Origin: Macrostomum hystrix
Lineage: Eukaryota > Animalia > Platyhelminthes
Direction: 5' to 3'
DNA length: 64,000 nucleotides
NCBI GenBank assembly: GCA_950097015.1
Contig: CATNEN010000034.1
Coordinates: 5,394,001 to 5,458,000 of the forward strand
A program made the position numbers and the translations under genes. The notes below the pieces were generated by a model. It did no database searches. It was not told the DNA's origin and saw only the letters and a program-made list of their open reading frames with translations. Numbering within the stretch: position 1 is the stretch's first letter; each line of letters opens with the position of its first letter. Of the stretch, positions 1-64,000 are shown piece after piece.

Positions 1-840
1 AGGATATGAAATTCGGAGGATATGAAATTCGGAGGATATGAAATTCGGAGGATATGAAATTCGGATGATATGAAATACGGAGGATATGAAATTCGGAGGA
101 TATGAAATACGGAGGATATGAAATTCGGAGGATATGAAATTCGGATGATTTGAAATTCAGAAGATATAAAATACGGAGGATATGAAATTCGGAGGATATG
201 AAATTCGGAGGATATGAAATTCAGAGGATATAAAATTACGAGGATATGAAATTCGGAGGATATGAAATTCGGAGGATATGAAAGACGGAAGATATGAAAT
301 TCGGAGGATTTGAAATTCGGAGGATATGAAATTCGGAGGATATGAAATACGGAGGATTTGAAATTCGGAGGATATGAAATTCGGAGGATTTGAAATTCGG
401 AGGATATGAAATTCGGAGGATATGAAATACGGAGGATTTGAAATTCGGAGGATATGAAATTCGGAGGATATGAAATTCGGAGGATATGAAATTCGGATGA
501 TATGAAATACGGAGGATATGAAATTCGGAGGATATGAAATACGGAGGATATGAAATTCGGAGGATATGAAATTCGGATGATTTGAAATTCAGAAGATATA
601 AAATACGGAGGATATGAAATTCGGAGGATATGAAATGCAGAGGATATGAAATTCGGAGGATATGAAATTCGGAGGATTTCAAATTCAGAGGATATAAAAT
701 TAGGAGGATATGAAATGCGGAGGATATGAAATTCGGAGGATATGAAATTCACAGGATATAAAATTAGGAGGATATGAAATGCGGAGGATATGAAATTCGG
801 AGGATTTCAAATTCAGAGGATATAAAACTCAGGGGATATT
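1..840. repeat. 16-bp minisatellite (GGAGGATATGAAATTC)n, runs off the left edge
   Basis: About 50 near-identical units read directly; explains artefactual ORF 236-682. Confidence 0.95.
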
Positions 841-873
841 AATTCGTTGGAAACGTGAATGTGCAGCACTTAC

Positions 874-3800
874 CCACACTATAGGTGAGAATTCCCTGGT
901 TAATCAGGCTGCAGGTGTAAGTTCCCAGCTGCAGGTAAGTCACGATGCAATAGCCAGTCAAAGTGTCGGCCGTGTTAAAGAACGCATCGTCATCGTACAC
1001 TGCCAAATTAACCTGCTGTCCAGGATAGTACATGGACTCCAGGACTTCGTTCCATGTAGGATTGAGATGGTCTGAGGCAAAGTTTTATATAAAATTGAAA
1101 GTCAGTTGTCAAGGTGCGGTTGAATTATAATCGACATTCTAATAAACCGTTATCGAAAACTTTACTTAACTCTGATCGGATGTCTGCTCTACTCAACTCT
1201 AATCGATTGTCTACTCAACTCGAATTGATTGCCAACTCAACTCAAATACATTGATTTTATACTTCACAATAATCAAAAACCTACTCAACTCTGATCGATT
1301 GTCTACTCAACTCTAATCGATAACCTACTCAACTCTGATCGGTAACATAATCAACTCTGATCGGTAACCTACTCAACTCTGATCGCCAACCTATTCAACT
1401 CTGATCGATTGTCTACTCAACTCTAATCGATAACCTACTCAACTCTGATCGGTAACCTACTCAACTCTGATCGATAGCCTACTCATCTCTGATCGCCAAC
1501 CTATTCAACTCTGATCGATTGTCTACTCAACTCTGATCGGTAACCTACTCAACTCTGATCGATAACCTACTCAACTCTGATCGGTAACATAATCAACTCT
1601 GATCGGTAACCTACTCATCTCTGATCGACAACCAAGTTAGTTCTGATCGACAACCTACTCAACTCTGATCGATAGCCTACTCAACTCTGATCGACAACCT
1701 ACTCAACTCTGATCGACAACCTACTCATCTCTGATCGATAAACAAGTTAGCTCTGATCGACAACCAAGTTAGCTCTGATCGACAACCTACTCATCTCTGA
1801 TCGACAACCCAGTCAACTCTGATCGACAACCTACTCAACTCTGATCGACAACCTACTCAATTCACGAACCACTAAATTATATTTATTGAAACTTAAAAAA
1901 GCGTGTCGGTTCACTCACTCCAAATGGTGGACGTGTTTGCGCCGCAATTCTGATCGAACGTGGAGGCGACAACCAGTGGGTCAGACCGATCAAAATCGCC
2001 GTCACTGTCCATTAGGTTGCTGGCTGAATAAATGTTGATTCTGAAGGTGCCTGCGAGAAAGTATCAAGGGGCATCAATAACCCAAGATACTTAAAAAGTG
2101 CAACTTTCGATTAACTGGAATGACTTTTTGAGTGAGTTTTTAGTCATTGTGAATGTTGCAATCACCTCCAGCGGCTGATGAAACTGAGTACACCAGAGTC
2201 CCTTGGGTGCTGAGGGCGCACGAGTGACTGCCAACAGATAGTGTCTCTATGCAGTAGCCGAGTCGATCTCTTCGATAATAGGTGCCGTCGTCATCGAAAA
2301 CTTCAAATCGAACTGATCCACTGGGATAATTTACTGGCAGGACATAATTCCAGGTGGGATTTAGCGAGTCTGCGGAGTGAGTGTGCGCGGTAGACTGGGA
2401 ATTATCCCTTCAGAGGATTGCGAATATCCCTTCAAAAGATTTGGAATTATCCCTTCAGAGGATTGGGAATATTCACTTAAAAGGATTGGGAATTATCCCT
2501 TCAGAAGATTGCGAATAACCCCCTCAGAAGAGTAGAAATAATTTCTTCAGAAGATTAAGAAAAGCCCCTATAGAAGCTTGAAAATAATACCTTTAGAAGA
2601 TAGGGAATAATCCCTTTAGAGGATTGAGAATGATCGCAAAATAAGATTGGAATTCGTCCCTCCGGAAGATTTGAAATAATTTCTACAGGTAGAACAAGAA
2701 ATCCCATTGATAGAATAGAAATAATTCACATGTACGAGATTCGTAGAATGTATAAAGTACATTTAAGCGCAAATATCCCATAGCAAATCAGGCAATAAGC
2801 ATGCTCCTCACTATCAATCTTCGGCGTCTGGAGGATAAGCGGCTGGGTGCAAGCGAGAACCGGAGTGGCTCGCATAATGGGATCCGTAGCCTGATTCTCT
2901 CCGGAATCGAGATTGGGCAAACCGGATGCCGACACAGCTCTGATGGTGTAGTAGCTGAGGTAACTGTCTGAAAGCAAACAGGTTGGTGCAGTATGACTTG
3001 GACCACAAGATGCCGAGTTACTTGTGAAAGATGTAACTTTTAACTCGTAGCTAGTACCAAGGAGCGAGGCTTTATAAAATAGCTAGAGTAGGGAGCAGGT
3101 AAGATTAACTAGTAACTAGTAACTAGCAACTCGTAGGGAGTAGCAAGTAACTAGTAAGGAGTAGCAAGTAACTAGTAGGGAGTAGCAAGTAACTAGTAGG
3201 GAGTAGCAAGTAACTAGTAGGGAGTAGCAAGTAACTAGTAGGGAGTAGCTAGTAACTAGTAGGGAGTAGCAAGTAACTAGTAGGGAGTAGCTAGTAAGTA
3301 GTAGGGAGTAGCAAGTAACTAGTAGGGAGTAGCAAGTAACTAGTAGGGAGTAGCAAGTAACTAGTAGGGAGTAGCAAGTAACTAGTAGGGAGTAGCTAGT
3401 AAGTAGTAGGGAGTAGCAAGTAACTAGTAGGGAGTAGCAAGTAACTAGTAGGGAGTAGCAAGTAACTAGTAGGGAGTAGCAAGTAACGAGTAGCACTCAC
3501 TCTGCTGATAGAAGGTGATGAAGCCCTTGCTGTAGCTGGACCTGATCAGCTGGCACTGGCTGTAGCCGTTGAAGTAGACGCTGACCGTGCACTCTCCAAT
3601 CAGCTGATCGGAGCTGCCCGAGTCATAGTCGTAGGCGGTCAGCGTGAAGCTGCCACTGTCCCAGCTAGGGCTAGTCGGACAATTGTAGTTCCAGATGGCG
3701 ATTCTTGAACCGCACTTGCCTGAAATTGATCTTGCACTTTTAGCCTGCTGAAATTTTATTTAGATCCCGCCTTAGGATAAAAGTCTACCAGCGGCTGCAG

Positions 3801-4522
3801 CATAGTGGTACGAGTGTCCCACTTACGACTTTAAGGTCGTGAGTTTGATTCGGTGGACAGGTGCAGTAAATAATAATTATTCTTGTTTTTGATAGAGTTG
3901 ATTGAGTTGGAATTTCATTGAGTTGGGATTTCACTGAGTTGGGATTTCATTGTGTTGGGATTTCATTGAGTTGGGATTTCATTGAGTTGGGATTTCATTG
4001 AGTTGGGATTTCATTGAGTTGGGATTTCATTGAGTTGGGATTTCATTGAGTTGGGATTTCATTGAGTTGGGATTTCATTGAGTTGGGATTTCATTGAGTT
4101 GGGATATCATCGAGTTGGGATTTCATTGAGTTGGGATTTCATTGAGTTGGGATTTCATTGAGTTGGGATTTCATTGAGTTGGGATTTCATTGAGTTGGGA
4201 TTTCATTGAGTTGGGATTTCATCGAGTTGGGATTTCATTGAGTTGGGATTTCATTGAGTTGGAATTTCATTGTGTTGGGATTTCATTGAGTTGGGATTTC
4301 ATTGAGTTGGGATTTCATTGAGTTGGGATTTCACTCACTGGCTATGGTAGGAGTTCTGCACAGAACCTGGCCATCCTTCGTCACCGTGACATATGGATCA
4401 GACGATGTTCCATAATCTTGGCAGTCCAGCTGAACACCGTTCACAATAACCAAGGCAGCCTCAGAGGTGACAATTGACAGGTAGAACATAGCAAGAAGCG
4501 CTAGCTGATTGTTGGAAAACAT
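874..4522 (-). CDS. Secreted triple C2-domain protein, paralog A (3' end unresolved)
   Basis: Exons 4522-4339, 3719-3501, 2967-2812, 2369-2166, 2050-1919, 1071-874. All introns are GT-AG and phase 1, and the frame stays open. Signal peptide [23 protein letters not shown]2 motifs SSDPYV / YDYD..SDQLIG, LD..TDP / NPTWN / FDDD..DRLG, MDSD..SDPL / NPTWN / YDDD..DTLTG. Confidence 0.85.
1170..1860. repeat. ~22-bp minisatellite (ACTCAACTCTGATCGAYAACCT)n in intron 5 of gene A
   Basis: Tandem units with variants, read directly. Confidence 0.9.
2395..2720. repeat. Degenerate ~23-bp minisatellite (GGAATTATCCCTTCAGAGGATTG)n in intron 3 of gene A
   Basis: Tandem units decaying left to right. Confidence 0.8.
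3105..3495. repeat. 21-bp minisatellite (AGTAACTAGTAGGGAGTAGCA)n in intron 2 of gene A
   Basis: About 18 units abutting the splice donor at 3500; source of ORF 3116-3496. Confidence 0.95.
3793..3862 (+). mobile_element. Degenerate tRNA-like head of SINE family 2
   Basis: GCAGCATAGTGGTACGAGTGTCCCACTTACGACTTTAAGGTCGTGAGTTTGATTCGG resembles the head at 46222; no intact acceptor stem. Confidence 0.55.
3898..4335. repeat. 16-bp minisatellite (TTGAGTTGGGATTTCA)n in intron 1 of gene A
   Basis: About 27 units ending at the donor site at 4337-4338. Confidence 0.95.
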
Positions 4523-5139
4523 TCCTCAGATTCAGTGGCTAGGCTAATTCAATGCAGGAAAACTGTGACTCTAAAGTACTTGTAGATTTTTGACAAGCCT
4601 TCTTTAAGCAGGCGCCCTGTAGCTTTGAAGATGTCAATCATATGGACCTAATTAATATTCACAGTTTTGGGCTCTACTGTCTGTCCTGTTCAGTGCCGCT
4701 GATTGGCCAGGAATCTAATGAACTGTCTATGTTGTTTCTCATCTGGAATGCAACTCATCTAAATGAAAACATTTTCCTAGAAACATAGATTAGCTCTTAA
4801 AAATTCTGAATTGTTTTTTGTTTTGCCTTCACTAACAAAGACTATGAATTAATAAATTTTCTACAGTCAGTCCAATACGAGTATTTGTCACAGCCATTGC
4901 TTACCACTGCCTTTGTCAATAGTGAAATTATTTTTTTACCATTTCCGAGTCAAAGTAACAGGCCCTGAATAATTAGTTAAAGCTTCTAAAAGGAAATCGT
5001 GTTCTCTAAAAATAAACTATCGATTCATTAAAAGGTTCAACGTTTTTAATAATAGGGCCGATTTTAGAGATACCTTGTCGAATAGGAAAAGCTAATGAGT
5101 GGATTTGAGGAGACTGGCTCGTAGGGCGGATCTGAAATA

Positions 5140-6755
5140 TTTGGGGGCGGATTGATAGAAACTGGGGGCAGATTGATAGAAACTGGAAGGCAGATTGATA
5201 GAAACTGAGGGGCTGATTGTAGAAACTGGAGGGCAGATTGATAGAAACTGTGGGGCGGATTGATAAAAAATGGAGGGCAGATTGATAGAAACTAGTGGCG
5301 GATTGATAGAAACTGGGGGGCGGATTGATAGAAACTGGAGGGCAGATTGATAGAAACTAGTGGCGGATTGATAGAAACTGGAGGGCTGATTGATAGAAAC
5401 TGGAGGCGGATTGATTGAAACTGGAGGGCTGATTGATAGAAACTGGAGGCGGATTGATTGAAACTGGGGGGCGGATTGATAGAAACTGGAGGGCTGATTG
5501 ATAGAAACTGGAGGGCAGATTGTAGAAACTGGAGGGCGGATTGATAGAAACTGGAGGGCAGATTGATAGAAACTGGGGGGCAGATTGATAGAAACTGGAG
5601 GGCAGATTGATAGAAACTGGAGGGCAGATTGATAGAAACTAGTGGCGGATTGATAGAAACTGGGGGGCGGATTGATAGAAACTGGAGGGCAGATTGATAG
5701 AAACTAGTGGCGGATTGATAGAAACTGGAGGGCTGATTGATAGAAACTGGAGGCGGATTGATTGAAACTGGGGGGCGGATTGATAGAAACTGGAGGGCAG
5801 ATTGATAGAAACTAGTGGCGGATTGATAGAAACTGGAGAGCGGATTGATAGAAACTGGGAGGCAGATTGATAGAAACTGGAGGGCAGATTGATAGAAACT
5901 GGAGGGCAGATTGATAGAACCTGGGGGCAGATTGATAGAACCTGGGGGCAGATTGATAGAAACTGGAGGGCTGATTGATAGAAACTGAGGGCTGATTGAT
6001 AGAAACTGGAGGGCAAATTGATAGAAACTGGAGGCGGATTGATAGAAACTGGAGGGCGGATTGATAGAAACTGGAGGGCGGATTGATAGAAACTGGAGGG
6101 CAGATTGATAGAAACTGGGGGCAGATTGATAATAATAATAATAGTAGCAGAAGGGCTGCGGGCAATGGCACATAATTTAGTGACACTAGACCCGCATCTA
6201 GCGAGGAGGCAATTCTGCCCATTTCGCTGACCCCTGAGCCACACGCACACAGATATTCTACGCAGGCATACGCTCACACAGGTGTGTACATCTGCCCTGA
6301 CTTTCTCATCGTCAGGCAGTGTACATTTCACTGTGCCTTGGAGGTTGGCCCACAAGGGCGTAAATTGCACGACAAGCCCCCAAGCCTTCTCTCCGCGGCT
6401 GCGCCCCAAATGAAATGTGGCCTCGCCGTGGAATCGAACTTAGGGACCTTGGTGCGAGAGGCAAACGCGTTAGACTGCTCTGCCACCGACCCCCTGGGGG
6501 GCAGATTGATAGAAACTGGAGGGCAGATTGATAGAAACTAGTGGCGGATTGATAGAAACTGCAGGGCAGATTGATAGAAACTGGAGGGCAGATTGATAGA
6601 AACTGGAGGGCAGATTGATAGAACCTGGGGGCAGATTGATAGAAACTAGTGGCGGATTGATAGAAACTGCAGGGCAGATTGATAGAAACTGGAGGGCAGA
6701 TTGATAGAAACTGGAGGGAAGATTGATAGAACCTGGGGGCAGATTGATAGATCTG
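5140..6755. repeat. 21-22-bp minisatellite (GATTGATAGAAACTGGAGGGCA)n, interrupted by a SINE
   Basis: Dozens of units; source of ORFs 5292-6173, 5639-6409 and 5812-6222. Confidence 0.95.
6132..6493 (-). mobile_element. SINE family 1, full length (~360 bp), (ATT)n tail
   Basis: Minus-strand head GGGGTCGGTGGCAGAGCAGTCTAACGCG (A box) and GTTCGATTCC (B box); body shared with 8 or more other copies; flanked by ~17-bp direct repeat CTGGGG(G)GCAGATTGATA. Confidence 0.9.
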
Positions 6756-6758
6756 CTA

Positions 6759-7856
6759 TCAATCTGATGGGCGGATTCGGTAGAGACTGAGTGGCTTATG
6801 TCTCACTAGGTCTGCAGAAATAAAAGAAACAAAACACAGAAGCAAACTTGATGATACTTTCTGTCTGATCAGTAACGAAAAAGAGTTTATTTTGAAAGCG
6901 AAAAATGGAACTTTGCATTTTTTCCAATATATTTAGAGAACAGAAAACCAGCACATAACTCCTGCATGTAATAAAGATAAATTTCTACTTACCAGCTACT
7001 ATACCGTCAAGATCACCAACTGCTTCAGGGAGGTGGAAGCTGAATATCTGTTAGACAAGACTCACTGATGAGCTGATAATCGAGGTAGCCTTTTATTCTG
7101 TCAGATCTAATCAGATCGCATCGGTTGGTGCCTTCCACGTAGGCGCTGACTGTGCACTGGCCTACCAGATCATCACTAGTACTGGAGTCATCGTCATATG
7201 CAGCCAGAGTGAATGTGCCCGAGTTCCACGTAGGACTGTTTGAGCAAGCGTAATTCCAAACTGCTTCAATCGACCCGCATTTGTCTGTGGGGTGGTTGGG
7301 AGTGGCAGAGCGTTTGCCTCGTTCGCCAACGACCCTGAGATAGCAATTTTCGCCATTGAGGGCCAACCTCCAAGACACAGTGAGAGTATACACTGCCTGA
7401 CGATGAGATAGTCAGGACAGATGTACACACCTGTGTGCGTGTGTGCTCAGATGTCAGCGGAATGGGCAGAATCGCCTTCTCGCTGGCTGCCAGTCTAGTG
7501 TCACCAAATGTCACCAAACTGTCAGAGGTAGTGTCTGTGAGTAATTGATCACTAAAAGTACTCGGCCAATAGTTCTTGATAAGTATACTATAGAATGCCT
7601 ACATCAAATGTGTTTTATTGTTTGACTTTATCGATTTCCGAGTGATTGCTATTAAACTATGAAACTTACTATCTAAACTTGGCGTTGAGCACAGCTGCTG
7701 ACCATCCTTGAGCACCTTGACGTACGGATCTATCCTGGAGTTTGAGTCCAGAGTACAATCCAATTGTGTGCCCTTGACAATGATCAGAGTGTCGGCTCGC
7801 ACAGTATGGACAGCTGCTGTCAACGCAGTTAAGAGAAATATTTCAAGGACAGGCAT
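6759..7856 (-). CDS. Secreted single C2-domain protein, paralog B (152 aa, truncated relative to paralogs)
   Basis: Exons 7856-7670, 7284-7066, 6811-6759 (459 nt, open frame). Signal peptide MPVLEIFLLTALTAAVHTVRA; LDSNSRIDPYV and YDDDSSTSDDLVGQC; stop after NLVRHKPLSLYRIRPSD. Confidence 0.8.
7289..7520 (+). mobile_element. SINE family 1, internally deleted, in intron 1 of gene B
   Basis: GAGTGGCAGAGCG head, then GAGGGCCAACCTCCAAG, CAGATGTACACACCTGTGTG and GTCACCAAATG body motifs. Confidence 0.85.
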
Positions 7857-8599
7857 TACTTCGACTGCTGTTTTGCTCTATGCTGTATAATGGGACTTTG
7901 GTTGTAAAAGTTGATGAGGCAAACATTGGATCGAAAGCATTTGATAGTCTTACTTTTATGCAAACCCCATCAGTTCCCTGGCTGAAAATATAGGCAGCGG
8001 GGTTACTAAGGCCAACAAATGAGGCCTTAGTAACTTCGGGGTAGAAGAGCCTTAACAGCCCATTCGCAACCGACCGGTGCAGCAAACGAACTGCAACTGC
8101 CCAATTACCTAGTTGCAATTACCTAGTTTGCAGTTATAGACTCAGCCAATATGACAGAAAACTTCTAGAATGACAAAGAATTTTTTTAAGTCTTCAAGAG
8201 CATCTTTCATTGGAAAAGTTTATACGTTTCCCCCATCGTTTGTTGATGCAGATTCCGCTTTTTTCCCATTTCATGAATTTTCCATTCAATTTGGTATTCA
8301 TAGACTGCTTCGGCAGAAAACGCTGGGTCCAGCAGGAGAGACATTCAGGCCCTTTAACTGAAGCAGAAGTTGAGACAGCCGCTCTCCGACTCTTTCAGGG
8401 ATGTAGGCGCATGATTACCTGAGTTACTATTCATAGAAGCACTGAAGGCGGCAACAATGTTCCAACTACAATACCTGTTGCCTGCAGTAGCCTAGTTAAA
8501 TAGAACAATACATGCTCCTGTAGATCGGTGGATAGAGCTTTGGACTTCTGAGTGAGAGGTAGATAATCTGTAAAAAATCTGTACCTGCGTAAGCTGGCT

Positions 8600-8680
8600 T
8601 TGACAGTTTGGTGAGTGTGGCTGCCCCCGCCACCAGTCCATGGACTGAGCAACTGTACACAGCCTTTGGAAGCGACGCTC
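8600..8680 (+). mobile_element. SINE family 2 fragment
   Basis: GTGTGGC...CCAGTCCATGGACTGAGCAACTGTACACAGCCTT matches 46390-46440. Confidence 0.65.
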
Positions 8681-9521
8681 CTAAAAGAGTGCATTTAGAA
8701 AACGAAATGGGTTATTAAATCTAAAATCTAAAAATGAGAGGCATTGTCAACAAACCTACTCTTCGGCAGGTGTATCTCTGTGATCTGCAAATTAGCCATT
8801 AGCATCCACTGACTCGATGTACAGAGATTCCAAAAAAAATCCCCACCAGGTAGTGTGGTCACTGAAATACGTATCGACCCCATTTGATAGCCAACGGATC
8901 TGGTGCCTCTCCAAACTGCTTCAGAAATCACCACTCAAGATTACTGTCCAGCACAAAATCGAATGACTGTCTTTCCTACCCAAGACGTAGCGATCCGGTT
9001 TTTAGTTGTCAAGATACGTTCAAGAGTTATCGGGAGGTCAGGCCTGTACCCGGCTTTTCGTCGACTGCCTGCTAGCCAAAACTCTCTGTCCTGCTGAAAG
9101 TATTAACCACGATGGGCAAACAGAATGTCCGATTTTCGTGAAAGTCCACCGTTCATGTGGACTAACATTTTCCGCCCTTTACGGTGAACTAACTTTCAAA
9201 CCCGTCCGACGTCAGCATCGTCGATATACGAGATATTCAGCGGTTTTTGTCGAAGACACTGGTGGCTTGGTTGGATATTTTAGGAGATACAGAACAAATG
9301 CCCCCATGGTCTTTGTACTTTTAGCAAAAATGTCTGCAATCACAAGTTTTTTGTCTCTTGACGCAGCAGCGCCTTCAGAACCAGAACCCAAGGCATGCAT
9401 TAAAGTTTTGAGCTTAAGCGCGAAATGGTTTTAAGCGTTTAATGAATTCAGCGAAAATAATAACTCAGGAAAACATTATGCTAAAATCTGGCCTTTGAGC
9501 ACTTCATTGTCGGTAGTTTAT

Positions 9522-12500
9522 TTAAGAAGCCCACAGCAGAGAATGCAGTATAGTCGAATTTGACCGCAATGTCATCGTTTTTAGCATTTTCTTTATATAG
9601 CACCTACAGATAATTGCGCACTTAAATGAAGTTTGCATAAATACTTGTAATTTACGCATTGACTTACCAAAGAAAAAAACTAACCTTTGTTTGAATACTT
9701 GTGCTGCAATGTTGATAACTGTAAGGATATTATCGTCAATTGTATTGAGGGCCACTCACCCACTGTGTAGGTGAGGTTTCCCTGTCCCACCAGGCTGCAG
9801 GTGAATGTGCCCAGCTGCAGTCGCGGCAGCAGGCAGTAGCCAATCAGTGCGTCTGTTGTGTTGTATTGAATGTCATCGTCGTAGACGGAGAGATTCACCG
9901 GCTGGCCTGGGTAGAACTGAGAATCCAACGCTTCACTCCACACTGGATTCTGCTCGTCTGCATGGTAAGTTTGAGTATGGCTTCACTATACCGCACAGAG
10001 GCAAGTGCTCATAGAGAAGAGGCTTGGTAACTCGAACTAGAAATTTCTAAAAGAACCCCGTGCGTATTTTTTATTGCTCACACATGTCTAGAAACTCCAA
10101 GGGACCAAACATACCAAAGACAATTGAGTGAAAGGCTTTTGTCTATGGTCGACACATGCTTGAGAGGAACAGCAATTGAGTGAAAGGCTTTTGTCTATGG
10201 TCGACACATGCTTGAGAGGAACAACGGTTGAGTGAAAGGCTTTTGTCTATGGTCGACACATGCTTGAGAGGAACAGCAATTGAGTGAAAGGCTTTTGTCT
10301 ATGGTCGACAGATGCTTGAGAGGAACAACGGTTGAGTGAAAGGCTAAGATCCTATATTAATGACCGCTATGACAGTGTAATAATATCCGATTAAATGTAC
10401 CCGTTTGCTGCTTATTATAATTTTCAACTCTAAGATTAGTACTAGTCGAATAACTAACATAATTGGCTTTTTGCGTTTAGAAGATACCAGAGCATAATCA
10501 ACTCACTCAGTATGAAGCTTGAATTCCCGCCACAATTCCGGTCATAAGCGGCGGCCTGCACCAGCGGATTCGGAGGATAATCTCCAATGTAGGCCAGGCC
10601 GACCGCTGATTTTACTGTGATTCTGAAAGTGCCTGAACGCCAAAATATAATATATTCGATTCAATTTTATTTCCTCTTCAGTTGTTTCTAGTGCTGTGTC
10701 GACATGTTAGCATCACGCTCAAAATATTCAACATTAATGAAAGGTTACGGAAAGGTAATCTTTATCTTAGGCTAGGCTATTTAGACTGTGAATTATGCGA
10801 AGGATCAGTATAAATTTGTCTACTTGTGATTTCTACATGTACTTTATAAAGTCACTATTGGCTTGGTGTGGATCCGTTCGTATCAAGAAAATAAATTATT
10901 GAGTCGCATGTTAACAATCCAGGTAGAAAAAGATTTTTATTTCTACCCTTAGTAATATTTCAAACCGACTTACCGACAAACATATCGGCAGTGACTGAGT
11001 AGATCAAGGTTCCCCATACGCTCAGGGCGCACTGCTGATTAGTACCAGCAACCAGGTAGCTCACACAGTAGCCCAGCCTGAGTCTATTGAACGGGTTTCC
11101 ATAGCGGTGCAATATTTCGAATCTAACATAGCCAGCAGGATAAGCAACTGGCAGATTATAGTTCCAGTTCGGATTGTTTGTGCCTGGAAGAATTGGCACC
11201 GAGCTTGTATTCTTGCAAATTCTAAGATAATGATATTTCTCAAACATGAGGCACGCTGCCACTACTTTAAGTAGCGTCGCGAGGAAAAAGGAATTCTTCA
11301 CCTGTGGCAATCGGCGTCTCCTGAATCAGAGGCTCCGAGCAAGAAGGCACTGGTGCGGCCTGGACGTACGGATCCGAGGTCGTGGGACTCAGTCCCGGAT
11401 CGAGGTTCGGCAAGCCAGCCGCTGAGACAACCGTGATGATGTAGTGATTCAGAGAGCTGTCTGTTAAAGGGAGCGTTAGACTATTTCTATCTGCTATTTT
11501 CTCTTACCTTTAAAATAACACATTCGTACGAGCGTAGATATAGAAAAGTAGAAAAATGTGCGTTTTTGATCGAAATTGGGTGTCAATTTAAGGCTCTAGA
11601 ATGGAATAGTCAATCCTTGAACCAAACCAACTAAAGTCAGTAGCTGGTCGATCCACGTCGACTAGACTAGAAACGTCGAGGCATCTCACCCCATTCCTTC
11701 TCATGGTTGCCAGGGGGATAAATGGGATAAAATGGGAATTTCATGTCAACTTAAGGCTCTAGAATGGCGCCCGAGGTCAATCCTCGAACCAAACCGACTG
11801 AAATCTGTAGTAGCTGGTCGATACTATGAGAATGGACTGGGGCAGAGGTGTCTCGGCGTTTCTATTCGACTGGATCGACCAGCTACTGACTTCAGTTGCT
11901 TTGGTTCGAGGAGTTGACATCCCAATTGGTGCCCGGCCTTCAAAAACTCTCGAAGAAGTGTCTACGTTTCGCGTTGACAATCAGGGACCAAAACCAACTC
12001 ACTCTGCATATAGTAGGTGATGTAGCCCCTACCGCTGCTGATGCCAGCCTTCAGCAGCTGGCATTGGCCGTACCCGTTCTGGTAGCTGCTCACGGTACAT
12101 TCGCCAATGAGCTGGTCGGCATTGTTGGTGTTCCAATCGTACGCTGAAAGAGTAAAATTGCCTGACTCCCAGCCAGGGCTGTTGGGACAGTAGTAATTCC
12201 AAATAGCTGGCTGAACGCTGCACTTGCCTGCAAAGAGTGCCAAAACCGATTGCCCTTTACTGATCTCATTTCTGCTTAGTAATAAACAGTATTAAAAAGC
12301 CATGAGTCCTAGCAGGCAGGTTTGACTAACCGCGGATGAAAGGCGTTGTACACAGGACTTGGCCAGCCTGAGTCAAGTTCACATAGGGCTCGGATGAAGA
12401 GCCGCTGCTCGAGTCTAGGCAGGTCAGTTGAATTCCGTTGATAATTGCTAGGGCGCTGTGATTCGCAGCTTCTGAGATGGCAGAGAGGTGCGCCAAGGTG

Positions 12501-12550
12501 ATAAGCCCGATAAGCTTTAGCATTACAGGTTGGCTGGTTGTTGGGAACAT
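9522..12550 (-). CDS. Secreted triple C2-domain protein, paralog C (~417 aa)
   Basis: Exons 12550-12331, 12227-12003, 11460-11302, 11183-10974, 10632-10507, 9957-9760, plus tentative 9718-9685 and 9603-9522 (total 1254 nt, open frame). Hydrophobic leader MLKLIGLITLAHLSAISEA. Exon sizes and phases match the paralogs. Confidence 0.82.
10121..10345. repeat. 52-bp tandem repeat x4.3 with alternating A/B variants, intron 5 of gene C
   Basis: Unit starts at 10124, 10176, 10228, 10280, 10332; ends alternate GAACAGCAA / GAACAACGG. Confidence 0.9.
11578..11923. mobile_element. Foldback MITE (GGG...CCC termini, AATT flanks) in intron 2 of gene C
   Basis: 11609-11704 is an imperfect inverted repeat of 11826-11918; 11745-11822 is a direct copy of 11581-11652; AATT at 11574-11577 and 11924-11927. 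Confidence 0.7.
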
Positions 12551-13613
12551 TCACTGATTTTAATGTTCTGTTTTCTGTTTATGCAAATGCAAAAACTTTA
12601 ACCTGCTTTATTTTGCTCGCTGAAAGCTTTTGTGGAGGGTATTCACATTCACCTACCCATCTTTTGCAATCTAGCTCACCCAAGCAAACCAAGGCCAATC
12701 AAAGATGAGCAAAACTAAGCCTTGAGGCAGTTTCTACTGGCTCGTGACTCGTGATGACTACCGTAACTCTTAGTTACATTGCGGAAATGCTTCCCCAATT
12801 GTGAGTATATTATTTTTAATCTTCGTCTTTTTATGAAATCGGAGAATGCAGCAGGCAGCTTTTTATCAAGTTGCTGCAAACATTGCAAACATTTGTGTTT
12901 TTTAGAGGTCTCATGTATTCAGGGTCTCAGGTATTCAGGGTCTCAGGTATTCAGGAAAAGCAAAAAAAATCTAACTTTCCCACTTGCGAAGCAATTATTT
13001 CCGGGTCAGATTTTTTTCCAGCCAAGCCAGTTTTCACAGTTGCATACCCTTTGAGCTTTTTATTCAGACTCCTACGTTGCAATCATCTCTAGACAATCAT
13101 TTCATCAGAATAAGCCAATCGTGCAACTTTATTGGCAAACAATGTGCAGTAAAATTGCTGTTCTAAATAAAAAATCGGTAATCCTTTTGTCCTCATTCCC
13201 ACTGCAGAGTAGACAGTTTTTACCTATACCTCATTTATAATGAGTGCTTGCCTAAGTATCTATGAGGTTCTACTAGCTATTTAGTTAATGTACCACTACA
13301 AAAATGTCTCGCCGTCAAATTTTTTCCGATTGACTACAGTTGATAAGTTCATTTTCAGAGAGACTTAGACACAGGACTGCTACAAGAGAAGTCTCTCGCT
13401 GCGTAGAGAAATATTTTTGGGCAAATTGCTTTTCTTTGAAAACCAAACTTATCCATTGTGAGACATTTGAGACAGCTGCATTGTTAGTATCTTTGCATGT
13501 GTGCTTGCATTGGAGTTTAGTTAGCTATATTGATTTGCGAAGTCATCTTTTAATTCCTTTCAGAAGCCTTTCAAGTGGAAAATACAATGCTTACCTATCT
13601 GATCCATGCAAGT

Positions 13614-13958
13614 GGGGTGAGTGGCAGAGCGGTTAACGCGTCTACCTCTCGCACCAAGGTCTCGAATCCGAGTCGATGCCTCATTAATTTGGGACGCAGC
13701 CACAAAGAGAAGGCTTGGGGGCTTGTCGTGCGATACGGATACGCCATTGAGCAACAACCTCAAGGCACAGAAAGAGTGCACACTGCCTGACGAGGAGAAA
13801 GTCAGGGCAGATGTACGCGCCTATGTGACTGTGTGCCTGCGTACGGTATCTGTGTGCTTGTGTGCTCAGTAGTCTCAGCAGAATTGCCTCCTCGCTGGAT
13901 GCGGGTCTATTGTAACCAAATGATGTGCCAGCGCCCACAGCCCTCCTGCAATTGTTAT
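13614..13958 (+). mobile_element. SINE family 1
   Basis: GGGGTGAGTGGCAGAGCGGTTAACGCG head; family body; ends CAGCCCTCCTGCA plus AT-rich tail. Confidence 0.9.
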
Positions 13959-14051
13959 ACGTTATATAATAGATTCATTAATCTTCTTACGCAATAAACA
14001 ATGCTTCAATTCGATTAGGCCATAGACTAAAGTCCGGCAGAAGATTTGCAC

Positions 14052-15160
14052 TATAGCTTTGGTCAATCTAAATGATAATTTAGACATTCAAAACGATAAT
14101 GGCTATGTATATAACTATCCTCTAAGTAGCCTCGCCGCTAGAGAACATAGACGTTTGGACAACCAAAACGAGAAAAAGGCATTCAAAATGAGAATGAATT
14201 CAGACACTCAGAAGAAAATTCACCCTTTCGACCATAGACTACAGACAACAAATATGATTAAACTCGGAAGGGAAAGCTGAAAAACTCCCTTGCCTTGCTC
14301 TCCGCCTGTTTGGTTTTCTCTCGCTTCTTTCTTTGCTATTTCTTGTTGCTGTTTTTCAAATGCCCCCACCCATATCTTCAGTCGACAGGCAACGCTTGGT
14401 GTCTGCTATAGAGCAAGGGGCAACACTAGAAGCCGCAGCAGCCATCCTGCAAGTGCCGATTGCAACTGCGGATAGAATTATGCGAGCATATACGCAGGAA
14501 GGAAGGGTTCAGGCGTTACCAAGATGTGGTAAAAATGAGAGCAAATGCAAAGTAGACGAGGAGACGAAGGCCTGCCTTCAGAACAAGCTGGAGCAAAACC
14601 CGTTTTCCACTTTAAGTGACCTGCGCCGACTGCTACATGAAGAGCTCCCACAAAAGCCCCAGTTCGGATGCAAAACTGTGGATAAGGATGCTGCACGGAA
14701 TGATGTATACAGTGAAGCTGGCGACCAAGGGAACAGCCGTGCGCCTGGCAACTAACACCAATGAAAACCTGCAGGCCCGGAGAGAGTTCGCGGATTAATA
14801 GCTATATCTGGATCCTGCAGTTCACACCGTCTACCTTAATGAGACGGGATTCAACCTTTGGTTTAGGCGCTCCCAAGGCCGCTCAATCAAGGGACAGCCA
14901 GTGAGGCGAATCGTAACCTCTCAAAGGGGGCCTAACATCACCGTCTGCAAGGCCATCTCTGCAGATTTTGTCCACTTAACTGTTTGATCGTTAGATTGTT
15001 TTGCCTTCCTAATTCTCGTTTGCCGCTTTCTCATTTTGAATGTCCTTAACTCTATGGCCGAATAGCTGAGCTGCGCGCGGCAGACCCATCCGATAGCATG
15101 AGACCACAGACATTATCGTTTTGAATGTTCAAATTATCATTAAGATTGACAATAGCAATA
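14052..15160 (+). mobile_element. Internally deleted Tc1/IS630-like DNA transposon with ~50-bp TIRs
   Basis: 14052-14101 vs reverse complement of 15111-15160 matches 44/50; TA at both outer ends; inner inverted motif CATTCAAAATGAGAA near 14180 and 15030. Confidence 0.85.
14360..14990 (+). pseudogene. Tc1/IS630-family transposase remnant
   Basis: HTH-like N-terminus (MPPPISSVDRQRLV...ATADRIMRAY), frameshift near 14685, TAA TAG at 14796-14801, then VYLNETGFNLWFRRSQGRSIKGQP..QRGPNITVCKAIS. This is the first DDE motif with D changed to N; the rest is deleted. Confidence 0.85.
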
Positions 15161-15427
15161 CGTAGCAAGAAATTATCCTATTAGAAACTTGTTAAAGTAA
15201 TCTTTCTAGTTGACTAATCCTTTGCATGGTTGCCACTGCTAGTAAACATCTTGGCATCACTGCAACAATTCACTATCAAATCCATGGGTATGTAAGGTGC
15301 CATGTGGCATTCTCTTTCGCTTTCTCACGGTTTGCCTGAACTGATGAGCGTACGAGCGTACACAATGCCATTATTGTCTTACAGCAGTGCCTCGCTTGAG
15401 CAAGCAAGGTCTTAGAAAAATCGATGC

Positions 15428-18214
15428 TCAGATCCATAGTTGCAATTTTCTACTCGTTAGAGAGACTGAAATGAGCACAGGGAGGAGGCCTAGTACAACT
15501 GCCAAGGGACTGCCAAGGGATACAGTCAACAGTGGGGTGTTTAAATCATAGTTGAAGCGCCTTTTGATACCACAAAAAAAGTAAGACAGCTGCATGGAAC
15601 AAGTATTTTGTGAACTTAAAATTTATTTCGCAACCATAATTACTATATACATGTCATTAAAGTCAAATGAAAATACTTTCGCAGCCTCACATCTAGTAAT
15701 TTCAGTGATCTTTGTATTCGTATACTAGACGCAAACACGACACTCACTATAAACTTACCTGATAGCTCACCTGACAGCTCCGTGCACTGTGTAAAGAGCA
15801 CAATATATTAGTTGTTTCGGGTCAGCGCTCACCCACTGTGTAGGTAAGAGTTCCCTGGCCCACCAAGTTGCAGGTGAAAGTGCCCAGCTGCAGGTAAGGC
15901 ACTAGACAGTAGCCAACTAGAGTGTCCGGTACGCTGGATTGTGAAACGTAGGCGAAAACCGAAAGGTTCACCCGCTGGCCAGGGTAGAACCGGGGCTCCA
16001 AAAATTCCATCCACGTTGGATTTAGATTGTCTGAGAGAAAAGCGCCACAGAGAGTGCTCTACAGGATTATTTTTAACTGAAATTTTTCGGCCGTTAAAAA
16101 ATAGAGAGACTCACTCGAAACAATGCTGGAATAGCCACCACAATTCGGATCATACGCTGACGTCACCACTAGTGGGTTTGGATAATTGTTGTTTACAAAA
16201 ATCGGAATATTGACAGCTGACTGTACAGTGACGCTGAATGCACCTGGGGATTTTAATGATGGATCGACACTCCGGTTATCGTGCTGCTAACGTCTATGAC
16301 ACTCGTGCACTAGGCACTTGAGCATTGACTGTATCTTATACTATTCTCCATCGCACAATTACTATGATAAATTTCATTATATCATTTTGAACAGGTCTTT
16401 GGGATCTACCAATGAAAGCCGATTGTTGCGCGTGGCCACTGCTTGCTTAATCTCTCTGCCTATCGTCTCCAATATCCTATATCCTGTCCTATATCTGGCC
16501 ATAGTTTTGGCCATAGACATTTTGAACGTGCAAAACGTGACTAAATAATTGTTGCACGCCTCAACCGTCTATGGGTTAAAGACACCCAACATAAAACAAT
16601 GAAAGTGGAGAATAGCTATAAATCCATCAATGTTTTTGATGTAGGGCGCGAAGCTTCCCTTGTAGCTTAGATATTATCCCTATGGCCTACTGAATGACTG
16701 TTTCGCGTCCTACTATGCGTCTAATACTCGGTGTCTATCACACATCTACACAATTGAGCGTTCTATGGTGGATTTTATCAAGTTAATTGATTGGGATGTG
16801 ATTCAAAATCCCATATTTTCTCACCCTCAGCAGTAGCCGTCACCGCTGAATAATAGAGGGTTCCCCATAGACTAAGAGCGCAGCTCTGGTTGAATCCGGC
16901 AGCCAAGTTCCTGATGCAGTAGCCCAGCTTGATCTTGTTGTAAGCGCCTCCGTTGTTATGAAATATTTCAAATCGTATGTAGCCGCTGGGGTAGCTAGCA
17001 GGCAAATTTCTGTTCCAGATTGGATTTCGTGTGTCTGAAAATGTTTTGCCAAGTATCATTAGACGCTTAGAAAAAAATTAACTAAAATAATGAACACATG
17101 GGATGCATATTACTAAATAATCCGGAAGTAATAAAGTTCCTGAAAAGTTGTGTTTGTACTAATTAAAAACTTATTCAACATACGAGCTGCGAAAACTACA
17201 GAAATAGGAGCTAACGGGAAAAATAATAGCGACGAATGGAGCTCGTGAATGAGGTATCAGGTATGGAAGCTTGTCTGTGCCCCCCTCCGGACATGGCACC
17301 AAAACAAGGTAAGAATAAGTAAGGTAATCAGATTTCACAGATACAGTAGGATCACTTTGTCTATCAAGATCTATTAAACTGTAGGTTTTGGCATATTAGG
17401 TAGAAGCATTGTGACAAATAATAAAGAGGCTTACTATACACGGTTTGGGTCTCCTGTGTCAACAGTTCCGCACAGACTGGCTCCGGAATGGCCCACACGT
17501 ACGGATTCAGGTTGGGAGGTTTGGTATTGCCTAGGTTCGGCAATTCGGCTGCTGAAACTGCTGTGATTGTGTAGTAGCTCAGAAAACTACCTGTTCAGAA
17601 TTCGACAGTAACAGTTTCTTCCTAGAGTTAGCATCGGAAATCCCTATTTTCATGCTCAGATGGATTTCAAAGTTTATAGCAAGAGAAAATCGACCGTGCT
17701 TACTCTGTAGGTAGAATGTGACGTAACCAGTCTTACTGTTGATACCTGGCCTTGTCAGAAGACATTGGTTATAGCCGCTCGAATAGACAGTCACGTTGCA
17801 TTGGCCAATGAGGTCGTCAGCGCTGCCGAAATCATAGTCATAAGCGGAAATCGTGAACTCGCCCGACCCCCAGTCCGGGCTGGTCGGACAATTGTAATTC
17901 CACAGAGCCATGTATATATTGCACCGGGCTGTCAAAGAAAGTGAAATTTAATTTCTTCTTTCTTTCATAGAAAATGTGTTTTTAGATTTATAGAAACTTG
18001 CTCACAATGACTCACATCTGATATAAGGTGTTGTACACAGTACTTGACTACTTTTAGTCACGATCACATATGGATCTGATGATACTGCACCATTGTTGTA
18101 CGTATCGAGGCAGCCTAGCTGTATACCATTGAAAATAACGAGGGCAGCATCCACTGCCGCTGATGCACACTGTGACAGGAGCAGCATTGTGATGACCATC
18201 GACGTCGAAGGCAT
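15428..18214 (-). CDS. Triple C2-domain protein, paralog D (~421 aa), possibly membrane-anchored
   Basis: Exons 18214-18016, 17928-17704, 17590-17435, 17034-16825, 16243-16115, 16030-15833, plus tentative 15786-15771 and 15560-15428 (1266 nt, open frame). Leader MPSTSMVITMLLLSQCASAAVDA; tentative tail contains PLAVVLGLLPVLISVSL. Confidence 0.8.
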
Positions 18215-18798
18215 GTTTCTATGAGAACAGACTGTGCAGTAGGTACCAAATAGAAGTTGAAAACGAGGTCCACTTCTCATTTAAGTGTAGGTGGAATAGG
18301 TATGGCACTGCCCGTTCAAATTTTTTAACTCGTGTTTTTCGTGTTTTTAACTCCAGAAGATAAATCAAACTACTTAACGGCACAAGATGACAGGGAAACC
18401 ACTGAAGGCCTGGCAAAGTATATTATAGAGTACATCTGTATATAATCAGAGTACAGCTGCTCTGAGGCTGATGAAACCATGCAAAAACGCGAATTGCCTA
18501 AATGTTAAAAGAATCTGCTAATTTCTCTCCTTTTGGCATAATTGTTATTGTTATTGTTATTATAGCGATGGTGAGCTCAGTCTGACGTTTGTTTCAATTG
18601 CTTTTGTGTCCGAGAAATCTCACGGACCTAAGCTTGCAGAATAGCAGTTAGCAACATTGGTTACAACTGCTCTTTCTCTTTCAATGATTAAAGCTCACCT
18701 TGTCATCATAAACTAAGAGGATTATTTTTAACAAAAAAAGCTTTCATAGCAACACGCAATTATTAAGAAACGACGCTAAAGTTCCTCATGCCAAAGTG

Positions 18799-18883
18799 AT
18801 TGATACATTGATACATTGATACATTGATACATTGATACATTGATACATTGATACATTGATACATTGATACATTGATACATTGA
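18799..18883. repeat. 8-bp microsatellite (ATTGATAC)n
   Basis: About 10 perfect units. Confidence 0.95.
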
Positions 18884-19880
18884 GCCTAATGCTCAACATT
18901 TGGGCTTATCAACTAGCAAACAAGAACAATAATTGTAGCCACACTTTTATAGCATTCACCAGGCTTAAATGAAGGACTTACCTCGTCGGAAAAATATCAA
19001 GCGCTTCAAATGATCTAGCCGTGTCCTGAGATCCCAAAGGCGCTATTCCATATCCTATATACACAACAACTTTGTGTTGAGCAGTATTTTGGCATTTGTC
19101 TTGCAACATTAGGAGTTATTATATTAGCTGCACATGGGACTAAAGCAGTACCTGATTCGTTGGCTGATACTTAATAATGTTCTCTGTCCTTTCGTCCAAC
19201 CAAGACCATAACTTAAGTCGAGCGACTCAGCAGTCAGTCATTTGGTAGAAAAATAAATCAATATTAGTTGCAAACATGTCCACCGTTCTCTTAAAAAATT
19301 TCTGGCTCAACAGCCAATTAGCAATTCTTTTGTCTTTGAGTCTTTTAAAAAAACATTCTCCTGAGCTCAACCATATTTCAAGTCATCATTGCAGTTCTGC
19401 TGCTCTCGGAATTTTTAATTAGCCTGGCCCTGACCTGGCCGACTGGTAATGATCTGCTGAACTGTTTTTACAGAAAATGGGCTTCTTGTCAAATTTCTAC
19501 AAATGTAGAATTTTTTTTGTTTAGAGCTTAGAAGTAATTTGTATCGCAAACTGAGCAGCAGGGAGACTCAGTACTCAATTCCTACTAATTTTCAGCGAAC
19601 TGTGGCGCAAAGCGTGCTGGCAACAGTATTGAACCTAAAAGATGCAAAAGACCAAGGCGAAGAACACTGGCTTCTCAAACTCGTTGATTCACACTTATTC
19701 GGTATATTGATTTAGTTTGCATTATCTTGAAATTTGCTTTTTTGCACTAAATCGAGTCTTTGTAGTAAATGGGTCATTATGAAAAAAAAACATTACGCGC
19801 GCGTCATCGAAAACACATACTTGCAATACATGGCAAGGCGTAATATAAAACGGAACTTACCTGACTACTAACCAGATCTT

Positions 19881-22800
19881 TCAAGAAAAATGGTGGCTCA
19901 GAGACGGACAGAGAAGGAGAGCGTATCTTCCTGTCTTTCTAAGCATGAGCACAAGAGGTTAAACTTTGCTCACCAACAATGTAGGTGAGGTTGCCCTGAT
20001 TCACGAGGCTGCAGGTGAAGTTGCCCAGCTGCAGGATTGTCACCAGACAATAGCCAGCCGGTGTGTCTGGCGTGTTCATGATCGTGTCATCGTCGTAGAC
20101 TGACAGATTCACCTGCTGTCCGAGCTGAAATCTGGCATCCAATAGTTGGTTCCAGGTGGGATTTAGTGTGTCTGAAACACGAGGATAGGTGTGGTTCACG
20201 TGGTCCGACAAGTATCTATGAGAGCCAATTGTACAAATCACGTGACTTTAGGCTGCTCGAGTCGCAGAGTAAGTACACTTACTTAGGAGGGTATTGGTAT
20301 TGGCTCCACAGTTTGGATCGTAGACTGCTACCACAACCAGAGGGTTGGGTTTGCTGCTGCCAATGAATGCCAAATTAATGGCAAACTGTACCAGAATTTT
20401 GTAAGTACCTGTCGGTGGAATAATGCAGACATCAGGCTGTAACGCGTTACCTCTATGGATAGATGCATTGATGAATTATACCTATCTCTGTGGGGCTACA
20501 CATACAGCCAGTGACACAGCCGGAGTTTTTATGAAGGCTTTTTAGTCCGAGGACTGGCCAGGCCGCCGCACCCACGAAAAGTTATACATCAACTAACGCT
20601 GGTATAGATTTTACAGCTGGGTGATCTGAACAACTAAACAATTATGTGTCTTGCTCAAGGACAGGAATTTCTCAGACTAATAATCTGAAGCACGCAACAA
20701 AGATCTTCTGGTCTGTCTTTCTATCAAGAAAGAAAATACACACGAGCGTAAACTACGAGTATGTGGAAACATTTTGTCGAGACAGCATAAGTTTTAAATT
20801 TGACGGAAACTATGTACAAAAATACGAATCCCGAACCCAAATCCCACCTGGTCTCACCGGAGGTGTCAGACGAGATTGTGAAAGCCAGAAAGCCCCACAT
20901 GCTAAGCGCGCAAGTGTGAACACCTGCCGTCAGGCTCTTGACACAATAGCCTAACCGAACCCTGTTGTAGATGCCTCCATTATTGTGAAACACTTCGAGG
21001 CGCACGAATGCGGAGCTGTTGGTATAGCTGATAGGCAGATTGTAGTTCCAGACTGGATCACTCGTGTCTGTAATGCAGAACGAGACTTTTAGCCAACTAC
21101 TGAGGGAAGGTTCAACAACGATTAAGGAGTATGGAAAAAATTTTTTAAATGTTGGATCAATGCAGCGATCTGGCCGATTTCCCAGTCTCTTTTTCTCTTT
21201 CTCTTTCATTTTTGTGTTGTACCCGTAGCGTTATGCTCTCCGGTCGTGACAGGCTTGATTCACATTTAACCTTGATCAGCGGGTGGCTGAGTGGCAGAGC
21301 GCTTAACGCGTTTGCCTCTCGCACTAAGGTCATTGAGCTCGATTCCGCGGTGAGGCCACATTCATTTGGGGCGCAGCCGCGGAGAGAAGGCTTGTGGCTT
21401 GTCGTGCAATTTACGCCCTTAAGGGGCAACCTCATAGACACAGTGGAAGTGTACACTGCCTGACAATAAGAAAGTCAGGGCAGATGTACACACCCCAGTG
21501 TGAGTGTGTGCCTGCGTACGGTATCTGTACGCATGTGTGCTCAGGAGTTAGTGGAATGGGCAGAACGGCCTCCTCGCTGGCTGTGGGTCTACTGTCACCA
21601 AATGATTTGATAATAATTTTAACCTTGACCAGCAAGAAAATTTTTCTCACCCTCCTCCGCATGTCATTGGCTGACCCGGCCTGACAGTGGTTTTGTTCAC
21701 CCTCCACCGCGGGCCATTGGCTCAGCGGGCCGGTCAGCTTAGTAGCCGGATTTTCTCTGCCCCTTCTAGCCAGCCCAGGTTGTACAACCCTCCAGCTTTG
21801 CATTTCTGCTCCCGTGTGCTATCTCGAGTGTGTGGGCTGCAGAGTCTAGAGCGCTGTTGCTCGTTTCTTAAATCTCTTTCAAAAAAAGAAATAAGCATTG
21901 TGCAGGACATCGCGATGGGGATCAAAAAAGTTCCTTGGTTCCTTTGACGTTTGAATATTATTGCCACACCGCTTCAGGGGTCGAACTGAATGGGTTTTAC
22001 TCGTTGGGCTAAAATGAATCCAGAATTGGTTGACTTCTCGCCAACCATCCTAGCACTCCTAAAGTCTGGAATTGCCGTATAAACTACTGTCTATACGGCA
22101 ATTCTAAACACTAAAAGTTCACATTTTGCATATAAGACAGTATATATTATTAATTATATGGACAGCTTACTTGTGACTGTAGGAGTCTCTTGGGCCAAAG
22201 TTTGAGCACAGGCTGGCACCGGGCTGGCTTGCGCATACGGATCCGTGCCATGAATCTCACCCGGGTCAAGATTTGGTAGGCCACTGGCTGACACAATCGT
22301 TATGGTGTAGTATGCTAGCGGTGCATCTGATAAAGAGAGGACGCTTCTTGATTTAATTGATTCACAAAGGAGATTACAATTTCAATCGCGTTTCGATTCA
22401 CTCCAGCAATTCACTGAACTTTTCGCAAGATTAAAACTTGCAAAAAGTTACGTCGGTTTTAGTATGTTGGACTAGCTATTTCAAACCCCAGAGGGTCCAA
22501 TGCGAGATCTCTTTTTAGATCTCTGATGAAGGCAGATTGAGTTTCATTAACTCAAGCAGAACAGTTTTGCTGAATTATTATTTTATGGTCCCAACTTCTT
22601 TATTGCTAAATTTCAGTAATCGGATAAAATATTGGACTTTTTACTCACTTTCCATATAAAATGTGATAAAACCATGGCTATTGCTGCTGCCGGACTTCAT
22701 CAGCTGGCACTGTATGTACCCGATCAGGTTACCATTGACTGTGCACTCGCCAATGAGCTTGTCAGTGCCAGAATAATCATAGTCGTAGGTGTTGATATTG

Positions 22801-23153
22801 AAGCTGCCTGAATTCCAGGCTGGGCTAATCGGACAGTTGTAATTCCAGAGCGCCTCGATTTGTCGACACTTATCTGGGAAAAATCACCGGAAGTTGCAAT
22901 CTGGGATTGGGTTGGCTGTCGAAATGATTATCTGCGTTGACTTACTAGTTTTGTGAGGTGTTTCGCACAACGCAAAGCCATCCTTCATCACCTTAACGTA
23001 GGGATCAGACGATGTGCCCGAGTTGTCCAAGCAGTCCAATTGGATTCCATTGATAATAACCAGAGCTGCATTAGCCACGGTTAAAAAAATGGGTGAGAAG
23101 TGCAGCAGAAACATGGGCGCCAAAACCATATACATTTTATCGCTGGTGTACAC
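19881..23153 (-). CDS. Secreted triple C2-domain protein, paralog E1 (~390 aa; last exon tentative)
   Basis: Exons 23153-22946, 22873-22649, 22326-22171, 21067-20858, 20408-20283, 20171-19974, plus tentative 19930-19881. Hydrophobic leader MVLAPMFLLHFSPIFLTVANA; [13 protein letters not shown] and YDYDYSGTDKLIG. Confidence 0.82.
20480..20675 (-). mobile_element. SINE family 2, diverged (duplicate at 30403-30598)
   Basis: Reverse complement contains CCTTGAGCAAGACACAT...ATCACCCAGCTGTAAAATCTATACCAGCG and CCAGTCCTCGGACT. Confidence 0.7.
21281..21617 (+). mobile_element. SINE family 1 with 16-bp TSD
   Basis: Flanks TTTAACCTTGATCAGC (21265-21280) and TTTAACCTTGACCAGC (21618-21633); A/B-box head. 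Confidence 0.92.
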
Positions 23154-23564
23154 ATGTGATCCCGGTTCCTCAACTCAGCCTATGAATTATTGGAAATGCA
23201 CATATAATAATTTTAACGATAGAAATTCAAAACATTACAGCATTTACAGTTAGTTCAGTAGTTGCTCAAGAATGCTGAAAATGATTTTCGAGCGTATGAG
23301 TCCATATCCCTCCTTATTGTTCCTGCACTTCTTCCTATCTGGCATTCCATATGGCACAATAGCTTTTTAAAAGCTTTAAAAGGCTATACTTGCCATTAAA
23401 ATTTTAAAGTTCACATTAGACCCACATGCATATTCGTAACTCAGGCTCAAGTCAGAATGGTGATAGGAAGCAGCTGAAACGCAAGCATTAGCAAAACGTA
23501 TGCTCAATAAGGACAGCTCAATAAGTCATAAATCGGCTCAGTGAGGGAGCAATTTGCCTGGCAA

Positions 23565-23715
23565 CGAGAAATTCATGACAGATGCAAATGCACTCGAACG
23601 GATACATGTGCGTGTGTGTAACAGTGCGCTCAATGCATGATTCAGCGAATTGTATAGAATTGACTCCTCGCCGGGTGTGGGTCGACCACATCACCATCAC
23701 CAAACGATGCGCCAG
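23565..23715 (+). mobile_element. Old, degraded 3' half of SINE family 1 (duplicate at 33485-33635)
   Basis: GAGAAATTCATGACAGATG, TGTGCGTGTGTG, GAATTGACTCCTCGCCGG and CACCAAACGATGCGCC resemble the family body. Confidence 0.6.
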
Positions 23716-23749
23716 AGACCAGAGTAACTGCTAAAATAATTTTTTTATG

Positions 23750-24100
23750 AAGCGTTGTGCGCGATACCAAAAAAGTAACGGCGATGGCGGTAACGATCGT
23801 TACTGAACATTTGGTAACGGAAAAGTAAAGTAATGAAGAAGTAAAAAAATAGTCACTATATCGTTACTTTTAATCGGTACTTTCCGTTTTTTTTACTTTT
23901 TTTTCTATAAATCTACTATTTTTACGTAAGCATACCATAAATACATGTAGCTTTGTTTATCGGTCATTGCTCATATCATGTGTTGTAATCTCCAATCTAC
24001 AATTGCTAATAATAGAGTCAAAATTGAATATTATTTACTAGAAATTTTTTTTATTCCTTACCAAATTGGTAACTAGTAACGTGTAACGCGCCCAACACTG
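23750..24100. mobile_element. hAT-type MITE (351 bp)
   Basis: TIRs AAGCGTTGTGCGCGATAC / GTAACGCGCCCAACACTG (14/18); 8-bp TSD TTTTTATG / TTATTATG (7/8); internal GTAAC repeats. Confidence 0.75.
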
Positions 24101-27100
24101 TTATTATGATAGCGGTAATAGGCATAAGATTCTATATTAGTCTAGGAATTACTGACGAGATAGAGACGATTTAGCAATATGTTTTATTTAAAAAATAGTT
24201 TTTTTGTATCCATTTGCCTGGGAAACAGAAATTTGTATTTGATGCTTCTCAACAGATTCTATTTCGTTTATAAACGTATCAAAACATTAGATATAAAACT
24301 ACAATGTTACTTTCAATCATTCCGCTTACCCTTAGATTGATTTGTAGGCTTGTGAGATGTACGAGTGTGCTCCTAAATGCGCCAATATGCCAGCTGTTGA
24401 TGAATTGAATTAAACGCACCTCTGCACTCGTGGCTGCTATATAGAGTCTATATAGGACTTCAACTGTTTGATGTTTGAATAATTCACCAGTCCATATATA
24501 ATTTTAAGGTGGCGAGCACATGTCTAGTCATGCCTGCCTGCCTTGCTGCATCTACACTTGTTAAAGAGATTTGCGCTTATAGATTGTTTAAGCAACTTGA
24601 TGAAGGTGCCAGCTGAATTCCATGTGTCAAGCCCGTACTGAAAAGTGGTTTGAATTAAAAAAGAGTGTTGCCATAATGGCCTGGGTTGCTGTTAGGCGCA
24701 AAGCTACCATGCAGCATCAGCCAGAGTGTTCCCGTCGTTGACAGACGTTTTACGCAAACAAAGTGCAAGAAAACACTGGACTTCGTAGGCGAGAAAAAAA
24801 ATTTATGGCAGGTTTTGGGAAAGTTTCAGCTCCCGACTGAGATATCCTCACTTCCTGTACTCCTAATCAATGTCAGCTAGGAAGCTAGTCCCATGGCCGC
24901 TTCAAAATTCTTCCTGTGGGGATGAACATGGACCAATACTTTTTTTCGCTTAGGCTTATGATTCCGACTCTCAGTCAGTCCCAACTGTTGTCCAAATAAT
25001 GACTTTGGGAAGGTATACAAAAACCAGATTTAGCGTGATTATGAAGATCCTAGAAATGTGATCAATACTTATATTATATAAACGTATATAATTGTGTTTA
25101 CGTTCTTAGTGTAAAGATCGACGCAGTTTCTGGTATTAGCATAAACATCGAAACGTCGTCAGATATATGTAGTGAGAATTTATTCGAAACTCATATGATT
25201 AGATCTTAACACAGATACTCGTACTAGACTACGCTAGATATGTCACTCGCGAAAAATGTGTTGGGCTACTCTTTTTTCAGTAGCAGAATTCGCGCTTTTG
25301 TTTTTTGCAATTTCGAAAATCTCAATTGCTCGTTATTATAATTAAAGCGTGCAGTGTGTATATGTCTGAGCAACCTGCATGATGATAAGCTTTCAAAAAG
25401 TAGTCACTCAATTAATTTCTTTGGCACTGTCTCAAAGCCGGACAGTTACAGGCGCGGCGCTGTCCAAAAATTTTATAGATGGATCTGGAAAGTCGAAGCT
25501 TCGGTTTCGGTTTCGACGTCCAAGACTGGCGACATGCCGATCGATGACAATTCTATGAGGTAATAATAAAAGGAAAAGGAAAAGGAAAAATTGAAATCTC
25601 ATTACTTTTTACTGGGATCGACTTTAGACGTAACAAAAAAATACACTCCTCACTCAGCCTTAGTGGTGAAACGTGCTGAACACTACTTCCGATATCCATT
25701 TTATTCTGAATTTAATTAAAATGTTACTGTTCCTCATTATATTTAAGCGTTTACAGATTAAGAGGGCTTCTCGTAAAATAAAAAACTCCTTCTGTGAAAG
25801 ATATAATGAACATCTAGGTAAAAGTTTATTATAGTTTTGTTCTTTCTACGACACTCTTATTTTAAATAAACAAGATCATGTCATATTTAACGAGTCCATG
25901 CTGCTACGAGTATTATGTACACTAACTAACCACAAAAGTAATTCAAATTTTAGTCATTATTTTACTATACATGATTCTAAATGGATATTAGCATTACACA
26001 GTTGTTAAAGTTTATTATGTTTATGATTACTTTCTTTTGCAAAAATAGCACTAAAATAACTAAATCAGATTCTTGACAGCTAATCAGATTCACTGGATTC
26101 TTATGTGAATATAATGCAATGCAATTTTATCAAGGCAAATCTCCACTTTAGATGTTATTAATAAAATGTTGCCTTTTTGAAGTTTAGGTTTAGGCCTAGT
26201 GCAAAAAATTTACTATATCAATCATGTGCTAATACAAATACAAATACAAATAATACACATGTTTTGGGACACTGGAAATTTTTTGTTTGCCTTGTGTATT
26301 GATAAATTATTTTAAATTTAGACATCCTTGTCTAATTATCTTCAACCCTATGTACAAAAATGCTAAGCTCTGGGTTTGATTCTTTTCTTTTGGTACAATG
26401 GCACCATATTTAACTAATTGTTGCTTTTGTTATGTAGTAGCTGATTGCCCATTGTTACACATAAAGTATAGTAAGTATTTTCCTAGATCTTATATTATAT
26501 GTTGTGACTTTTTTTAATTACATTATATACCATAAAATTATGCATTACATATATGAAATTTGAAATTTGACAAAAGATCTAAGAAACTACTTATAATACC
26601 CTAATGTGTAATAGTGGGCAATGATTAATGTGTTATGGTGGCATGTTACAAATAGATGATTGATTTGTACATTTTATAGGCTTAATAAATAAAAAAGTGA
26701 TGCAACTTTTCATAGTCATGAAAAATATTTGAATGTTGGATTTAACTAGATTCAGATTTTATGTAACTAAAACTAGATTTAATGTATAAATTTTAGGCAT
26801 GTCACTAACTTATAAATTTTTACCTAACTAATATTTTATAGACAATGTTTTGTGACTCTATAAGCTTATAAGTATTTAAGTTCTCTTGCATATGGGTTTT
26901 CTTATTTAATCATATTATATTGTATTTTTCACACAAAGCACCAACTAGTATATGAATTATAAACCTTGTTCAGTTTGAGTGATACACTGTTCTGTTGGTC
27001 ATATGTTAGGCCTACCCTAGTGGTCATAGATTTGAATCTAGGAAATCTTAGCTATCTACACCATATGACACAATATTGATTAGTTATTGTTAAAAGGTCT

Positions 27101-27584
27101 TATTTAGCATAATTCTATTATGCTAATAGAATTCACGTGTGTGACATTGTTAAGACAGACGTACATAATTCTATTAGCATAAGGGATAAAGAAATCACAA
27201 AATGTTTATAAAGGAATAAAGCTAGCAAGTAATATTAGTAGCATCTTACAAATGTAAAATATGTAAAATATATATATATTGTTAATTGAAAAATTATTAT
27301 TTATAGTTGTTTGGCCTATCTATCAATTGAAAGGTTGATATAAAATACATTTTGTAAATAAATAAAATAATTCAACATAATATGCAAAAATGTGATTTTT
27401 TTAGAAATAAGCTAGTTATGTAAGTGTTTGTCATGATTTTTATGCCTATAAGTTATGTAATTTTGGGTAAATTTTCCACCTATTGTATGATCTCAAAATG
27501 TAATATTCTATTGCCACACCTAATTTCATAATTGATAACAACCAAATTGCAGCAATTGTCCAGTATCATGCATCTTGCATTAAA

Positions 27585-29345
27585 ATGAAGAGAAAAGGCC
27601 AAAAATCTGACCAACCAGCTGCTAAGAAGCGAGTTAAGCTAAGAAGCTTAAACCATCTAATTACTTGCAAGCTGTGCAAGGGTTATTTAATTGATGCAGC
27701 AACTGTTACAGAGTGCTTGCACACATGTGAGTCAGAGCTGTCATCATTTTTTACTCACTGATTTTATTATCTGTATTTAAATAGTGCTGATAACTATTTC
27801 TTTATACCTAAATTCATTGACTTTGCAGTCTGCAAATCCTGTATCGTAAAACACCTGGAAACTAAGAATACATGCCCAGAGTGTGGCATTTTAATTCATC
27901 ACAGTCACCCACTGCACTACATCAGGTAAATGGATGAGTTACATGTTGTGTTTTTATATGTTTAGCGACCTTGTTAACGATAGAATAACTAGATGGGTTT
28001 TTGTTTGACCCATTGACCATAAACTATGAATTTCGATTATTAGAGGACCCGTATGACATAGACTATTGTTTCTTGGAATATCAGTGGACCATAGACTATG
28101 CAATATTAAAGGACCATAGACTATGCAATATTAAAGGACCATAGACTATGCAATATTAAAGGACCAGTATACTGCAGACTGATGGGAAATTCAATTGTTT
28201 AATTATTGGACAATTTAATTAAGAGCAAAAGCCGAATTACCATTGCACACATCGTCCTCTCCCACACCACTGACAGCCTGGACCGCACCCTCCAAGATGT
28301 GGTCTACAAGCTCGTACCGAATCTTCTTCAACGAGAGCGCGAACGGGAAGCTAAGTTCTATCGTAGGCGCGGCCTGGAACCGCCCAACAGGGAGGAGTCG
28401 GCCTCTGTGGCGCGCCATCTTGCCCAGACTTTGATTGCTTCTTCTGATTGCGGTCCTTCAACCTCAGCGGCATCGTCAGCTAATTTTAATCGTGGAAATC
28501 ACCATAGCAACAACGGAGACGCCAACAATGCTGACGAGGATTTCGGGCGTGGAATACAGCGACACGAAGTCAAGCAGGAAAAAGATTCGGCTAATGATGG
28601 TCATCGAGGAGATGAACAGGTGAGCTTTTTCAGTGGAGCATGACCTACTGAATGACTAGTTAATAGCGCATGACCCACTGAATGGCTACGTGATGAAACA
28701 TAACCCACTGAATGACTAGTTGATGGGGCATGACCCACTGAACGGCTACTTGATGAAACATGACCCACTGAATGACTAGTTGATGGGGCATGACCCACTG
28801 AATGACTTGTTGATGGGGCATGACCCACTGAATGAGTAGTTGGTAGAACATGACCCACTGAATGAGTAGTTGGTAGAACATGACCCACTGAATGAGTAGT
28901 TGGTAGAACATGACCCACTGAATGAGTAGTTGGTAGAACATGACCCACTGAATGAGTAGTTGGTAGAACATGACCCACTGAATAACTAGTTTATGTAACA
29001 TGACCCACTGAATGACTAGTTTATGTAACATGACCCACTGAATGACTAGTTTATGTAACATGACCCACTGAATGACTAGTTTATGTAACATGACCCACTG
29101 AATGACTAGTTTATGTAACATGACCCACTGAATTACTAGTACACAGTGTTCTATCAACTCTTGTCCCTCCCCAGGTGAGTCTGAGGCTAGTCACGGCTGA
29201 ACCGGAGCTCAAACAAATTGATCGTATGTACATCCGCCTGTCCGCTCTGGCCACCGTCACGCACGTGAAGAAGTACATTGCCATGCAAGTATTCGAAGAC
29301 GCTAATCGTCATTGCAGTTCTGCTGCTCTCGGAATTTTTAATTAG
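27585..29345 (+). CDS. PCGF3: Polycomb group RING finger protein 3-like, copy 1, C-terminally truncated (250 aa)
   Basis: Exons 27585-27726, 27829-27925, 28277-28619, 29175-29345. RING [42 protein letters not shown]. Last exon cut by the duplication junction after FEDANR, reading through to HCSSAALGIFN-stop. Confidence 0.85.
28086..28165. repeat. 25-bp unit x3 (x1 in copy 2 at 38006)
   Basis: GGACCATAGACTATGCAATATTAAA; accounts for the 50-bp offset change between copies. Confidence 0.9.
28638..29135. repeat. 30-bp minisatellite (CATGACCCACTGAATGACTAGTT...)n in PCGF intron 3, copy 1
   Basis: Tandem units with variant blocks. Confidence 0.95.
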
Positions 29346-29803
29346 CCTGGCCCTGACCTGGCCGACTGGTAATGATCTGCTGAACTGTTTTTACAGAAAA
29401 TGGGCTTCTTGTCAAATTTCTACAAATGTAGAATTTTTTTTGTTTAGAGCTTAGAAGTAATTTGTATCGCAAACTGAGCAGCAGGGAGACTCAGTACTCA
29501 ATTCCTACTAATTTTCAGCGAACTGTGGCGCAAAGCGTGCTGGCAACAGTATTGAACCTAAAAGATGCAAAAGACCAAGGCGAAGAACACTGGCTTCTCA
29601 AACTCGTTGATTCACACTTATTCGGTATATTGATTTAGTTTGCATTATCTTGAAATTTGCTTTTTTGCACTAAATCGAGTCTTTGTAGTAAATGGGTCAT
29701 TATGAAAAAAAAACATTACGCGCGCGTCATCGAAAACACATACTTGCAATACATGGCAAGGCGTAATATAAAACGGAACTTACCTGACTACTAACCAGAT
29801 CTT

Positions 29804-32800
29804 TCAAGAAAAATGGTGGCTCAGAGACGGACAGAGAAGGAGAGCGTATCTTCCTGTCTTTCTAAGCATGAGCACAAGAGGTTAAACTTTGCTCACCAAC
29901 AATGTAGGTGAGGTTGCCCTGATTCACGAGGCTGCAGGTGAAGTTGCCCAGCTGCAGGATTGTCACCAGACAATAGCCAGCCGGTGTGTCTGGCGTGTTC
30001 ATGATCGTGTCATCGTCGTAGACTGACAGATTCACCTGCTGTCCGAGCTGAAATCTGGCATCCAATAGTTGGTTCCAGGTGGGATTTAGTGTGTCTGAAA
30101 CACGAGGATAGGTGTGGTTCACGTGGTCCGACAAGTATCTATGAGAGCCAATTGTACAAATCACGTGACTTTAGGCTGCTCGAGTCGCAGAGTAAGTACA
30201 CTTACTTAGGAGGGTATTGGTATTGGCTCCACAGTTTGGATCGTAGACTGCTACCACAACCAGAGGGTTGGGTTTGCTGCTGCCAATGAATGCCAAATTA
30301 ATGGCAAACTGTACCAGAATTTTGTAAGTACCTGTCGGTGGAATAATGCAGACATCAGGCTGTAACGCGTTACCTCTATGGATAGATGCATTGATGAATT
30401 ATACCTATCTCTGTGGGGCTACACATACAGCCAGTGACACAGCCGGAGTTTTTATGAAGGCTTTTTAGTCCGAGGACTGGCCAGGCCGCCGCACCCACGA
30501 AAAGTTATACATCAACTAACGCTGGTATAGATTTTACAGCTGGGTGATCTGAACAACTAAACAATTATGTGTCTTGCTCAAGGACAGGAATTTCTCAGAC
30601 TAATAATCTGAAGCACGCAACAAAGATCTTCTGGTCTGTCTTTCTATCAAGAAAGAAAATACACACGAGCGTAAACTACGAGTATGTGGAAACATTTTGT
30701 CGAGACAGCATAAGTTTTAAATTTGACGGAAACTATGTACAAAAATACGAATCCCGAACCCAAATCCCACCTGGTCTCACCGGAGGTGTCAGACGAGATT
30801 GTGAAAGCCAGAAAGCCCCACATGCTAAGCGCGCAAGTGTGAACACCTGCCGTCAGGCTCTTGACACAATAGCCTAACCGAACCCTGTTGTAGATGCCTC
30901 CATTATTGTGAAACACTTCGAGGCGCACGAATGCGGAGCTGTTGGTATAGCTGATAGGCAGATTGTAGTTCCAGACTGGATCACTCGTGTCTGTAATGCA
31001 GAACGAGACTTTTAGCCAACTACTGAGGGAAGGTTCAACAACGATTAAGGAGTATGGAAAAATTTTTAAATGTTGGATCAATGCAGCGATCTGGCCGATT
31101 TCCCAGTCTCTTTTTCTCTTTCTCTTTCATTTTTGTGTTGTACCCGTAGCGTTATGCTCTCCGGTCGTGACAGGCTTGATTCACATTTAACCTTGATCAG
31201 CGGGTGGCTGAGTGGCAGAGCGCTTAACGCGTTTGCCTCTCGCACTAAGGTCATTGAGCTCGATTCCGCGGTGAGGCCACATTCATTTGGGGCGCAGCCG
31301 CGGAGAGAAGGCTTGTGGCTTGTCGTGCAATTTACGCCCTTAAGGGGCAACCTCATAGACACAGTGGAAGTGTACACTGCCTGACAATAAGAAAGTCAGG
31401 GCAGATGTACACACCCCAGTGTGAGTGTGTGCCTGCGTACGGTATCTGTACGCATGTGTGCTCAGGAGTTAGTGGAATGGGCAGAACGGCCTCCTCGCTG
31501 GCTGTGGGTCTACTGTCACCAAATGATTTGATAATAATTTTAACCTTGACCAGCAAGAAAATTTTTCTCACCCTCCTCCGCATGTCATTGGCTGACCCGG
31601 CCTGACAGTGGTTTTGTTCACCCTCCACCGCGGGCCATTGGCTCAGCGGGCCGGTCAGCTTAGTAGCCGGATTTTCTCTGCCCCTTCTAGCCAGCCCAGG
31701 TTGTACAACCCTCCAGCTTTGCATTTCTGCTCCCGTGTGCTATCTCGAGTGTGTGGGCTGCAGAGTCTAGAGCGCTGTTGCTCGTTTCTTAAATCTCTTT
31801 CAAAAAAAGAAATAAGCATTGTGCAGGACATCGCGATGGGGATCAAAAAAGTTCCTTGGTTCCTTTGACGTTTGAATATTATTGCCACACCGCTTCAGGG
31901 GTCGAACTGAATGGGTTTTACTCGTTGGGCTAAAATGAATCCAGAATTGGTTGACTTCTCGCCAACCATCCTAGCACTCCTAAAGTCTGGAATTGCCGTA
32001 TAAACTACTGTCTATACGGCAATTCTAAACACTAAAAGTTCACATTTTGCATATAAGACAGTATATATTATTAATTATATGGACAGCTTACTTGTGACTG
32101 TAGGAGTCTCTTGGGCCAAAGTTTGAGCACAGGCTGGCACCGGGCTGGCTTGCGCATACGGATCCGTGCCATGAATCTCACCCGGGTCAAGATTTGGTAG
32201 GCCACTGGCTGACACAATCGTTATGGTGTAGTATGCTAGCGGTGCATCTGATAAAGAGAGGACGCTTCTTGATTTAATTGATTCACAAAGGAGATTACAA
32301 TTTCAATCGCGTTTCGATTCACTCCAGCAATTCACTGAACTTTTCGCAAGATTAAAACTTGCAAAAAGTTACGTCGGTTTTAGTATGTTGGACTAGCTAT
32401 TTCAAACCCCAGAGGGTCCAATGCGAGATCTCTTTTTAGATCTCTGATGAAGGCAGATTGAGTTTCATTAACTCAAGCAGAACAGTTTTGCTGAATTATT
32501 ATTTTATGGTCCCAACTTCTTTATTGCTAAATTTCAGTAATCGGATAAAATATTGGACTTTTTACTCACTTTCCATATAAAATGTGATAAAACCGTGGCT
32601 ATTGCTGCTGCCGGACTTCATCAGCTGGCACTGTATGTACCCGATCAGGTTACCATTGACTGTGCACTCGCCAATGAGCTTGTCAGTGCCAGAATAATCA
32701 TAGTCGTAGGTGTTGATATTGAAGCTGCCTGAATTCCAGGCTGGGTTAATCGGACAGTTGTAATTCCAGAGCGCCTCGATTTGTCGACACTTATCTGGGA

Positions 32801-33074
32801 AAAATCACCGGAAGTTGCAATCTGGGATTGGGTTGGCTGTCGAAATGATTATCTGCGTTGACTTACTAGTTTTGTGAGGTGTTTCGCACAACGCAAAGCC
32901 ATCCTTCATCACCTTAACGTAGGGATCAGACGATGTGCCCGAGTTGTCCAAGCAGTCCAATTGGATTCCATTGATAATAACCAGAGCTGCATTAGCCACG
33001 GTTAAAAAAATGGGTGAGAAGTGCAGCAGAAACATGGGCGCCAAAACCATATACATTTTATCGCTGGTGTACAC
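29804..33074 (-). CDS. Secreted triple C2-domain protein, paralog E2 (duplicate of E1)
   Basis: Exons 33074-32867, 32794-32570, 32247-32092, 30990-30781, 30331-30206, 30094-29897, plus tentative 29853-29804. Noticed differences from E1: ISP to INP and one synonymous change in exon 2. Confidence 0.82.
31202..31538 (+). mobile_element. SINE family 1 (duplicate of 21281-21617)
   Basis: Identical to copy 1 by eye. Confidence 0.92.
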
Positions 33075-33669
33075 ATGTGATCCCGGTTCCTCAACTCAGC
33101 CTATGAATTATTGGAAATGCACAATAATAATTTTAACGATAGAAATTCAAAACATTACAGCATTTACAGTTAGTTCAGTAGTTGCTCAAGAATGCTGAAA
33201 ATGATTTTCGAGCGTATGAGTCCATATCCCTCCTTATTGTTCCTGCACTTCTTCCTATCTGGCATTCCATATGGCACAATAGCTTTTTAAAAGCTTTAAA
33301 AGGCTATACTTGCCATTAAAATTTTAAAGTTCACATTAGACCCACATGCATATTCGTAACTCAGGCTCAAGTCAGAATGGTGATAGGAAGCAGCTGAAAC
33401 GCAAGCATTAGCAAAACGTATGCTCAATAAGGACAGCTCAATAAGTCATAAATCGGCTCAGTGAGGGAGCAATTTGCCTGGCAACGAGAAATTCATGACA
33501 GATGCAAATGCACTCGAACGGATACATGTGCGTGTGTGTAACAGTGCGCTCAATGCATGATTCAGCGAATTGTATAGAATTGACTCCTCGCCGGGTGTGG
33601 GTCGACCACATCACCATCACCAAACGATGCGCCAGAGACCAGAGTAACTGCTAAAATAATTTTTTTATG

Positions 33670-34020
33670 AAGCGTTGTGCGCGATACCAAAAAAGTAACG
33701 GCGATGGCGGTAACGATCGTTACTGAACATTTGGTAACGGAAAAGTAAAGTAATGAAGAAGTAAAAAAATAGTCACTATATCGTTACTTTTAATCGGTAC
33801 TTTCCGTTTTTTTTACTTTTTTTTCTATAAATCTACTATTTTTACGTAAGCATACCATAAATACATGTAGCTTTGTTTATCGGTCATTGCTCATATCATG
33901 TGTTGTAATCTCCAATCTACAATTGCTAATAATAGAGTCAAAATTGAATATTATTTACTAGAAATTTTTTTTATTCCTTACCAAATTGGTAACTAGTAAC
34001 GTGTAACGCGCCCAACACTG
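33670..34020. mobile_element. hAT-type MITE (duplicate of 23750-24100)
   Basis: Same TIRs and TSD. Confidence 0.75.
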
Positions 34021-37000
34021 TTATTATGATAGCGGTAATAGGCATAAGATTCTATATTAGTCTAGGAATTACTGACGAGATAGAGACGATTTAGCAATAT
34101 GTTTTATTTAAAAAATAGTTTTTTTGTATCCATTTGCCTGGGAAACAGAAATTTGTATTTGATGCTTCTCAACAGATTCTATTTCGTTTATAAACGTATC
34201 AAAACATTAGATATAAAACTACAATGTTACTTTCAATCATTCCGCTTACCCTTAGATTGATTTGTAGGCTTGTGAGATGTACGAGTGTGCTCCTAAATGC
34301 GCCAATATGCCAGCTGTTGATGAATTGAATTAAACGCACCTCTGCACTCGTGGCTGCTATATAGAGTCTATATAGGACTTCAACTGTTTGATGTTTGAAT
34401 AATTCACCAGTCCATATATAATTTTAAGGTGGCGAGCACATGTCTAGTCATGCCTGCCTGCCTTGCTGCATCTACACTTGTTAAAGAGATTTGCGCTTAT
34501 AGATTGTTTAAGCAACTTGATGAAGGTGCCAGCTGAATTCCATGTGTCAAGCCCGTACTGAAAAGTGGTTTGAATTAAAAAAGAGTGTTGCCATAATGGC
34601 CTGGGTTGCTGTTAGGCGCAAAGCTACCATGCAGCATCAGCCAGAGTGTTCCCGTCGTTGACAGACGTTTTACGCAAACAAAGTGCAAGAAAACACTGGA
34701 CTTCGTAGGCGAGAAAAAAAATTTATGGCAGGTTTTGGGAAAGTTTCAGCTCCCGACTGAGATATCCTCACTTCCTGTACTCCTAATCAATGTCAGCTAG
34801 GAAGCTAGTCCCATGGCCGCTTCAAAATTCTTCCTGTGGGGATGAACATGGACCAATACTTTTTTTCGCTTAGGCTTATGATTCCGACTCTCAGTCAGTC
34901 CCAACTGTTGTCCAAATAATGACTTTGGGAAGGTATACAAAAACCAGATTTAGCGTGATTATGAAGATCCTAGAAATGTGATCAATACTTATATTATATA
35001 AACGTATATAATTGTGTTTACGTTCTTAGTGTAAAGATCGACGCAGTTTCTGGTATTAGCATAAACATCGAAACGTCGTCAGATATATGTAGTGAGAATT
35101 TATTCGAAACTCATATGATTAGATCTTAACACAGATACTCGTACTAGACTACGCTAGATATGTCACTCGCGAAAAATGTGTTGGGCTACTCTTTTTTCAG
35201 TAGCAGAATTCGCGCTTTTGTTTTTTGCAATTTCGAAAATCTCAATTGCTCGTTATTATAATTAAAGCGTGCAGTGTGTATATGTCTGAGCAACCTGCAT
35301 GATGATAAGCTTTCAAAAAGTAGTCACTCAATTAATTTCTTTGGCACTGTCTCAAAGCCGGACAGTTACAGGCGCGGCGCTGTCCAAAAATTTTATAGAT
35401 GGATCTGGAAAGTCGAAGCTTCGGTTTCGGTTTCGACGTCCAAGACTGGCGACATGCCGATCGATGACAATTCTATGAGGTAATAATAAAAGGAAAAGGA
35501 AAAGGAAAAATTGAAATCTCATTACTTTTTACTGGGATCGACTTTAGACGTAACAAAAAAATACACTCCTCACTCAGCCTTAGTGGTGAAACGTGCTGAA
35601 CACTACTTCCGATATCCATTTTATTCTGAATTTAATTAAAATGTTACTGTTCCTCATTATATTTAAGCGTTTACAGATTAAGAGGGCTTCTCGTAAAATA
35701 AAAAACTCCTTCTGTGAAAGATATAATGAACATCTAGGTAAAAGTTTATTATAGTTTTGTTCTTTCTACGACACTCTTATTTTAAATAAACAAGATCATG
35801 TCATATTTAACGAGTCCATGCTGCTACGAGTATTATGTACACTAACTAACCACAAAAGTAATTCAAATTTTAGTCATTATTTTACTATACATGATTCTAA
35901 ATGGATATTAGCATTACACAGTTGTTAAAGTTTATTATGTTTATGATTACTTTCTTTTGCAAAAATAGCACTAAAATAACTAAATCAGATTCTTGACAGC
36001 TAATCAGATTCACTGGATTCTTATGTGAATATAATGCAATGCAATTTTATCAAGGCAAATCTCCACTTTAGATGTTATTAATAAAATGTTGCCTTTTTGA
36101 AGTTTAGGTTTAGGCCTAGTGCAAAAAATTTACTATATCAATCATGTGCTAATACAAATACAAATACAAATAATACACATGTTTTGGGACACTGGAAATT
36201 TTTTGTTTGCCTTGTGTATTGATAAATTATTTTAAATTTAGACATCCTTGTCTAATTATCTTCAACCCTATGTACAAAAATGCTAAGCTCTGGGTTTGAT
36301 TCTTTTCTTTTGGTACAATGGCACCATATTTAACTAATTGTTGCTTTTGTTATGTAGTAGCTGATTGCCCATTGTTACACATAAAGTATAGTAAGTATTT
36401 TCCTAGATCTTATATTATATGTTGTGACTTTTTTTAATTACATTATATACCATAAAATTATGCATTACATATATGAAATTTGAAATTTGACAAAAGATCT
36501 AAGAAACTACTTATAATACCCTAATGTGTAATAGTGGGCAATGATTAATGTGTTATGGTGGCATGTTACAAATAGATGATTGATTTGTACATTTTATAGG
36601 CTTAATAAATAAAAAAGTGATGCAACTTTTCATAGTCATGAAAAATATTTGAATGTTGGATTTAACTAGATTCAGATTTTATGTAACTAAAACTAGATTT
36701 AATGTATAAATTTTAGGCATGTCACTAACTTATAAATTTTTACCTAACTAATATTTTATAGACAATGTTTTGTGACTCTATAAGCTTATAAGTATTTAAG
36801 TTCTCTTGCATATGGGTTTTCTTATTTAATCATATTATATTGTATTTTTCACACAAAGCACCAACTAGTATATGAATTATAAACCTTGTTCAGTTTGAGT
36901 GATACACTGTTCTGTTGGTCATATGTTAGGCCTACCCTAGTGGTCATAGATTTGAATCTAGGAAATCTTAGCTATCTACACCATATGACACAATATTGAT

Positions 37001-37504
37001 TAGTTATTGTTAAAAGGTCTTATTTAGCATAATTCTATTATGCTAATAGAATTCACGTGTGTGACATTGTTAAGACAGACGTACATAATTCTATTAGCAT
37101 AAGGGATAAAGAAATCACAAAATGTTTATAAAGGAATAAAGCTAGCAAGTAATATTAGTAGCATCTTACAAATGTAAAATATGTAAAATATATATATATT
37201 GTTAATTGAAAAATTATTATTTATAGTTGTTTGGCCTATCTATCAATTGAAAGGTTGATATAAAATACATTTTGTAAATAAATAAAATAATTCAACATAA
37301 TATGCAAAAATGTGATTTTTTTAGAAATAAGCTAGTTATGTAAGTGTTTGTCATGATTTTTATGCCTATAAGTTATGTAATTTTGGGTAAATTTTCCACC
37401 TATTGTATGATCTCAAAATGTAATATTCTATTGCCACACCTAATTTCATAATTGATAACAACCAAATTGCAGCAATTGTCCAGTATCATGCATCTTGCAT
37501 TAAA

Positions 37505-39407
37505 ATGAAGAGAAAAGGCCAAAAATCTGACCAACCAGCTGCTAAGAAGCGAGTTAAGCTAAGAAGCTTAAACCATCTAATTACTTGCAAGCTGTGCAAG
37601 GGTTATTTAATTGATGCAGCAACTGTTACAGAGTGCTTGCACACATGTGAGTCAGAGCTGTCATCATTTTTTACTCACTGATTTTATTATCTGTATTTAA
37701 ATAGTGCTGATAACTATTTCTTTATACCTAAATTCATTGACTTTGCAGTCTGCAAATCCTGTATCGTAAAACACCTGGAAACTAAGAATACATGCCCAGA
37801 GTGTGGCATTTTAATTCATCACAGTCACCCACTGCACTACATCAGGTAAATGGATGAGTTACATGTTGTGTTTTTATATGTTTAGCGACCTTGTTAACGA
37901 TAGAATAACTAGATGGGTTTTTGTTTGACCCATTGACCATAAACTATGAATTTCGATTATTAGAGGACCCGTATGACATAGACTATTGTTTCTTGGAATA
38001 TCAGTGGACCATAGACTATGCAATATTAAAGGACCAGTATACTGCAGACTGATGGGAAATTCAATTGTTTAATTATTGGACAATTTAATTAAGAGCAAAA
38101 GCCGAATTACCATTGCACACATCGTCCTCTCCCACACCACTGACAGCCTGGACCGCACCCTCCAAGATGTGGTCTACAAGCTCGTACCGAATCTTCTTCA
38201 ACGAGAGCGCGAACGGGAAGCTAAGTTCTATCGTCGGCGCGGCCTGGAACCGCCCAACAGGGAGGAGTCGGCCTCTGTGGCGCGCCATCTTGCCCAGACT
38301 TTGATTGCTTCTTCTGATTGCGGTCCTTCAACCTCAGCGGCATCGTCAGCTAATTATAATCGTGGAAATCACCATAGCAACAACGGTGACGCCAGCAAGG
38401 GTGACGAGGATTTCGGGCGCGGCGGTGGAATACAGCAACACGAAGTCAAGCAGGAAAAAGATTCGGCTAATGATGGTCATCGAGGAGATGAACAGGTGAG
38501 CTTTTGCAGTGGAGCATGACCTACTGAATGACTAGTTAATAGCGCATGACCTACTGAATGACTAGTTGATGGGGCATGACCCACTGAATGACTAGTTAAT
38601 AGCGCATGATCCACTGAATGACTAGTTGATGGGGCATGACCCACTGAATGACTAGTTAATAGCGCATGATCCACTGAATGACTAGTTAATAGCGCATGAC
38701 CTACTGAATGACTAGTTGATGGGGCATGACCCACTGAATGACTAGTTAATAGCGCATGACCTACTGAATGGCTACTTGATGAAACATAACCCACTGAATG
38801 ACTAGTTGATAGGGCATGACCCACTGAACGGCTACTTGATGAAACATGACCCACTGAATGACTACTTGATGGGGCATGACCCACTGAATGAGTAGTTGGT
38901 AGAACATGACCCACTGAATGAGTAGTTGGTAGAACATGACCCACTGAATGAGTAGTTTGTAGAACATGACCCACTGAATAACTAGTTTATGTAACATGAC
39001 CCACTGTATGACTAGTTTATGTAACATGACCCACTGAATGACTAGTTTATGTAACATGACCCACTGAATGACTAGTTTATGTAACATGACCCACTGAATT
39101 ACTAGTACACAGTGTTCTATCAACTCTTGTCCCTCCCCAGGTGAGTCTGAGGCTAGTCACGGCTGAACCGGAGCTCAAACAAATTGATCGTATGTACATC
39201 CGCCTGTCCGCTCTGGCCACCGTCACGCACGTGAAGAAGTACATTGCCATGCAAGTATTCGAAGACGCTAATCGATTTCGCGAGATTGACATCACCTGCG
39301 ATAATCAGCTGCTAGGCAAGGACCACTCGCTGAAGTTTGTGGTAGTTACTAGGGCTTCACGACCGCAGCCGTTGACATTGCACTATTGCATGAAACTGCA
39401 ATTCTGA
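37505..39407 (+). CDS. PCGF3: Polycomb group RING finger protein 3-like, copy 2, full length (284 aa)
   Basis: Exons 37505-37646, 37749-37845, 38147-38495, 39141-39407 (855 nt). RING plus RAWUL with DEQVS...IRLSALATVTHVKKYI...LLGKDHSLKFVVVTR...LTLHY, typical of PCGF3 / l(3)73Ah. Confidence 0.93.
38514..39105. repeat. 30-bp minisatellite in PCGF intron 3, copy 2
   Basis: Same unit as 28638-29135 but with a different variant composition. Confidence 0.95.
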
Positions 39408-40429
39408 TTGTTCCTTTAACTGTATAATTCGTAATTGTAACGAAATTAATTTAACAAAATGTGTTTAGTCTTATTTCAATTGGTCTTTCTTTTTCTTAAT
39501 ATGTTAGTAAGCTTGTTAATTTTTATTTATGTTTAATTAATTATGTTTTAGTGCACTATTTAGATAAGTTTCCCCACTGCTTCAAATGCTTTTTCTCATA
39601 GATAGCTGTCTTACTTTCGCTGCAGTTTTTGGCTTCTCTCCTAATGCTAATCTATTGAGTTGAGTTTGTGTTTTTATTGTTTAAATGTTTTGCACTCTCA
39701 GTACAAGAAGTGCAACATCAATTTAGAATTGTTGCTTTTAACATCGTTAAATTCTCCCTTTAACTTATCATTACCGAGGATATTAAGGATTAAGGATTAT
39801 CATAATGCTCCAGTTAGTATGTTAGCTTGTACCGCTAATCCTTGAGTAATGAAATGTGTAAATATTATTACTGGCAGTCGCTTAGTTTTGATCTCCACTT
39901 ATTTTGTTTCGTAAGGCAGTTTTTGTTGAGATTTAAATTTTGATTACTATCGCTAAATTGCACAGATTTGTCAAGCCCTGCAGGTCTATCTATTGTGTTA
40001 GTCATTTAAAATAGTTGCTATGCTCCTACTATATTAAATTAGATCATACCTGCGCATGCTGTATTTATTTAAGAACACTATTCATCATATTTCATAAGTA
40101 AATTATATTGTGACTTTGCTGTCTAAACTGTATAAATATGTTAGTTGTATTGTAAAATTCTATATTTGCTTGCAAAATACAGCTGTTAGAGTGTCAGTAT
40201 TGCCTTTGGGTATATTTATTTGCTGTTTCCTTTTTTATTTTTCGTATCTTAGAGTTAATAATCAGTGATCTCAAAAGTAGCGGGATTTCTAAAGAAGCAC
40301 TAAGAAGAGAATTTCTAAGAGGTCAGAACTACCAGAGTTTCAGAAGTAACGGAATCATTAAGAGAACAAAGTAACGACAGTATAAACAGATCAGAAGCAA
40401 CGGAATTCCTGAGAGATCAGAATTAATGA

Positions 40430-41400
40430 AATTTCCAAGAAACTAGAATTAACGGAATTTCTAAGAGACTAGAATTAACGGAATTTCTAAGAGACTAGAA
40501 TTAACGGAATTTCTAAGAGACTAGAATTAACGGAATTTCTAAGAGACTAGAATTAACGGAATTTCTAAGAGACTAGAATTAACGAAATTCATAAAAGATC
40601 AAATTTCATAAATTTTTTAAGAGACTAGAATTAACAGAATTTCTAAGAGACTATAATTAACGGAATTTCTAAGAGACTAGAATTAACGGTATTTCTAAGA
40701 GACTAGAATTAACGGAATTTCTAAGAGACTAGAATTAACGGAATTTCTAAGAGACTAGAATTAACGGAATTTCTAAGAGACTAGAATTAACGGAATTTCT
40801 AAGAGACTAGAATTAACGGAATTTCTAAGAGACTAGAATTAACGGAATTTCTAAGAGACTAGAATTAACGGAATTTCTAAGAGACTAGAATTAACGAAAT
40901 TCATAAAAGATCAAATTTCATAAATTTTTTAAGAGACTAGAATTAACAGAATTTCTAAGAGACTAGAATTAACGGAATTTCTAAGAGACTAGAATTAACG
41001 GAATTTCTAAGAGACTAGAATTAACGGAATTTCTAAGAGACTAGAATTAACGGAATTTCTAAGAGACTAGAATTAACGGAATTTCTAAGAGACTAGAATT
41101 AACGGAATTTCTAAGAGACTAGAATTAACGGAATTTCTAAGAGACTAGAATTAACGAAATTCATAAAAGATCAAATTTCATAAATTTTTTAAGAGACTAG
41201 AATTAACAGAATTTCTAAGAGACTAGAATTAACGGGATTTCTAAGAAACCTGAATTAACGGAATTCATAAAAGATTAGAATTCATAAAATTTCTTAGAGA
41301 CTAGAATTAACGGAATTTCTAAGAGACTAGAATTAACGGAATTTCTAAGAAACTAGAATTAACGGAGTTCATAAAAAGATGAGAGTTAACGCAATTTCAG
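40430..41400. repeat. 26-bp minisatellite (GAGACTAGAATTAACGGAATTTCTAA)n with a recurring variant block
   Basis: Variant block AACGAAATTCATAAAAGATCAAATTTCATAAAT recurs near 40580, 40895 and 41155. Confidence 0.95.
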
Positions 41401-41547
41401 ACAGATCAGGAGTAACGTAATTAAAAAATCGAGTAGTTTGGAGTACCAGTTCTAGTCTAAGCACTTGGATATAATACACCAATATTCACTTCAGTGCCGC
41501 TATCACCGGAGGCGGTTGTCTGCTGTCAGCACCGGCTCTATAGCTGA

Positions 41548-44500
41548 ATGGCGACCTCTAAAGCGGCCGGATCGTTATTCCGCAGTGGCGGTCTCGGCAT
41601 CGGCGACTGGGCCGCCGCTGTTGACTCGGACGACGAATCGGAAGCGATTGAGACTGACGCCCTAGTTAACAATGGAAGCGGTGCGAGCGGCGGACAGTTC
41701 TGGGGTGCCGGCATCTCCATACCAATGCAGTCCAGGAATCAGCCGAAAAGTAAGCAAACATTTTTACAAATCTTTTTCCTTTGCATCCTACTGTCAGTAG
41801 AGTTTTTAGCGTATTTATAATTGTCATGTAATTCTGTGAGCGCGAAACGTACATTTTAATAAAATAGCATGCACAAATCTATAGCTAGCTACCATGTGAT
41901 ATGTCTGTGCTTACAGTATCTCTACTCGCTCGACAGGGTACCATCTTGAATTTCTCTTATACTGGCACCCCTACACGGTTATGTACAACGGCTTACACTT
42001 GACCTACCTTGTAAAATATTTACTCTGACCCAACCAAATGCCTAGGCGAGGGAGAGGCGGAGAAAGTTAATGAAATGGCTAATTGGTGCGTGCATGTGCT
42101 TAAAACCGATAAATTTATGCGCAATTCTCATGGCTCAAAAACTGGCAGCGAAGATATTCGTCTTGTCTGTCTGGACAAACTCGTAGTATGTTTCAAGAGT
42201 GAAAGTAGAGTAACAACAATGTCCAAATCGTTTGGCGTTAATAGCGCCGTAAATGGAGTCCCGCCAGCTGCTGATGATCTTGTTGAAGAGGAGCAGCTAA
42301 CGAATCCGTTTCGAGTGACGTCAGACAGCTACGGCACCGATGGACCAGACGACCTGTTCTCATTCAACTTCAAATCGTTGAGTCGCTTGGATTCTAGAGG
42401 TGGGCGAATATATCGTGACTATTTACTCAATAGAAGAGTAGTTATTCGTATTACAGAATGACCTGTGTTACAGAATTGTGATAGTAAATGAGATCAGAAG
42501 TAACGGAATTCCTTCACGATCAAAAGTAGCGAATTATTTTAAGATTAAAAGTAACGAATCGCTTAGAGATAAGAAACAATAATTTCTAAAATATAAGAAT
42601 AAAAATTCCTGAAGAATCAGAAGTAACGAAATTCTTTAAAGATCTGAAGTAACGGAATTCTTGAAAGATCTGAAGCAACGGAATTCTTGAAAGATCTGAA
42701 GTAACGGAATTCTTGGAAGATCTGAAGTAACGGAATTCTTGAAAGATCTGAAGTAACGGAATTCTTTAAAGATCTAAAAGCAACGGAATTCTTGAAAGAT
42801 CTGAAGTAACGGAATTCTTGAAAGATCTGAAGTAACGGAATTCTTGAAAGATCTGAAGTAACGGAATTCTTTAAAGATCAAAAAGCAACGGAATTCTTGA
42901 AAGATCTGAAGTAACGGAATTCTTGAAAGATCTGAAGTAACAGAATTCTTTAAAGATCAAAAAGCAACGGAATTCTTGAAAGATCTGAAGTAACGGAATC
43001 GCAGAAGAATGAATCTTCATTTAGTTGGCTACGCCAAAAGCGATGAAGTTGTTATTCGGATTGATGGCCTTAATTAAGTCTAGCCCTCTTGGGCCGGGAT
43101 GGAACAGCAGTGGAACAGCATCCAGTGCCCGGTTCTTCCAAAGGCTGTGTACAGCTAGCTATTCAGTCCATGGACTGGAGTGGCCGCCACAGCCACCTAA
43201 ATTACTACCCCAGCTAATGCTGGTATCTGTTTTACGGCTGGGTGAACTGAGTCAATAAAAAATTTAGTGCCTTGCTCAAAGACACAAATTGCTTCGATTG
43301 GTCCATTTACTTATTAACTTAGTCTGCTATTTTGCACCTGGCCAGGCTCCACCGTGACTGTCGGCGGCGTTGAGGCGGACATCTCCGGCGGTCAGGACGG
43401 AGCCGGGCCGCAGTACGCCGATTTTGACACCATCGACTGGTTGCGCGACATTGGCCGGCACAGGCGCCGCAATCGGGAAGTTCAAAGGCGCCGACGGACT
43501 AGTTGTAGGGGCCGGCTGGCGGCCGTGTTTGACAGCGTTTCTGGCTGGCTCTGCGTCGGCATGATCGCTGTTGTTGCAGGTTAGTGCTCAGCTGAGAACT
43601 ATTGCTCATTTTTGAATTTATTTACACAAGCCATCAAAATCCAATCTATCAGGCCTCGTTGCCGGTGTTGTCGATATCGGCACCAACTGGATGTCGGATC
43701 TGCGCAGTGGCATCTGTGTTGAAGCATTCTGGCTAAATAGGGAACAGTGCTGCTGGTCTGCTAACGATACGGGCTTCGACGATGAGCAGGCGTGTGCTCA
43801 GGTGAGTGTGCTCAAAGCGGCTACTGCTTATGATGATTGCGATTTCGTTTTGCTTTTCTGTTTAATTTTGGTTATGTTCTGTTAAGTTGGCTCTTCCGCA
43901 TTTTCCTGTCCTTTTCCTCTCCTGTAATAGTCTGTATTGTCTCTCCTGTAATAGCCTGTATTGTCATTCGTGAAATAGCCTGTATTGTATCTCCTGTAAT
44001 AGCCTGTCTTGTCTCTCCTGTAATAGCCTGTCTTGTCTCACCTGTACTAGCCTGTCTTGTCTCTCCTGTCATAGCCTGTCTTGTCTCTCCTGTAATAGCC
44101 TGTCTTGTCTCACCTGTACTAGCCTGTCTTGTCTCTCCTGTCATAGCCTGTCTTGTCTCTCCTGTAATAGCCTGTATTGTCTCTCCTGTAATAGCCTGTC
44201 TTGTCTCTCCTGTAATAGCCTGTATTGTCTCTCCTGTAATAGCCTGTCTTGTCTCACCTGTAATAGCCTGTCTTGTCTCTCCTGTAATAGCCTGTCTTGT
44301 CTCACCTGTAATAGCCTGTCTTGTCTCTCCTGTAATAGCCTGTATTGTCTCACCTGTAATAGCCTGTTCTCCTGTAATAGCCTGTCTTGTCTCTCCTGTA
44401 ATAGCCTGTCTTGTCTCTCCTGTAATAGCCTGTCTTGTCTCTCCCGTATTAGTCTGTCCTGTATGTCAGTCTTCGTCTACCCTGTCAATTTACCAGCCCT

Positions 44501-47500
44501 TAGCCTTTGTTTCTCAATGCCACACCCGGTTTCCAGTGGTTCACCTGGGCCGAGCTAGTCGGCAACAAGAACAATGACGCAGGCGCCTACATTCTGCGCT
44601 ACATTCTCTACGTATTCTGGTCGCTGCTATTCGCCCTGTTGGCCGCCCTGCTGGTGCGCGTGTTTGCCCCCTACGCCTGCGGCTCCGGCATACCCGAGAT
44701 TAAGACCATCCTATCCGGCTTCGTCATTAGAGGCTACCTAGGCAAATGGACTCTGCTAATCAAGTCTGTAGGCATTATGCTGTCAGTATCGTCCGGTCTG
44801 AGCCTTGGCAAAGAGGGCCCAATGGTGCACATCGCCTCCTGCTGTGGCAACATTATCGCTCACCTATTCCCCAAGTACGGTAGAAATGAAGCGAAGAAAC
44901 GCGAGGTTCTATCGGCTGCGGCTGCGGCCGGCGTTAGCATAGCCTTCGGTGCGCCACTGGGTGGAGTGCTGTTCAGCCTTGAAGAAGCCAGCTATTATTT
45001 CCCATTGAAGACATTGTGGCGCAGCTTCTTCTGCAGCATGGTTGCAGCGTCTGTGTTGAAGCTAGTGAATCCATTCGGCAATGATCATCTTGTACTGTTC
45101 TATGTTGAGTACAATTCCACCTGGTCAGTGATGGAGATTGGCCCGTTCATTCTGCTGGGCATTGTTGGCGGCGTATTTGGCGCCGCTTTCATTCGGGCCA
45201 ACGTTTGGGTCTGCCGGCACAGGAAATTCGGCCGATTGGGCCGATTTCCCGTAGTGGAAGTGCTGGGCATCGCCTGCTTAACAGCTCTGGTTGCGTTCCC
45301 CAATCCCTACACCCGCATGAACACTAGCCAGCTAATTAAAGTGCTATTTAGCAAATGCGGCCCAGAAGATGTCAACGAGCTGTGTGACTACCAGCGCAAC
45401 ACTACTAACGACTTCTCCGGCTCCGCCCCGGCCGGACCCGGTATCTACAGCGCCATGTGGAAACTGCTGCTGGCCTTCGGGTTCAAGATTGTCATCACGA
45501 TATTCACTTTTGGCATCAAGGTTAGTAAAATTGGTTGGTTGCACCAGTTTTAGTGCAATTTTATGGCTGGGTTGAACTGGAGCAAAGCAGAGTTAAGTGT
45601 CTTGCTAAATGATACAAAATGTTTCAGTGGAGTCGGGAATCGAACCTACGACCTTTAAGTAATTATAGGCTAGAACCCAATTATTATTACTTTTGTCGCA
45701 CTATACTCGTGCAATATTTTCTATCAAGTGAAAAAAAATTTTACAGTCGTCTTCTAAACTAAATCATTAAAAGGTTATATAATGTTTTATTTAATTAACA
45801 TACCAGTTAGGCTTTAGTGGACATGTTTCACATATTTATTTAATCACGGCCTGTGGCTTGGAAAGGCTTGAGAATAAATAAATGGCTGCAACTGCATGCC
45901 AGATAAGAACCTAGTGAACTAGGCTTTGTACATTGCCTAGTAGCAATGGCATATAATTTAACTTTCCTTTTTTCTAGTTTCGTATCTGTAACCAACGCAC
46001 AGTACTGGGTTAAGCATACACCGACTTGCCTGCCCACTCACCTTGTTGGGTCTGTAATCAATTTTAATACCAGCCTGGTATCATGTAGCACCCTACCAAA
46101 GTAAGCTTATTCTTTTAAAAAAGCTAGACTCTTTAAAGTTTTTAAAAAATTAATTTTTAAGCTAGACTGCTTGTTTAGTTACTTTTTACTTTATGCTAGT
46201 ATTTGATAAAGTCTAACCAGAGGTTGTAGCCTAGTGGTTAGGGCGTCGGACTCACGACTTGAAGGTCGGGGGTTCGATTCCCGACTCCACTGGAACAATT
46301 TGCGTCCTTTAGCAAGACACTTAACTCTGCATTGCTTCAGTTCACCCAGCTGTTAAATGGGTACCAGCATCAGCTGGGATAATTGAAGGTGGGTGTGGCG
46401 TCCCCCAGTCCATGGACTGAACAGCTGTATGCAGCCTTCAGATGCGGCGCGCATTAGCTGCGGCTGTGCTGTCGGCTGCACATCTGACCCAATGGGGACA
46501 GGTGTATTATTATTATTTTTATTATTTTTTATTAGTATTTGATGTTTTTTAATCATCTCAACTACTGAGAAAATGATACTGAGAAATCTATACTTCTAGA
46601 ATACTCAATAGGCGTTTCATTTAACAGTAGGACTACCAAGCCATTTTGCCGCCCGTTTTTATACCAAGGGGGGAATTGACAATTTTTTTTGGCAGCGCCC
46701 GAATGCTAACAGCGTTGGGTTGTGACTTGATTTGATGTGACAGCGATGGTGTCCTGTGGTTGAGCTGCGCCTAATATTTTGGCTTGAGCATTGAAATTTG
46801 AGAAATTCGCGTCATACCTGAAATACCCTGGTCTTTCTACTACTACATGTGACTCGCAGGTGCCATCGGGTCTTTTCATCCCGTCGCTAGCCGTTGGCGC
46901 CATAGCCGGTCGCGTATTAGGAAATCTACTAGAACAGGTGGCTGTAGCCAACATGGAAGCCTTCCCATTCCGTCTGTTCTGCCGGGCTGGTCAGCCGTGC
47001 ATCAACAGCGGCCTGTACGCCATGATTGGAGCGGCCGCTGCTCTAGGCGGAGTGACCAGGATGACTCTATCCCTAGTGGCAATCATGCTGGAGCTCACTG
47101 GCGGCCTACAGTACATTGTTCCTTTGATGATTGCCGCCGTCACCGCGAAATGCGTCGGCGAAGCCATCACAAAGCACGGCATCTACGAAGAGCACGTTAG
47201 ATTGAACGGCTATCCTTTCCTGGACAATAAGGAGGAGTTTACGCATACCACCATTGCTGCTGACGTCATGCGACCAAGACCTGGCGAACCTGCTCTGCGT
47301 CTGCTATATCAGGACTCGATGACTGTTGAGTCAGTAGAACGGCTATTAGCTAGTTCTGATGTGAACGGCTTCCCTATTGTTGTATCGGAGCAGTCGCATT
47401 ATCTTGTTGGCTTTGTTACCAAACAGGAGTTGGCTTTGGCTATCGGTGAGATTCCTTCCAATATATTTCTTATCAACAGTTAAATCATTACGTCAAGGGT

Positions 47501-48770
47501 AAGATGACTCGCATGCTAACTATACAAGATTTTGTATGTAGAAACTAGCAGATTCGACCCCCCTCATAAAAAATGATGTTTTTCCTCACGTAATTGTCTT
47601 TTACATAGACTGATAAATAGAGATTACAAACAGCACAGCTGACTCAGTTGAGTTATGTGTACGACCGCACCAGTGGTACACAGCCGAGCTGCTGCGCGGC
47701 GCATCCGAAGGCTCTTGAGATGAGACTCGAACTCCCAACCTCTCGACTGGAGTTCAGAAGCTCTAACCAAAGGGTTGGGAGGGTGCGGCAGAACGGTTAA
47801 TGCGTTTGCCTCTTTCACTAAGGTACCTGAGCTCGATTCCGCAGTGAGGTCAGATTCATTTGGGGCGCAGCCGCGGATAGAAGGCTTTGGTGCTTGTGCA
47901 ATTTACGCCATTGAGGGCCAACCTCCAAGGCACAGTGAAAGTGTACAATACCTGATGATGAGAAATTCAGGGCAGATGTACACACCTGTGTAAGTGTGTG
48001 CTCAGGAGTCAGCGAAATGGGCAGAATTGCTTCCTCGCTTGCTGCGGCCCTGCGGGTCTACTGTAACCAAATGATGTGCCACTGCCCTCAGCCCTCCTGC
48101 AAATATCTTCAGTATTCCTCTTCAATTGTAATAGGTAAAGCCAATACTAAATACTAATAAAAACGAACACCAACTATAGCCATTTTAGTATATTGGACTA
48201 GCAATTTCAACCCCCGTTCCATAAAATTCCCATTCCATTCATCATCTAGAATATTCCCGCAAGCACGAGGACGGTATAGTGAGCGAGTCGCTAGTCTACT
48301 TCACTGAACGGCTCGCCCACGGCGGCGATGCCAGGCGCTCCGATCAGCCGCCAGAGCTCAAGCTCAGACGAGTTGTGGATTTGGTAAGCTAAAAATAACT
48401 AACAGTACGAATAATGTTCTATAAGCCATCGAAAACCGCTTTGCAATCAGACCTCTACATCCTGAGCTATGCTCAAAAGGGAAAGGACTTTTGGAACTCC
48501 CCTCGTATGACGAGTATAAACTCCACAAAAAATGTGTTTTTTTCATAACTTTTTTTACCTTTAATCCTATGCCAATTTAAACAGTCTCCAATCACGGTGA
48601 CGGATCAGACCCCAATGGAGGTAGTGCTGGAGATGTTTCGCAAGATGGGCCTACGCCAAACTCTAGTGACGCACAACGGCCGCCTATTGGGCATTATAAC
48701 GCGCAAAGATGTACTGCGCCACATTGAATATCTGCACAATATCGATCCGCATAATTTGATCTTTAACTAA
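41548..48770 (+). CDS. ClC-3/4/5-type endosomal Cl-/H+ exchanger (~824 aa)
   Basis: Exons 41548-41749 (first exon tentative), 43346-43579, 43653-43801, 44537-45520, 46860-47445, 48250-48383, 48585-48770 (2475 nt, open frame). Motifs [41 protein letters not shown], two CBS domains, ending [12 protein letters not shown]. Invertebrate co-orthologue of CLCN3/4/5. Confidence 0.93.
42219..42399 (+). CDS. Candidate alternative first exon (1b) of the CLC gene
   Basis: ATG at 42219, open frame [31 protein letters not shown]...SRLDSR, donor G|GTGGGC in phase 1 compatible with the acceptor at 43346. Confidence 0.5.
42490..43010. repeat. 26-bp minisatellite (GAAAGATCTGAAGTAACGGAATTCTT)n
   Basis: Tandem units; shares the core AACGGAATT with the 40430 array. 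Confidence 0.92.
43095..43300 (-). mobile_element. SINE family 2, partial
   Basis: CAGTCCATGGACTGG; CCAGCTAATGCTGGTATC...GGCTGGGTGAACTGAG; TGCCTTGCTCAAAGACACAA. Confidence 0.75.
43915..44460. repeat. 24-bp minisatellite (CTCCTGTAATAGCCTGTCTTGTCT)n in CLC intron
   Basis: About 22 units; source of the [11 protein letters not shown]. Confidence 0.95.
45555..45680 (-). mobile_element. SINE family 2, 5' part
   Basis: Reverse complement GTAGGTTCGATTCCCGACTCCACTGAAACA...TTAGCAAGACACTTAACTCTGC...TTCAACCCAGCC matches 46270-46350. Confidence 0.8.
46222..46530 (+). mobile_element. SINE family 2, full length, (TAT)n tail
   Basis: tRNA-like head TAGCCTAGTGGTTAGGGCGTCGGACTCACGACTTGAAGGTCGGGGGTTCGATTCCCG; central GCAAGACACTTAACTCTG...CACCCAGCTGTTAAATGGGTACC; tail TATTATTATT. 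Confidence 0.88.
47630..47772 (-). mobile_element. SINE family 2-related, internally deleted
   Basis: Reverse complement: TTGGTTAGAGCTTCTGAACTCCAGTCGAGAGGTTGGGAGTTCGAGTCTC head joined to GCCTTCGGATGCGCCGCGCAGCAGCTCGGCTGTG. Confidence 0.65.
47773..48105 (+). mobile_element. SINE family 1
   Basis: GGTGCGGCAGAACGGTTAATGCGTTTGCCTC head, GCTCGATTCC B box, family body. Confidence 0.88.
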
Positions 48771-49569
48771 ACATTATCTTCTCGCTTCTTATTGTCTTGA
48801 ACTGTGTGCAACTTTCTCTTGTCTAGTTGATTGAGGTCGTATTGAATTATACATTTGTTTCTAGATATCACCTCAAACATCTGAAATCCACAACAGCAAC
48901 ACTGGCCTCACTCAACAATTACACTGTCTCAATAACTCTACGAGTAACTCTAGCAGTACTGTGTTGTCTTTTAATCTTTAGTCGCCAAATGCGTGCTGTT
49001 TTTCATTCTAATGCATTCTAATGCTAATTATTAATGCGAACATTAAATCAATAATGTTCTTTGTTATAATAGCCCTTAGATCATGATATTTTCCTTATTT
49101 TTTTTTAATCCACTTTTGGTGTTTTTTAACGATATGTAATAAATCACTGACTATGTACTGTTGTGCTTATTGAACTAAAAAGTATGCTAAAGCGTTCTTT
49201 AATCTGCAGTGCTTCCCAGCCCAAACAGAAGTTCACCTATGTTGTTTTGCTGTTTTTTCTCTTTGTTTGCCTTAGCTTTCACATTAGAATCTAGCTGTTG
49301 TAGGTTTCATATTTTTTAAAATAAAATTGTGCCTGTGAACTTTCTAAATAAACTGTTCTGTTTGTGTTGCAATGAGATTCATTCGATACCGTGTCTATTT
49401 AAAGGCTTTTAGAATCTAATAATTTATTTACATTTTACGATAATGAAAGAAACTTATTGTTCAGCTTTCTTTAGTTCTATTTACAATGCTAGTGTACTTA
49501 AAAAACTTTTAATTAACTAAAAAGCCGACTCATATTCACTTGTTGACTAAGTTTCTTTTTTGTGCCTAA

Positions 49570-50310
49570 ATGGAATCGTCCCAAACGCTCCCTTGGAATC
49601 GTCCCGAACGCTCCCTTGGAATCGTCCCAAGCGCTCCCATGGAATCGTCTCAATAGCTCCCTTGGAATGTTCATTTTAAGTCCCAAATGTTCCTTTGGAA
49701 TCGTACCGAACGCTCTCTTGGAATCGTCCCGAACGCTCCCTTAGAATTGTCCCGAACGCTATCTTGGAATCGTCCCGAACGCTCCCTTAGAATTGTCCCG
49801 AAAGCTCTCTTGGAATCGTCCCGAACGCTCCCTTAGAATTGTCCCGAACGCTATCTTGGAATCGTCCCGAACGCTCCCTTAGAATTGTCCCGAACGCTAC
49901 CTTACAATTGTCCCGAACGCTCTCTTGGAATCGTCCCGAACGCTCCCTTAGAATTGTCCCGAACGCTATCTTGGAATCGTCCCGAAGTTCCGTTGGAATC
50001 GTCCCGAAGTTCCCTTGGAATCGTCCCGAAGTTCCCTTGGAATCGTCCCTAAGTTCCCTTGGAATCGTCCCGAAGTTCCCTTGGAATCGTCCCGAAGTTC
50101 CCTTGGAATCGTTCTAAACGCTACCTTGGAATCGTTCCAAACGCTATCTTGGAATCGTCCCGAACGCTACCTTGGAATCGTCCCGAACGCTATCTTGGAA
50201 TCGTCCCGAACGCTATCTTGGAATCGTCCCGAAGTTCCCTTGGAATCGTCCCGAAGTTCCCTTTGAATCGTCCCGAAGTTCTTTTGGAATCGTTCCGAAC
50301 GCTATCTTGG
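49570..50310. repeat. 23-bp minisatellite (GGAATCGTCCCGAACGCTCCCTT)n between CLC and CABIN1
   Basis: About 30 units with variants. Confidence 0.95.
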
Positions 50311-50817
50311 AACCGTTAATTGATTTGGGAATCGCCACAAATATTTGGTATTAAAGCCTCTGAATCTATCGGAAATCTGTCTAGGAAAGCCTCAAACTTT
50401 TGAACTTGAAAGAGAACTTCTAAACTACGGTCCTTTTAAAGCGTGAACCAGTTTTTTTGCGTTTGCATTCTAGCGTTTATTGTTCGATCACTCAATTTAT
50501 CATTCCGTGATGCGTGGTGAGCAAGGGCACTATCATAGATTGAAATTTTAGATTTTCGCATTCTTGACAGCTTTAAATTTATTACTGAAATACAAAGAAA
50601 GCTTCTGTGCAACATATATATATTAAATATGTCTTTTTGTTGTTCTTCATCTGTGAAACCCGTTTGTTCGAATTCTTTATTTTGCGCGTTGAAAATTCTG
50701 GATTGGACAATGTGGCCGGTCTACTCAAAGTAGTAATTCTAGTTTATTTCAATAATTAGTTGAGAGTCATCCGTGAACCATTGGGTCTCCTTCATATTTT
50801 CCACCGTTGGCCTTCAG

Positions 50818-53800
50818 CTTCGCATCACCGCTTTGAATGCGCCGGCGGCGGCAGCGGGGCCGTCAGCATTGCTGGCACCATCGTTAGCCTCGTTGAAATC
50901 GTCCAAGCATCTACAGCGCAAGCAGAAGCATCTGCAGCAGCAGCAGCAGCAGAAGCAGCAGTCTCATTTGCCTCTCAACCCGGATGCTTCAGTGTCGTCG
51001 GCCAACTCCACCATCGATCTGGAGGCCGCCGCCAGCGGGACTCGCGAGGCCGAGGAGGCTCAGGTGACGCGCTGCTTCCAGAGGGCATTAGCCCGCTTAG
51101 CTGAAAACAGCGCCGCTCCCGGCAACAATAATCCCATTGTTGAGGAGGCCATGCGCTCACTGGAGGCTATCGCTGCCAGCAGAATCTTCAGCGACGGTCC
51201 CGGAGCTGGCCATCTGTCCGACCGGCTGCGCCAGATCCTGGCCAGCTGCCACCGCCAGCTCGGACAGTACCACTGCTCTGCTAGGCGATTCGATCTGGCT
51301 GTTCGACATCTGTCTGCGGCTGCTGAGGCTGATCCCCGCGACCTCACAGCCGTCTTTCACCTGGCCTGGTCGGCCTACCTAAGCTGCGATCTACACCTGG
51401 CAATGTCCTCACTGGACACCTGCCTAGCACTGAACCCGGATCACCTGCCATCGCTAGACCTCAGCCTGTCCGTGACCTTCTGCTTGGGCGACGCCGAGCT
51501 CTGGCTAGCCGCCTGCGAGCGCCTGCTGGACCGGCTGCCCAATCATCGGCGGGCCGCCTACTGCCTGGCGGAGTTCCAGCGCTGCGCCCCGACTTCGCCG
51601 CTGACGTCCGATGTCCTAGTTCAGCTGGCGTTGGCTATTCAACGCGAGAAGAAAACTGTTGACGATGCCGAATGGCAGGCTGATAGACTAGAACTGGCGG
51701 CTGTGCGGGCCGAGTACCAGGTGAATACGATTTGAGAACGACTCAAACGCTCCTCTTACGACAGAAGCGCTTCTGCAAAGACACAATCGCTTCTCTTACC
51801 AACTTAAATACCTTTGTGACGACTCAAACACTAATCTAATGACTCAAATGCTTACTCGTATCTAACGACTCAAACGCTTCTCTTGATGACTCAAATACTT
51901 CTCTAACGACTCAAGCGCTTCTCTAACGACTCAAGCGCTTCTCTAACGACTCAAGCGCTTCTCTAACGACTCAAACGGTTCTCTAACGTCTGAAACGCTT
52001 CTGTAGCGACTCAAGCAATTCTCTAACGGCTCAACGCTTCTCTAACGACTCAAACGCTTGTGGCGACTCAATTTTTCACAGGTACAGTTTTTTTGCCAGC
52101 TGAGATTTTTGTGCTGAGATACGTACTCCATACATCGCGGTTAGAATTCAAGGCTCTAATCACTAAGCTAAAATCTCGCCCAGTAGGTTGCAATATATAA
52201 ATCGTCTATCTACGACTGTCTGGTGTTGAAGTAAAATTAATAATTAGTTCTAATGTTAGCCACGCTAATTATAACCAGAGGAAAAACGCAAAATTCTCAT
52301 CAGGCCCGCAATAATCCCAAGCTGATGGAGGAAGCCGCTGCAAAGCCGCCACAGCCGGAGCCGGTTTCAGTCGACGCGGTTGAGTCCTGCGACTGGCTGG
52401 CGATGGCGGCATTGCTCGAGAAGCTGTGCGCCCCGGGTACCGCCGACAGCGGCGGTTCCTGTCGAGCCTTTAAACTGATCCGACTGGTTCCCGCAATGGC
52501 TACGGACAACTCCGAACCGACTATCGTCAGTGAGAAGGAATCGTGTCCGCCGCAGCCTTCGCCTCCACCGCCCGCTTCTGCCGCATCATCCTCAGCATCA
52601 GCGGCATCAGCGGTCGAGCAACAGTCGGCGTCAACAACATCGGCGGCGGCGGCGACGTCGCGCGAACTGTCGCAGTTGCTCAGCCAGGCCTACCCGGAGA
52701 AGAGCCGGCGGTCACACCGTCTGGCCGCTGCCGCGTCCGCCTCCGTCTCCGCTTCAAACAGCGTCGGCGGCGACTCGGCCGAAGAAGACGCCGATGAAGA
52801 CGATGACGAGTCCAGCACCGCATCGGAGGTCGGCTCCGCCGCTGCCACCGCTGATCGGCTGCAGCGGCTGCTGAGCTCTGGCCGCTGCCTGCCTGGCTGG
52901 GTTCGGTCTCTGGCCGACCTGGAATACTTCGCCCGAGGCTGCAGCTCCGACAGCAGTGACAGCCTCGATGCGGACTCCAACGATGCGGACGCCAGTTTGA
53001 CAATCGACGTCCAACCGCTCGGCCCGTTTCAACTAGACGATCTTCTGTCGCGCCTGCCATCGAAGCCGACAAATTTTTACACGGCTGCCGACGCTGCCGC
53101 TGTCTTCTGCGGCCTCCTAGCTGAGCGAGTGGATCTCCGCTGGCCGGCTGAACTGCCCGCCGCCTTCCTCCGCCTGAGCGGTCCTCGGCTGCACGCCCTG
53201 ACCTCGAATGTCAATCTAGCCAATGCTGAGCTGCACTGCCTGTCAGCGGAATCTCTGTGCCGCCTGGCTCTGGCTCATCTGGAGCTGCAGCTCGATGCGC
53301 TTGAATTGACAAATTCAAAGACCATTGACGAGGCCGACGACAACGGACGATGCTGGCCGGAGCCTGAAGCTCTGGCGCACACAGTCGCCTGTCTTCTGCT
53401 GCGCCTGTCATCTCTGACCGCCTCCCAGTCTGGGCCCCTGCATCTCCGCCTGGCCTGGGCTCGATTCCGCCTGTCCGTGGACTCGTCCCGACGCGGATTC
53501 GATGATCTGGCCGCATTCAGCTGCCTGTCAGCTCAACTAGCCACCGGGCAGACCATATCGCTGCCGAATTCTGTCGTGTGGCCAGTGCTGAATTCCTCTG
53601 CTCTGGTTCGCCTGCGCAAGACTGCCCAGTCTGGTCGAGAATTCGCGACGGCCATCGCAGCGGCACGAATTGGCGATTACGACGCCGTGTTGGCGGCTGT
53701 GATGCCAGCTCTCTACGCTCGGAGCCAATCGGCGTCTAGAACCGCTTCTAGCGTTATCGATGCTGAACGAGCCAGGTGAGCGCTTGTACAATGGTAGCTT

Positions 53801-56800
53801 TACGGGGTGAGTGGCAGAGCGGCCTAACGCGTTTGCCTCTCGCACCAAGGTCCCTAAGTTCGATTCCACGGCGAGGCCACATTCATTTAGGGCTCAGCCG
53901 CGAAGGGAAGGCTTGGGTGCTTGTCGTGCAATTTACGCCATTGGGCCAACCTCCAAGGCACAGTGAGGGTGTAAATAGAAAGTCAGGGCAGATGTACACA
54001 CCTGTGTGAGCGTGTGTCTGCGTAAGGATCTGTTTGCGTGTGTGCTCAGGAGTCAGCGATATGGGCAGAATTGCCTCCTCGCTGGCTGCGGGTCTAGTGT
54101 CACTAAATGATGTGCCATTGCCCGCAGCCCTCCTGCAGTTATTATTAATATTATTAATATTATTAGCGTAGACAGCGGAGGTATCTCAAATAGCCTCGCT
54201 TCTTTTTTCTGTATCCATAAAATATTCAACCTATCGCCATTATCATCAAGATCATGGGCTGAATTTCCCGCAGAAAAATCTGCAACCTCTTTGTTGCCTC
54301 CTGCTTCCGCCTCGGTAAACTGGCCCAGTGCTACAACCACGGCGCCCGCCTACTTCGCCTGCTGACTAGATCGGAGGCTGTCCGCGGCGCCGCCGCCGAG
54401 GCAGCTCCGGTGCGGCCCACGACTGTGGCCTTCGCATTTTGCAACCTGCTAGCTTGCCAGGAGCACGTGTCTGCCCGGCCCGCCAACCTGGCCGAAGCTG
54501 GCGCCCACCTGGCTGCGGCTGTCGACCTGATCGCTCTCTGCCTGCAGCATCGGGTGCCAATCAACGACCCGGAGGTCTGGATCTATCTTCACCGACATTT
54601 GATCTGTCTATTGGAGCACATTGAGAAGGAAATTAACAATTTAACGGAGGACTCCTTTGATCCTAATAATGTGTCCATTATTGAGGAAGAACTGCCTGCT
54701 AGAACGGTCGCTGCAGCTGAAGAAGAGGACGCGCTTGGCTGCGTTTCTGCTGCTTGCGTTGTTGAAGCTGTTGCCGAGCCGATGGAGGTTGACTTTGATG
54801 CTGGAACCGGAAAGTCAACGGAAGCTGGAACCGGAAGGGCATCGGAAGCTGGAACCAGAAGGGCATCGGAAGCTGGAACCAGAAGGGCATCGGAAGCTGG
54901 AACCGGAAGGGCATCGGAAGCTGGAACCAGAAGGGCATCGGAAACTGGAACCGGAAAATCCGCAGCCGAATTGCGCCGCTGTCGCGCCGAACTGCTCAGC
55001 TCAGCCGGTCAGCTGTTAATCCTGGCCCACCAACTGCTGCACGAGTCGGCAACGTCGGCCAGTAGTGACGCTGGCTGTCAGCGCGGCGAAGGTCGCTTAT
55101 TGCGTTACACTGTCTCTGCGCTGGTTCCCTTGTTGCAGCAGCAGCAGCAGCTGCCGTTCCATCATCCAATCTACCTGGCCATCGATCAGGCCTTCCACTG
55201 CCTCTACGGGCTGGGCAGGCGGGGTCGCTATTCTCGCCGCGGCCGCCTCCAGGATCACCGATGCGCGGCGGCGCCGGCCGCCGCCTCCGTCATCGACTGG
55301 GAGGTCGGGCGCCATTTGATGCGCTACTTCCTGCCGGATCGCTTCCCTGAGTTTGACTCCACCAGGCTGACATCGCTGCCAACTGATCTTGAACGCTGCT
55401 TTGATCTCGCCGCCGCCAGCCTGCCAGATCGGCTCCGGGTGGACGCCAACGCGGTCAACGATTTCTTATTCGGTGGCGCGGATAGCCTGCCGGAGCAGAG
55501 CAGGCCGCTGACCGCCGATGAACAGTTAGTGGCTGATGCGCACTACCTGCTAGCCGACTGCTGCCTGAAGTCCAACCGATTCCTGCCGGCTATAAAGCAC
55601 TACCTGAGGGATCTGGCCCTCAGCCATCACCGATTCGACTCTTGGGCTGGTGAGCTTTTTTGGGGATCTGGGACTGCATGTGAGGATGTTCTGCTCAAAT
55701 TAATACATAATGTGATAGGGAAATTGGGAAATGTACCCTCGAGAAAGGATATCATATAAGATTTACAAATGGGATCCAATGAAAACACTGAGATAAACAG
55801 TGAAATAGGAATCTCATTTCAGATTTGGGATTTTGCATGAGATGTAGAATGGGATCTCAAAAGAGATTTAAAATGACATTTCATATTATATTTAGAATGG
55901 GATCTCATTTGACATTTAGAATGGGATCTCATATGACATTTAGAATGGGATCTCATTTGACATTTAGAATGGGATCTCATATGACATTTAGAATGGGATC
56001 TCATATGAGATTTAGAATGAGATCTCATATGACATTTAGAATGGGATCTCATATGACATTTAGAATGGGATCTCATATGACATTTAGAATGGGATCTCAT
56101 ATGACATTTAGAATGGGATCTCATATGACATTTAGAATGGGATCTCATATGACATTTAGAATGGGATCTCATATGAGATTTAGAATGATACCTCAAATGA
56201 GATTTAGAATGGGATCTCAAATGAGATTTAGAATGGGATCTCATATGACATTTAGAATGGGATCTCATTTGACATTTAGAATGGGATCTCATATGACATT
56301 TAGAATGGGATCTCATATGAGATTTAGAATGAGATCTCATATGACATTTAGAATGGGATCTCATATGACATTTAGAATGGGATCTCATATGAGATTTAGA
56401 ATGGGATCTCATATGACATTTAGAATGGGATCTCATATGACATTTAGAATGGGATCTCATATGAGATTTAGAATGAGACCTCAAATGAGATTTAGAATGG
56501 GATCTCAAATGAGATTTAGAATGAGACCTCAAATGAGATTTAGAATGGGATCTCAACTGAGATTTAGAATGAGACCTCAAATGAGATTTAGAATGGGATC
56601 TCAAATGAGATTTAGAATGAGACCTCAAATGAGATTTAGAATGGGATCTCAAATGAGATTTAGAATGGGACCTCAGATGAGATTTAGAATGGGATCTCAT
56701 ATGAGATTTAGAATGGGATCTCAAATTAGATTTAGAATGGGATCTCATATGAGATTTAGAATGGGATCTCAAATTAGATTTAGAATGGGATCTCAAATTA

Positions 56801-59800
56801 GATTTAGAATGGGATCTCAAATGAGATTTAGAATGGGATCTCATATGAGATTTAGAATGGGATCTCATATGACATTTAGAATGGGATCTCATATGAGATT
56901 TAGAATGGGATCTCAAATTAGATTTAGAATGGGATCTCAAATTAGATTTAGAATGGGATCTCAAATTAGATTTAGAATGGGATCTCATATGAGATTTAGA
57001 ATGGGATCTCATATGACATTTAGAATGGGACCTCATATGAGATTTAGAATGACACCTCAAATAAGATTTAGAATGGGATCTCATATGAGATTTAGAATGG
57101 GATCTCAAATGAGATTTAGAATGGGACCTCAAATGAGATTTAGAATGGGATCTCATATGAGATTTAGAATGGGATCTCATATGAGATTTAGAATGACACC
57201 TCAAATAAGATTTAGAATGGGATCTCACATGAGATTTGGAATGACATCTCATATGAGATTTAGAATGGGATCTCACAGAGTACATTACGGAGTGAGCTTG
57301 CAAACCACATCCCTCAGGCATGGCCCTAGCGAGGTGCAGCCGGCTTCAACAGAAGCTCAACCTTCAGGATGGCAGCAACAGCAGCAGCATCAGCCGCAAG
57401 TACTCGCTGGCCTGCCTGCGCTCATTCAACCAGGCCCTGTTGTTGAATCCGCGCTGCCCGAAGCTGCTGACTGAGCGAGGCCTGCTGGCCTATGAGCTGC
57501 ACTCACACACGAGTCAGCTGGAGAGGCGAGGACAGCTCCCGGAGCTGGTGGCCGAGTGGCTGCTGCCGATGCTGCGCCTGGCCAGGGAGTCTTTTGCCCA
57601 GGTAAGCCTACGGTGGGAGACTGATATTTTTTTGTATGAGATAGTGTGGGATCTTATCTGAGATAGGCAGTGTTGGATCTTATCTGAGATAGACAGTGTG
57701 GGATCTTATCTGAGATAGGCAGTGTTGGATCTTATCTGAGATAGGCAGTGTTGGATCTTATCTGAGATAGGCAGTGTTGGATCTTATCTGAGATAGACAG
57801 TGTTGGATCTTATCTGAGATAGACAGTGTGGGATCTTATCTGAGATAGGCAGTGTTGGATCTTATCTGAGATAGATAGTGTGGGATCTTATCTGAGATAG
57901 ACAGTGTTGGATCTTATCTGAGATAGACAGTGTTGGATCTTATCTGAGATAGGCAGTGTTGGATCTTATCTGAGATAGACAGTGTGGGATCTTATATGAG
58001 ATAGACAGTGGGGATCTTATATGAGATAGACAGTGTGGGATCTTATATGAGATAGGCAGTGTTGGATCTTATATGAGATAGACAGTGTGGGATCTTATAT
58101 GAGATAGGCAGTGTTGGATCTTATCTGAGATAGACAGTGTGGGATCTTATCTGAGATAGACAGTGTGGGATCTTATCTGAGATAGGCAGTGTTGGATCTT
58201 ATCTGAGATAGATAGTGTGGGATCTTATCTGAGATAGACAGTGTTGGATCTTATCTGAGATAGACAGTGTTGGATCTTATCTGAGATAGGCAGTGTTGGA
58301 TCTTATCTGAGATAGACAGTGTGGGATCTTATATGAGATAGACAGTGTGGGATCTTATATGAGATAGGCAGTGTTGGATCTTATCTGAGATAGACAGTGT
58401 GGGATCTTATCTGAGATAGGCAGTGTTGGATCTTATCTGAGATAGACAGTGTGGGATCTTATCTGAGATAGACAGTGTTGGATCTTATATGAGATAGACA
58501 GTGTGGGATCTTATCTGAGATAGGCAGTGTTGGATCTTATCTGAGATAGACAGTGTTGGATCTTATCTGAGATAGGCAGTGTTGGATCTTATCTGAGATA
58601 GACAGTGTGGGATCTTATATGAGATAGACAGTGTGGTATCTTATATGAGATAGACTGTGGGATCTTATATGAGATAGGCAGTGTTGGATCTTATCTGAGA
58701 TAGACAGTGTGGGATCTTATATGAGATAGGCAGTGTTGGATCTTATCTGAGATAGACAGTGTGGGATCTTATCTGAGATAGACAGTGTTGGATCTTATAT
58801 GAGATAGACAGTGTGGGATCTTATATGAGATAGACAGTGTTGGATCTTATATGAGATAGACAGTGTTGGATCTTATATGAGATAGACAGTGTTGGATCTT
58901 ATATGAGATAGACAGTGTTGGATCTTATCTGAGATAGACAGTGTGGGATCTTATATGAGATAGACAGTGTGGGATCTTATATGAGATAGACAGTGTGGTA
59001 TCTTATATGAGATAGACAGTGTGGGTTCTTATATGAGATGGGACAGAAGATGGGATCCTGTATGAGATGGGACAGAGGATGGGATTCTGTATGTGATGGG
59101 ACAGAAGATGGGATCCTGTATGAGGTGGGACAGAGGATGGATCCTGTATGAGATGGGACAGAAGATGGGATTCTGTATGAGATGGGACAGAGGATGGGAT
59201 CCTGTATGAGATAGGACAGAGGATGTGATTCTGTATGAGATGGGACAGAGGATGGGATTCTGTATGAGATGGGACAGAGGATGGGATCCTGTATGAGATA
59301 GGACAGAAGATGGGATTCTGTATGAGATGGGACAGAGGATGGGATCCTGTATGAGATAGGACAGAAGATGGGATTCTGTATGAGATGGGACAGAGGATGG
59401 GATCCTGTATGAGATGGAATGAGATCGTCGTGAGGATCCCTCACATGCAGTCCCAGAGGCTTACCGTAAGATCTCTGTGCCGCAATGGATGGGATCCCCT
59501 CGTATGAGATGGGACAGAGGATGGGATCCTGTATGAGTCGCCTCCACACCTGCAGGCAGCGTCGGTGGCCAGCGATCCGGAGCTGCGCGAGGCCGGTGAG
59601 GAGTGCGAGAGCTGGCTGTACAATTACATGCTGGGCAAGTGCAGCGAGAAAGCTGGAGACGCCTCTCCTGACTGTTGCCTTGGTTACTACGCGACCGCGG
59701 CGGCTGACCTGCGACTGAGTGGCGCCCGCTACCCGAAGAAGATCAGCACCTCGTATGGCAGCACGCCCAGGCTAGCTGTTGAAGCGCTGGAGATGCAGTA

Positions 59801-61732
59801 CAGACAGTTGGCTGTAGTCTGTAAGCAGCTGCTGCTGTTTCTACCTCGGCCAAAGTCTGCGGACATGGCAAAGTCTAAGACTCAGGCTTCGGTCAGCTTG
59901 TATTGGGTTGAGGCTCGACTGCTTGAATTGGCTAACTCGGCTTTTCAACGTCGCGACGCTCTTGTAGGCGGCGGAGGCGGCGGCGGGGGCGGCGTTGGCG
60001 GAGTCGGCGAAGGGAAGCGTCGACTTGCGGGCGGAGGACGAGCCAGGTGATAGCAGTGTGCCGCAGAGCCGTGTTTCTTGTAAAAATTTATATACCTCGC
60101 TACTATAAGTAGATAATGGAACTTATATATAAGCCTATAAATATAGATTTCATCATTAGCTGAGGTAAGTAGAGGGGAGTGTGGGGCAGAGCTGTCTAAC
60201 GAGCTTGCCTCTCGCACCAATGTCCCTGAGCTCGATTCCGCGGCGAGGCCACATTCATTTGCAATGTGTGTGAGCGTGTGCCTGCGTACGGTATCTGTGT
60301 GCGTGTGTGCTCAGGAGTCAGCGGAATGGGGAAATGCCTCTTCGCTGGCTGTGTGTCTGCTGTCACCAAATGAAGTGCCAATTCCAGTATTGAGAATAAG
60401 TTTATTTTGCTTGCAGAGCGGCCGCTAAGAGGTCCAAGCTCGATGGCTGCAGCGCTGCAGTCGATGAGCAAGCTGATTCCCCAGTTAACGTGGTTGCCGA
60501 CGCCACCGAGGCGGCTCGACAGTGTCTGGACGACCAATTGGACGTTGTGTCGACTGTTGACTCGCTTCTGACGGAAGCCGCTCGCGTCTGTGGCGAATCG
60601 GCGCCCCGACCGGAGGAGCTGCTGGCTCGCCGATTGGCCCGCTGCGTTGCCATGGCAGCGGAACAACTGGCCGACCTGCTGGCCAGGCTGCCACATCACT
60701 ACAAGGCGGCCTGCCTGTTGGCCCGACTCCGGCTGCGGGTGGGTAAGCGTCGGGAGGCGCGCGACCTCCTGCTGGGTCCTGGAGATCCTGGCATCGGCTG
60801 GCAGCGACTGGCACACATGCCCTGCCCCGGACTGTTCCAGGTGAGTGGCAATCTCCCTCCTGGTTCTCAAACAGAGATCCTTAACTCCCATTACTGATCC
60901 TCAACTTGGGATCTCAGATATCCCTATCATGTTCCTCAACTTGGGATCTCAGATATTCTTATCCTGATCCTCAACTTGGGATTCCAGATATCCCTATCAT
61001 GATCCTCAACTTGGGATCTCAGATATCCCTATCACGATCCTCAACTTGGGATCTCAGATATCCCTATCATGGTCCTCAACTTGGTATCTCAGATATCCCT
61101 ATCATGATCCAGATTCTTATCCTAGTCTTCATTTTTTATCCTCAAGAAATGGGATCTTAGGAAACTTTTCAATTCCCAGTTGTTTTCTAAAATCCCTAAT
61201 CTAAATTCCTAATATTGCCGATCCGCAGGACCGCCGCCCAACCAACCTGTTCAACGGTGTCTGGCGCCTGCCCAGCGAAGACATCGACAGGTCCGGCTGC
61301 TTCGCCGCCCACATGCGCCGCGCCCTTGACTTGGCCATCGACGCAGCCGACTGGGAGCGCCTGCTGCCTTTGCATTGCTGCCTGCGCGGCACCGAGAACC
61401 GGGGCTGCCTCGTCGACGAGGATCTTCGCTGGCTGATCGATCGCAGCCTGTCGGCTATGAAAGACGCCCTGGCCGACGAGCGAGCTCCGCCTGCGGTGAC
61501 TCGCGCCCAGCTGCTGCAGCTGATGAAGTGCCGAAAACTGGCCGCCGCTGCCACATCCAAAGGCGTCAGCTCAGGCGGCGGGCACGGAGTCTACGACCGA
61601 CTGCTGGCCGCCGCCTACGCCAGGTGCGTCTCAGTTGGCGCCGCTGGCGGTATTCGGTCCGATAGGCCTCTGTTGGACCAGGCTCTGGAATTCTGCGATA
61701 GCGGCGGAGGTGCCGGGGGCATCGGCCTTTGA
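50818..61732 (+). CDS. CABIN1: CABIN1/HIR3-like TPR protein (HIRA histone chaperone complex subunit), ~1820 aa; start codon unresolved
   Basis: Exons 50818-51720, 52304-53775, 54274-55649, 57318-57601, 59556-60046, 60417-60840, 61229-61732 (5454 nt, open frame). LRITALNA (cf. MIRIAALNA), TPRs with LNPDHLPSLD, LPDRFPEFDS, DSWAGMALAR, LYNYMLGKCSEK, LAVEALEMQYR, TNLFNGVWRLPSEDIDRSGCFAAHM. Confidence 0.9.
51740..52070. repeat. ~20-bp minisatellite (CTAACGACTCAAGCGCTTCT)n in CABIN1 intron
   Basis: Tandem degenerate units. Confidence 0.85.
53804..54165 (+). mobile_element. SINE family 1, near-consensus
   Basis: GGGGTGAGTGGCAGAGCGGCCTAACGCG...GTTCGATTCCACGGCGAGG; (ATT)-type tail. Confidence 0.92.
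54798..54962 (+). repeat. Coding 24-bp repeat (EAGT[GR][RK]AS)x~7 within a CABIN1 exon
   Basis: GAAGCTGGAACCGGAAGGGCATCG units in frame. Confidence 0.9.
55800..57280. repeat. 24-bp minisatellite (TTTAGAATGGGATCTCATATGACA)n
   Basis: About 60 units filling an intron; source of the 500-aa and 549-aa artefact ORFs. Confidence 0.97.
57635..59030. repeat. 26/27-bp minisatellite (GAGATAGACAGTGTGGGATCTTATCT)n
   Basis: About 52 units. Confidence 0.97.
59031..59540. repeat. 29-bp minisatellite (GAGATGGGACAGAGGATGGGATCCTGTAT)n
   Basis: Directly continues the 26/27-bp array with a related unit. Confidence 0.92.
60173..60385 (+). mobile_element. SINE family 1, internally deleted
   Basis: Head GTGGGGCAGAGCTGTCTAACG...GCTCGATTCC joined to the 3' body. 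Confidence 0.85.
60865..61160. repeat. 35-bp minisatellite (GATCCTCAACTTGGGATCTCAGATATCCCTATCAT)n
   Basis: About 7 units in the last CABIN1 intron. Confidence 0.92.
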
Positions 61733-61769
61733 CTCTGATCACGACGAATGACGGATGATCGAATGACTT

Positions 61770-62100
61770 TTGGATAGAAGACCTGTCCCTGATCCTCGAA
61801 TTGGGATCTGAAAGACCTGTCCCCGATCCTCGAATTGGGATCTGAAAGTCATGTCCCTGATCCTCGAATTGGGATCTGAAAGACCTGTCCCTGATCCTCG
61901 AATTATGATCTGAAAGACCTGTCCCTGATCCTCGAATTGGGATCTGAAACACCTGTCCCTGATCCTTGAATTGGGATCTGAAACACCTGTCCCTGATCCT
62001 TGAATTGGGATCTGAAAGTCATGTCCCTGATCCTCGAATTGGGATCTAAAAGACCTGTCCCTGATCCTCGAATTGGGATCTGAAAGACCTGTCCCTGATC
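61770..62100. repeat. 34-bp minisatellite (GATCCTCGAATTGGGATCTGAAAGACCTGTCCCT)n downstream of the CABIN1 stop
   Basis: About 9 units. Confidence 0.92.
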
Positions 62101-62385
62101 CACAAAATGGATCAAACGCTTTTACGCATTTATTTATTTGCAATTTGTTAGTCAAGCAGGCAAACAGTTAGTTAGTCCCAGTTGTTTTAAAGTCCCCTGA
62201 TTCATTGTATGGTAATATCCCAGTTTGTTTTCTGTCTGACTATGAAAGAAATTACTAAGCATTTTAATGCCTCAAATACACCAAATGTGTGGCTTGCTAT
62301 TTTTGTCACCAATTCATTGAAAGTTTCTTACGTCAAAATAAAATAATGTCATGTTTAAAATCATGTCGTCAATTATTTGCCTTAC

Positions 62386-62465
62386 AGCTGTCCAGTCTAT
62401 GGACTGGGTACAGGGTGCCACACCTTCAATTTCCTGCCTTAGCTTTGTCAGCCCTAGCCAGGTGT
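62386..62465 (-). mobile_element. SINE family 2 fragment
   Basis: ACAGCTGTCCAGTCTATGGACTGG...GCCACACCTTCAATT is the reverse complement of 46380-46430. Confidence 0.65.
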
Positions 62466-63563
62466 GTAATTTCCTGCCGCAACACCCGCGCTCCCCTGCA
62501 AGAAGTGGATGAACTTTCCCTAGAATATACACATCCCCATCCTTCAGGATCCCCTTGAGCGGATCCCGTATGCCTGGCCCTCCCTTCTCAAATCCCCAGT
62601 TCTGGTAGTGAGTCCTTTTCTTTCCACTCCCAATTCAGTAGCTACAAATAGGCCTCAAGATTTGGCCGCCTGGGTGGGCAGGGAGATTGCTTTGGGTGGG
62701 ATTATAGGACAGAGTTCGGCGAAATGAAAGCTTCGCGCTATGGGTGGGGGCTGGTGGAATGAGATGAGGCGGAAAAGTGAGTACATGCAGCTCCTCATCT
62801 TCCCAGTTTTCTCGCTCTCTTCCCCTCTTCTCTTCCCGTATCTCCTCCCAACGTCTTTCTCTCTCTGTCCTGTCCTCAGTCTTAACCAACTTTAAGCAAA
62901 CTGCCCCCCCCCGAATGAGGAGCTGCTGGGAGAAGGGCCGGGTAGCAGTCGGGAAGAAAATCCAAACTCACTGACCAACTGCGAGAGAGAAACCCGCCTA
63001 GTCGGAAGGGAGAAAGAGAGCAGCCCGTTTCTCTCTCTATATTCTGTCCCGATCCCACACACACGTGTGGCGTGATGGGAATGGATGAGGAAAACTTTAA
63101 AAAATGCTTGGAACAGGGGCCGGTGGGAGAAGGAGGCGGGAGGGCAAGGCTGGGGTTGCTGAGCTGGGGTGGGGGTGGCAGCGCCGCCTTTATTGAGGCA
63201 GCGACGGCTTTGGCGGAGGAAAGCGGGTTGAAAACCGGTTGGCGATGCTTCTGCGAACTGAGAGTTCCCTGCTCGGACTTTTGCCCTGGCCGCAGCTCAG
63301 CTGTGCTCAACCAGTCAAGCCGTAGATTGGGCGAGCGGGCAGCGCTTGGCTGCTGTGCTGGGACATTAGTTGCCGCGGCTGCGGCATGCTGCATTATCGG
63401 TCGACGCTGCCACCCCGGCGGCCGGAAAGCTGCTTGGCAGGTGAGTCTTACTCAGGTGTCAAAGGTTAGGTGTGACGGTGACGCTAGTTCATGTCGCAGG
63501 CCGCGGAGAGAGGGCTTGGGGGATCGTAATGCTACGAGCCCGTATTTACGCACTTTAAGGGCC

Positions 63564-63888
63564 AATAATAATTATTGCAGGAGGGCTGCTGGCAACCGAT
63601 TGGTAACACTAGACTCGCAGCTAGCGGGAAGGCATTCACCATTCTCCCATTCCGCTGACTCCTGAGCACACACGCGCACAGATACCGTACGCAGGCACAC
63701 GCTCACACGGGTGTGTACATCCGCCCTGAGTTTCTCATCGTGTGGCAGTGTACACTCTCACTGTGTATTGGAGGTTGGCCCTCAATGGCGTAAATTGCAC
63801 GACAAGCCCTCAAACCCTCGCCGCGGAATCGAACTCAGGGACCTTGGTGTGAGAGGCAAACGCGGTAACCACTTTTCCACTCACGCCC
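63564..63888 (-). mobile_element. SINE family 1, followed by a diverged plus-strand fragment to 64000
   Basis: Tail AATAATAATTATTGCAGGAGGGCTG; head GGAATCGAACTCAGGGACCTTGGTGTGAGAGGCAAACGCG. Confidence 0.88.
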
Positions 63889-64000
63889 TTGAGGGCCAAC
63901 CCAATCACAAGCTAAAGTGAGAGTGTTAATCTGCGATGAGAAAGCCGGTGCAGATAATTGTGTGAGTGTGTTCCTGCTTATGGCATGCATGTGTGCTCAG

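Follow-up and report, generated by a model that had tools for sequence, protein, structure and literature searches.

The window, a stretch of 64,000 nucleotides from Macrostomum hystrix, carries six paralogous genes (A to F) between positions 839 and 33056, with every paralogous exon on the minus strand. Genes A, C, D, E and F have six exons each and five introns at homologous positions, all in phase 1, and follow one plan, in which a predicted signal peptide precedes three C2 domains, rich in Cys and each interrupted by an intron. The splice sites of the gene models are canonical (GTGAGT/GTAAGT-type donors and CAG acceptors) and all coding lengths are divisible by 3. The shared exon plan described in the initial annotation is thus confirmed, as is its count of three C2 domains per protein and one in gene B, to which the gene models and the Pfam C2 matches on exon halves both lead.

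Gene models and duplications

Gene A (839-4522) runs from an ATG through five phase-1 GT..AG introns to a TAA stop, with a coding sequence of 1128 nt for 375 aa (exons 4339-4522, 3501-3719, 2812-2967, 2166-2369, 1919-2050 and 839-1071); the first 22 codons (4457-4522) encode its predicted signal peptide, which ends in S-E-A ahead of the first C2 strand. Gene C (9680-12550; exons 12331-12550, 12003-12227, 11302-11460, 10974-11183, 10507-10632 and 9680-9957) has a coding sequence of 1218 nt and specifies 405 aa. Gene D (15822-18214; exons 18016-18214, 17704-17928, 17435-17590, 16825-17034, 16115-16243 and 15822-16030) yields 375 aa when translation begins at the ATG at 18214; a second in-frame ATG, upstream at 18280, is an alternative start. 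Genes E (19939-23135; exons 22946-23135, 22649-22873, 22171-22326, 20858-21067, 20283-20408 and 19939-20171) and F (29862-33056; exons 32867-33056, 32570-32794, 32092-32247, 30781-30990, 30206-30331 and 29862-30094) encode 379 aa each and are near-identical. Each of these proteins consists of the leader and three C2 domains. A single giant multi-C2 gene was considered and rejected, as every unit has its own predicted ATG and leader, and an in-frame stop follows 1-24 codons past the conserved V-G-[E/K] at the end of domain 3.

Gene B (7025-7856) comprises exons 1 and 2 only (7670-7856 and 7025-7284), and therefore encodes a signal peptide and one C2 of the domain 1 type, 148 aa in total if read to the stop. 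It keeps a GTGAGT donor at the homologous end of exon 2 (after 7066). A tblastn search of 4526-7027 for exons 3-6 returned nothing significant, and downstream of the gene a 22-nt satellite occupies 5143-6751.

Genes E and F lie in a pair of tandem units some 10 kb in length (19383-29308 and 29306-39274; 97.9% identity over 10,022 columns), each with one gene, an AT-rich spacer and a 30-nt satellite (28634-29140 and 38510-39106). The two genes differ at 2 of 1140 exon nucleotides, one of them producing a Ser/Asn difference in exon 2, and at none of 2055 intron nucleotides; the upstream part of the units holds 7 substitutions in 5,414 aligned bases. Most of the difference between units consists of indels, some of them within the terminal 30-nt satellites. 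The tandem duplication is very recent. The copies differ at so few bases, about 0.1% of those aligned when indels, including satellite tracts, are set aside, that one locus or two alleles laid in tandem by the assembly, which would leave five genes in the window, has to be considered. However, the duplication is contained in a single long contig, its junction at 29306-29308 is clean, and the satellite length differs between units, which makes such an artefact improbable. The six same-strand paralogs initially annotated are thus all found on the minus strand, but the near-identity of E and F leaves five distinct sequences in the window.

The family extends beyond the window, further than the initial annotation had placed it. 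A 16-nt satellite (1-839, no strand assigned) marks the edge of the cluster next to the 3' end of gene A and runs on upstream of the window (8753-10000 of the adjoining stretch, L002), between gene A and a seventh, divergent and convergently oriented paralog, G, on the plus strand about 5-10 kb upstream. Adjoining G, also outside the window, is a frameshifted, decayed relic of the family. An open frame of 319 aa in G was rejected as coding: it is mostly an intronic 48-nt repeat that is open by chance, and a word search with its region 222-312 gave no match. Exon 3 of G lies instead at 2172-2306 of L002, and G hence has no mucin-like linker. A whole-genome search confines the family to this one cluster.

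Comparisons among genes A, C, D and E give a saturated dS and, when the codon alignments of the single exons are summed, a dN/dS of 0.10-0.21, and these older paralogs are therefore maintained genes; gene B shows a higher pN against the other paralogs (0.34-0.43). Expansion of the cluster by birth and death, as initially suggested, agrees with the tandem duplication, the E/F identity and the divergence of the paralogs. The accompanying description of the genes as diverging needs qualifying: they are old and held by purifying selection (dN/dS about 0.1-0.2), with no fast adaptive divergence as far as tested.

Predicted secretion

Every exon 1 starts with a Met, after which come 11-14 residues forming a hydrophobic core and, immediately preceding the first C2 strand, a small-x-small site. 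The sites read SEA, VRA, ASA or ANA, the Kyte-Doolittle mean of the cores over 11 residues is 2.0-2.45 (2.39 in gene A), and the leader layout of gene A recurs in B, C, D, E and G. Signal peptides were called from these two features, core and site, by rule of thumb. The three domains hold 12 conserved Cys (6+3+3), and the proteins are acidic. None of the cluster proteins has a C-terminal hydrophobic anchor, and their coding exons contain no low-complexity or repetitive regions of the matrix type, the repeats being intronic.

We conclude from these features that the cluster very probably encodes secreted tandem-C2 proteins. The extracellular character proposed at the outset fits the conserved Cys and the all-phase-1 module introns, and the reading of a leader plus tandem C2 domains and nothing else is upheld by the gene models, by Pfam and by the heuristic leader call. 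Were the N-terminal stretch a signal anchor or an artefact of ATG choice, the proteins would be intracellular and act like ordinary multi-C2 proteins, for which the alternative upstream ATG of gene D could be cited. This is very improbable, as all seven paralogs keep the Met, the short n-region, the core and the small-x-small site before the domain, the Cys and phase-1 modular introns are conserved, and the closest relatives are secreted proteins.

Perforin-type C2 domains

Profile and homology searches were run exon by exon, i.e. on half-domains and not on joined domains. The exon halves match complementary stretches of the Pfam C2 profile (PF00168; positions 1-42 and 34-90). Of the 16 second halves 10 match, as do 4 of the 15 first halves, and C2 is the sole recurrent Pfam family. 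Scores of 13-23 bits fall mostly below the gathering cut-off of 22 bits, which is set for a whole domain; the best is exon 4 of gene A (23.0 bits, E 9.8e-5). No exon matches MACPF (PF01823), and the same exon-by-exon Pfam search finds no catalytic or pore-forming domain in the cluster proteins, in agreement with the initial annotation. The apextrin C-terminal domain, ApeC, was likewise dismissed, with no Pfam match at E up to 10 across 31 exon peptides.

Comparison with profiles of PDB entries narrows the assignment. The second halves match SmC2P1 best (3w56; E 4.9e-5) and likewise perforin C2 (4y1s), both over the full length, and both Cys are aligned in the residue alignment to SmC2P1, while the first halves match the N-terminal strands of synaptotagmin C2 domains. 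In hhalign, the second halves align more strongly to a set of fish c2PRF1-like proteins (98.8%, E 7.4e-17, score 89) than to a cytosolic C2 set (96.7%, E 3.9e-10, score 55). On this sequence evidence, the C2 domains of the cluster are of the perforin type.

When 1.84 billion protein representatives were searched with a profile, two true relatives only were recovered, both fragments from Macrostomum lignano, and no full-length match to the triple-C2 architecture; among full-length matches, secreted single-C2 proteins of fish named "perforin-1-like" (c2PRF1/SmC2P1) come next. The architecture thus appears to be known so far only from Macrostomum. That no named family could be recognised initially therefore holds for the triple-C2 protein as a whole, but not for its domains, which are perforin-type C2 as in c2PRF1/SmC2P1. 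The family is essentially unannotated, since public protein sets hold just these two fragments, one of them labelled 'PLAT domain-containing'.

The structure prediction and Foldseek comparison suggested in the initial annotation were run on P0083, a whole-domain M. lignano relative whose gene model lacks 7 residues, so that the fold evidence comes from this relative and not from a protein of the window. P0083 scores 20.8 bits against Pfam C2 (cut-off 22 bits). Its AF2 model, of moderate confidence (pLDDT 67.8), is predicted to form the eight-stranded C2 beta-sandwich, and all 50 top PDB matches are C2 domains, with TM-scores of 0.4-0.55, SmC2P1 ranking first and perforin third. PLAT/LH2, the automatic UniProt name of the M. 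lignano relative A0A1I8G945, was rejected, as Pfam gives only C2 for P0083 and no PLAT structure is found among these 50 matches.

The proximity to perforin-type C2 raises the question of whether the proteins work with, or regulate, MACPF pore-formers of the same animal, marking or occupying membrane sites or anchoring factors at pores. An adaptor role has been tentatively proposed for fish c2PRF1 (PMC7574235), and the genome holds at least seven MACPF loci. However, these lie on other contigs (C38, C8 and C1), none is linked to the cluster, and no C2 of the cluster family was found beside them, so that we regard such a partnership as improbable.

Ca2+ ligands, proposed function and known systems

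The Ca2+ ligands were read against perforin D429/D435/D483/D485/D491 (PMC10400287). In domain 1 the aspartate ligands are complete in A, B, D and E, in which all five canonical positions are acidic, and nearly complete in C, which has Glu and Asn at two of them; the residue between the loop-3 aspartates is aromatic in A, C, D and E and Asp in B. Gene A keeps the loop-1 and loop-3 aspartates in all three domains. Gene C has lost loop 3 of domain 2 and kept that of domain 3, and gene D keeps its ligands in domain 1 only. Overall, ligands are lost in domain 2 of C, D and E, domain 3 of D and domain 1 of G.

We propose that the cluster represents a tandem family of Macrostomum-type flatworms, probably consisting of soluble secreted proteins with three disulfide-stabilised perforin-type C2 domains and no effector domain, which would bind membranes multivalently and in a Ca2+-dependent manner. 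Upon secretion into a Ca2+-rich fluid, domain 1 would take up Ca2+ in its aspartate pocket and then, by analogy with the C2 domains of perforin and SmC2P1, dock on anionic phospholipid surfaces; we consider such Ca2+-dependent binding through domain 1 reasonably likely. Domains 2 and 3 would offer further Ca2+-dependent sites in gene A, whereas in C, D and E, where loop acids are lost, they may serve as Ca2+-independent or protein-binding modules. Since the proteins would be multivalent and lack any domain for catalysis or pore formation, they may coat, bridge or agglutinate membranes as opsonins, agglutinins or adaptors rather than damage them, a coat or cross-linker role that we put forward tentatively. 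The targets suggested in the initial annotation (microbial membranes, apoptotic-cell phosphatidylserine, mucus/adhesive or gamete surfaces) are conjectural.

As several domains lack Ca2+ ligands, lipid binding may not be the common function. The products could instead be secreted material or components of reproductive fluid (adhesive or rhabdite secretion, eggshell, seminal fluid), in which the C2 modules cross-link proteins or glycans in the presence of Ca2+ and do not bind lipid. Gland products are typically encoded by lineage-specific, tandemly expanding, Cys-rich families, which describes the present one, and the canonical lipid and Ca2+ ligands are lost in several domains. Yet the coding exons are devoid of matrix-type repetitive sequence and domain 1 keeps a complete membrane-type Ca2+ site, rendering this function unlikely, and we favour membrane binding through domain 1.

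C2 domains are overwhelmingly cytosolic, and to our knowledge the extracellular ones are few, namely those of perforin, the Notch ligands and fish c2PRF1. The cluster adds a whole protein family made only of predicted extracellular C2 modules, in an invertebrate tractable by RNAi. Its paralogs form a natural series, from Ca2+ sites in all three domains (A) to domain 1 only (D), that lends itself to the question of how extracellular C2 domains select their membranes. The cluster also bears on the origin of the C2 of perforin, because a fusion between an MPEG1-like gene and a C2 gene has been proposed (cited in PMC7574235). Free-standing secreted perforin-type C2 genes may exist outside vertebrates, with the flatworm family either a survivor of an old pool or an independent invention, a view that we regard as speculative. 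In the former case, the family would descend from extracellular C2 modules of the sort proposed as the source of the C2 of perforin; in the latter, it would be a self-contained membrane binder and cross-linker that extracellular Ca2+ activates upon secretion. In both cases, if true, it would constitute an effector-less membrane-recognition arm of invertebrate defence or secretion biology.

Cytosolic multi-C2 proteins (synaptotagmins, E-Syts, MCTPs and ferlins) share generic C2 motifs with the cluster proteins and have tandem C2 domains able to bridge membranes, but they are TM- or SMP-anchored, face the cytosol, and have neither a signal peptide nor the conserved Cys; profile matches to them end before the Cys-containing C-terminal third. 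The MNNL C2 of Jagged/Delta is also extracellular, disulfide-containing and lipid-binding, but it occurs once, at the tip of a transmembrane ligand built of EGF repeats, and it matches the fold of P0083 less well (Foldseek ranks 14-49) than SmC2P1 and perforin do. Perforin-1 (PDB 4Y1S, 3NSJ and 7PAG) has an extracellular C2 that docks to membranes in a Ca2+-dependent manner, the type proposed here, and its profile aligns over the full second half with corresponding aspartate positions and, in domain 1 of A, C, D and E, an aromatic residue between the loop-3 aspartates. However, its pore is made by MACPF and EGF domains, parts that the cluster proteins do not have.

Secreted proteins made of one perforin-type C2 only have already been described in teleosts, namely c2PRF1 (PMC7574235) and SmC2P1 (PDB 3W56/3W57), the fish genes being said to come from vertebrate PRF1 by partial duplication (PMC7574235, PMC10400287). 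As predicted for the cluster, a signal peptide leads directly into perforin-type C2 with no other domain. Both groups have the second half 'G-x-C ... C-x-L ... G-x-L-x-Y' with both Cys aligned, conserved Ca2+ aspartates, and tandem birth and death of genes. In contrast to the single C2 and about 130 aa of the fish proteins, those of the flatworm have three C2 domains in 375-405 aa, an extra invariant Cys per domain with six Cys in domain 1, and an identity of only about 20%. Given the three domains (except in B), the flatworm host and the absence of a linked MACPF gene, we do not file the cluster as a member of c2PRF1/SmC2P1. Nevertheless, the single-domain fish c2PRF1 proteins appear to be its nearest described kin, which it likely resembles in how it works.

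A tandem array of genes with a common exon plan

The window consists of eukaryotic DNA of 36-59% GC with abundant minisatellites. Comparing its stop-free frames all against all reveals recurring coding pieces, every one of them on the minus strand. With exon borders set by the ends of conserved similarity and splice signals, the pieces assemble into six paralogous genes, A-F, at 839-33056, in agreement with the span of 874-33074 in the initial annotation, which had also recognized a shared exon plan. Indeed, A, C, D, E and F have six exons apiece and five introns at homologous positions, all of phase 1, with GTGAGT/GTAAGT-like donors and pyrimidine-rich CAG acceptors; their summed coding lengths (1128, 1218, 1128, 1140 and 1140 nt, respectively) are all multiples of three. 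Of C2 domain 1, exon 1 encodes the first half, preceded by a leader, and exon 2 the second; domain 2 is encoded by exons 3 and 4, and domain 3 by exons 5 and 6. The stop is located 1-24 codons past a conserved V-G-[E/K] that ends domain 3, and no hydrophobic tail follows this domain in the gene models. Gene B comprises exons 1 and 2 only, with a perfect GTGAGT kept at the homologous exon-2 end; no further B exons were found within 2.5 kb downstream, largely occupied by a 22-nt satellite, and reading through to the stop would yield a product of 148 aa, i.e. leader and one C2. Three C2 domains per protein and one in B, as initially counted, are also the count given by the exon models.

Exon-peptide searches of the whole 220-Mb genome confine the family to this locus, with two more pieces in the 10 kb directly upstream of the window (C34:5384001-5394000, numbered separately). 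The seventh paralog, G (272-4841, plus strand), is divergent, lies convergent with A and displays the same six-exon plan (272-472, 1785-2027, 2172-2306, 3320-3523, 4427-4561 and 4647-4841). A mucin-like linker in G, mimicked by a 48-nt tandem repeat open in frame for 319 codons, was rejected, as the repeat is located in intron 3. Between G and the satellite, 5442-5941 (minus strand) is a decayed family member: a B-like, frameshifted second-half exon of domain 1, spread over two reading frames, with no exon 1 nearby.

Two tandem 10-kb units hold E (19383-29308) and F (29306-39274). Mismatches amount to 2/1140 exon bases, 0/2055 intron bases and 7/5,414 aligned flanking bases; a very recent duplication is the favored explanation of this near-identity, an assembly artefact being less likely. 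Each unit includes an AT-rich spacer (28.5% GC; 26001-28000 and 36001-38000) devoid of open frames and family matches. Copies A, C, D and E are old, with pairwise pS of 0.67-0.78 (saturated), pN of 0.28-0.31 and, computed exon by exon without joining, dN/dS of about 0.10-0.21. The saturated synonymous differences and low ratios mark them as maintained genes. B is somewhat further diverged (pN 0.34-0.43). In a tree of second half-domains, all domain-1 copies form a single clade (support 0.985), and in A, C, D and E, domains 2 and 3 cluster by position; the three-domain plan is thus older than the gene duplications.

Repeats and neighboring sequence

Minisatellites occupy introns of A and C (1278-1860, 22 nt; 3128-3493, 21 nt; 3901-4333, 16 nt; 10120-10345, 52 nt), and further arrays are found at 1-839 (16 nt), 5143-6751 (22 nt), 28634-29140 and 38510-39106 (30 nt), and 40399-41366 (26 nt). 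This unusual tandem-repeat richness may drive rearrangements of the locus. Translated matches also reveal a short dispersed repeat, probably a transposon fragment, within the cluster, both between genes and in introns, and at the far window end (6176-6538, 7165-7598, 13687-13974, 21435-21818, 31356-31739, 47821-48057, 53886-54185 and 63659-63790). Voltage-gated chloride channel exons (CLC, PF00654; E 8.5e-59 and 3.7e-24) at 43837-47483 (plus strand), preceded by an exon matching DUF3432, look like an ordinary neighboring gene. At 50773-55759 (plus strand) and 55747-59537, a GC-rich stretch (51-59% GC) is followed by two long tandem-repeat arrays. The former contains three long reading frames (320, 508 and 449 aa), for which Pfam returned nothing but a weak TPR_2 match on the 320-aa frame (27.3 bits, no stretch passing alone); in the arrays, frames of 500-549 codons without a stop occur on either strand and are most likely repeat artefacts.

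Perforin-type C2 domains

In line with the initial proposal of C2 domains, C2 (PF00168) is the sole recurring Pfam family among the exons, covering model positions 1-42 in first-half and 34-90 in second-half exons at 13-23 bits per half-domain (cut-off 22 bits). The first-half profile aligns to synaptotagmin C2 domains, at their N-terminal strands. For a profile of 16 second half-domains, A1, the best solved structure is turbot SmC2P1 (3w56/3w57; E 4.9e-5), aligned over the whole profile including both conserved cysteines, and the match to perforin C2 (4y1s) likewise spans the full length.

Searching A1 against 1.84 billion representative proteins gave 106 matches at E up to 0.001. The majority are cytosolic multi-C2 proteins of large size, aligned in their best stretch to no more than the generic first two thirds of the profile. 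Two of the 106 are true relatives, both Macrostomum lignano fragments: P0004 (66 aa, 85 bits, 67% identical to A exon 6) and P0083 (126 aa, UniProt A0A1I8G945, 57% identical to G domain 2). In the genome search, their best matches (69% and 62%) fall solely inside this cluster, which marks the animal as a Macrostomum relative distinct from M. lignano. The other full-length single-stretch matches are mostly fish secreted proteins of 122-144 aa, named 'perforin-1-like' or 'C2 domain-containing'. In profile-profile comparison, the cluster domains are nearer to these fish proteins, with 98.8%, E 7e-17 and a score of 89, than to a cytosolic C2 set taken from the top A1 matches, with 96.7%, E 4e-10 and a score of 55.

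An AlphaFold model of P0083, with window exon pieces and fish proteins as alignment rows, reached pLDDT 67.8 and pTM 0.62. Its best 50 Foldseek matches in the PDB are all C2, with SmC2P1 first and perforin third; the automatic UniProt name 'PLAT domain-containing' was discarded, as no PLAT occurs among them. Seven residues of G are missing from P0083, probably a gene-model error; this gap and the fact that the model is of a relative rather than of a window protein both limit the fold evidence. We consider the structural reading of the cluster proteins secure.

Predicted secretion, calcium sites and relation to known systems

In all seven paralogs, the initial Met is followed by a brief polar segment, a hydrophobic core of 11-14 residues (Kyte-Doolittle mean 2.0-2.45 over 11 residues) and a small-x-small motif directly preceding the first strand of domain 1. 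Each protein is acidic, contains 12 conserved cysteines (6+3+3) and has no C-terminal anchor. Each module is flanked by phase-1 introns, as is typical for modular proteins outside the cell.

In perforin, D429, D435, D483, D485 and D491 bind the Ca2+ that docks C2 on the membrane, with contributions from aromatic loop residues (PMC10400287). The equivalent domain-1 positions are all acidic in A, B, D and E, include Glu and Asn at two positions in C, and are all lost in G; between both loop-3 aspartates, A, C, D and E carry an aromatic residue (Tyr or Trp), and B carries Asp. Domain 2 keeps its ligands in A and has lost the loop-3 acids in C, D and E, while domain 3 keeps all in A and loop 3 only in C and E, and has lost them in D. 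Based on these sequence patterns, we propose that domain 1 acts as a conserved Ca2+-dependent membrane-docking unit, that the gene A product would be trivalent, and that the remaining domains may have moved to Ca2+-independent contacts. As the proteins have no pore-forming or catalytic part, their role would be membrane coating or bridging. Alternatively, they may be adaptors or regulators of the animal's own MACPF proteins, as put forward for fish c2PRF1 (PMC7574235); however, the MACPF genes of the genome are unlinked to the C2 cluster. Another rival to membrane coating or bridging is that they would form part of a glandular or reproductive secretion.

Teleost c2PRF1 is a secreted, perforin-type C2 alone (PMC7574235), as is SmC2P1 according to its citation in PMC10400287, so the notion of a C2 domain standing alone outside the cell is not new. 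The initial view that no named family applies holds only in part: secreted proteins of a single C2 are already described, but the view stands for the triple-domain form, for which the A1 search returned no full-length counterpart among the 1.84 billion representatives; nor did the literature searched yield a paper linking Macrostomum to such C2 proteins. The cluster proteins share with c2PRF1 and SmC2P1 predicted secretion and a perforin-type C2 without any other domain, but differ by their triple-domain architecture, extra cysteine pattern and flatworm host. These three features, together with a tandem cluster showing graded loss of putative Ca2+ sites, are what is new.
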